NCBI GenBank assembly: GCA_000025185.1
Contig: CP001848.1
Span: 2,280,001 to 2,312,000 of the forward strand
Length of the DNA stretch: 32,000 nt
Direction: 5' to 3'
Origin: Pirellula staleyi DSM 6068
GTDB lineage: Bacteria > Planctomycetota > Planctomycetia > Pirellulales > Pirellulaceae
Part shown: positions 1 to 32,000 of the stretch, piece after piece
How the letters are laid out: the number at the start of each line of letters is the position of its first letter
Numbering within the stretch: position 1 is the stretch's first letter
The notes under the pieces: generated by a model
Databases searched by the model: none
Told to the model about the DNA's origin: nothing
Seen by the model: only the letters and a program-made list of their open reading frames with translations
Made by a program: the position numbers and the translations under genes

Positions 1-1
1 T

Positions 2-154
2 GCAGAAGATCCTGCTGCTGCAGCCGCCAGTGCCGATGCGGAACTCGACGCCTTGCTCGCAAGTTTGTCGGCTCCCGATCCAGCCCCACCCGCCGCAAGT
101 GGAGGCGACGACGCCATCGACCCCGAACTTGCCGCGCTACTGGCCGATCTGTAG
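2..154 (+). CDS. 3' end of a CDS that begins upstream of the window (acidic Ala/Pro/Asp-rich tail, product unknown)
   Basis: Frame 2 is open from the window edge to TAG at 152-154 and reads AEDPAAAAASADAELDALLASLSAPDPAPPAASGGDDAIDPELAALLADL*. It contains a repeated ELxALLAxL motif. It is absent from the ORF track only because it has no start inside the window. Confidence 0.35.
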   Translation, partial: AEDPAAAAASADAELDALLASLSAPDPAPPAASGGDDAIDPELAALLADL

Positions 155-174
155 TCGGTCATCTGCGTTGTAAC

Positions 175-204
175 AGCGTGACACTCGATTGAGGGTGTCA
201 CGCT
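175..204. terminator. Perfect 10-bp inverted repeat between two convergent genes (possible bidirectional terminator)
   Basis: AGCGTGACAC (175-184), 10-nt loop, GTGTCACGCT (195-204). It lies between the stop of the partial + strand CDS (154) and the stop of the minus-strand methyltransferase (286). No clear U-tract on either side. Confidence 0.35.
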
Positions 205-285
205 CGGAGCAAGCCACGAGAAGTCGCCTTACTCCTACAGACGACCCCATTGCGACACGCAATTCGCACAATGACTGCGAGATGA

Positions 286-1389
286 CTATGACTTGGCAGC
301 GATCGTGAGATGTACGTCGTAGTGCACGCTGCTCCGATCGTGGAGGCGAAGTTTCCAAGGGATCCGATCTTGCTCGGCAGCGATCGAGAGTCCTGCAATC
401 GATTGGGGATGCATCCCGGGAGTTAAGAGTTCTCGGAGCATTGCATCGCTCTGGCCCTCGTTTCGGCTGCGCTGCGAATGCCCGCCGATCCATTGCTCCA
501 TCGGAGTGACAGCGGCCGACCAGTCGTAGGGTGAAGCGATCATCGCGCAGCCCCCCGGCATCATTGTGCGCGACATCGATTGCAGCAAGGCGAGTGGTGA
601 ACCGAGCGAGTCGATCACGTTCATCGCAGCTAGACGTGCAAACTGCTGATCGCGAAACGGCAGGTCGGTTGCATCGCAGCACCAAAAATCGACTCGCTCG
701 TAGTGCTCTTTCGGAACGATGGCGTGGACATAGTCGTACACAATCCCGACACGCCGCAACGGAAATGTGACGCGCTGCTGCGACATCGCTGCGCGGGCGA
801 GTTGCAGCAGCGGCACGCTCATATCGATGCCGAGCACCAAGTCGTCGCTCCCGGCTTCGTCGAGTTGCCGGGCCATTTCCCAGGTAGCTCGGCCAGGACC
901 ACATCCCAAATCCATTTGCGGCCCTGTTGGCACAGCTCCTGCGAGCGACATGGCACTGCGAACTAAGCTGGCCAAACTTCCCGCCGTGTCATTCAGGGAT
1001 TCAGCAGGGATGCGACTTGAGGCCGTAATGAATTCTTGGAAGTGATTGTAGCCGTAGCTGCTCTGATGGCTTCGAATCGTGTCGAACACCGATCCCGGCT
1101 GTGAGCAATCCCCGAGCATACTGAGAGTTGAGGGGGCAAAGTCGTTGCGTGCTAAGATCGGTAACAGGCTCGACTCGATGAAAGCGCGAATCGCTGAGAG
1201 CAAAATCGGAATGCCGAGCAGGATGGGGTACTCGCGCTGACAACCGGCAAACGAGCAGAGCAGGGCACCCTCTTCGATTTCGGTGGCGGTCCCTTTTTCG
1301 ATCCGGCCGAGCTGGAGTCGTGATTCTAAACCAGCAGCTCGGCATACGGGACAGATCGGAGCTAGTCGTTCGAAGTGCGCGAGTTTCAC
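286..1389 (-). CDS. Class I SAM-dependent methyltransferase with N-terminal Trm112-like zinc ribbon
   Basis: 367-aa ORF with a GTG start. The N-terminus has the Trm112-like pattern ICPVC...CSFAGCQREYPILLGIPILL. Motif I of Rossmann-fold methyltransferases is present as MDLGCGPGRATWEMA, followed by LVLGIDMS and CCDATDLPF. It starts 57 nt downstream of, and is co-oriented with, the PAAR gene. Confidence 0.8.
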   Translation of the reverse strand: MKLAHFERLAPICPVCRAAGLESRLQLGRIEKGTATEIEEGALLCSFAGCQREYPILLGIPILLSAIRAFIESSLLPILARNDFAPSTLSMLGDCSQPGSVFDTIRSHQSSYGYNHFQEFITASSRIPAESLNDTAGSLASLVRSAMSLAGAVPTGPQMDLGCGPGRATWEMARQLDEAGSDDLVLGIDMSVPLLQLARAAMSQQRVTFPLRRVGIVYDYVHAIVPKEHYERVDFWCCDATDLPFRDQQFARLAAMNVIDSLGSPLALLQSMSRTMMPGGCAMIASPYDWSAAVTPMEQWIGGHSQRSRNEGQSDAMLRELLTPGMHPQSIAGLSIAAEQDRIPWKLRLHDRSSVHYDVHLTIAAKS

Positions 1390-1446
1390 GCGTGGGCTTT
1401 CCTGGGGCCGATCGTGATCGGCGGAGGGGAGGCTTGCCGCAGCAAC

Positions 1447-1821
1447 TTAGCCCCCAATAAGGACCGTGGGGCAACCGGGAGGAAGAACCTTGCCAACCGG
1501 GCTCGGGATCGGCGCGACACACGTGGCATGTGCCGTCATGTCGTTCACTCGTGCGGCTGGAAGCCCGGCAATCAGCACCGTGCCAGAGCCCTTGGCTATC
1601 ATCCCCGGACCTGCGGGAACACAACCGGGGAGCATGCAGGGCATCGATATATCGGTGACCCGCGCAGCTGGCAAGTTCCCAATTAATACGGTCGGCGCTC
1701 CCGTGACAATCGCCAGCGGAAGGGCAGGGTGGGGGACCGGAACAATCGGATGGATCGGCGCATGACAGTGCGGAGCATCCTGCTTGATCAGGTCGGTCAT
1801 CCGTGCTGCTGCCATTCCCAT
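1447..1821 (-). CDS. PAAR-domain protein (T6SS spike-sharpening cone), minimal form with no extension domain
   Basis: 124 aa. The ATG is preceded by GGGAGGAA with a 5-nt spacer. Three PAAR-type motifs are present: AAARMTD, GAPTVLIGNLPAARVTD and GSGTVLIAGLPAARVND. The protein ends GCPTVLIGG. Confidence 0.9.
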   Translation of the reverse strand: MGMAAARMTDLIKQDAPHCHAPIHPIVPVPHPALPLAIVTGAPTVLIGNLPAARVTDISMPCMLPGCVPAGPGMIAKGSGTVLIAGLPAARVNDMTAHATCVAPIPSPVGKVLPPGCPTVLIGG

Positions 1822-1884
1822 CGATATTCCTCCCGCGACTCCGAAATTGGGCTCGCTAGCGTATTCGCCTGCGTCTCATGAATC

Positions 1885-2151
1885 TTGAAATTCAGCTTGC
1901 AAGATACTCCGAGTTTTACCCCCAGCATAGATCGCCCTTTGATTTCACGCTCCGGCCTCCTCCTCTCCCTGCTGGGACTTGTCGCAATCTGCACCCTGTT
2001 ATCCCAGCGGTATATTAGTCCGATCAGGCGTCGCAAGGGACTTGAAACAGCCGCGATAGTGCTAGCAGTGGCACTGCTACTGCTGGTAATCGCGATTGCC
2101 GCCAACGAGCCTTTTCCGCTATATCTGCCAATGAAACTCTTTCAAGCGTAA
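1885..2151 (+). CDS. Hypothetical small two-TM membrane protein (doubtful)
   Basis: 88-aa ORF from a TTG. It has two hydrophobic helices (GLLLSLLGLVAICTLL and AAIVLAVALLLLVIAIAA) separated by the basic loop RYISPIRRRKG. It ends 75 nt before the giant gene on the same strand. Codon third positions are less GC-biased than in neighbouring genes and there is no clear RBS, so it could be spurious. Confidence 0.25.
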   Translation: MKFSLQDTPSFTPSIDRPLISRSGLLLSLLGLVAICTLLSQRYISPIRRRKGLETAAIVLAVALLLLVIAIAANEPFPLYLPMKLFQA

Positions 2152-2226
2152 AGGGTGCCGGCGGATGCCAAGTTGGCGATCGCGACGGAGTGGCCCAGAC
2201 TGTCGGTGCGGAAATAGCGTGGGATC

Positions 2227-5200
2227 ATGGCCAAAAGCAAATCGTGGGGAGCCAAACCGAGGCAGGACGAAGAGCGTCCGCTGCGCTATCGTTGGACTCG
2301 CCGAATCGTCCTCACGATTGCGCTGGTGGGGATGTCGATTTGGCTCGGGCAGTTGCTGCTGCGACCCTTCTGGCACCCCCGGCTGCACCTGGTTTTAGTG
2401 ACGGGCGATGCCTTTAGTACGGGCGATCAGGTGCTAGCCGCGCCGCGCTCGGATTATGTAGTCGAGGACTTTGCGGGACTGCTATCGCTGGCACCGGTGG
2501 TCCATCAATCGTCGGCTTCCAGTGGTCCGCTGATTCTTGGAAACCTGCGCAGTCGCGACGACATGCAGCGACTCGACGACGAACTGTCGAAGCTCGTTAC
2601 CGGACATCGCGACGTGTTTGTGGTATACGTCTCCGCGCAGGGGATTTCTTCAGACGGCGAAGCGTTTCTCGCCTGCAGTGAAGCTGATGCGCAAAACCCA
2701 CTTGCTGGGCAGTATCGTGTGCGCAATTTGCTCGCGCAGCTGTCCGAGCTCCAATCGCACGCCATTTTGCTCATACTCGATGCGGGTCAAACCGACTACG
2801 ACCCTGCACGGGGAATGCTCGTCAATCAGTTTCCACGTCTCTTGCGCGATGAAGTGCAGCGTTCCGGTTCCAAGAACCTATGGGTTCTCTCGTCGCACGG
2901 ACCTGGCGAGCGTTCGCACATTTCGCATGCCTTGCGGCGCTCGATTTTCAGTTACTTTGTCGAACACGGTATGGCGGGTGCTGCCGATTCGAGTGGCGAC
3001 AGCGTCGTCGATTTAAACGAACTTTTTCGCTACGTCTCGATCAGCACGGCTGCGTTCGTTGAGCAAACCACGGCTGGAAATGCCGCTCAAGCACCGCAGC
3101 TGATGTGGGGAGGTGGCGAGATCGATGCAGCGGCTCTCTCACTCGAAATCACGGCGGTCCTTCCACCCAACAGCGAGCGCCCCGTCCTCACGCCACAGCT
3201 GGAACTGACGCAGTTGCGCGAGCCATCGGCCATCGAAACGAGTGCAAAGCGGCAGGCCGAGAACGAAGTCCGATCGTACGTTCAGCAGCAGATCTCGCGG
3301 TTCAGTCCGCGCGGCCAATTGGGCTACATCGTGACCGATCGGGCACGCTCGGTGCTGGTTCAAGGTGGCAAAATCCCCACGCTTCCCGGCGTGACCCCTA
3401 CCGGAACACCAGCAGCTACCGACCCAGCCAAACCGGGTGAGACCAAGCCGGGCGATAAGCCAGCCGAAGGGGATGCAAAGAAACCGGACGCTGCAGCAGG
3501 AGATAAGCCAGCCGGTGATCAGGCCGCAGGCGACAAAGCGGGGGACAAGCCAGCTGCTGAGCCTACTGGCACGGCAACAGCCGGTGCGGAGACAAAGGGG
3601 GGAGACACTGCTGCTGATGGTCCAGCTATCGATCTGCTCCTTGCCAAAGGTTGGCAAGTTCGCGATGCGCTGCTGGCCGAAAGCTTGGGTCGCGCTCGAG
3701 GTGTTGATAGCTTGCCCCACATTTGGCGCGTACTCGAGCGACGTCTGCTCGCTTACGAACTACGTCATCGACGTGGTGCTAATGCGGGCGAGAAAGTGCT
3801 GCGTCAGAATGTTACGGAACTGGTGGGAGTACTCGAGCAATTGCAGGCCCGCGTGGCTGGCGATCAATTCCCCGCGCGAAGTTTAGGTCGTCGGATTGCA
3901 CTTTCTTATCCTGGTCTATCGGCACCCATCACGCAGGTGCGGCAACTCGCCGTGCTCGAACGCATTGCCGCAGAAGGTGGCGAGGCGATGCCTGCTGTCG
4001 CCGCAGCTGCACTCACGCAGCTCGACTACTTCACATCGCGCGGCGGTGAAGCTGATTTCCTCGAATGGGCTAAGGCTATTCCGCCGGAAGCGATGCCTTA
4101 CGAAGAGGTCCGTTTCACATCGGAAATTGCCGCGATGCAAGGGTTTGATTGGACCATTGCCCAGCAACTCTTGCGCAATCGACTGGAAGCGGAACGGATC
4201 GCTGCGATGTCGTCGCGTTACGAGGATTGGATCGGAAAACTTGTCCAAGAGACCGACCTGAAACGACGTCATCTCGAACGTGAGGTCCTCGCGGGTCTGG
4301 CTCCCAATCGCAACGATCTGCTCGAACGACTTGCGGCGCTTCAGGCCGATCTTGTGCAGCTGCGGACCAACTTAAAACTGCTCGAAGATGCGCATCGCCT
4401 GGAAGTGGAGATGCTCCATCACTTGCCCGAATATCTCTCGTGGCAAGCGTCGCGCGATGGGGCCACGCTGAAGGAGCAGTCATCCTCGACCGAGATCAGC
4501 ACGCTGGTCGATAGCCTGATCGATCTCGTCGAGCTGCGGCAATTGCCCGATCCCACCAAGCTGCCGACCCTTGCGCGACTCTTGCCCATCGTCAAGCAAA
4601 ACCGCGATACGGTTCACAACTATTTTAGCGACGACCGGATCGAGCGGCTGGTCGCGATTCCGGCAACTCCCGGGGATGCTTGGGAGATCGAGCTTCTTCT
4701 TGAAACAACACTCCCTTCAGCCGGTGGACGACAGCTGCTGCTCGATGCGTGCGGAATTGTCGATGCGGAACTTGCCAGCGGTGTCACTCTGCCCGATGTG
4801 ACGCGCGTCAGTTTGCCCACCTCAGCAGGTCGACTTCCTGCTACGGAAGTGCATCGGCGTGGTGAGCTAGCCTGGAAAATGCTGCGCCTCTTGCATCCTG
4901 ATAACAAAGAAGAATTTCCTGAACTCTCATCGCTGGAAGCTGCTTGGAAGATGATTCCGCCCGTGGAGCGTACGCGGGAAGACATTAGTGAATTTGCCGT
5001 AGCGGTCGATCAGTTTTCCGAAGAGCTCGCGTCGTTCTACCGCAACCTGCCTGGCGTGATCGAACAGCGTGCTGCTGCGGGGCAAGATTTTCGGCAAGTC
5101 GCCGATCGTAAGGCGCGCATTCGTGAACTGGCGATGATTGAGCGAGGTTGCTACTTCGTCGACTCGCGCGATGCAGCGGTGATGGCCGATCCGAGCCCCT

Positions 5201-7608
5201 CACTGCTGCTGGGTCGCGTCGATGCCTACGATCTCTTTTCGTGGCAGCGGACTCGGCTCGAACTGGCGATGGTCGATGCGCCTCCAAGTGATCTACAAAC
5301 CTTGTCGGATAAAATGCTCCGCTATCAAGCGGCAGCAGAGGCGATCCCCTTACAGCCGCCACTCGATTCGCGCCTGACGTTGCCCTTAGAAGTGGTGGGA
5401 CCTACGAGCGTTCGGCTCGCGCTTGAAAACCAAAAAGAGGCATTCCTCAACGTCACCTGGAATGGTGAAGGTGAACAGCGGGCCTGGGTAACAGCCGAGT
5501 ATGCCGATGACTTGCTAAAAATCGAAACACCGGCGACGCAGCCGATCTATCCGAGCAACTATTCCGACACGGACTTGCTGCTGCAGCGTCCCACTTTCAA
5601 GTTGCGTCGCGGGGTGAGCGAAACGCTACGGATGGTAGTCCGGCGTCAAGAGGCTTCGGCTCGTCCTTCGCGCGTGATCTTGCGATTCCATGTCGCCGGA
5701 AAGCTGCTGCGTTACGACGTGGCTGTCGATCTGCCACTTCCTGAATCGGTCGATCTGCTGGTCGATGGTGTACCAGGAAGTTTTGCCAACGACTCGGCTG
5801 GCGCTCAGCTGTTTCCGTTCCCGAATCGTTCGACGAACTATCAGCTGTCGCTCGCTAGTAGCGCCACCATCGAGCGACAAATTGCGGTCGAGATGTATAG
5901 CCTGAAATCATCGATCAAAGATCCGTTGCCTCAAGTCGCATTGAGCGATGCCGATGCCAAGAAGCTTTTCTCAGAGCTGCCAGTTGGCCCCAAAATCGCC
6001 GATTTGCCAAACGTTGCACTTCCTCCAGCGGGTCAGAATTTGCCGATTCCGTTTCCTGCTCCCCCCCCACCTCCGAAGCCGCTGAAACCAGGAGAAGTTC
6101 CCGAACCACCGCCACCACCCGACCCCAAACTGGGGACCCTATACACACCGCAAGCGATGGTCGGTGGTGTGCTGGTACTGATCCGCGAGCCGGCTGCAGG
6201 TCGCACGATCATGAAGCGACTGGAAGTAACCGCGCAGCGTCCGCAGCGCTATGTGCGGCCGCGAGTGAACTATCAGCCGGGACGACAGCGGATCGAGATT
6301 ATTGTCGACGCTGAAGACCCACGTCTGTTACCAGCGGGTGGTTCGCGCGTGCATGTGGAGGTGCTCGATCCGATCCCCTCGGAAGCGGAGCGCCGCTTAG
6401 ATGGTCAGATTCTTGCTCCTAACTTCGAAACGCAGCTGTTTGTCGAAGTGGCCGACGAACCTGGGCGCTATGTCAACATTGCAATCACGGTCGACGATTA
6501 TCCGCGAGCCTTTCTCTACCGCGTTCCTTGTAGCGCTATTGCGCTCGATGTGCCGGAAGATACCGATGCAGTGAAGGTTTCGCTCGATCCACTTCCCAAG
6601 GGTACGCTCTATAAAGCGCCAGCAGGAGAAATTCCGGTCGTGGTGCGTGTCGATGCGCCTGGTTCTTCCGGTGGCAATCCGCCGCTAGAAGTGCGTGTCG
6701 GTGTGGATCGCGATCGCGATCGAACACTCAACGACGAAGCAGCGCTACTGCTAACGAGCACCCGCGATGTAAAGTTCACTGCCAGTGCCGCAGCTCCCCT
6801 TGGTGAGTTCACGATCGACACCATCGTCAGCGATTTCAGTATTAATGTTCCCGAGAGCGGACTGCAAAGTGGTCTGGCGAACATGCTCGCGCAAGTGTCG
6901 CTCGGAGACCGGATGGGTTACAGCAATCCGATCGAAATTGTGATCGATGGAGAAGCACCTCGGATTTCGGGCGTGGAACTTTTACCCTCTCAGCTCGCTG
7001 TGATCGGCAAACCGGTGGCGGTTTCCTGCATCGCGAGCGACGACGAACTCAGCGGCGTTGCTAAGCTCGAGGTGATGTTCGACACCAACCGGAGCGGCGC
7101 GATTGGCGACGACGACAAGCCGGTGATCGCCGTCTTTCAGCCGGAAGGACGCTGGACCGCCACGGTTCCGACCGAAGGGCTGATGCGCGGGACTTACAAC
7201 CTGCTGCTACGGGCCACCGATCGCGTGGGAAATCAAAGCCCCATTTCGCGAGTGAAGGTGCAAGTCGTTTCGCCCGAGGAAGCGGGGACTGGCGAGAAAA
7301 AACTGCTCGGAACGATTACCGGTACGGTGATTCATGGGGTCACGCCACAGCCGGGAATGAAGGTTTCGCTCTGGCCGGAAGGGGCGAATCCGTACGCCAA
7401 AGTTGATCCCAAAAATCCCGAGCCGAGCAAAAAGATCACCGAAGTGGCGACTGGACCCAAAGGGACGTACGAGATCACCCGCGTGCCACCCGGTAAATAT
7501 CTGCTGGTGGGGGAGGGACTCGTGAAGAACAAGAATCGCCGGGTCGCTATCCCAGTGACGGTGGAGCCTCCTAAGCCGCTCCCGCCGATTGAGCTGAAGC
7601 TCCCTTAA
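2227..7608 (+). CDS. Giant single-pass membrane protein: degenerate caspase-like domain, long helical region, Pro-rich spacer, Ig-like and carboxypeptidase-regulatory-like beta domains
   Basis: Uninterrupted 1,793-aa ORF. Basic N-terminus plus one TM helix (IVLTIALVGMSIWLGQLLL, ~nt 2302-2358). A Peptidase_C14-like pattern lies at ~nt 2380-3112: VFVVYVSAQG...ILLILDAGQ...LWVLSSHGPGERSH...FSYFVEHGMAGAAD...VDLNELFRYV. A GDKPA low-complexity linker and the Pro-rich stretch PAPPPPPKPLKPGEVPEPPPPPDP follow. The C-terminus has an Ig-like module (~6950-7270) and GTITGTVIHG...GTYEITRVPPGKYLLVGEG (~7310-7520). Confidence 0.85.
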   Translation: MAKSKSWGAKPRQDEERPLRYRWTRRIVLTIALVGMSIWLGQLLLRPFWHPRLHLVLVTGDAFSTGDQVLAAPRSDYVVEDFAGLLSLAPVVHQSSASSGPLILGNLRSRDDMQRLDDELSKLVTGHRDVFVVYVSAQGISSDGEAFLACSEADAQNPLAGQYRVRNLLAQLSELQSHAILLILDAGQTDYDPARGMLVNQFPRLLRDEVQRSGSKNLWVLSSHGPGERSHISHALRRSIFSYFVEHGMAGAADSSGDSVVDLNELFRYVSISTAAFVEQTTAGNAAQAPQLMWGGGEIDAAALSLEITAVLPPNSERPVLTPQLELTQLREPSAIETSAKRQAENEVRSYVQQQISRFSPRGQLGYIVTDRARSVLVQGGKIPTLPGVTPTGTPAATDPAKPGETKPGDKPAEGDAKKPDAAAGDKPAGDQAAGDKAGDKPAAEPTGTATAGAETKGGDTAADGPAIDLLLAKGWQVRDALLAESLGRARGVDSLPHIWRVLERRLLAYELRHRRGANAGEKVLRQNVTELVGVLEQLQARVAGDQFPARSLGRRIALSYPGLSAPITQVRQLAVLERIAAEGGEAMPAVAAAALTQLDYFTSRGGEADFLEWAKAIPPEAMPYEEVRFTSEIAAMQGFDWTIAQQLLRNRLEAERIAAMSSRYEDWIGKLVQETDLKRRHLEREVLAGLAPNRNDLLERLAALQADLVQLRTNLKLLEDAHRLEVEMLHHLPEYLSWQASRDGATLKEQSSSTEISTLVDSLIDLVELRQLPDPTKLPTLARLLPIVKQNRDTVHNYFSDDRIERLVAIPATPGDAWEIELLLETTLPSAGGRQLLLDACGIVDAELASGVTLPDVTRVSLPTSAGRLPATEVHRRGELAWKMLRLLHPDNKEEFPELSSLEAAWKMIPPVERTREDISEFAVAVDQFSEELASFYRNLPGVIEQRAAAGQDFRQVADRKARIRELAMIERGCYFVDSRDAAVMADPSPSLLLGRVDAYDLFSWQRTRLELAMVDAPPSDLQTLSDKMLRYQAAAEAIPLQPPLDSRLTLPLEVVGPTSVRLALENQKEAFLNVTWNGEGEQRAWVTAEYADDLLKIETPATQPIYPSNYSDTDLLLQRPTFKLRRGVSETLRMVVRRQEASARPSRVILRFHVAGKLLRYDVAVDLPLPESVDLLVDGVPGSFANDSAGAQLFPFPNRSTNYQLSLASSATIERQIAVEMYSLKSSIKDPLPQVALSDADAKKLFSELPVGPKIADLPNVALPPAGQNLPIPFPAPPPPPKPLKPGEVPEPPPPPDPKLGTLYTPQAMVGGVLVLIREPAAGRTIMKRLEVTAQRPQRYVRPRVNYQPGRQRIEIIVDAEDPRLLPAGGSRVHVEVLDPIPSEAERRLDGQILAPNFETQLFVEVADEPGRYVNIAITVDDYPRAFLYRVPCSAIALDVPEDTDAVKVSLDPLPKGTLYKAPAGEIPVVVRVDAPGSSGGNPPLEVRVGVDRDRDRTLNDEAALLLTSTRDVKFTASAAAPLGEFTIDTIVSDFSINVPESGLQSGLANMLAQVSLGDRMGYSNPIEIVIDGEAPRISGVELLPSQLAVIGKPVAVSCIASDDELSGVAKLEVMFDTNRSGAIGDDDKPVIAVFQPEGRWTATVPTEGLMRGTYNLLLRATDRVGNQSPISRVKVQVVSPEEAGTGEKKLLGTITGTVIHGVTPQPGMKVSLWPEGANPYAKVDPKNPEPSKKITEVATGPKGTYEITRVPPGKYLLVGEGLVKNKNRRVAIPVTVEPPKPLPPIELKLP
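3430..3560 (+). repeat. Imperfect in-frame tandem motif encoding GDKPA-type low-complexity linker
   Basis: Three near-copies: ggcgataagccagcc (3451-3465), ggagataagccagcc (3499-3513) and ggggacaagccagct (3541-3555). The peptide is KPGDKPAEGDAKKPDAAAGDKPAGDQAAGDKAGDKPAAE. Confidence 0.6.
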
Positions 7609-7626
7609 GGACCGAACTCTCGGTCC
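7609..7626 (+). terminator. Hairpin immediately after the stop of the 1,793-aa gene
   Basis: GGACCGA (7609-7615), loop ACTC, TCGGTCC (7620-7626). It starts directly after TAA at 7606-7608. Confidence 0.35.
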
Positions 7627-7640
7627 GAGACGGTTGACTG

Positions 7641-7678
7641 GAAGAGACCCCCGAAGGCCACGGTCTCTTCAATTTCTT
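7641..7678 (+). terminator. Candidate rho-independent terminator
   Basis: A 9-bp perfect stem, GAAGAGACC (7641-7649) with GGTCTCTTC (7662-7670), and a 12-nt loop. It is followed by AATTTCTT. It lies in the 395-nt gap before the lipoprotein gene. Confidence 0.45.
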
Positions 7679-8003
7679 CGAGTGCTGTCTCAAGCGAGCA
7701 GCTTGTGGGGTGGAGTTTGCTAGCACTTTCTTGGTGCTAGCAGGTCGTTCATGGGCAGGAATTGCCGGTTGTTCATCGATCGGAGAGGGCAAATCCTCAA
7801 GGTCGCACTCGTTCGCGACGATAGTTTAGGTTGAGTCTGCGGGTACTAACGGCTGTGACGATTCTGCGGGTGGTTGTCGCGAGGCAATCGGCTCACGATC
7901 GACGGCAGTTTTTTTCAGCAGACACGAAGTTAATCTCGTTTGTCTGCGAGGCCATCGAGCCGGCTACTTCGATAACCTAACCTTCCTGCGAGAAACCACG
8001 GCC

Positions 8004-9482
8004 ATGAAGCTTTCTTCGTGCCAGGCGATTGCCCTTGCGATGATGATATTCGTCGCACTCGGCTGCCGAAGCGCGCAGACAGCTCCCGCCGCACCGCCGG
8101 GGGCCACCGATTTGCCCACCAGCGCCACGGCCAACGGTCAAACGATCGTGGCCATTGCGCCACCGGCTCAGGCATGCTGTCCCCAACCAACACTTCCCGA
8201 AAAGCTCGGCATCACCGGCCTGTTTAAAGGGATTGGCGGACTGATCGACCGGATTCGTAACCGTCTTGGTTCGCGATTCCCAGGACTCGAAGCCAAGCCT
8301 CCCGTCCTTGCCATCACCGATCCTGCCAACGCCGAGTCGTCGAACCCTGCGGTGGCTGCTGCCGCTGGTGCTAAAGCGGAAGAAGATGCTGCCGCACAAA
8401 AGGTGAAAGCGATTCGCTACCTCGGTTCGCTGGGGTGTGGAGGTTGCTATCCCGATGTGGAGCCGGCACTGCTGGCCGCTCTGGACGACTGCACAGAAGC
8501 GGTGCGCTACGAGGCTGTTCTCGCGCTCCGCAAGAGTGGCGGCGATCCTTGCAAGAACTGCCAGAAGGATGCCTGCTGCAGCGACAAGGTGCGCGAGAAG
8601 CTCGACAAAATTGCCAACGGCATGGACGATCAGGGTTGCTACTTCGAAGCCTCGGATCGGGTGCGCCGCAACGCTCGCCTTGCACTTTGCTACTGTGGCG
8701 GCCCTACCTCTCCCCAGATGCAGCAGACTTTGCCTCAGGAAGGCCCCAGTGAAGAGATTCCCCCCGCCACTGCACCAGCAGCAGGCGCGGTCTCGATTCC
8801 CAAGAGCCAAGTGGAAATGGTTGCCGAACGCATCGAACGAAGCGTAATCGCCAGCAAGCAAGCCAACACGACAACTGGCGGTGTCAATCGACAAGTGGCT
8901 TACGATCAAGCGACCGGCAGCGTGACGGAAGTTCGCTGGGAGCAACTCTCGGCTCGCATCGACCAGTTTGCTTCGCGGGCCGATGCTGCTGGCATGATGA
9001 ACCTGGTCCGAACGCATGTGCTCACCGCCGGTGGGCCGCTTCCTCCGGAACTCACTTCGCGAGCCCTCGAAGTGGCACGGTTCGATTGGACCAACGCCGA
9101 GCGTCTCGTCTCACGACCACTCGCTTCCGCTTTGGCAACCACGCAAGTCGGTGGACTCAGCCTGGTGTGGGAAGAGAATGGCCGACTTTGGATGGTGCGG
9201 GTTCTCGAACGACGGAAAGTCAACCTGGTGCAGCCAGCTTCGTACTCGCAGCCTGTGGCTCCTTCGCGTGACCAAGCGGCTGGTGTGTCGGCTCAGCCTC
9301 GTGCATCGGCTCCCGTGGGGACGTCCGCTCCCGCACCTCGCGGCACCATTCAAGCAGCACCGGCATCTGCACCAGCGCCAGCCAATGGCGGCGGAGTTTC
9401 CGCAGCCGATAATGCGGCTCCTGCTCGTGCACCGGTCGTATTCACCACGCGCGTTGTTCCTTGTAACTGCAACCAGCATTAG
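8004..9482 (+). CDS. Cys-rich lipoprotein with HEAT-like repeat and a possible degenerate parvulin-like C-terminal region
   Basis: 492 aa. The signal peptide ends in a lipobox-like FVALGC|RS. HEAT-like pattern: AIRYLGSLG...EPALLAALDDCTEAVRYEAVLALRKSG. Paired cysteines occur throughout (ACC, CGGC, CKNC, ACC, CYC, PCNC). The C-terminal stretch FDWTNAERLVSRPLASALATTQVGGLSLVWEENGRLWMVRVLERR loosely resembles a PpiC-type PPIase core; this is a weak assignment. Confidence 0.8.
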   Translation: MKLSSCQAIALAMMIFVALGCRSAQTAPAAPPGATDLPTSATANGQTIVAIAPPAQACCPQPTLPEKLGITGLFKGIGGLIDRIRNRLGSRFPGLEAKPPVLAITDPANAESSNPAVAAAAGAKAEEDAAAQKVKAIRYLGSLGCGGCYPDVEPALLAALDDCTEAVRYEAVLALRKSGGDPCKNCQKDACCSDKVREKLDKIANGMDDQGCYFEASDRVRRNARLALCYCGGPTSPQMQQTLPQEGPSEEIPPATAPAAGAVSIPKSQVEMVAERIERSVIASKQANTTTGGVNRQVAYDQATGSVTEVRWEQLSARIDQFASRADAAGMMNLVRTHVLTAGGPLPPELTSRALEVARFDWTNAERLVSRPLASALATTQVGGLSLVWEENGRLWMVRVLERRKVNLVQPASYSQPVAPSRDQAAGVSAQPRASAPVGTSAPAPRGTIQAAPASAPAPANGGGVSAADNAAPARAPVVFTTRVVPCNCNQH

Positions 9483-9655
9483 TGCGAACCAACAATCCAC
9501 CTACTTCTCCAAGCCATTTTTTACACTCACTGCTACGTTCGAAAAGTCACGTCCTCGGGCAATCGTGTCGCGCTTGGTCGTCGCTGACTCTCGCGTACTT
9601 TGCTACGATGCAGTAGCGAAGCACTCACACGAGCTGATTCGAAGGAAATCCTGCG

Positions 9656-12600
9656 ATGGCCTCACAACAATCTGCCTCGAGCCGTGGTGCCAGTGCCAAA
9701 CGCGGCGGATGGAAAGGGGCCACGACCACAGTCGTCGAGACTCCTCATCGCTGGCAAAGTGGTGCCGCTCCAGGTCGTACTACCGCAGGTCCCACCTGGG
9801 GCCGCTATCGTCGCACTCGCGTGATGATCCTAGGCATCATCTCGATTTGGCTTATTGGCCTGCTGGTGTGGTATCTCTTGTTCCGCCCCGCCATGACACC
9901 GATGGTCACTGTCGTTGCGACCCGCTACGACATGCCACTGCCACCCAACAGCTGGGCTACGGAAGATCTGCGGGGGATCAAGGAACTCGATAGTCAAACC
10001 TTGCGATTGTTCGACGGCAGCGCCGCTTGGGAATCGGAAGAACGTGGCATTCGGCAACTCGAACAGCATCTGAAATCGGCCAAGCCGCGCATCGAACGTA
10101 GCGGCATGCTGATGCTCTACTGGAGCATGCCAGGCTGTGTGGATGACGAGGGGCAACCCTGCTTTATTCCTCCCGGCGCATCTCCCCATCGGAGTGAAAC
10201 ATGGCTGCCACTTGCCGATGTGCTCGAGGAGATCAAAAAACAAGATCTGCCAACGAGCGTGCATAAGCTGATGATTCTGGACGTATCGCGCGAGCGAGCG
10301 AACTGGAGCGTCGGCATGCTCACCACCACCTTCCCAGCGGCTGTGGAGAAGGTTGTCAATCAATCGGGCATTCCGAATTTGGCGATCTTGCTCTCGGCTA
10401 GCCCTGGTCAAGCAGCGGTGGCATCGACTGAACTGCGCGGCACTGTTTTCGGCCGCGCGATGACGATTGGTCTCGCCGGAGCTGCTGATGCCCGCGCCTC
10501 GGGGGGCAACGGTAACGGGCGAGTTTCGCTCCACGAACTGCTGCACTACACCACCGATCGCGTAGAAAAATGGACCAAAGCGCATCGCGGTTTGCCCCAA
10601 CAGCCGATGCTGGTTCCATCGACTACTCCCGACGTGAATTTGGCCTACGCGATGAGCACGTCGAGCTGGCGCAAGCTCGATGCACAAAGCAAACGCCAAG
10701 AGTCGGCACCTCCGGTTGTGGCAGTGGCGACCCTCACCAAACTTTGGAAAACACACGATCGCCTCGCTGCTGAACGGGTCTATCGTTTCGATCCGATTGG
10801 GTGGCGTCATTTTCAGCATCAATTGCTTCGTCTCGAACAGCTGACGACCGCTGGCGATGCTTACCGACAGCAGGCGATTGATCTGGCGACGCAGCTCAGC
10901 AGCCAGTGCGACGCGCTCGATAGTCGTCTTGCGGCGGCAATGGTTCGGCCGTCGATCTTCAGCTACTCGCAAGTGATGACCCCGACTCCGGATAAGCTTT
11001 CGCCCGGTCGCTCGCTACCGTCGCTCGGAACTGCAGACTTGCTGGCAAGCGTCGTACCACAGCAGTCGCGACTCGTGCGCGAACAGCTGAGTCTCGTCGC
11101 CTCGCAGCCGACCGAAAATGGAATCGTGGAAGCACTCCGCGTGATCGAGGAGGCTAAGCTTCCAACCGATCCGGTGGAAGTTCATTTTCTGCGTCTCGTT
11201 GCACGGTTTCATGTGCCGCAGCTGTGGAGCAGTTCCACGGTTGTCGGCAAAGCGATTGACGTTCGCCGTCGCGCATCGGAACTTGCAATTCAGCGTGGCG
11301 ATATCACCCTGCTTGGTGATGAACGTGCCTATGCACTTTCGCGCGGGGAACGGATTGATTCCGATCGTGCGCGGCGCATGGCCGAAGATCTGTTGCTAGC
11401 CGGCAATGCGGCAGCTGGCGTTGATGCAAGTTCGCTCTACACTTCCGCCGAAACGGCGCTCGCCTCTTCTCAGCAGGCCTACCTCGATGCGGCCATCTCC
11501 TTGGCAAGTCGCGATGAAGCGTGGTCGGAAGCGATCTACTTTGCCAAGTGGCTCGCCGAGCCGCAGACCAGCCAGGCCGATCAGCGGAGCGCCGACGATG
11601 CGATTCGAACCGAACTGCTCCCGATGATTAGCGCCTTGCGCCGGTTCGATGAAGCGACCTCACGCTCCGAGAATCAGGATGTCACTAGTTCACGATTCGA
11701 TGCCACCAGCAGTGCTCAATTAACAGCCGCCCATCGCGCACTTCACGAGCGTTTGAAGAAGGCGATTGCCGCCGCGACGGGTGGTAAAGGGACTGATGCG
11801 GCCAACGTCAATAAACTCGAGAATCTGCTCACCCTACCGATGATTCCGTGGCTGCAGCGCGACGCACTGCGCCGGAAGTTGACCGAAACTTTGGGCGAGC
11901 TCGAAACCTTGGCGGCAGCACCACCCGTTCCCAAAACTGGTGAAGAGCAAGTGGCCGAACCACCAGCCGACCAGATGGCTCGCTTGGAGTCGTCGTGGAC
12001 CGTGCACCCGCTCATCGCCGCCTTGTCGCTGGAATCGGAAGCGTCGATCGTTGCGAGCGATCCGCTCCCCGGTTCGACCGATAAGCCAGCTGTCACTACA
12101 CCCACGAGCATCGAAGCTCCCGTTTCGCAGGCCAACCCAACGACCCCACCTGCGCTCGATTTGAGTTTGCCAACCTCTCCCGATATTGCCATCGACGGCG
12201 AGCTCTTCTCGGCGGATGGAAAAGTAGAGACCAAGGAGTTTGCTACTTCGCAAACAGCCGATGCGCCGAAGCCTCAAGCAACGGCGCAGGAGAAGGGGGA
12301 GAAGAGCGATCCAGAGGCCACCAATCCATCGCAGTTGTTCGCCACCCTCGATAAACAAGCGGCAGTGATTCGCGCACGGTTGATGCGACTGAGTGCCCCC
12401 GAGCTGATTGTGCTCCCCGAACTGGCAGCGAGTGCTACGGAGTCGAGTGTTCGAACACGCGCGAGCCTCAGTGGCTGGTCGGACCTCTGCAAAACCGACT
12501 CGCTGCTGCGAGCCGCTGCTCCGCTCTGGTTTCCTGCACCTGTCGACGATCCCATCGGACGTCTCCGCAGCCGCGATCTTCAGCAACTGCTGCTCGCCGA

Positions 12601-14878
12601 AGCGGATCGGGCGCTGGTCGACTTCTATGGTCCCCCGGCACCGCGCCGCGAGCCATTTTTCGCGACCGCAACTTCACAGCTCCTTTCGCTGGCGCGTGAA
12701 ATCGATCCTCCCACCACCACCATTCAGTCGCAGTTCGAGCAGCTTGGCGATTTGCTCAATCGTCGTACCGAAGCAGCTCGCTCTGCCGTCGCAGTATCGG
12801 CATCGGATATTCTGCTGATCGATCAAACCCCGAGCGTCACATCGCAGGTGCGCATCAGCGCTCCGGTCCCTGCCATTGCAGCTTCCTTGCCAGAGGCAGA
12901 AGCGGCCATCTACTTCACCGACGACCAAGGGCGCGTTGGAAGCACGGCCCGCATTCTCGACACCAAGTCGCTGATGACGCAGTCGAACCCCGTAGCATGG
13001 GAGTCGGTTTTTGTCGCAGCAGGGCTCGAATCGCGCGGACCACTCATGGCGGCTGTGGCGAATGTTCGTGGCAACGAATTCGCCGCTCCACTGCTGCTGC
13101 GAGCGGCAGGTGGCAAACGCATTGAGTTCGCCAAACCAACCTATGGACCACCGACCGTCACCATTCACGGATTTCGTCGTCGTCAGGCATCGGTCGTGTT
13201 CGTACTCGACTGCAGTCATACGATGAAGGCACTCGATGAAGTGGAATCGCCCGATGGTGGTGTGCGTGCTACATCGCAGCGGATGGAGCTTGCCAAAGGT
13301 GCGCTGCGAAGCATGCTTACGCAGCTCGCTGAACGGGGCGATGCACGCGTGGGAGTTCGATTTTTCGGTCATCGAGTCGGCTGGAGTACCGTCGAGGCGA
13401 ATAAACTACTGCGGCAAAATCGCTATGCAGGTGAAATTCCGCCCGAACTTCAGCCTTATGCCGACGTCGAAAACATTCTTCCTTTGGGACGATTCGACAG
13501 CGTGATTGCGGGGCGTGTGTTTGAGGCGATGAAAACGGTCGAGCCGTGGGGTGAATCGCCGATTTACCTTTCGATCACCGAAGCCTTGCGCGACTTTGCG
13601 CAGGAAGATGGCGAGAGCGAGAAGAGCATTGTCGTCATCACCGACGGCAAAAACTATCAGTTCAACGCACCTTCGCAGCTGGCACGCACGAAGGACGACG
13701 TCCTCGCAGCGCGAGGGAGCCGCGATATCAAAGTGCATATCGTGGGATTCAACATCGAGCCTAGCGAGTCGGAAGTCGCCTCGCGCGAGTTCCGCGAAAT
13801 TGCCGAAGCAACCGGGGGTGAGTTTTTGCCAGCTACTAGCGCTGGATCACTCGTCCGTTCGCTGGAATCGGTGCTACGCGCGGCCGAGTTCACCGTCGCA
13901 AGCACAGGCGATGGCTCGTCGCAATCGGCTCGCATCGGCAGCACGCTGACACTCCCCAAGATCAACGCCCCTCAAACTTTTGCAGCTGAGTTCGAAGCGG
14001 CCAAGCAAGAGCTGCTGCTGAGTGGCGGCGAAGCGGTGGAACTCAACGTGGCCCGCAATGGGACGCGTCTCGAAGTGCCACCTTTCCTTAAAGGCTCGCC
14101 GAAGTTCGTCCGATTGGCACCTGTCGTACGTGGTCAAGCGACCGGCATTCAGGTTGGCATCCACCGTCCGGTGCGACAAGAGGGACGTGTGATCGTTCCG
14201 ATGTCGCTGCAGGACAGTGATCAGTATTTCGTCACCCGCCCGGTGGAATGGTGGGTGGAAGTTCGCCCGCGACAAGCCTCCAGCGAAAGTGAGCCATCGG
14301 GCTACTACTTTTACGATCCGATCTACGAAGCTGAAAAATCGGTTCCGCTGTGGAACTGCGTTGCCAACAACTGGCCAACCAGCGCGCGGCAAGCTGAGAT
14401 CACTACCTTCTGCAAATTTGCGAAGACCAATCCCACGGTTGCAATTCCGCTGCTCGAGGTCGCGGGAACTCCCCCACCATCGCCGGCCGGTTTCCCGGTT
14501 GAAGGGATGACCGGGGTCACCTATCAGGCTCGCTATGTTCACGACGAAGCGAGTGGGCGGTTGCAGGTCGGAATTGTGGAGCGTCATTCCAGCAGCTCGC
14601 TGGGGGTTGGTTCACTGAAGGTCTCGCTGTCGCTAAGCCCCAAGTCGGCAGTCCATCAATTCGATTCCGAGAACGGGATTGTGCTCCATACGTTCGATTT
14701 CGAGCGTGTTCCGACAGCCGACCTCGGATCGATGGTGATCCATTTCACCTCGCGCGAAGACCTTCGCAGCGGAGCGATCGAGCTAACCGAACCGGTGATT
14801 CTCGACATCGCCGACCGTAGCGATTTGATTGGACCTCAGCCGATCACCAATGAGCAAACGACCGGCGGAATCCGCTAA
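9656..14878 (+). CDS. Giant single-pass membrane protein, paralogue of 2227-7608: degenerate caspase-like domain, helical region, von Willebrand factor A domain, beta-rich C-terminus
   Basis: Uninterrupted 1,740-aa ORF with an ATG start. A 55-aa Ser/Thr-rich basic tail precedes a TM helix (VMILGIISIWLIGLLVWYLLF, ~nt 9821-9883). Caspase-like pattern at ~9899-10630: MLMLYWSMPG...KLMILDVSRE...LAILLSASPGQAAVAS...FGRAMTIGLAGAAD...VSLHELLHYT. vWA domain at ~13180-13880, with the MIDAS-like VVFVLDCSHT (D at 13208, S at 13214, T at 13220) and IVVITDGKNY. Confidence 0.9.
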   Translation: MASQQSASSRGASAKRGGWKGATTTVVETPHRWQSGAAPGRTTAGPTWGRYRRTRVMILGIISIWLIGLLVWYLLFRPAMTPMVTVVATRYDMPLPPNSWATEDLRGIKELDSQTLRLFDGSAAWESEERGIRQLEQHLKSAKPRIERSGMLMLYWSMPGCVDDEGQPCFIPPGASPHRSETWLPLADVLEEIKKQDLPTSVHKLMILDVSRERANWSVGMLTTTFPAAVEKVVNQSGIPNLAILLSASPGQAAVASTELRGTVFGRAMTIGLAGAADARASGGNGNGRVSLHELLHYTTDRVEKWTKAHRGLPQQPMLVPSTTPDVNLAYAMSTSSWRKLDAQSKRQESAPPVVAVATLTKLWKTHDRLAAERVYRFDPIGWRHFQHQLLRLEQLTTAGDAYRQQAIDLATQLSSQCDALDSRLAAAMVRPSIFSYSQVMTPTPDKLSPGRSLPSLGTADLLASVVPQQSRLVREQLSLVASQPTENGIVEALRVIEEAKLPTDPVEVHFLRLVARFHVPQLWSSSTVVGKAIDVRRRASELAIQRGDITLLGDERAYALSRGERIDSDRARRMAEDLLLAGNAAAGVDASSLYTSAETALASSQQAYLDAAISLASRDEAWSEAIYFAKWLAEPQTSQADQRSADDAIRTELLPMISALRRFDEATSRSENQDVTSSRFDATSSAQLTAAHRALHERLKKAIAAATGGKGTDAANVNKLENLLTLPMIPWLQRDALRRKLTETLGELETLAAAPPVPKTGEEQVAEPPADQMARLESSWTVHPLIAALSLESEASIVASDPLPGSTDKPAVTTPTSIEAPVSQANPTTPPALDLSLPTSPDIAIDGELFSADGKVETKEFATSQTADAPKPQATAQEKGEKSDPEATNPSQLFATLDKQAAVIRARLMRLSAPELIVLPELAASATESSVRTRASLSGWSDLCKTDSLLRAAAPLWFPAPVDDPIGRLRSRDLQQLLLAEADRALVDFYGPPAPRREPFFATATSQLLSLAREIDPPTTTIQSQFEQLGDLLNRRTEAARSAVAVSASDILLIDQTPSVTSQVRISAPVPAIAASLPEAEAAIYFTDDQGRVGSTARILDTKSLMTQSNPVAWESVFVAAGLESRGPLMAAVANVRGNEFAAPLLLRAAGGKRIEFAKPTYGPPTVTIHGFRRRQASVVFVLDCSHTMKALDEVESPDGGVRATSQRMELAKGALRSMLTQLAERGDARVGVRFFGHRVGWSTVEANKLLRQNRYAGEIPPELQPYADVENILPLGRFDSVIAGRVFEAMKTVEPWGESPIYLSITEALRDFAQEDGESEKSIVVITDGKNYQFNAPSQLARTKDDVLAARGSRDIKVHIVGFNIEPSESEVASREFREIAEATGGEFLPATSAGSLVRSLESVLRAAEFTVASTGDGSSQSARIGSTLTLPKINAPQTFAAEFEAAKQELLLSGGEAVELNVARNGTRLEVPPFLKGSPKFVRLAPVVRGQATGIQVGIHRPVRQEGRVIVPMSLQDSDQYFVTRPVEWWVEVRPRQASSESEPSGYYFYDPIYEAEKSVPLWNCVANNWPTSARQAEITTFCKFAKTNPTVAIPLLEVAGTPPPSPAGFPVEGMTGVTYQARYVHDEASGRLQVGIVERHSSSSLGVGSLKVSLSLSPKSAVHQFDSENGIVLHTFDFERVPTADLGSMVIHFTSREDLRSGAIELTEPVILDIADRSDLIGPQPITNEQTTGGIR

Positions 14879-15383
14879 GTCGCCTTAGGTCGCCCCAAAA
14901 CCTAGCTGCGACCTCCATTTTCCATAATTCTTGGTTCTCGGTTCCAAGATTTCATGGTGGGGGGCGAAATAGTGGTGCTTTGGTCGGAAAGATCGGGGCC
15001 GCCCCAAACGAACTGGGCCGCAATTGCCCGATTTTTCTGTCGCTAAAGCGAGCCTGACGAGTGCTGTAACGGATGTAGCGGTTTTCGTTTTTCGGCACCA
15101 CTCTCCCAGGTGCTGGTAGGCGAAAACGATAATCGGCGATGAAACGGAAATGCTGGTTTGTGCTACGCTTATGCTTTCCAATAGAGTTGGGGTGGGGCGG
15201 CTGGTTGGCGGATGATCGCGGGGCTTCAGCCGCTGCTGATTGCCGAGAACTGGTAGCCAAGATTCGAAATGGCCGATTGCTTGCCGGTCGCGTCGCTTGT
15301 CGGCTGTCACAGCCTCGGGCGATAGACGCCGCGAATCAGCCGCACGCGAAACTTTCAAGCAGATGGATTAGGGAGAAAATGTC

Positions 15384-15587
15384 GTGGCCGGAAAACTCAC
15401 CAAAATCTCGATTTTGCTCCAAACCCTCAGCCGACTTCCTGGGCTGAGTTTCCTCAGTTCCGTCGACACGCAGATGCGCGAAGTGGAAGACAACGTGGGT
15501 GACTACGAGGACAACGTCAACGAAATCAAACGTAATGCCGAGGACGTCAAAGGGGTTGCGACCGATTTGGTCTCCGACGACGAATAA
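15384..15587 (+). CDS. Hypothetical small acidic coiled-coil protein (doubtful)
   Basis: 67-aa ORF from a GTG, with AGGGAG 12 nt upstream. N-terminal half is hydrophobic/amphipathic (KISILLQTLSRLPGLSFLSS). C-terminal half is acidic and heptad-like (MREVEDNVGDYEDNVNEIKRNAEDVKGVATDLVSDDE). It is the only plausible ORF in the 1.08-kb gap upstream of vgrG. Confidence 0.35.
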   Translation: MAGKLTKISILLQTLSRLPGLSFLSSVDTQMREVEDNVGDYEDNVNEIKRNAEDVKGVATDLVSDDE

Positions 15588-15962
15588 TCGCCTGCTGCGA
15601 GCGAATCACCAGAGCTGTTCGTCAGCCGGACTCACGATGTTCAGGCGGTGGAGCTTCGGGCGCCATTTTTTTCCGCTGCGTAGGAGTCGATCGCTGTGGG
15701 TGGACATTCGATCGACGCTGGTGGCTCATCCCTTGTCAACTCGAGAAGTGCCTGCGACCTGTTGTTCCTGTTCGAAAGAGTCTCCTGCGCCGAGTGCTTC
15801 ACGATCCTTCCGCGACCGAGCAACTCCGGTCGTCGTGGTGGATGAAAAACGGCCCCACGCTACTGGTTGCGTAGTGCCGGAATGTTATTCTCTGAGAGAC
15901 TCGCGTCGCGCTAATCGCCACCGATCCACTTCCATCCAGCGAGCTATCACGCGAAAGAAGCT

Positions 15963-18020
15963 ATGGCACGTGCACTCACGTTTACGTCTCCGCTAGGTCC
16001 CGACAAGTTCGTCCTTCAGTCGATGGAAGCTTACGAGGAACTGGGACGCTTGTTTGAATACAAGCTGCGGCTCCTCAGCAAAGATGGCGCGATCAAGCTC
16101 GACGATTTGATCGGCAAGAACGTGACGATCAGCGTCGAGCTAGTCGATGGCCGAACACGCTATTTCAATGGCGAAGTAGCGGAATTCGAGCAGATCACCG
16201 AATCGTTCCAAGACTACTTCGTCTACGTGGCGATTGTACGTCCAGAGCTGTGGTACCTTTCGCTCACCGCCGACTGCAAGATCTTTCAGCAGAAGACAGC
16301 GGTCGACATCATCAAGGCGGTGCTCGGCGATGGAGCGGTGACGTATCGGACATCGCTCAGCAAGACCTATCGGACCCTCGAATACTGCGTCCAGTACAAC
16401 GAGTCGGACTTCAACTTCGTCAGTCGCCTGATGGAGCAGGAAGGTATCTACTACTTCTTCGAGCATGCCCAAGGCACCCATAAGATGGTGCTGGCCGATT
16501 CCATTTCGGCGCACAAGGCGATCGAAGGGGAAGCCAGCATCGCTTACATGTCGCGTCGCGATGGCTTCGACGACGACACCGATCATGTGTTCGACTGGAA
16601 AGTGCGACACAAAGTCCGCACCGGTGTTTGGGCGCACACCGATTTCGACTTCGTCAAACCCAAGTCGAACCTCGAGGCCAAATCACAAATCGTTCGATTG
16701 CACCCCCAGTCGTCCAACGAAGTCTTCACCTATCCCGGTTCCTACACCGTCGTAGCTGATGGTACGGGCTATGCCCGTAACCGCATTGAAGAAGAGCACA
16801 CCGTTCACGATGTGGTCGTTGGTCGCACCAATGCACTCCAGATGGCTGTCGGTGGACTCTTCACCCTCACCGACTATCCACGGGCCGATCAGAACGTCGA
16901 GCATTTGATCACCATGATCAACATGGTCTTCAAGCAAGAGATCGAGACCGCTGGTGGAGCGGTGCAAGGGACCGTCGACACCAAGCTCGGCGTTTTCATC
17001 GAGCATCAATTTGGAGCGCTCGAGAAATCGAAGCCCTTTCGTGCTGCCTGGACCACTCCCCGGCCGATCGTACGTGGCCCGCAAACTGCGATTGTCGTGG
17101 GTAAAGCAGGGGAAGAAATCTGGACCGATCTGTATGCCCGTGTGAAAGTGCAATTTCACTGGGATCGCTACGGTCAGAAAAATGAAAACAGCAGTTGCTG
17201 GCTCCGTGTGGGGCAAGTTTGGGCGGGGCCTGAGTGGGGCGCGATTCACATTCCCCGCATCGGTCAGGAAGTGATTGTCGACTTCCTGGAAGGTGACCCC
17301 GATTGTCCGATCGTGACGGGGCGTGTGTACAACGGCGACAACATGCCTCCGTATGCGCTCCCCGCGAATCAAACGCAAAGTGGTATCAAGAGTCGCTCGA
17401 GCAAGAGCGGCACCGCGCAGAATTTCAATGAACTCCGGTTTGAGGACAAAAAAGATTCCGAGCATATCTATTTCCATGCGGAAAAAGATTTCACTCGCAT
17501 CGTCGAGAACAACGACGTCCTAAAGGTCGGCTTCGACAAAAAGCAAGCCGGCGATCAAACGATCGACATCTATAACAATCGCACCACCACGATCGAGCAA
17601 GGTAACGAGAAACTGCAGGTCAAGGTCGGTAATCGCGAGACTCTCGTCGATACCGGTAACGACACGCATGTGGTCAAGACCGGCAATCGTGAGACGACGG
17701 TGACCACTGGTAACGACACGCACACCATCAGCACCGGCAATCGAGAAGTCACGGTTTCGAAAGGCAACGATACCCTGACGGTAACCACGGGAAATATGAC
17801 AGTGACGGTGACAGCCGGCACATGCAAAATCACAGCGGGGACCGCAATCGAACTGATCTGCGGTGGCAGCTCGATCAAGATGACCCCCTCGTCGATTGCG
17901 ATCGAATCTCCCACCATCAACATCAAGGCGAGTGGCACTTTGAATGCCGAATCCCCCGCAACAACCGTCAAGGGGACCGGCATGCTCACCTTGCAAGGTG
18001 GCGTCGTGAAGATCAACTAG
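15963..18020 (+). CDS. vgrG: Type VI secretion system spike protein VgrG (canonical, no C-terminal effector extension)
   Basis: 685 aa. Typical VgrG opening: ALTFTSPLGPDKFVLQSMEAYEELGRLFEYKLRLLS. gp5 OB-fold core: RVGQVWAGPEWGAIHIPRIGQEVIVDFLEGDPDCPIVTGRVYNGDNMPPYALP. Also NELRFEDKKDSEHIYFHAEKD. A C-terminal beta-helix of TGNDTH/TGNRET repeats ends LTLQGGVVKIN. Confidence 0.95.
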   Translation: MARALTFTSPLGPDKFVLQSMEAYEELGRLFEYKLRLLSKDGAIKLDDLIGKNVTISVELVDGRTRYFNGEVAEFEQITESFQDYFVYVAIVRPELWYLSLTADCKIFQQKTAVDIIKAVLGDGAVTYRTSLSKTYRTLEYCVQYNESDFNFVSRLMEQEGIYYFFEHAQGTHKMVLADSISAHKAIEGEASIAYMSRRDGFDDDTDHVFDWKVRHKVRTGVWAHTDFDFVKPKSNLEAKSQIVRLHPQSSNEVFTYPGSYTVVADGTGYARNRIEEEHTVHDVVVGRTNALQMAVGGLFTLTDYPRADQNVEHLITMINMVFKQEIETAGGAVQGTVDTKLGVFIEHQFGALEKSKPFRAAWTTPRPIVRGPQTAIVVGKAGEEIWTDLYARVKVQFHWDRYGQKNENSSCWLRVGQVWAGPEWGAIHIPRIGQEVIVDFLEGDPDCPIVTGRVYNGDNMPPYALPANQTQSGIKSRSSKSGTAQNFNELRFEDKKDSEHIYFHAEKDFTRIVENNDVLKVGFDKKQAGDQTIDIYNNRTTTIEQGNEKLQVKVGNRETLVDTGNDTHVVKTGNRETTVTTGNDTHTISTGNREVTVSKGNDTLTVTTGNMTVTVTAGTCKITAGTAIELICGGSSIKMTPSSIAIESPTINIKASGTLNAESPATTVKGTGMLTLQGGVVKIN
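17601..17815 (+). repeat. In-frame octapeptide-periodic repeats forming the VgrG beta-helical needle
   Basis: Recurrent ggtaacgac acgca / ggcaatcg(t/a)gag units encode GNEKLQVKVGNRETLVDTGNDTHVVKTGNRETTVTTGNDTHTISTGNREVTVSKGNDTLTVTTGNMTVTVT. Confidence 0.7.
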
Positions 18021-18095
18021 CCAGCTAAGCGGTTCTGTTCTAGGTGGGTGTCTCGCAAGTGAAGTTCCTGCATCGACTTCTGGGCGACGTGAACT

Positions 18096-19049
18096 ATGCG
18101 GATAACGCTTCAAGTGACGGCTGGTCCTGAAAAGGGGCGCAAGGTTTATCTGCAGCAAGGGCAGACCGCGCGCTTCGGACGGACAGAATGGGCCGACTTC
18201 AGCTTCCCGAAAGATAAGCAGCTTGCCGACGAGCATTTTCTGCTCGACTACGGCCGCACCAACCTGAAGCTCAAAGCGCTCGGCGCTGATCGCATTGTGA
18301 AGGTCAACGGCGCTCCTGTCGCCGAGATACAGCTGAACCATGGCGACAATATCGAAGCAGGCGAGACCACGCTGCAAGTGTTGTTCGCGGGACAGCCGAT
18401 GCCGATCTCGCCTGCTGCAGCAGCCGCAGCCGCCGCAGCGCTGGCCGCTTCCGCCGAGGAAGCCGAAAAAAACAAAGTCCGGCTTCCGATCCATCTGTGT
18501 GAGGAGCTGGAGTTCGGGGACGACGAAGCCGATCTGGCCAACACCTGCACCACCGATCCCGAGTGGATCGACAAACTGGCGGCCAACCAAAAGTTTTCTT
18601 CCGCGCTCCGCGTGCAAGCTTTTTTGCTACCCCAACGCGAGGCGGTCTGGTGGGCCGCACAAATGGTCGACCAAACCATGGGGGCCAAGCTCAAGCCAGC
18701 TGATGCCGCCGCTTATGCCGCTGGTCTTGCCTGGGCGCTCGATCCCAATGAAGACTACCGTCGCGATGCAGAACGTGCCGCCGCGAAGACCAAATGTGAT
18801 GGACCCGGCAGCTGGGTGGCGCTGGCAGCTTTTTGGAGTGGCGACTCCATCGCGCCGGTCGAGATCGACCCCGTGAAGCCCGACCACCGCTTGACCTCGC
18901 AGGCCGTTGCGACAGCGATGGTCATTTCGGCCTATCAAGAGAAATCGGCACCTCCGGCGACTCGTTTCGCCCGCTATTTGGCGGTGGGACGCGATATTCA
19001 GGAGGGCAAACTCAAAATGCCGACAGAAGCTGCCAAGCCGACCAAGTAA
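18096..19049 (+). CDS. FHA-domain protein with poly-Ala linker and unassigned alpha-helical C-terminal domain
   Basis: 317 aa. It starts 75 nt after the vgrG stop. FHA pattern in residues ~1-97: ARFGRTEWADFSFPKDKQLADEHFLL...LKALGADRIVKVNGAPV...LNHGDNIEAGETTLQVLF. Linker: PAAAAAAAAALAASAEEAEK. The ~190-aa C-domain contains REAVWWAAQMV...AAGLAWALDPNEDYRRDAERAA...WVALAAFWSG, which I cannot assign to a family. Confidence 0.9.
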   Translation: MRITLQVTAGPEKGRKVYLQQGQTARFGRTEWADFSFPKDKQLADEHFLLDYGRTNLKLKALGADRIVKVNGAPVAEIQLNHGDNIEAGETTLQVLFAGQPMPISPAAAAAAAAALAASAEEAEKNKVRLPIHLCEELEFGDDEADLANTCTTDPEWIDKLAANQKFSSALRVQAFLLPQREAVWWAAQMVDQTMGAKLKPADAAAYAAGLAWALDPNEDYRRDAERAAAKTKCDGPGSWVALAAFWSGDSIAPVEIDPVKPDHRLTSQAVATAMVISAYQEKSAPPATRFARYLAVGRDIQEGKLKMPTEAAKPTK

Positions 19050-19234
19050 GGCCCCTCTCGATTGTTTTCGCGAGTTCGTGCTGCCTGCTATCCGGTGGAC
19101 TTTCGTCAATCCCATGCCCCATCCGGGTAGATTCCCAGTGGGGTCTTAGCGTATTTTAAGAGCTACCGTGCAGTGCTGGCCTCTAGCGCTTCCGAGCTTT
19201 TTTGGTAACAAGAGTCCGCAGGAATCGTTCTCTT

Positions 19235-20296
19235 ATGTCCATGCCCGCTTCGCTCCAATCCCGCTATCGGATGATTCGCGAGATTGGCCAAGGTTCGTTC
19301 GGAGTGGTCTATCTGGTCGAGGATTTGCAAACCTCCGAGCAGCGGGCACTAAAAGTTCTCCTTCCTTGGGCTGCTGCTGACGAAAAGCTTCGGCATCGCT
19401 TACGCCGCGAAGCTCGGCTAGCTTCTAGCCTTACTGGCAAACATGTCGTTCGCACCTATGAAGTGGGCGAGACCCCCGATCCGAACGTCTACTTGGTGAT
19501 GGAGTACCTCGAAGGGCGCGATCTCACCGAGGTGCTAGACGCCGAAAATAAGCTCACTCCTACGCGGGTCGAGTCGATTGCGCGGCAAATGCTGGTAGCG
19601 CTCAGTGACGCCCATCGCATGGGGATTGTGCACCGCGATCTCAAGCCGCAGAACGTTTTTCTCTGTCCCACGCCCGATGGGGGCGAAGTGGTCAAAGTCT
19701 TCGATTTTGGGATCGCCAAGGTGACCGGTGCGGGGGCACTCACGGAAACTGCCAAGCTGACGATCTCCGGCGGTGTGATGGGAACACCTGCCTACATGAG
19801 TCCCGAGCAATGCCGGGGAGAAATGCTGACCCCCAGCAGCGATCTCTATTCGCTAGGGATCTTGCTCTACGAACTCCTGACCGGCAACGTGCCGTTTGAT
19901 CACGATAATCCGGTGCAAATTTTGCTGATGCACCATAGTAAACCCGCCCCGCCACTCCCGCCGGAGATTGCCTGGACCCACTTGGGAAAGGCCATCATGC
20001 ACGCTCTGGAAAAGAACGCCGACGACCGTTTTGCATCGGCCGACGAATTCCTGGCGGTCCTTAACGGCCAGCCTGTCCCCCCGCGAGCCCCTCAGAAAGC
20101 TCCTCCTGAGGCAAAGAAAACGCCGCAGGCAGCTCCCAAAGGAAATCCGGAGCCCGTACTCACGAAGTCGGCCACTGAGGTCGATCCGTACGCGAATATG
20201 GTACCTCCCAGCTCAGCTTGGAAGATTTGGGTACTTCTCCTCGTCGTCCTGGTGCTTGGGAGCGCCGGAGCTGCTGCGGTCTACTTCCTGAAATAA
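19235..20296 (+). CDS. Hanks-type Ser/Thr protein kinase, C-terminally membrane-anchored, no sensor ectodomain
   Basis: G-loop IGQGSFGVVYLV, VAIK-type Lys in RALKVL, catalytic loop HRDLKPQNVF, DFGIAK, GTPAYMSPE. A Pro/Lys-rich linker precedes the terminal TM helix WKIWVLLLVVLVLGSAGAAAVYFLK*. The ORF track starts at TTG 19202; the ATG at 19235 (MSMPASLQSRYRMIREIG) is the more likely start. Confidence 0.9.
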   Translation: MSMPASLQSRYRMIREIGQGSFGVVYLVEDLQTSEQRALKVLLPWAAADEKLRHRLRREARLASSLTGKHVVRTYEVGETPDPNVYLVMEYLEGRDLTEVLDAENKLTPTRVESIARQMLVALSDAHRMGIVHRDLKPQNVFLCPTPDGGEVVKVFDFGIAKVTGAGALTETAKLTISGGVMGTPAYMSPEQCRGEMLTPSSDLYSLGILLYELLTGNVPFDHDNPVQILLMHHSKPAPPLPPEIAWTHLGKAIMHALEKNADDRFASADEFLAVLNGQPVPPRAPQKAPPEAKKTPQAAPKGNPEPVLTKSATEVDPYANMVPPSSAWKIWVLLLVVLVLGSAGAAAVYFLK

Positions 20297-20475
20297 GAGA
20301 GAAGCTCGAGCCCAGCTGGCCACATTGAGCTAAATTGTCTCATCAGTTGGGAACCTGGGATTGGGTTGCTCGCAAGCGGGCAACTGCTATCATCCAGCCA
20401 GTATTAGGAGGCAAATGCCGCCGCTGCACGACGCAGCTGCGCAAAGGGTTGCCTCCCGCTCAAAGGAGCACGCAC

Positions 20476-21408
20476 TTGGTCGAGTCGATTAAGAAGTTCA
20501 CTCAGTCCGATATCTTCAGTCGGCTGATCCTGTTCCTCATCATCCTATCGGGTGTTTTGGTCGGCTGCGAGACCTACCCCGCCTTCGCCGATGGAACGAC
20601 TCTGGGCGATGTCGTCAACATTGTCCAAAACATCATTTTGTATGTCTTCGTTTTCGAAGCCGTTCTCAAAATGATCTCGTTCTTCCCACGTCCTTGGGAT
20701 TACTTCCGACGTCCGTGGAATGTGTTCGACTTTTGCATCATCGTGGTCTGCTTCCTGCCGATCAATGCGCAGTATGCCACCGTGTTTCGTCTGGCGCGAC
20801 TGCTGCGAACGCTTCGCATGGTCACCATTCTGCCACGACTTCAAGTGCTCGTCGCTGCACTCCTCAAGTCGATTCCGTCGCTCGGCTATATCGGTGTGCT
20901 ACTTGGCTTGCACTTCTACGTGTATGCCGTGGCTGGAACGTTTTTGTTCGGCAAAAACGATCCGATTCGGTTCGGCAATTTGCACGAAACCACACTCACG
21001 CTCTTCCAAGTGCTGACGCTCGAAGGTTGGAACGACATTCTGGCCACGCAGTATCATGGCAGCGAGCAAGAGTACGACGATGGCTGGAAGAATAAGATCG
21101 CCACGCTCGGAATCAATCGAGTATCCCAAGCGCAGCCGGTGGTGGCATCGATCTATTTTGTAACCTTTATCTTGCTTGGCACCATGATCATGCTCAACCT
21201 GTTTACAGGTGTCATTATCAGCAGCATGGAGGAGGCGACATCCGAGACCAAGGAAGAAGCGCGCGAAGAGCAATTAAAGAAGCGCGGGTTCTTGACCCTC
21301 CACGATGAGCTTTCGCTTCTCGGAGAACAACTCCAAACGCTCAGCGAGCGCATCAAGGGAATCGAAATCCGCGAGGATCGCGAAAATCGAGACGACAAGG
21401 ATACTTGA
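20476..21408 (+). CDS. Single-domain voltage-gated cation channel of the BacNaV/NaChBac family (6TM, Ion_trans) with C-terminal coiled coil
   Basis: S1 IFSRLILFLIILSGVLVGCETY. S4 with Arg every third residue: VFRLARLLRTLRMVTILPRLQVL. Pore FQVLTLEGWNDIL (filter TLEGWND at 21016-21036). S6 VVASIYFVTFILLGTMIMLNLFTGVIISSM. C-terminal heptads: LSLLGEQLQTLSERIKGIE. The track ORF opens at TTG 20335. I place the start at TTG 20476 because AAGGAG lies 7 nt upstream and the resulting N-terminus, (M)VESIKKFTQSDIF, is the short pre-S1 segment I recall for this family. The start is uncertain. Confidence 0.85.
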   Translation: MVESIKKFTQSDIFSRLILFLIILSGVLVGCETYPAFADGTTLGDVVNIVQNIILYVFVFEAVLKMISFFPRPWDYFRRPWNVFDFCIIVVCFLPINAQYATVFRLARLLRTLRMVTILPRLQVLVAALLKSIPSLGYIGVLLGLHFYVYAVAGTFLFGKNDPIRFGNLHETTLTLFQVLTLEGWNDILATQYHGSEQEYDDGWKNKIATLGINRVSQAQPVVASIYFVTFILLGTMIMLNLFTGVIISSMEEATSETKEEAREEQLKKRGFLTLHDELSLLGEQLQTLSERIKGIEIREDRENRDDKDT

Positions 21409-21457
21409 GCCGAGCAGCGCTCGAGCGCGTAGCGTTTGAGCATCGCAGTTTTGCGTC

Positions 21458-21490
21458 GAGCGGCGCTTCACTTTTGGCGCCGCTCTCTTT
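21458..21490 (+). terminator. Candidate rho-independent terminator after the channel gene
   Basis: A 9-bp perfect GC-rich stem, GAGCGGCGC (21458-21466) with GCGCCGCTC (21477-21485), and a 10-nt loop, followed by TCTTT. A weaker hairpin, GGCTTT-AGGG-AAAGCC (~21511-21526), sits next to the stop of the convergent minus-strand gene. Confidence 0.45.
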
Positions 21491-21528
21491 GAAAAGGCTG
21501 ACTTGATCGGGCTTTAGGGAAAGCCTGT

Positions 21529-22623
21529 TTATCGTCGGCCGATGGCGTAGCCATACTGCGTGGGCCAGGCCGAATTGCCACCCAGCTTCTCGTAGGCCTG
21601 ATGCGCCCAGTAGGGCTCGCGCAAAAGCTCGCGACCAATCAGAATCAGGTCGGCGTCCCCTGCATCGAGAATCGCTTGCGCCTGTTCGGGGCTGGTGATC
21701 AAGCCGACCGCTGCTGTCTTGATCGAAGCCTCGCGGCGAATGCGACCTGCAAGAGGGACCTGATAGCCAGGTGCTACAGGAATTTTGACATGCGGCACAA
21801 TTGCGCCGCTCGATACATCGATCATGTCGACACCCACTTCACCCAGAGATTTAGCGAGTTCGATCGATTGCTCGATGTCCCAGCCACCAGCGACCCAATC
21901 GGTCGCCGAAATGCGAGTCAGCAGTGGCATCTCGCGCGGGATCACTTCTCGCACCGCACTAGCGACCCGCACCAGCAAACGCATCCGATTCTCGAGGCTT
22001 CCTCCGTAGTCGTCGGTACGCATGTTCGACAGCGGTGAAAGAAACTCGTGCAACAAATAGCCGTGAGCGGCATGGATTTCGACGAACTCAAATCCAGCAG
22101 CCAGTGACCGTTTGGTCGCAGCGATAAATGCGTCGACCAAGCAGTTGATACCTGCTTCATCAAGCGCCGTCGGCACGGGGGAATCATCGCTGAAAGCTAC
22201 AGCCGAAGGGGCTAGTGGCTGCCAACTGCGAGGATCAGGGGCGTGCAACGGTTTACCACCAAGCCATGCGAGATCGCAGCTTGCTTTCCGCCCTGCATGA
22301 GCCAGCTGAATTCCGGGGACCGATCCTTGGGACTTCACGAAGGTCGCGATCCGCGCCAGAGGCGCGACATGCTCGTCGGACCAAATGCCCATATCTCCCG
22401 GTGAGATACGCCCCTCGGCTGTCACCGCCGTCGCCTCGACCATCACCAGCCCGGTTCCTCCCGATGCCCGACTTCCAAGATGCACCAGGTGCCAATCGTT
22501 GGCGAGCCCATCGATGGCTGAGTACTGGCACATCGGGGACATTCCGATCCGATTCGGAATCGTTAATCCACGCATGGTCAAGGGAGAAAGAAGTGAGACG
22601 CTCGAAGGGGCTGCACTGGACAT
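21529..22623 (-). CDS. namA: NADPH:flavin oxidoreductase, old yellow enzyme family, YqjM/NamA type
   Basis: 364 aa. LTIPNRIGMSPMCQYSA...DWHLVHLGSRASGGTGLVMVEATAVTAEGRISPGDMGIWSDEHV...GIQLAHAGRKAS closely follows the YqjM-type OYE pattern, including the PMCxYS cysteine. Confidence 0.9.
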   Translation of the reverse strand: MSSAAPSSVSLLSPLTMRGLTIPNRIGMSPMCQYSAIDGLANDWHLVHLGSRASGGTGLVMVEATAVTAEGRISPGDMGIWSDEHVAPLARIATFVKSQGSVPGIQLAHAGRKASCDLAWLGGKPLHAPDPRSWQPLAPSAVAFSDDSPVPTALDEAGINCLVDAFIAATKRSLAAGFEFVEIHAAHGYLLHEFLSPLSNMRTDDYGGSLENRMRLLVRVASAVREVIPREMPLLTRISATDWVAGGWDIEQSIELAKSLGEVGVDMIDVSSGAIVPHVKIPVAPGYQVPLAGRIRREASIKTAAVGLITSPEQAQAILDAGDADLILIGRELLREPYWAHQAYEKLGGNSAWPTQYGYAIGRR

Positions 22624-22842
22624 GGGACCTGCCTGCCGTCAGATGAAATTTGCAACATGAGAGGTTCCAGATCATACGCGGCTGATTCGCCGAGGCAACG
22701 CCCTGACCCTCGGGCCTAGTGTGTACTTACTTGAGCTGGCCCATCCGGAATTACAACTTCTTAAGAGAGACTCGGCGAGCGTTGCCCCTGACGATTCGTA
22801 GTCGATAATTGACCTACAGAGACGCACGAGAGAGCCCATATC

Positions 22843-23184
22843 ATGACACCTCGCATGCCACAGAATCGTCCGGTAGCAACTTGGTTGCTTCTGACACTGC
22901 TGCTGATTCCAGCGGGGATGCTGGTGCATGCTCAGGGGGAACTCGACACTTTTGCGAGTCGATCGGGATGGCAAGTTTCCCATCCATCTCCAGCCATTCG
23001 TCCGGTTCAAATCAGCGAGTGGGCCTCAGTCGATGACGTGGTCGACAATCTTCATGATCGAGTCGTACTTCCAGCCGCCACGGTGGTGGAACGAAGTCTC
23101 CTCGATACTCGCAGCGCTGTTCTCTCCAGCGTGCCGCCAGGGAACTTCGATCGCGTGATCAGGTTTCTCCATCTGACGATCTAA
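22843..23184 (+). CDS. Hypothetical secreted protein (doubtful)
   Basis: 113-aa ORF with a plausible signal peptide, MTPRMPQNRPVATWLLLTLLLIPAGMLVHA|QG. No recognisable domain. Competing ORFs exist on the other strand. Confidence 0.3.
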   Translation: MTPRMPQNRPVATWLLLTLLLIPAGMLVHAQGELDTFASRSGWQVSHPSPAIRPVQISEWASVDDVVDNLHDRVVLPAATVVERSLLDTRSAVLSSVPPGNFDRVIRFLHLTI

Positions 23185-23400
23185 TCTTCTCGCGCGACAC
23201 CGTTCCCAGACCGCTGGTAACGCTCTTTGCCGTACGCTCATCGCCCAACTGTAGCAGCCCGAGCCACTTGGCAGCTGATTCGGCTTCGTGGTTCCCTACG
23301 CGATGTTTGCGCAAACTCCCAACGATCACAGGCTGCGCACTGCTGATTTGGATTCCAAATTCTGTTGCTGTTTTCTCTCGATGATATGAAAGGTTGTTTT

Positions 23401-23613
23401 ATGGTCACCAAATTTGCCCATCTGTTGTTGCTGGTAGCTCTCCTCTCGAGTAGTGCTACGAGCCTTGTGGCTCAAGAGGCAACTTCTGCTTCTTCGAACT
23501 CTCAAACCTCGAAGCATGGGGTCACTTACATCTCCACACGCAGTCATCACACACACCATCGCGCCCCTTGGGAATATCCCAAGACCGACGCTCGTCGCTT
23601 CGGCTCGCACTAG
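23401..23613 (+). CDS. Hypothetical small secreted His-rich protein (doubtful)
   Basis: ATG at 23401 with AAAGG 7 nt upstream. Signal-peptide-like MVTKFAHLLLLVALLSSSATSLVA|QE, then SRSHHTHHRAPWEYPK. The track ORF begins earlier, at TTG 23365. Confidence 0.3.
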   Translation: MVTKFAHLLLLVALLSSSATSLVAQEATSASSNSQTSKHGVTYISTRSHHTHHRAPWEYPKTDARRFGSH

Positions 23614-23825
23614 TACGAATCGCACGAACGAGTTGCATGCGTGACGCGGATAATCCGAGCGGTATGTGACGAAATAGCCGCTTTAAAAAATTAGACGCGC
23701 TCTCGTCCCTGGATCTTTTGCCCACTCACTGATGCCTCAAGCTCCTTCATCCAATCGAGGTGAAGGAGAGGTGAGAGACGAGCTTCCTGGGTCGATGACT
23801 TCCCGTGGGTAATCCACGGGGGAGA

Positions 23826-24719
23826 TCAGAAAAGCTTCTTCTCTTCTAGCGTCTTGGGAATTGGCAAAGAGGTGCCGATCTTTTGATTGAGCCGCGTCAG
23901 AAAATGAGCGGCCAGAGCTGGTGATTCCACTTCTTCATTTTGGTGGACGAAGAAGTAGAGCTTCTGCAAACCGGCCTTTTTCCACTTGGCAATCCGCTCG
24001 ACCCAGGCATACAGCCGCTCGCGATCCGACTCGGGATTGTTGGAGCCTACCCAGCGAACGAACGCCATCGGCGACGTCAGTCGCATATGCATCAGGTCGC
24101 GCCGGCCTGCGCTATCGACCAGCACATTCGTCACGCCGTGAGTTTCCAGCAGGTCATAAAGTTTGCTCGAAGTTTCCGCATCGCTGAACCACTTGGTGTG
24201 GCGAAGTTCGACCGCCAAGGGAACTTGATAGTTCCAGTCTTGAACAAACGCCTCCACACGATCGAAATCCTTGGGCGCGAAATTGTCGTGCATCTGCAGA
24301 AAGGTCATCTCCAGCTTGTCTTGCAAATGCGACATGCCAGCAACATTCTGCGCAACGATCTCCGACACATCCTTCAGGCGTTTGAGGTGCGAGATCGTTT
24401 GCTCAAGTTTGGGGAAGAACTTGAAATCTGCAGGGACCGTTTCGCTCCATTTTTCATAGGCTTCGGGAGAATAAAAGCGGTAGAACGTGGCATTCAACTC
24501 GATGGAGTTGAACTGCGACGAATAGTAAGCCAGTTCGTCCTTGGTTCCGCGTGGATAAAAATTCTTCAGGTCTTTCTTATTCCACTTGGCACACCCGACA
24601 TAGACCACCAGCTCCTGGTTCTTCTGTGCACGAGATTTGAGCAGTTTCAAAGCGTCTGGATGATCTGGTGGGATGGTGAAATCAATCGATCCAGGATCGG
24701 CAACTTTTCCAAACTGCAT
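23826..24719 (-). CDS. DUF72 (YecE/UPF0759) family protein
   Basis: 297 aa. VYVGCAKWNKKDLKNFYPRGTKDELAYYSSQFNSIELNATFYRF...WSETVPADFKFFPK...AVELRHTKWF matches the DUF72 pattern (G-x-x-W, FYP, YxxxFxxxExNxTFY). Confidence 0.85.
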   Translation of the reverse strand: MQFGKVADPGSIDFTIPPDHPDALKLLKSRAQKNQELVVYVGCAKWNKKDLKNFYPRGTKDELAYYSSQFNSIELNATFYRFYSPEAYEKWSETVPADFKFFPKLEQTISHLKRLKDVSEIVAQNVAGMSHLQDKLEMTFLQMHDNFAPKDFDRVEAFVQDWNYQVPLAVELRHTKWFSDAETSSKLYDLLETHGVTNVLVDSAGRRDLMHMRLTSPMAFVRWVGSNNPESDRERLYAWVERIAKWKKAGLQKLYFFVHQNEEVESPALAAHFLTRLNQKIGTSLPIPKTLEEKKLF

Positions 24720-24749
24720 GCTATCGACCTCGGTTGTCTAGGAAGCTGG

Positions 24750-25073
24750 CTACGATGACATTCTGACGGCACGCCCAAGCAGATCACACGCTTGGTGTCG
24801 GCCAGCAGGCGGTAGCAAGACGCTCGTCAAATACGCCTTTCGCCTCGTTTTCTGGGAGACGCCCCGGCTCGTGGCTCTTGGCATGTTGCACCATGCTTTG
24901 ATGAGCCAGGTGGCGTAGACGGAAGTATACCACTCGCGATCGCATCGCTGTAGCTTTGCGGTCCGGTCCGCGAATGCCTGCCGATACCACGCAAGTCCTT
25001 TTGAACTCGCGGCTTCAGTAAAGTCAGGGCGGCAGAAGGGCGTTTGAACTTTTGGGGGGCTCATATCGAGCAT
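24750..25073 (-). CDS. Hypothetical protein or gene remnant (doubtful)
   Basis: 107-aa ORF ending 30 nt upstream of, and co-oriented with, the DUF72 gene. The first ~60 residues look protein-like (GLAWYRQAFADRTAKLQRCDREWYTSVYATWLIKAW). The C-terminal half is basic and low-complexity. No family recognised. Confidence 0.25.
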   Translation of the reverse strand: MLDMSPPKVQTPFCRPDFTEAASSKGLAWYRQAFADRTAKLQRCDREWYTSVYATWLIKAWCNMPRATSRGVSQKTRRKAYLTSVLLPPAGRHQACDLLGRAVRMSS

Positions 25074-25245
25074 GGTCGATGCTGTTCATAGCAGTGGCCC
25101 AATCACTTGCGAATTAAGGACCGAAATCAGTCGCCTTCATCCGACCTGGGGCCATTTGCAATAAGCGATGAACCGGCAAATCGAATTTCGCGGTGGTGCC
25201 AGCGGCTTGCTTGCCGTCCATGCCGAGCCCGTGGTGGGGATCAGT

Positions 25246-26358
25246 TTACTTCTTGGTCGGGAAAACGGTCTTCCAGTCGTCCTTCATGCTCACGACGATC
25301 CAGCCCCGCTTCGGCGATTCGTCCAGGCCTTTGTCGAGTCGCGCGAGTCCCGCTTTTCGGTCGTAAGCGTACTCCCGCTCGCCATCGGTGTGATGGACGA
25401 TGAGTCCGAACCGCGCCCCTTTCCCGGTCGTGGTCCATTCGATCATTTCGAAATCGCCATCCGAGTTGCCGAAGGCCATGATCGGTCGCCGCCCGATAAA
25501 CTTGTTGATGGCCACAGGCTTGCCAGCTTTGTCGTCGTTGAAATCAAGCTCTGGCAATCGCACCAGGACGGGTTTGCCGTCGCGCCATTCGTACTTCGTC
25601 TTGATGCTGCTGCCGATGACTTGCTCGGGCGGAATGCCGTAGGCCTTCTCCATCCAGGGACGCATGAATTCAATCCCGCCGCCGGAGACGACGTACGTCT
25701 TGAAGCCATTGGCCCGCAGATAGGCGAGCACTTCGAGCATCGGCTGGTAGACAAGTTCCGTGTACGGCCGCTGGAACTGCGGGTGCTTCGCGGTGGTGAT
25801 CCAGTCCTTGACGAGGGTCTCGAATTCTTCCGTGGTCGTGCCTGCATGACTCGCCATCATCAGTTCGAGCAGTCCGCGCTCGCCGTTGGCGAAGATTGCT
25901 TTTATGTCGTCTTCGAGGGCACCTTTGAACGGCTGTTGCTCCTTCCACTCCGGGTGCATCGGGGCGAGAGCCTTGACTCGGTCGATGGCAAAATAGAGTT
26001 GGACGGGAAGCGGCATTTCGCACCAAAGCGTGCCGTCGTTGTCGAACGTGGCGATGCGCTCCGCGACCGGAACGAAGTCCGGCGAGCCTTCCTTCGTTAC
26101 TTTCGTCACGAAGTCAATGATCGACTGTTTAGACGCAGTGTCATTCCACGATGGTAGCGGATCAGCGAGGGCTGAAGTCCACTGTGGTTTCTGGGGCGTG
26201 CCGCAGTCGCCAAGTTGGTCGACTGCGACAGTACGATTCTTGAAGGTGAATGACTTAAAACTGAACGACTTGAAACTCTGCCCTAGCACAAGCATGGGGC
26301 AGAGAAGGACAACGCCGCAGATCACGGAGGCGAGAAACGAAGAGCGGAGCGTTGTCAT
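25246..26358 (-). CDS. Secreted HAD-superfamily hydrolase (phosphatase-like)
   Basis: 370 aa. Signal peptide LASVICGVVLLCPMLVLG|QS. HAD motif I as ATFDNDGTLWCEMP (DxDGT). Later YVVSGG and a C-terminal FGNSDGD motif. It lies 79 nt downstream of, and is co-oriented with, the sulfatase gene. Confidence 0.8.
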   Translation of the reverse strand: MTTLRSSFLASVICGVVLLCPMLVLGQSFKSFSFKSFTFKNRTVAVDQLGDCGTPQKPQWTSALADPLPSWNDTASKQSIIDFVTKVTKEGSPDFVPVAERIATFDNDGTLWCEMPLPVQLYFAIDRVKALAPMHPEWKEQQPFKGALEDDIKAIFANGERGLLELMMASHAGTTTEEFETLVKDWITTAKHPQFQRPYTELVYQPMLEVLAYLRANGFKTYVVSGGGIEFMRPWMEKAYGIPPEQVIGSSIKTKYEWRDGKPVLVRLPELDFNDDKAGKPVAINKFIGRRPIMAFGNSDGDFEMIEWTTTGKGARFGLIVHHTDGEREYAYDRKAGLARLDKGLDESPKRGWIVVSMKDDWKTVFPTKK

Positions 26359-26437
26359 CGCGAACTATCTCAAGTCGGTATGTTGCGGGAAAAGGAGCGG
26401 CCGGGCGAGATGCCCGACCGCTGAAGTACACAGCGAC

Positions 26438-28027
26438 CTACTTCGTGGGGGCTTCCTTCAGCTTCTCCATCACTTCCTCGAGATTGAAGCTCGCGGCCTT
26501 TTGACGCTGCGGGTACTCCTTGAAGGTCAGCAGGAACTTGCCGACGTAGTCCTGCGCCGGTACCAGCAAGAAGGCATGATCTATCAGCCAGTCGTAATAG
26601 GTGTTCGACGTGATGTCCGCCCGTTCGTAGGGATCGAGCCGAAGGTTGAAGATCTTCGGGACGCGGAGCGTGGTGAAGGGTTCCGACCAGACTCGTAAGG
26701 TTCCGGTCGCCCGCTGTTCCATGAACACCAACTTCCAATTGTCATAGCGCAAGCCGACCAATTGCTGATCGTCGTTGCAGTACAGAAACGACTCGCGCGG
26801 GCTCTTCTCCTCTTGGCCTGTGAGATGAGGCACGAGGTTGTATCCATCCGGATGAACCTTGTAGGTCATGTCGCCGATCTTGTAGCCCTTGAGCAGTTTG
26901 TCGGTGACTTGCTCGTCGCCAGCTATCGCCAGCAGTGTTGGCAGCCAGTCATGATGGCCGACGATTTGATTGGAGACAGAACCCGGCTTGATCTTGTTGG
27001 GCCAACGGACCGCACAGGGGACCCGATAGGCACCTTCCCAGTTCGAGTTCTTCTCGTTGCGAAACGGCGTCATGGCAGCATCCGGCCAGCTATTCATGTG
27101 CGGACCGTTGTCGGTGCTGTACATCACAAATGTGTTGTCCGCGATGCCGGCGTCGTCGATGGCCTTGAGCACCGTCCCGACATTCTTGTCATGGTCGATC
27201 ATGGCATCGGCGTACTCGCTCATCCAGCGGCCCGATTGGCCCTTGCTCTCCGGCTTCACATGCGTGCGAAAGTGCATGTGAGTGAAATTTACCCAGATAA
27301 AGAACGGCTTATCCGCTTTCGACTGCCGCTGGATGTAATCCACAGCGCGACTGGCGACGTCGTCGTCGATTGTTTCCATCCGCTTTTTGGTCAGTGGACC
27401 GGTGTCCTTGATGATCTGCTTACCGACTTTGCCAAACCGCGCGTCCACAGTGGGATCGTCTCGGTCGCTGGCCTTGCAGTCCAGCACGCCGCGCGGACCA
27501 TACTTCGCCCGGAAAGCGGGATCCTTCGGGTAGTCGGCGTGTTCAGGCTCTTCCTCGGCATTGAGGTGATAGAGGTTGCCGTAGAACTCGTCGAACCCAT
27601 GCACGGTCGGCAGGAACTCGTTGCGATCGCCGAGATGGTTCTTGCCGAATTGGCCGGTGGCGTAGCCAAGTGGCTTCAGCAATTCGGCGATGGTTGGATC
27701 TTCTTTCCGCAGGCCCAAAGCTGCACCAGGCAATCCAACCTTGGTAAGTCCCGTGCGCAAACCATGCTGACCGGTGATAAACGAAGCGCGACCCGCCGTG
27801 CAGCTTTGCTCCGCATAGTAGTCGGTGAACATCATGCCTTCCCTGGCCAGACGGTCGATGTGGGGCGTCTTGTAACCCATCACCCCATGCGAATAGGCGC
27901 TGATGTTCGACTGACCGACGTCATCTCCCCAAATGATCACGATGTTGGGGCGTTTAATCTGAGCCTGCGCCGATGCAACGAGGCTTAAGGCCAGCCCGAG
28001 GGCCAAGATGAAGATTCTGAATTTCAT
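26438..28027 (-). CDS. Secreted arylsulfatase (formylglycine-dependent sulfatase family)
   Basis: 529 aa. Signal peptide MKFRIFILALGLALSLVASAQA. PNIVIIWGDDVG, then the sulfatase signature SCTAGRASFITGQ ((C/S)-x-(P/A)-x-R). Confidence 0.9.
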   Translation of the reverse strand: MKFRIFILALGLALSLVASAQAQIKRPNIVIIWGDDVGQSNISAYSHGVMGYKTPHIDRLAREGMMFTDYYAEQSCTAGRASFITGQHGLRTGLTKVGLPGAALGLRKEDPTIAELLKPLGYATGQFGKNHLGDRNEFLPTVHGFDEFYGNLYHLNAEEEPEHADYPKDPAFRAKYGPRGVLDCKASDRDDPTVDARFGKVGKQIIKDTGPLTKKRMETIDDDVASRAVDYIQRQSKADKPFFIWVNFTHMHFRTHVKPESKGQSGRWMSEYADAMIDHDKNVGTVLKAIDDAGIADNTFVMYSTDNGPHMNSWPDAAMTPFRNEKNSNWEGAYRVPCAVRWPNKIKPGSVSNQIVGHHDWLPTLLAIAGDEQVTDKLLKGYKIGDMTYKVHPDGYNLVPHLTGQEEKSPRESFLYCNDDQQLVGLRYDNWKLVFMEQRATGTLRVWSEPFTTLRVPKIFNLRLDPYERADITSNTYYDWLIDHAFLLVPAQDYVGKFLLTFKEYPQRQKAASFNLEEVMEKLKEAPTK

Positions 28028-28817
28028 AGCGAGCGGACTTCCTTACTGTTTTGAATACGACAACGATGAATTGCAATATTTGCCGGTTGCTGGAGTTGAC
28101 ATTGCCGACGGCACCAGGATGTCGCCCGAATTGACCGCAAACGAATCCGACAACCAACGGTCCGGACGTCTGCACCACCCAGCCGTAGAGGCTTCGGTTT
28201 CCCGATAAGGCAGGCGAGCTCGGATCAGCCTGCCTCTCCCTGGATTAGCAAATCATACGCCGAATATGCACGATTGCCGCAGAAACACCACGAATGACGT
28301 TGGGCAGTGAGACGACATGCGACATTTTCGCATAGCGGGCTGGGCGATTACGCTCGGTTTTTGCTCGGCCGCACTCGTTCGAAGCGACCGGGGGCAACAC
28401 GTGTCCGATGCCTGTGTTGCACTTGGGTGTCTTTTCCTAGGTGTCGATTGCCGAGTGCATCGGAAATAGGTCTGATCTTGGGTCTGCACTTGGATGTAGT
28501 AATCGACGATACCCCACAAGGTAACGACCAGGGACTAACGCCTGGGTGCCATGGTAGAATTGCCCGCAGCCGACTTCTCCATTCGCCAAGGTGTCTTACT
28601 TTTGGCAGTCGGCGCCCTAGTTCTTCGGGCCAATACCGACAAGTTGTTGCTCAGACGCGGCTTAACCTCGTGTGGTTTGGCATAAGCCTTGCTGTGAAAA
28701 AACTGATAAAAACACCGATTCTGGTACGATTCAGCAACGCTAATTCCAATTGCGTGAATGTATGATTGCCGAATCCAAAAGCTGGTTGCTCTCTCCGATT
28801 ACGAAAGAATAGTTTCC

Positions 28818-31172
28818 ATGCAACGCATTCAAACGATGCTCTTCCTGAGCGTGTTGGCATTCGTGGGGAGCCTACTGGCTTTCGCTCAGCAACCGGCCAG
28901 CGAGCCGGAGCGTACTGTTCTACCGATTCCCGAGCCCAAGCACCCTCCGATTACCGAGATCGACGCCCGCAAGGCGAAAGCCCCGCCGCCATTCCAGGTC
29001 AAAGCCCCGAAGGGCGCTCCGAACGTGGTTATCGTGCTGATCGATGACATGGGCTTCGGTCAACCCAGCGCTTTCGGCGGACCGGTGAACATGCCGACGG
29101 CGGAGAAACTCGCGAAAAACGGGCTCAAGTACAACCGGTTCCATACCACAGCAGTTTGCTCGCCAACCCGAATGGCCCTGCTGACAGGGCGCAATCACCA
29201 CTCTTGCAACATGGGATCGATCACGGAGACGGCAACCGCATTCCCCGGTCAGACGGGGGTTCGACCGCAAAACATCGCCCCTCTCGCCGAGATGCTGCGA
29301 CTGAATGGCTACAGCACTGCCATGTTCGGCAAGTGCCACGAGACTCCGCCCTGGGAAATCAGCCCGTCCGGCCCGTTCGACCGCTGGCCTACTCGCAGCG
29401 GGTTCGACAAGTTCTACGGCTTCATGGGGGGCGAAACGAATCAATACTACCCGGGCATTTACGACGGCGTTGCCAGGGTGGAAGTGCCGCGCGACCCGAA
29501 CTATCACTTCACGACTGACATGACCAACCAGGCCATCGCCTGGACGCAGTACCAGAAATCCCTCACACCGGACAAACCGTTTTTCGTCTACTACGCCCCG
29601 GGGGCCACGCACGCGCCGCATCAGGCCCCGAAGGAGTACATCGACAAGTACAAGGGCAAGTTCGATCAAGGCTGGGATAAACAACGCGAGATCACCCTCG
29701 CGAACCAGAAAAAACTTGGGGTGGTGCCAGTGGGTACCAAACTGGCCTCCAAGCCCGATGCGATCAAGGATTGGGACCAGCTGACGCCCGACCAGAAGAA
29801 GCTGTTCGCCCGGCAGATGGAAGTGTTTGCTGGTTTCGGCGAACATACCGACCATGAGGTCGGCCGCCTCGTCGCAGCGATTGAAGGGATGGGCGAGATG
29901 GACAACACCCTGTTCATCTACATCCTGGGCGACAACGGCGCAAGTGCCGAAGGGGGCATGGTCGGGTTGTTCAATGAAATGAACTACTTCAACCAAGTGC
30001 CTGAAAAGCTCGAAGACATTTTAAAGAGGATCGACGAACTGGGAGGGCGTAATTCGTATGGACATTACGCAGCCGGATGGGCCGTAGCTGGCGACACCCC
30101 ATTTACCTGGACCAAGCAAGTGGCATCAAGCTTTGGTGGCACTCGCAATGGGATGATTGTTCATTGGCCGAAAGGGATTAAATCGAAGAATGAGGTGCGC
30201 AGCCAGTTCCACCATGTCATCGATATCGCCCCTACCGTGCTCGAAGCCTGCGGTTTGCCCGAACCACAAGAGGTTAATGGTTTCAAGCAGCGTCCCATCG
30301 AAGGGGTGAGCATGGCCTATTCGTTCGAAGACGCGCAGGCAAAGGAACGGCACACAACACAGTACTTCGAAATCTTCTGCAATCGGGCAATCTACCACGA
30401 CGGGTGGGTGGCCGGGACCGTGCATAAGGCCCCCTGGGAGCCTAAGCCTCGCGTCGATTCCTTCGATGACGACCGATGGGAACTTTACAACGTGGCCGAG
30501 GACTTTAGCCAGTCAACGGACTTGGCGCAGAAGTACCCGGAGAAGTTGAAGGATCTCCAAGCTCTCTTCCTTAAAGAGGCGGAGGAGTTCCAAGTGCTAC
30601 CACTGGACGATCGCCTGTTCGAGCGGTTCATCGCCTCGTTGGTGGGCCGTCCCGACCTTATGGAAGGTCGCACCTCGATGACCCTTCACGAGGGGATGAC
30701 TGGCATGATGGATAACGTGTTCATCAACGTGAAAAACCGGTCGCACACAATCACCGCTGAGTTAGAAATTCCCCAGGGTGGGACCGAGGGGGTGATCATC
30801 TGCCAAGGGGGCCGGTTCGGTGGGTGGAGCCTCTACACCAAAAGCGGAAAGTTGAACTACACATACAATTGGGTTGGCCTAGAACAGTACCAAATCACCA
30901 CGGACAAGCCGCTACCCACCGGCAAGGTGATGGTCAGGTTCGAGTTCGTTTACGATGGTGGTGGGCTCGGCAAAGGGGGGAAGGGGACTCTGTTCGTAAA
31001 CGAAGAAAAAGTCGCCGAGAAACGGATCGAGCACACTGCGAGTGTCATTTTCTCACCCGACGAGACAGCGGACGTCGGTGTGGACGAGGCCACCAACGTG
31101 ACCAACGACTATCAGGAGCGGGACAACAAGTTCACCGGCAAGATCGAAAAAGTGATTGTTCGTCTTCAGTAG
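28818..31172 (+). CDS. atsA: Large secreted arylsulfatase (AtsA-like, ~780-aa class with C-terminal beta domain)
   Basis: PNVVIVLIDDMGFGQPSAFGGPVNMPTAEKLAKNGLKYNRFHTTAVCSPTRMALLTGRNHH carries the CSPTR formylglycine motif. The track ORF starts at 28758. The ATG at 28818 gives a clean signal peptide (MQRIQTMLFLSVLAFVGSLLAFA|QQ) and is preferred. Confidence 0.9.
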   Translation: MQRIQTMLFLSVLAFVGSLLAFAQQPASEPERTVLPIPEPKHPPITEIDARKAKAPPPFQVKAPKGAPNVVIVLIDDMGFGQPSAFGGPVNMPTAEKLAKNGLKYNRFHTTAVCSPTRMALLTGRNHHSCNMGSITETATAFPGQTGVRPQNIAPLAEMLRLNGYSTAMFGKCHETPPWEISPSGPFDRWPTRSGFDKFYGFMGGETNQYYPGIYDGVARVEVPRDPNYHFTTDMTNQAIAWTQYQKSLTPDKPFFVYYAPGATHAPHQAPKEYIDKYKGKFDQGWDKQREITLANQKKLGVVPVGTKLASKPDAIKDWDQLTPDQKKLFARQMEVFAGFGEHTDHEVGRLVAAIEGMGEMDNTLFIYILGDNGASAEGGMVGLFNEMNYFNQVPEKLEDILKRIDELGGRNSYGHYAAGWAVAGDTPFTWTKQVASSFGGTRNGMIVHWPKGIKSKNEVRSQFHHVIDIAPTVLEACGLPEPQEVNGFKQRPIEGVSMAYSFEDAQAKERHTTQYFEIFCNRAIYHDGWVAGTVHKAPWEPKPRVDSFDDDRWELYNVAEDFSQSTDLAQKYPEKLKDLQALFLKEAEEFQVLPLDDRLFERFIASLVGRPDLMEGRTSMTLHEGMTGMMDNVFINVKNRSHTITAELEIPQGGTEGVIICQGGRFGGWSLYTKSGKLNYTYNWVGLEQYQITTDKPLPTGKVMVRFEFVYDGGGLGKGGKGTLFVNEEKVAEKRIEHTASVIFSPDETADVGVDEATNVTNDYQERDNKFTGKIEKVIVRLQ

Positions 31173-31267
31173 TGAGGCAGTTCCGGTTCTGTTTAGTTGA
31201 TTTCGCAGGGGCTTTGGATTGGGCCCGAGTGATTTTCGAAGTAGGCAAGCCGATGCTTAGCCTGTAT

Positions 31268-32000
31268 CTAGATGTCCGACCAGGAATCGGGCGCCAATGT
31301 CTCGCAGCATGCGCCGCGGCCAAACCGCCAGGTTAACCCCAGGCCGATCCAATAGCTTTCGATGGACGAAGTAGTGAAATTGCCGAGTTGCTCCGTGTCG
31401 CGGAACATCCCGCCAGCCATCATATCCATGTCAATGCCGGGCAGCACATCGGTTACTCCAATACCAAAAGAGATGCGGTGTTGGCTGGTAATGGCTAGTA
31501 GGCCCTGTGTGTATCGTACGGCGGCCAAATCGCCGGGCTGTACGACGCCGCCGATATTGGCTCCCGGCGTATTGTCAATGGGATTCTCTGCCCAAGTGTA
31601 GCCGGTGCGAAATCGGTAGCGACCGTGCGTGAACTGTGCTCCGAGTTGCACAATCAATTGGTTGTCGTAGACAGCCTGATACATGTCGGCTTGATCCCAC
31701 AGCTTGTAAACAACATCCACCCCGAGCAGCAGACGTCCATCTATCATCGAGTTATTGGCCACACCAATCCCAATGTTCTGCGGAAGATCCATTTCCACGT
31801 CCGCGGAAGTTTGCCCCACGCCCGGATTTAGCAAAAAGGCGTTGTCGAATTCATAGGACTGAGCCGTCTGGTAATAGCCACCGATTGTCGTGCTATCCGT
31901 GAGCAAATAATTCATTCCAAGAGTCCCTCGCAAAGCGTAGTCGGAGGTCATTCCGCCAACGCCGACGAATGGGCCGTCAAAAAATGCAATCCCCAGCGAC
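31268..32000 (-). CDS. Outer-membrane beta-barrel protein, FadL/OmpP1/TodX-like (5' end outside the window)
   Basis: Alternating beta-strand pattern with Gly/aromatic girdles: LIVQLGAQFTHGRYRFRTGYTWAENPI...HRISFGIGVTDVLPGIDMDMMAGGMF...YWIGLGLTWRF. The frame stays open upstream of the track Met (31951) to the window edge (...SLGIAFFDGPFVGVGGMTSDY), so the gene is truncated by the window. Confidence 0.6.
   Translation of the reverse strand, partial: SLGIAFFDGPFVGVGGMTSDYALRGTLGMNYLLTDSTTIGGYYQTAQSYEFDNAFLLNPGVGQTSADVEMDLPQNIGIGVANNSMIDGRLLLGVDVVYKLWDQADMYQAVYDNQLIVQLGAQFTHGRYRFRTGYTWAENPIDNTPGANIGGVVQPGDLAAVRYTQGLLAITSQHRISFGIGVTDVLPGIDMDMMAGGMFRDTEQLGNFTTSSIESYWIGLGLTWRFGRGACCETLAPDSWSDI

Follow-up and report, generated by a model that had tools for sequence, protein, structure and literature searches.

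In the canonical T6SS, the periplasmic domain of TssM together with TssJ forms the part of the machine that spans the periplasm and contacts the outer membrane. In the T6SS(iii) of Bacteroidota, the proteins TssN, TssO, TssP, TssQ and TssR are found in place of the TssJLM membrane complex. To our knowledge, what is understood structurally about envelope crossing by a T6SS derives entirely from the proteobacterial TssJLM complex and, more recently, from its Bacteroidota replacement. The H1-T6SS of Pseudomonas aeruginosa has a threonine phosphorylation pathway made up of PpkA, PppA, Fha1 and TagQRST, with the VWA domain of PpkA located in the periplasm.

The window considered here, a 32 kb stretch of Pirellula staleyi DNA, contains T6SS spike genes together with the genes for two giant membrane proteins and a lipoprotein (Table 1). 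Profile searches and translations recovered, at the same positions, all of the genes listed in a preliminary description of this DNA. The arrangement is syntenic in a relative whose giant A is 73% identical. No account of the combination of giants with a T6SS was found in the literature searched, in agreement with the earlier impression that it was undescribed.

The spike genes and their neighbours

Table 1. Genes of the P. staleyi window, with positions counted from its first nucleotide
Feature	Position	Strand	Basis or remark
Fused TssB-TssC-like sheath gene, 3' end (last 50 codons, Pro/Ala-rich tail)	2..154	+	Rest lies left of the window
Class I SAM-dependent methyltransferase	286..1389	-	Pfam Methyltransf_31/25/11
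Minimal PAAR spike-tip protein, divergent from giant A	1447..1821	-	PF05488 E=1.2e-16; NF033420
Giant A, 1793 aa	2227..7608	+	TM helix, caspase fold, C-terminal Ig/CarboxypepD_reg matches
Cys-rich lipoprotein, HEAT-like repeats	8004..9482	+	Signal peptide, 16 Cys, weak HEAT matches
Giant B, 1740 aa	9656..14878	+	TM helix, pseudo-caspase module, VWA domain
Small acidic ORF, 67 aa, between giant B and vgrG	15384..15587	+	Called as a gene in close relatives
VgrG spike, 685 aa	15963..18020	+	TIGR03361, Phage_GPD; exact match to ADB16486.1
FHA-type domain + DUF6931, soluble	18096..19049	+	PF22011 E=7e-37, PF16697 E=2e-8
Hanks-type Ser/Thr kinase, tail-anchored	19202..20296	+	Pkinase E=1.5e-48, C-terminal TM helix
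Ion_trans-family cation channel, closes the co-directional run	20335..21408	+	Pfam

VgrG, which is identical to a protein deposited for P. staleyi DSM 6068, is as canonical as first proposed, scoring 622 bits against TIGR03361 (cut-off 186) and matching Phage_GPD (E=1e-99), Phage_base_V and Gp5_trimer_C. The PAAR protein on the opposite strand scores 61 bits against PF05488 (cut-off 27) and falls under the cut-off of its NCBIfam equivalog; the three motifs previously attributed to it can be read by eye as AAARMTD, PAARVTD and PAARVND. The usual passengers of vgrG islands, already thought to be missing, gave no matches among the scanned window ORFs (DUF4123, DUF1795, DUF2169 and Rhs).

Directly after VgrG come the FHA protein and the Hanks kinase, as the preliminary description had it. 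The former has an FHA-type domain at residues 1–95, which also matches FHA structures in the PDB weakly and qualifies the protein as an FHA partner, followed by DUF6931 at 158–301. The kinase is anchored in the membrane by a TM helix (342–360) and ends 4 residues beyond it, leaving no periplasmic domain; a VWA domain sits on giant B instead. The kinase probably starts at an ATG at ~19235, in keeping with the 353-aa gene called in relatives, and it also matches generic defence-kinase models. No PP2C phosphatase of the PppA type was matched among the scanned window ORFs. In other loci, too, giants repeatedly have methyltransferase genes beside them, and it is uncertain whether the one found here belongs to the system. 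Membership of the Ion_trans channel is doubtful, since its linkage is seen in close relatives only.

The first codons of the window encode the C-terminal 50 residues of a fused VipA+VipB protein 592 aa in length, matching the C-terminus of L004:6150-7928. Pfam places VipA at residues 28–131 and VipB at 201–489 of this protein but finds no VipB_2 C-terminal domain, in whose place there is a Pro/Ala-rich tail; the full VipA/VipB/VipB_2 set is therefore incomplete, the scores lie under the NCBIfam equivalog cut-offs, and the alignment to TssC covers only residues 46–365 of 492. With the TssC C-terminal domain missing, it is uncertain that the fused protein builds a working sheath. The claim that the 32 kb hold no T6SS core genes thus stands for complete genes but has to yield at positions 2–154. 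No co-localised TssA-M/Hcp/ClpV quorum is present, as the window and the 7.8 kb to its left hold only the fused gene, and between the gene run and the right edge of the window (~10.6 kb) there is no core gene. A full T6SS cluster just outside the window had been named as a finding that would reduce the locus to an ordinary cluster edge. A sheath-type gene does lie at that edge, but the 7.8 kb beyond it hold no full conventional cluster, and hence the locus is not such an edge.

Two giants with an inactive caspase fold

A single hydrophobic helix, preceded by a basic tail, lies near the N-terminus of each giant (residues 27–45 in giant A and 58–76 in giant B), which agrees with their initial assignment as single-pass membrane proteins of ~1,750 aa. 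The pattern of hydrophobic helices suggests that the tails are cytoplasmic and that the remainder of each protein is periplasmic. In giant A the basic tail and TM helix are followed by a predicted periplasmic pseudo-caspase module (~50–310), a low-complexity linker, an all-helical domain of ~575 aa, Ig-like beta-sandwiches and a CarboxypepD_reg-like C-terminal domain. Giant B begins with a Ser/Thr-rich tail (1–55) and continues through the TM helix, the pseudo-caspase module, a helical region and a VWA domain to a beta-rich C-terminus. The VWA domain (~1180–1390) retains an intact DxSxT metal-site motif. Its VWA_2/VWA matches fall short of the Pfam cut-off in giant B, and in the orthologue from locus L006 they reach the cut-off or narrowly miss it. 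The two giants had been called paralogous, which is detectable over the first ~300 residues only (27% identity, E=2e-12); beyond this point the architectures differ. The P. staleyi protein Psta_1807 falls into the same 90% cluster as giant A.

An AlphaFold2 model of giant A residues 1–340 (pLDDT 72.6) was matched by Foldseek to the MALT1 paracaspase (E=9e-11) and also to metacaspase 9, procaspase-7, caspase-9 and legumain, so that residues ~50–310 of the predicted model have the caspase-hemoglobinase fold. Support from the sequence is weak, consisting of a sub-threshold NCBIfam caspase match and a profile match to a PF00656-carrying protein. The catalytic His-Cys dyad of peptidase C14 was not found, the Cys position being Gly in 9/9 aligned family members. 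At the dyad sites giant A reads ...VSAQG... and ...LDAGQ..., with Gln for the His, and giant B reads ...SMPGC... and ...LDVSR..., where the His has no counterpart. The term pseudo-caspase used in the preliminary description is therefore apt.

Neither giant proved homologous to the TssM periplasmic domains (IcmF-related, IcmF_C), and the helical domain of giant A resembles neither the TssM periplasmic domain nor any solved structure, by Foldseek or by sequence. Any role of the giants as a conduit is thus proposed by analogy, not homology. Searches with the N-terminal module collected 170 50%-identity clusters at E<=1e-30, with most proteins 1,400–1,900 aa long, and the giant architecture is conserved across hundreds of such clusters. 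The lipoprotein encoded between the giants has a signal peptide ending ...VALGC, which together with its 16 Cys confirms its earlier description. Of the 56 independent giant loci, 18 have a member of its family, frequently in the order giantA>lipoprotein>giantB, and where it is kept it usually sits between the two giants. The P. staleyi locus hence has a complete module, made up of a giant of this size class with an N-terminal TM helix and a Cys-less caspase-fold module, the lipoprotein and a second giant.

Linkage to T6SS genes across Planctomycetota

A scan of a genome collection with the giant-A alignment as query yielded 56 loci, every one of them in Planctomycetota, of which 40 are flanked by at least 8 kb of DNA. 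Of these 40, 26 (65%) have one or more T6SS core genes and 15 have three or more, the nearest usually being <500 bp from the giant. Giant A is typically divergent from tssK-tssL-tssM and is also found beside tssBC-hcp or vgrG. In one recurrent layout tssC<tssB<tssA<sigma<tssM(short)<tssL<tssK< faces away from giantA>lipoprotein>giantB>, and in a second tssF<tssE<..hcp<tssC<tssB< faces away from giantA>. Independent Pfam calls, precomputed for loci L006 and L007, support these layouts; L006 reads tssK>tssL>tssM(short)>giantA>giantB, co-directional with gaps of ~30 bp. The cultured Aporhodopirellula aestuarii has tssF>tssG>clpV>..vgrG>FHA-DUF6931>giantA>lipoprotein>giantB. In the remaining 14 well-flanked loci a T6SS gene is absent from the surrounding 10 kb, and Anatilimnocola aggregata has a distant homologue that lies among housekeeping genes. 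Starting from the short TssM, a giant is adjacent in only one of the three clusters examined. The association of the giant module with the T6SS is well supported. As giant A, the lipoprotein and giant B are usually kept beside T6SS genes in relatives, they look like T6SS envelope parts.

The idea that unrelated planctomycetal giant genes happen to lie beside an orphan vgrG/PAAR pair might appeal to the many giant proteins and many kinases that planctomycetes encode, and to the third or so of giant loci without a nearby T6SS gene. It is effectively refuted by the scan, in which a family restricted to Planctomycetota shows recurrent layouts and, in many families of the phylum, core genes that are usually directly adjacent. 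Synteny is, moreover, kept at 73% protein identity, and VgrG>FHA-DUF6931>giantA recurs in independent rearranged forms. Linkage of giants to T6SS genes recurs across the phylum.

TssM of the planctomycetal clusters is only 540–557 aa long, with TM1 and TM2 at ~40–96, TM3 at ~515–537 and fewer than 10 residues thereafter; ending directly after the third TM helix, it has no periplasmic domain. This short family has at least 717 members, of which the best 120 are 465–561 aa long and carry the IcmF-related_N domain only; a P. staleyi member is not among these best 120. No match to the TssJ family is present in the precomputed Pfam lists of five loci (L006, L007 and L065–L067).

Loci L023 and L026 have the order VgrG>FHA_DUF6931>giantA, and further members of the family lie in L045, L046 and L050; the FHA-DUF6931 protein recurs beside vgrG and giants outside P. 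staleyi. One preprint also reports a Pseudovibrio T6SS locus with a DUF6931 gene downstream of vgrG, and the domain is therefore not neutral to the T6SS question. Adjacency of the kinase is confined to close relatives; kinases occur in only 4 independent giant loci, where they are different and much larger proteins.

Detection tools disagree on P. staleyi, for which T346Hunter predicts one T6SS and the stricter, canonical quorum of TXSScan gives 0 T6SSi (PMC4793230 Tables S3, S7), a disagreement that fits an atypical or dispersed system. The two tools disagree in the same way on R. baltica (TXSScan 0, T346Hunter 1). A planctomycetal variant would explain why standard T6SS detectors disagree on planctomycetal genomes.

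A candidate envelope module and its relation to known systems

The favoured reading, with a probability of roughly 0.55, is that the window holds a piece of a dispersed, non-canonical P. staleyi T6SS, with giant A, the lipoprotein and giant B as its Planctomycetota-specific envelope module and the FHA protein and kinase as a phospho-switch. VgrG and PAAR would form the spike and the fused TssB-TssC-like protein a sheath-type component. Each giant would be an inner-membrane protein with a cytoplasmic N-terminus, and the inactive caspase-fold modules may serve to pair the two. Jointly with the lipoprotein, the giants would span the periplasm and contact the outer membrane, standing in for TssJ and the periplasmic domain of TssM. 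A PpkA/Fha-like switch may be formed by the tail-anchored kinase and the FHA-DUF6931 protein: the kinase would phosphorylate cytoplasmic Thr residues, such as those in the Ser/Thr-rich tail of giant B, and the FHA domain would bind the phosphorylated residues, thereby linking the loading of the spike or the docking of the baseplate to the envelope module. A broader proposal, put forward tentatively at somewhat less than even odds, is that Planctomycetota possess a distinct T6SS variant whose trans-envelope complex consists of TssL, a TssM cut after TM3, two dead-caspase giants and a Cys-rich HEAT lipoprotein, to which the P. staleyi sub-lineage adds a single-chain TssB-TssC sheath protein lacking the usual C-terminal domain.

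The preliminary description had offered two readings. Its island of a T6SS with giant envelope proteins is supported in outline by the 26 of 40 loci, and the firing checkpoint attached to it is a hypothetical addition. According to such a checkpoint model, the giants and lipoprotein would be periplasmic sensors (similar to TagQRST or the VWA of PpkA) that license assembly via the kinase and FHA protein while remaining outside the conduit. The intact DxSxT of giant B, in a domain type that PpkA exposes in the periplasm, would suit a sensor, as would a kinase that has no periplasmic domain of its own and is encoded with the FHA protein directly downstream of vgrG; inactive caspase folds, moreover, often serve as binding or scaffold modules. 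Against this, few loci have a kinase and those kinases are dissimilar, the window has no PP2C phosphatase, many giants adjoin the structural genes tssK/L/M, and a sensor would leave the replacement of the TssM periplasmic domain unexplained. A purely regulatory role is hence unlikely, if worth keeping in mind, and because the giants lie beside T6SS structural genes far more widely than the kinase does, a structural role is at least as likely as a regulatory one.

The second reading, re-use of the spike outside a T6SS, is not supported, and in relatives (L045) the same giants and fused sheath gene share a cluster with tssK/L/M. The negative TXSScan result, a sole nearby sheath-type gene that lacks the TssC C-terminal domain and the core-gene-free flanks of the gene run would agree with a different envelope machine, or its remnants, built of the spike, the fused protein and the giants with the other core genes lacking; the T346Hunter prediction and the fully canonical VgrG and PAAR speak against it, and it is judged improbable. 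About as unlikely is the suggestion that the giants accompany T6SS loci as cargo or surface proteins (very large T6SS-associated effectors, adhesins or proteins for self-protection) and not as machine parts. The Ig-like and CarboxypepD_reg domains at the C-terminus do resemble surface adhesins and some family members stand alone, but the giants start with a membrane anchor, predicted N-in, and not with a delivery module of the PAAR, MIX or Rhs kind, their conservation across clusters is unlike that of variable effectors, domain searches found no toxin domain or immunity gene, and their position is fixed beside tssK/L/M and not in the variable vgrG-proximal slots.

If the broader proposal is true, planctomycetes have a new, non-homologous solution to envelope crossing, of a rank comparable to the Bacteroidota TssN-R and perhaps an adaptation to the unusual periplasm of planctomycetes. 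A function would be given to a large family of 'hypothetical' giants, and an inactive caspase fold would be in use as a periplasmic scaffold. A whole phylum appears to keep the cytoplasmic and membrane part of TssM and to lose the periplasmic, channel-forming part, and in the same loci lie the genes for a lipoprotein and for two conserved periplasmic giants of 1,750 aa. What forms the conduit, and how the machine adapts to a different cell envelope, thereby become testable questions.

The individual parts have counterparts elsewhere. The caspase, paracaspase and metacaspase family (peptidase C14) shares the fold of giant A ~50–310, but the giants lack the dyad and their module is predicted to be periplasmic and membrane-tethered. 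As in orphan or auxiliary vgrG-PAAR islands, VgrG and PAAR of P. staleyi are encoded at a distance from most T6SS core genes; unlike these islands, the locus has conserved, machine-like envelope genes and a sheath-type gene, and no adaptor, effector or immunity genes. With the H1-T6SS pathway it shares a membrane-anchored Hanks kinase and an FHA protein encoded with T6SS genes, and a VWA domain predicted to be periplasmic. It differs in that the VWA is on giant B and not on the kinase, which is tail-anchored with no periplasmic part, the FHA protein carries DUF6931, and the window has no PP2C or TagQRST homologues.

In relation to the canonical T6SS(i), exemplified by the TssJ-TssL-TssM complex of enteroaggregative E. 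coli Sci-1, the related planctomycetal clusters have TssL and TssK, and their TssM keeps the N-terminal two-thirds, with three TM helices and the cytoplasmic IcmF-related_N domain. The proposed module, too, would link inner to outer membrane and includes a lipoprotein. Unlike in T6SS(i), the whole TssM periplasmic domain is gone, no TssJ was seen in five loci, and the giants are single-pass proteins that begin with an inactive caspase fold and show no likeness to TssM by sequence or Foldseek. The T6SS(iii) provides a precedent for the phylum-specific swap of an envelope complex by unrelated in-cluster proteins. No homology to that system was detected, and the planctomycetal swap would differ in being partial, with TssL, TssK and a short TssM retained.

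Gene content of the window and its left edge

The genes of the window were defined from a six-frame ORF listing together with Pfam and NCBIfam scans, and every gene named in the preliminary description was recovered where it had been placed. The spike genes, encoding VgrG and PAAR, are typical of their families. VgrG and the FHA protein are identical to ADB16486.1 and ADB16487.1, respectively, of Pirellula staleyi DSM 6068, and Psta_1807 belongs to the 90% cluster of giant A. An acidic 67-aa ORF ahead of vgrG has no family match; the gene calls of every close relative (L001-L005) include it. The co-directional run closes with a gene for a voltage-gated-type cation channel (Ion_trans, PKD_channel), which starts 38 bp past the kinase and whose linkage was observed in close relatives only. 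To the right of 21.5 kb lie routine metabolic genes, for an OYE reductase, a DUF72 protein, a HAD hydrolase and two sulfatases; sulfatase genes are a usual feature of Pirellulaceae genomes, and these two have no bearing on the T6SS finding. A promoter scan of the window returned 0 promoter-like sites, and terminator-like sites were no commoner than in shuffles. With PADLOC, the giants, the lipoprotein and the FHA protein gave no defence-system matches; the kinase matched the PD-T4-6 and MADS kinase models, which is taken as generic Hanks-kinase similarity.

Features of the window, of its left flank in a very close strain (L004) and of loci in relatives (L-numbers)
Feature	Position	Strand	Remarks
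Fused TssB-TssC, last 50 residues	window 2-154	+	
Methyltransferase	window 286-1389	-	plain class I
PAAR	window 1447-1821	-	
Giant A	window 2227-7608	+	1793 aa
Lipoprotein	window 8004-9482		16 Cys
Giant B	window 9656-14878		1740 aa
Small ORF	window 15384-15587	+	67 aa, strongly acidic; between giant B and vgrG
VgrG	window 15963-18020		fully canonical; TIGR03361, 622 bits
FHA-type domain fused to DUF6931	window 18096-19049		
Hanks kinase	window 19202-20296		
Ion_trans channel	window 20335-21408	+	
Sulfatase	window 26438-28027	-	
Sulfatase	window 28758-31172	+	
Membrane-fusion-type protein	L004:1-379		CusB/HlyD-like
OEP protein	L004:512-4369	-	lipoprotein-type
TPR-fused methyltransferase	L004:4644-6002		
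Fused TssB-TssC	L004:6150-7928		592 aa
Fused TssB-TssC homologue	L018:2621-4195		
Fused TssB-TssC homologue	L026:3506-5251	-	
Fused TssB-TssC homologue	L045:1561-3213	-	
OEP gene	L006:1734-2816		upstream of tssK
Tandem tssC	L066:14781-17876		
Tandem tssC	L067:10115-13213		

The 7.8 kb to the left of the window were taken from L004, which is about 98.7% identical to it in DNA; compared over window 7600-9700, the two show, besides the approximately 1.3% nucleotide differences, a 1-nt intergenic indel at window position ~7706, which moves the offset between the two from 7774 to 7775. The product of the gene that crosses the window edge matches both VipA (TssB) and VipB (TssC). The earlier statement that 32 kb hold no T6SS core gene is therefore an edge effect, as the first nucleotides of the window encode the end of this fused sheath-type protein. 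Its alignment to TssC is confined to residues 46-365 of 492, the VipB_2 C-terminal domain being replaced by a Pro/Ala-rich tail, which in P. staleyi carries an acidic terminal helix, and the homologues in three relatives stop at the same point. Because the C-terminal domain is missing, the gene fails the definition of TssC. These natural single-chain fusions measure 524-592 aa, consistently without the VipB_2 (gp25-like) domain, and never occur together with split tssB and tssC in the examined loci; in L045 the fusion lies inside a tssK/L/M cluster that has no split tssA-tssB-tssC.

A conventional T6SS cluster just outside the window, which had been envisaged as an alternative, is not present in the 7.8 kb to the left. 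The fused gene is flanked there by genes for a TPR-methyltransferase, a 1285-aa TolC-like (OEP) protein and a membrane-fusion-type protein, in an order shared with a relative that shows 73% identity in giant A. The OEP and membrane-fusion genes could supply the system with an outer-membrane partner, or else belong to an efflux pump that has nothing to do with it. Genome surveys disagree on P. staleyi DSM 6068 and Rhodopirellula baltica: TXSScan, whose criterion is a quorum of canonical components lying together, finds no T6SSi in either, and T346Hunter reports one T6SS in each (PMC4793230, Tables S3 and S7), R. baltica T6SS genes having been on record since 2009 (PMC2660368; PMC5394234). Such disagreement would be the pattern expected of an atypical or dispersed system, and the suggestion that a T6SS, complete or not, is encoded elsewhere in P. 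staleyi is thereby supported.

Genomic coupling of the giants to planctomycetal T6SS genes

A link to T6SS was already suggested by distant giant A homologues (25-32% identity). In L006, tssK, tssL, a short tssM, giant A and giant B follow each other in the same orientation, some 30 bp apart, and in L007 giant A diverges from an oppositely oriented run of tssB, tssC, three hcp genes and tagJ, with tssE and tssF further along. A family alignment was then scanned against one genome per species (GTDB), returning 56 loci, all from Planctomycetota (Pirellulales, Planctomycetales and one Phycisphaera), with a best match of 42% identity and P. staleyi itself not among them. After ORF calling, clustering, Pfam annotation of recurrent families and mapping, giant A was found to be accompanied most often by the Cys-rich lipoprotein (18 loci), TssK (15), TssL, short TssM and giant B (13 each, the last from a single-sequence query and probably an undercount), TssB and TssC (10 each), a sigma-70-type factor (9), TssA (8), and VgrG, FHA-DUF6931 and fused TssB-TssC (5 each). 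Forty loci have 8 kb or more of flanking DNA; 26 of them contain at least one T6SS core gene and 15 at least three, the giant typically lying less than 500 bp from the nearest. The cultured Aporhodopirellula aestuarii carries tssF, tssG and clpV and, further along, vgrG, FHA-DUF6931, giant A, lipoprotein and giant B, all in the same direction.

The remaining 14 of the 40 well-flanked loci have no T6SS gene nearby, and in Anatilimnocola aggregata a distant giant homologue stands alone among housekeeping genes. When short TssM is taken as the starting point, a giant adjoins one of three clusters, and that giant is frameshifted. The conserved triad of giant A, lipoprotein and giant B is genomically coupled to planctomycetal T6SS genes, and we regard the T6SS association of the giants as solid, with a probability of about 85%.

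Several further features recur in these loci. Methyltransferase genes lie directly beside the giants in the window, in L004 and in L014, L016, L019, L022, L025, L038 and L044; in seven loci the product is a PKMT-type protein-lysine methyltransferase (PF10119 and PF21782). They are often found in loci without a nearby T6SS gene, and the giants or other envelope proteins may be methylated. Planctomycetal T6SS clusters (L040, L045, L048, L050, L052, L056, L059, L064, L066 and L067) encode a sigma-70-type factor of their own, with regions 2 and 4, between short tssM and tssA, in many of them with a conserved soluble protein of about 133 aa, which suggests cluster-specific transcriptional control; neither gene is in the window. 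In L066 and L067, and also in L031, L050, L052 and L056, tssB is followed by a tandem pair of tssC paralogues of ~498 and ~528 aa, each with VipB and VipB_2.

A short TssM and the anatomy of the giants

Canonical TssM has some 700 periplasmic residues, which form a channel together with the lipoprotein TssJ. The TssM of these clusters, about 545 aa in every case, has no periplasmic part: two N-terminal helices and a cytoplasmic IcmF-related_N region are followed by a third helix at ~515-537, where the protein ends. A profile search with it retrieved at least 717 proteins; the best 120 of the 717 measure 465-561 aa with PF14331 as their sole domain, some bear the NCBI name 'IcmF/TssM N-terminal domain-containing protein' (Planctomycetota), and no P. 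staleyi protein was identifiable among these 120. Precomputed Pfam lists of five loci contain no TssJ-family or IcmF_C-family gene, and the 133-aa protein beside the cluster sigma factor was rejected as a TssJ substitute, having neither signal peptide nor lipobox. With the periplasmic part of TssM missing and no TssJ in those lists, these systems lack the known conduit.

Each giant begins with a basic tail and a single hydrophobic helix (residues 27-45 in giant A, 58-76 in giant B), so that both are predicted to be anchored in the inner membrane with, by the positive-inside rule, the bulk of the chain in the periplasm. They had been described as paralogues, which holds for the first ~300 residues (27% identity, E=2e-12), with no alignment beyond. 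Residues 1-340 of giant A, modelled with AlphaFold2 (pLDDT 72.6), match in structure MALT1 paracaspase (E=9e-11), metacaspase 9, procaspase-7/9 and legumain, and the caspase fold is also backed by a sub-threshold NCBIfam caspase match and a profile match to a PF00656 protein. The catalytic Cys position is Gly in nine of nine aligned family members; the catalytic His is kept in the family consensus and is Gln in the window giant A, and giant B has neither residue. The label pseudo-caspase was thus well chosen. In an exhaustive search of representative sequences, this N-terminal module proved to characterise a large family, with 170 clusters reaching E<=1e-30 and 496 reaching E<=1e-10; most of the listed matches are proteins of 1,400-1,900 aa.

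Residues 466-1180 of giant A (model pLDDT 82.8) comprise an all-helical domain of about 575 residues, for which solved structures, TssM among them, give no meaningful match, and then a beta-sandwich; the C-terminus is Ig-like and CarboxypepD_reg-like. Giant B has a VWA domain in which a DxSxT metal-site motif is present, and its cytoplasmic tail is rich in Ser and Thr. The giants fail the definitions both of TssM and of an active caspase. The kinase has a TM helix at 342-360 with only four residues beyond, and is therefore tail-anchored without a periplasmic domain. For the lipoprotein, an N-terminally extended Logan gene call (517 aa) was rejected, since the MKLSSC... start gives a signal peptide and lipobox.

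Possible mechanism and comparison with known systems

The triad may form the periplasm-spanning, outer-membrane-contacting portion of the membrane complex, with the lipoprotein in a TssJ-like role. The caspase fold dimerises in caspases and paracaspases, and the inactive folds may bring the two giants together as a pair at the membrane. The kinase would phosphorylate cytoplasmic Thr residues, the tail of giant B being one candidate, and binding of the FHA domain to these would couple recruitment of the spike or baseplate to the envelope module. Structural replacement by the triad is plausible but unproven, and we would put it slightly short of even odds. Its main rival is that the giants are purely regulatory, against which counts the sparse conservation of the kinase relative to that of the giants.

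The gene combination had been thought undescribed, in agreement with the open-access literature and bioRxiv, where topic searches found neither the giants nor the lipoprotein nor the truncated TssM described as components of a T6SS; for DUF6931 one preprint was found there. Since too few components lie together locally to reach the quorum, the locus falls outside the canonical T6SSi cluster type. The tail-anchored kinase and FHA-DUF6931 protein resemble the PpkA/Fha1 switch and meet part of its definition only, the VWA domain here being carried by giant B instead. In function, the closest analogies are TssJLM and the phylum-specific complex that replaces it in Bacteroidota.

Follow-up and report, generated by a model that had tools for sequence, protein, structure and literature searches.

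Contractile injection systems of the T6SS type are anchored in the bacterial envelope by TssJLM in Proteobacteria and by TssNOP in Bacteroidota; in Proteobacteria, the envelope-spanning part is supplied by TssM and TssJ. Domains with the caspase fold function in dimers; c-FLIP, which is catalytically dead, forms a pair with caspase-8. The fold is also found outside the cytoplasm, as in gingipains and clostripain. Pseudo-orthocaspases, which carry a Tyr/Ser dyad, have been described as conserved in photosynthetic lineages, namely cyanobacteria and phototrophic Alphaproteobacteria, where they are discussed around photosynthesis and are taken to be non-proteolytic (Klemencic et al. 2019, PMC6426788); a term search of this paper gave no hit for Planctomycetes, transmembrane anchors, secretion or glycine. 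Polymorphic toxins and large surface proteins contain caspase-like domains that are secreted or lie at the surface, and some of these domains lack catalytic residues (Zhang et al. 2012, PMC3482391). Apart from this survey, nothing was found in the literature on T6SSs with caspase-like domains, and the literature searched held nothing on T6SS membrane components of Planctomycetes and no characterisation of a Planctomycetota T6SS. Numerous T6SS genes have been reported in Rhodopirellula baltica, a member of the Pirellulales (PMC5394234).

The window analysed here, a stretch of 32,000 nucleotides, encodes a 1,793-aa predicted single-pass membrane protein, named G1 (ORF at positions 2227-7608; all features are on the forward strand unless stated otherwise), which we interpret, with a probability of about 0.6, as a pseudo-protease that serves as a periplasmic scaffold, close to the membrane, in an atypical T6SS envelope complex. 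The N-terminal tail (residues 1-26, 2227-2304) contains nine Lys/Arg and three Asp/Glu residues and is predicted to be cytoplasmic; it is followed by the only transmembrane (TM) helix predicted when the whole protein was scanned on the Kyte-Doolittle scale (residues 27-45, IVLTIALVGMSIWLGQLLL, 2305-2361). Nine Lys/Arg residues precede this helix and two follow it, so that the positive-inside rule predicts a cytoplasmic N-terminus and a periplasmic location for the residues after the helix; the same pattern of charges and TM helix is present in the paralogue G2, described below, and in the homologues from loci L019 and L021. The first-pass annotation had placed the caspase-like module of G1 outside the cytoplasm, and the single TM helix, the charge bias and weak beta-sandwich matches in the C-terminal region all point to such a location. 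It had also considered this location unusual for a caspase fold, an opinion that is not supported: P0153 and P0154, two bona fide C14 homologues, both have N-termini that read as signal-peptide-like, and caspase-like domains are secreted in polymorphic toxins (PMC3482391). Extracytoplasmic caspase folds are, indeed, not unusual.

The pseudo-caspase domain, a degenerate Peptidase_C14-like module, covers residues 45-300 (2359-3126), as defined by AlphaFold2, Foldseek, hhalign and the NF047832 match; the span given for it in the first-pass annotation, 2380-3112, falls within these limits. The AlphaFold2 model obtained from a 52-sequence alignment has a pLDDT of 88.6 and a pTM of 0.89, and all structural comparisons rest on this alignment-based run, the single-sequence prediction (pLDDT 41.6) being unusable. 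The top 50 Foldseek matches of the model in the PDB are all MALT1 paracaspase or caspases-7, -3, -8 and -9 (E 1.4e-10 to 4e-7, probability 1.00, TM 0.53-0.61). One of the Foldseek matches is 3h11, the c-FLIP/caspase-8 pair, a precedent for a dead paralogue working by dimerisation. The caspase (C14/MALT1-like) fold proposed for this region is thus confirmed by the predicted structure. Sequence identity with these best matches, MALT1 and caspases-3/7/8/9, is 9-16%, and the G1 domain, differently from the animal proteins, lacks the catalytic dyad, is bacterial and is predicted to be periplasmic.

Sequence profiles recognise the domain less readily. Pfam Peptidase_C14 (PF00656) has no match in G1 even at E<=10 and gives weak matches in 10 of 52 family members (best E 5.7e-5), while NCBIfam NF047832 (caspase, EACC1-associated type) matches residues 108-271 with an E of 8.9e-7 and a score of 28.6 bits vs a cut-off of 140; G1 reaches no curated Pfam or NCBIfam threshold for Peptidase_C14 or caspases. 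Searches against PDB sequences by phmmer and with a two-sequence profile returned noise only, and the 52-sequence profile picked up only an EF-hand-like loop. Despite the sub-threshold scores, the homology to Peptidase_C14 is clear from profile-profile comparison, since hhalign aligns the family profile with P0153, a PF00656-bearing protein, with a probability of 98.9% and an E of 4e-17.

In the hhalign alignment, Q138 (CAG, 2638-2640, in VYVSAQGI) pairs with the His of YSGHG in P0153 and G187 (GGT, 2785-2787, in LILDAGQ) with the Cys of IDACFSG; hmmalign, run with two bona fide C14 proteins as controls, assigns the same columns to the two residues. The alignment with human caspase-3 (hhalign E 0.18, non-significant alone) was used as a register check only, and its SHG/QACRG register agrees with these dyad columns. 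The earlier claim that both catalytic positions are substituted in G1 is therefore borne out by the alignments, in which no intact His/Cys pair is present at the canonical positions of the domain. The residues C150, H224 and H231 were considered as an alternative pair and rejected, being off the dyad positions and variably conserved. Among 119 family sequences clustered at ≤50% identity, the His column contains His in 79 and Gln in 21, and the Cys column contains Gly in 101 and Cys in 2, so that the nucleophile is missing in 117; likewise, none of 28 copies from 25 loci has Cys in this column, both C14 controls being His/Cys. The change of His to Gln is a minority state within a family devoid of the Cys nearly throughout. 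The paralogue G2 has P159 (CCA, 10130-10132) at the position of the His and S211 (TCG, 10286-10288) at that of the Cys, as placed by hhalign and hmmalign.

The family-wide loss of the Cys, together with the His to Gln change of G1, makes the domain unfit as a canonical cysteine protease. A non-proteolytic role, as first suggested for the module, explains these data most economically: the Cys is nearly always missing, yet no other block of the protein is as well conserved as this domain (mean identity 0.38-0.46 vs 0.19-0.28 in mid-protein); the G1 domain probably lacks any proteolytic activity. G1 shares with pseudo-orthocaspases a p20-type domain and a substituted His-Cys dyad; however, the dyad is Gln/Gly in G1 and His/Gly in most of the family instead of Tyr/Ser, the family is found in Planctomycetota and not in the phototrophic lineages described there, and it consists of giant, membrane-anchored proteins that are predicted to be periplasmic and are linked to T6SS (compare Klemencic et al. 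2019, PMC6426788).

With canonical Peptidase_C14 and orthocaspases (PF00656, NF047832) the domain has in common the fold and the order of strand-loop motifs, while it differs in the dyad (Cys to Gly in the family, His to Gln in G1), in its position behind a signal-anchor TM helix, in its fusion to about 1,500 further residues and in the loop behind the former Cys strand. This loop is replaced by a family-specific motif, D192-P-x-x-G-M-x-V-N-x-F-P-R-L-L206 (2800-2844), which is missing from canonical C14, as seen by comparison with P0153, and is one of the best-conserved stretches (G196 in 79 of 80 sequences, F202 in 76 of 80). The trailing motif of the domain, D254-S-S-G-D-S-V-V-D-L-N-E265 (2986-3021), is, judging from profile matches and motif comparison, an EF-hand-like loop that goes back to bacterial C14 domains: the pattern G-x-A-D-x-N/D-x-D-x-x-V-x-L-x-E-L is shared by G1 and Peptidase_C14, P0153 and P0154 have the loop too, the family profile matches PDB entries of EF-hand proteins (E 0.0077), and EF-hand_1 matches occur in 7 of 52 family members.

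Other residues of the domain are conserved to a degree that would fit an enzyme with a non-canonical site, formed by C150 with H231 or H138, or by a Ser230-His231 pair, and used for autoprocessing or for peptidoglycan or envelope remodelling while the T6SS is being inserted. C150 (2674-2676), which lines up with the Pro of LLPxD, a C14 motif, is conserved in 55 of 80 sequences, S230 in 68, H231 in 61, E228 in 60 and D185 in 72; moreover, the distant members at L019 and L023 have a Cys one residue ahead of the canonical position. None of these five residues is invariant, however: many members have Ala, Gly, Trp, Ser or Val in place of C150 and Arg, Tyr, Leu, Cys, Ala or Pro in place of H231, and G2 has Pro and Val at the two positions. 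In addition, Gly at the canonical nucleophile position removes the thiol, and G1 itself, besides having no His138, differs from the family consensus at several charged positions that are otherwise conserved (R162Q, K180I, R194A, D215S). Such an enzyme is very improbable. The retention of the His in 66% of the family and the moderate to good conservation of C150, S230 and H231 may nonetheless reflect a non-canonical catalytic or ligand-binding site.

The family to which G1 belongs was revealed by an exhaustive search of representative sequences, which gave 280 cluster representatives at E<1e-30, mostly of 1,400-1,900 aa and with the domain at the N-terminus; a word-indexed homologue search had yielded just one and later five proteins, and a genome scan with the G1 protein alone as query recovered no relatives. 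For locating relatives, patterns were designed on a 7-sequence alignment, the 52-sequence alignment being too divergent. All 20 taxonomically labelled homologues are from Planctomycetota, mostly Pirellulales, and every source name met for family members is "hypothetical protein". Full-length tblastn matches to G1 were found at other loci, for instance at L004 with 31% identity over 1,874 columns. Between loci, conservation is good over the C-terminal 480 residues (36-42% identity); the lowest identity and the most gaps of all blocks of the family alignment are found in a low-complexity linker rich in Pro, Ala, Gly, Lys and Asp (residues ~385-470, 3379-3636). The C-terminal region (7036-7509) gives beta-sandwich matches below the curated cut-offs of Pfam/NCBIfam-type profiles, namely a Big_13/OmpL47-type Ig-like match at residues 1604-1680 and a CarboxypepD_reg-like match at residues 1722-1761; in the PDB, the full-length family profile matches domains of NOMO2, SdrD and Bap.

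The genes around G1 include several T6SS components. A 124-aa PAAR-domain protein (1447-1821, reverse strand; PF05488, E 1.2e-16) divergently adjoins it, an arrangement also found at L024. Downstream there is a 492-aa HEAT-repeat protein (8004-9482; weak HEAT matches), whose N-terminus reads as a lipoprotein-type signal, …FVALGC followed by RS. G2, a 1,740-aa paralogue of G1 identified by tblastn cross-match and hhalign (9656-14878), lies 2 kb downstream of G1; its N-terminal architecture is the same, with a TM helix at residues 58-76 and a degenerate caspase domain at residues ~81-322, and hhalign relates it to the family profile with a probability of 99.3% and an E of 1e-20. The trio of G1, G2 and HEAT-repeat protein recurs at L021 and L024, where orthologues of the lipoprotein are kept between or beside two giants. 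Then follow a VgrG/TssI spike protein (15963-18020; TIGR03361, 622 bits vs a cut-off of 186; Phage_GPD, E 1e-99), a protein that combines an FHA-type domain (Yop-YscD_cpl) with DUF6931 (18096-19049), and a Ser/Thr protein kinase whose C-terminal TM helix spans residues 342-360 (19202-20296). The T6SS genes of the window are thus those for PAAR, VgrG, the FHA protein and the kinase, and tssK, tssL and tssM are not within its 32,000 nucleotides.

The location between PAAR and VgrG genes is typical of effectors, and G1 could be seen as T6SS cargo, a giant secreted, polymorphic-toxin-like protein loaded through PAAR and VgrG, with the caspase-like domain as its degenerate processing-peptidase module. 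Indeed, caspase-like domains, some of them without catalytic residues, are known from T6SS-delivered and other polymorphic toxins, and the clan CD domains of such toxins and of large surface proteins likewise belong to very large bacterial proteins and lie, as predicted for that of G1, outside the cytoplasm (Zhang et al. 2012, PMC3482391). In those proteins, however, they usually precede variable C-terminal toxin domains, while the C-terminal 480 residues of G1 are conserved and profile searches detected in G1 neither a toxin domain nor a known T6SS effector marker; G1 is anchored at its N-terminus by a signal-anchor helix with a strong positive-inside bias, and the family is syntenic with T6SS structural genes. 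Moreover, nine other loci pair the giant divergently with tssK-tssL-tssM and not with vgrG, and there is no conserved immunity-like small ORF downstream. A cargo function appears, on balance, unlikely.

The FHA protein and the membrane-anchored kinase suggest yet another function, in which G1 and G2 would be periplasmic sensors or regulators of T6SS firing, comparable to TagQRST-PpkA-Fha, with the pseudo-caspase domain binding a ligand or peptide as a receptor and relaying the signal to the FHA protein and the Ser/Thr kinase encoded downstream. In Pseudomonas aeruginosa PpkA the periplasmic sensor part is a VWA domain, and G2 has a borderline VWA-like signal, just under the cut-offs, at residues ~1180-1390. 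A remodelled binding pocket would be consistent with a His or Gln kept at the first dyad position, with the conserved Gly at the second and with the conservation of the loop behind it, and the EF-hand-like loop might hint at Ca2+ dependence. Conversely, the cytoplasmic tail of G1 is of about 26 residues and without a recognisable signalling domain, and 1,500-1,900 residues with helical and Ig-like regions exceed the needs of a sensor; in most other loci the kinase and FHA genes are not beside the giants. A sensor would also leave unexplained the missing periplasmic domain of the adjacent TssM proteins, discussed below. We regard this function as rather doubtful.

T6SS core genes were found near the G1-family gene in 14 of 19 informative loci, at distances of 0.3-7 kb. 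At L001 and L009 the gene is adjoined by TssB/TssC/Hcp/ImpE; at L011, L012 and L017-L023 a TssK-TssL-TssM-sigma factor-TssA-TssB-TssC cluster is divergently adjacent to the giant; L024, the closest relative, has the gene order seen around G1 plus a VipA-VipB fusion. No T6SS gene was found nearby in the remaining 5 of the 19, and the two annotated T6SS-free loci, L004 and L008, are flanked by housekeeping genes, for example those for LpxK and DNA polymerase III delta. These two members, together with the resemblance of the C-terminal domains to adhesin modules of SdrD and Bap, could indicate that the T6SS adjacency is incidental and that G1 is a generic planctomycetal surface or envelope protein, for instance an adhesin-like protein with Ig-like domains. 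However, the giants of the 14 linked loci are only 25-40% identical to each other and occur in at least three local gene arrangements, and T6SS is expected at about one copy per genome; for these reasons a chance association is implausible, and a generic surface protein is the explanation that we consider extremely improbable.

A second feature of the linked loci concerns TssM itself: in all six cases examined (6/6), the TssM homologue encoded next to the giant ends ≤30 residues past its third TM helix, and thus it is without a periplasmic domain. Since the window of G1 does not include tssK, tssL and tssM, this argument is borrowed, for G1, from the related loci. The part missing from the adjacent TssM genes is exactly the one to which G1 can be likened, and the comparison with the TssM periplasmic domain and TssJ concerns the inner-membrane anchor, the large predicted periplasmic region and the linkage to tssK/tssL, the HEAT-repeat lipoprotein encoded alongside being a parallel to TssJ. 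This is a functional analogy only: differently from TssM and TssJ, G1 has a pseudo-caspase domain and a helical and Ig-like composition, and no similarity to TssM (IcmF) or TssJ was detected, with no family match in G1. No T6SS component was described among the PDB matches of the full-length family profile at E<=1. The possibility that G1 contains, in its central or its C-terminal part, a diverged form of the periplasmic domain of TssM was considered and found no sequence support in the domain search or the PDB profile search.

According to the scaffold reading, G1 would be a single-pass inner-membrane protein of a Planctomycetota T6SS locus, with about 1,750 residues predicted in the periplasm. 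The domain right after the TM helix descends from bacterial Peptidase_C14 (orthocaspase-like) proteases and has retained their fold, the nucleophilic Cys having been lost family-wide, with Gly in about 85%, and the general-base His having been swapped for Gln in the lineage of G1. Because the dead domain is the best-conserved one and the adjacent TssM is without its periplasmic domain, the pseudo-caspase probably works as a membrane-proximal assembly or binding module. Assembly could occur by homo-oligomerisation or by pairing of G1 with its paralogue G2, and the conserved D-P-x-x-G-M-x-V-N-x-F-P-R-L-L surface could bind a partner. The long helical and beta-sandwich remainder of G1, together with G2 and the HEAT-repeat lipoprotein, would then form the envelope-spanning part of the T6SS membrane complex. 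Extended further, and only tentatively, this would describe a Planctomycetota T6SS complex of a new kind, in which TssM is cut to its membrane and cytoplasmic part, one or two giants and the HEAT-repeat lipoprotein stand in for TssJ and for the periplasmic domain of TssM, and the dead caspase domains mediate oligomerisation or hetero-oligomerisation in a way similar to c-FLIP and caspase-8. The length of the giants could possibly be an adaptation to the wide and variable planctomycetal periplasm.

Dead bacterial homologues of caspases were already known, and the G1 family provides one concrete context for them, that of a conserved T6SS partner; a name and a working hypothesis are thus supplied for at least 280 clusters of proteins of about 1,800 residues. 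If the giants do replace the missing periplasmic half of TssM, they would represent a further way in which a contractile injection system is fixed in the envelope, and also a case in which a protease fold has been put to structural use.

The giant membrane protein G1 is encoded by an open reading frame at 2227..7608 (+), whose translation contains 1,793 residues; its N-terminal module had been described in the first-pass annotation as a caspase fold with both positions of the catalytic dyad substituted. The codons reported there are correct on translation: Q138, in VYVSAQGI, is encoded by CAG (2638-2640, +) and G187, in LILDAGQ, by GGT (2785-2787, +). The profile of the G1-like family was aligned by hhalign (probability 98.9%, E 4e-17) to P0153, a C14 protein of 466 residues with PF00656 annotation recovered by profile search of a word-indexed database; YVSAQ138G pairs with Y-SGHG of this protein and LILDAG187Q with VYIDACFS. 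When 28 family copies from 25 loci were aligned by hmmalign with P0153 and a second bona fide C14 control, P0154, the dyad columns displayed His and Cys in both controls and Cys in 0/28 family copies. Human caspase-3 gave the same register in a weak alignment (E 0.18). Together, these alignments place Q138 and G187 on the catalytic His and Cys positions of C14 peptidases, in agreement with the double substitution originally proposed.

Recognition of the fold by sequence databases is poor: Pfam gives no Peptidase_C14 match in G1 even at E<=10, residues 108-271 score only 28.6 bits (cut-off 140; E 8.9e-7) with the NCBIfam model NF047832 ('caspase, EACC1-associated type'), and PDB sequence searches with one- or two-sequence queries returned nothing useful. 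For residues 45-300, AlphaFold2 given an alignment of 52 family sequences produced a confident model (pLDDT 88.6, pTM 0.89), whose top Foldseek match in the PDB is the MALT1 paracaspase (E 1.4e-10, TM 0.57-0.61), followed by caspases-7, -3, -9 and -8, all, MALT1 included, with probability 1.00. The caspase fold is thus borne out, with no different fold among the top matches, and the module derives from C14 proteases.

When 1.84 billion cluster representatives were searched exhaustively by profile, 1,293 family matches passed E<1e-10 and, of these, 280 passed E<1e-30; in the top 150, most proteins have 1,400-1,900 residues and match at residues ~50-300, and all source names seen were 'hypothetical protein' or none. 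The homologues in the GTDB genome collection (10/10) come from Planctomycetota MAGs, mostly Pirellulales or Pirellulaceae. In G1 and 118 representatives (n=119), the Cys position is occupied by Gly in 101, Ala in 6, Ser in 5 and Cys in only 2; therefore, loss of the nucleophile is ancestral to the family. At the His position, His is found in 79, Gln in 21 and other residues in 19, so that His-to-Gln, for which a third-base change suffices, is a recurrent minority state; by hmmalign, Gln is also present in L010, L018 and L024. Mean identity to G1 is 0.38-0.46 at residues 101-300 versus 0.19-0.28 at residues 401-1300: the dead caspase domain is the best-conserved block of the protein and is under selection.

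The most conserved family-specific element, D192-P-x-x-G-M-x-V-N-x-F-P-R-L-L206, directly follows the former Cys strand and has no counterpart in P0153 by hhalign. C150, which stands where the C14 'LLPxD' motif has Pro, is present in 55/80 sequences, and S230 and H231 are likewise conserved; such residues would be at the disposal of an enzyme whose active site had moved, one of the main rival explanations, and all three fall short of invariance. In the distant giants of L019 and L023, a Cys lies one residue ahead of the canonical nucleophile position (L-D-C-N, F-D-C-S), which may be a shift in the alignment, a relic or a thiol still available for use. G1 and its closest relative, P0002, depart from the family consensus at 16/80 conserved positions (residues 74-289; window 2227-3126); several charged positions are among them (H138Q, R162Q, K180I, R194A and D215S), and it looks as though this lineage had neutralised a conserved basic patch. 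The G1 domain also contains an EF-hand-like loop, D-x-S-x-D-x-x-x-D-x-x-E (D254-E265, 2986-3021), which may bind Ca2+; the motif is common to P0153 and P0154 and occurs in the second giant, G2, at residues ~275-295.

A hydropathy scan identified in G1 one TM helix, at residues 27-45, with 9 Lys/Arg ahead of it and 2 within 25 residues behind, a pattern shared by G2 and the homologues of L019 and L021. The C-terminus shows weak matches to Ig-like (Big_13, OmpL47-type) and CarboxypepD_reg domains, and the full-length family profile matches beta-sandwich domains of NOMO2, SdrD and Bap in the PDB. An N-in protein with all the rest in the periplasm is therefore the best prediction, consistent with the extracytoplasmic module proposed earlier. 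Contrary to what was then supposed, such a location is not unusual for a caspase fold, since P0153 and P0154 have signal-peptide-like N-termini and secreted caspase-like domains, some catalytically dead, are documented in a survey of polymorphic toxins (PMC3482391). A long Pro/Ala/Gly/Lys/Asp-rich low-complexity linker (residues 385-470, 3379-3636) and a poly-proline stretch, PPPPPKPLKPGEVPEPPPPPDP (residues ~1283-1310, ~6070-6150), may be flexible spacers.

A second degenerate domain, unmentioned in the initial reading, lies in G2 (1,740 aa, 9656-14878, +; TM residues 58-76), whose N-terminal plan is that of G1. A tblastn cross-match links the N-terminal part of G2 to the G1 domain, and residues 81-322 match the family profile with probability 99.3% and E 1e-20 (hhalign). 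In hmmalign, P159 (CCA, 10130-10132, +) holds the His position and S211 (TCG, 10286-10288, +) the Cys position; borderline VWA-like matches lie at residues ~1180-1390. G2 orthologues adjoin G1 in L021 (dyad His/Asn) and L024 (dyad Pro/Ser).

The giants are linked to T6SS genes, which occur beside them as core genes in 14/19 loci with enough flanking sequence. In the window, a divergent PAAR gene (1447..1821, −; PF05488, E 1.2e-16) precedes G1, adjoined by a class I methyltransferase gene (286-1389, −) conserved in L024. A HEAT-repeat protein with a lipoprotein signal (MKLSSCQAIALAMMIFVALGC/RS, ending FVALGC/RS) lies between G1 and G2 (8004..9482, +); it recurs near the G1/G2 pairs of L021 and L024 and is thus a candidate for a function like that of the lipoprotein TssJ. 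After G2 come a 165-residue ORF (+) and VgrG (15963..18020, +; TIGR03361, 622 bits). With PAAR and VgrG as neighbours, G1 might instead be a cargo or effector, a main rival that recalls the inactive caspase-like repeats of polymorphic toxins (PMC3482391).

An FHA/DUF6931 protein (18096..19049, +) and a Ser/Thr kinase (19202..20296, +; C-terminal TM residues 342-360 of 364) look like a threonine-phosphorylation control module of the T6SS, with no phosphatase gene seen in the window; a periplasmic sensor role for G1, feeding this pathway, is a further main rival. A voltage-gated-type ion-channel gene (20335-21408, +; Ion_trans E 4e-48) directly follows the kinase gene, and two sulfatase genes, typical of Pirellulales genomes, lie further downstream (26438-28027, −; 28758-31172, +).

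In L024, where P0002 (74% identity to G1) is encoded, gene order equals that of the window, with an additional VipA-VipB fusion gene upstream; VipA (TssB) and VipB (TssC) are called there as one 595-residue product (6284-8071, +). In the long-contig assemblies of L001 and L009 the giant gene divergently adjoins tssB-tssC-hcp-hcp-impE; it is split into several ORFs (e.g. 422 aa + 998 aa; L001 10001-15450, L009 9680-15314), probably by assembly frameshift error rather than real truncation. In L011, L012 and L017-L023, tssK-tssL-tssM divergently adjoins it within 300-550 bp; where the contig is long enough, a sigma factor gene and then tssA, tssB and tssC come next.

Canonical TssM is about twice as long as the TssM found next to the giants, and its large periplasmic domain binds the lipoprotein TssJ in the EAEC TssJLM complex. 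In all six TssM inspected (L011, L017, L018, L019, L021, L023; e.g. L021 5819-7456, −), the frame comprises 533-611 codons from stop to stop, encoding two TM helices at the N-terminus, a cytoplasmic domain of the IcmF-related_N type and a third TM helix, and closes <=30 residues past the latter, without a periplasmic domain. Thus, the periplasm-spanning part is absent from TssM in exactly the loci encoding giants. We infer that the section of the T6SS membrane complex that spans the envelope would be supplied by G1, together with G2 and the HEAT-repeat lipoprotein, and that the dead domain would act on the periplasmic side of the inner membrane as a non-catalytic module for assembly or binding. 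Against this envelope-complex reading stand the absence of TssM or TssJ similarity detectable in G1 by Pfam or by the full-length family profile against the PDB, the five of the 19 loci without nearby T6SS genes (of which the two annotated, L004 and L008, have housekeeping neighbours), and the lack of tssK, tssL and tssM in the window itself.

Caspase-fold pseudo-proteases are already known, and the G1 module is classified as a further variant of that kind. Pseudo-orthocaspases are an established bacterial class, defined by Tyr/Ser substitutions and found in phototrophs, whereas G1 carries a Gln/Gly dyad in a Planctomycetota family; a term search of that report found Planctomycetes, membrane anchors, secretion and glycine all unmentioned (PMC6426788). 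R. baltica was noted, without more, to have many T6SS genes (PMC5394234); in a literature incompletely searchable, where absence is no proof of novelty, neither the family nor a Planctomycetota T6SS membrane complex was found described. If the envelope-complex reading is true, the giants would represent a new T6SS envelope architecture.
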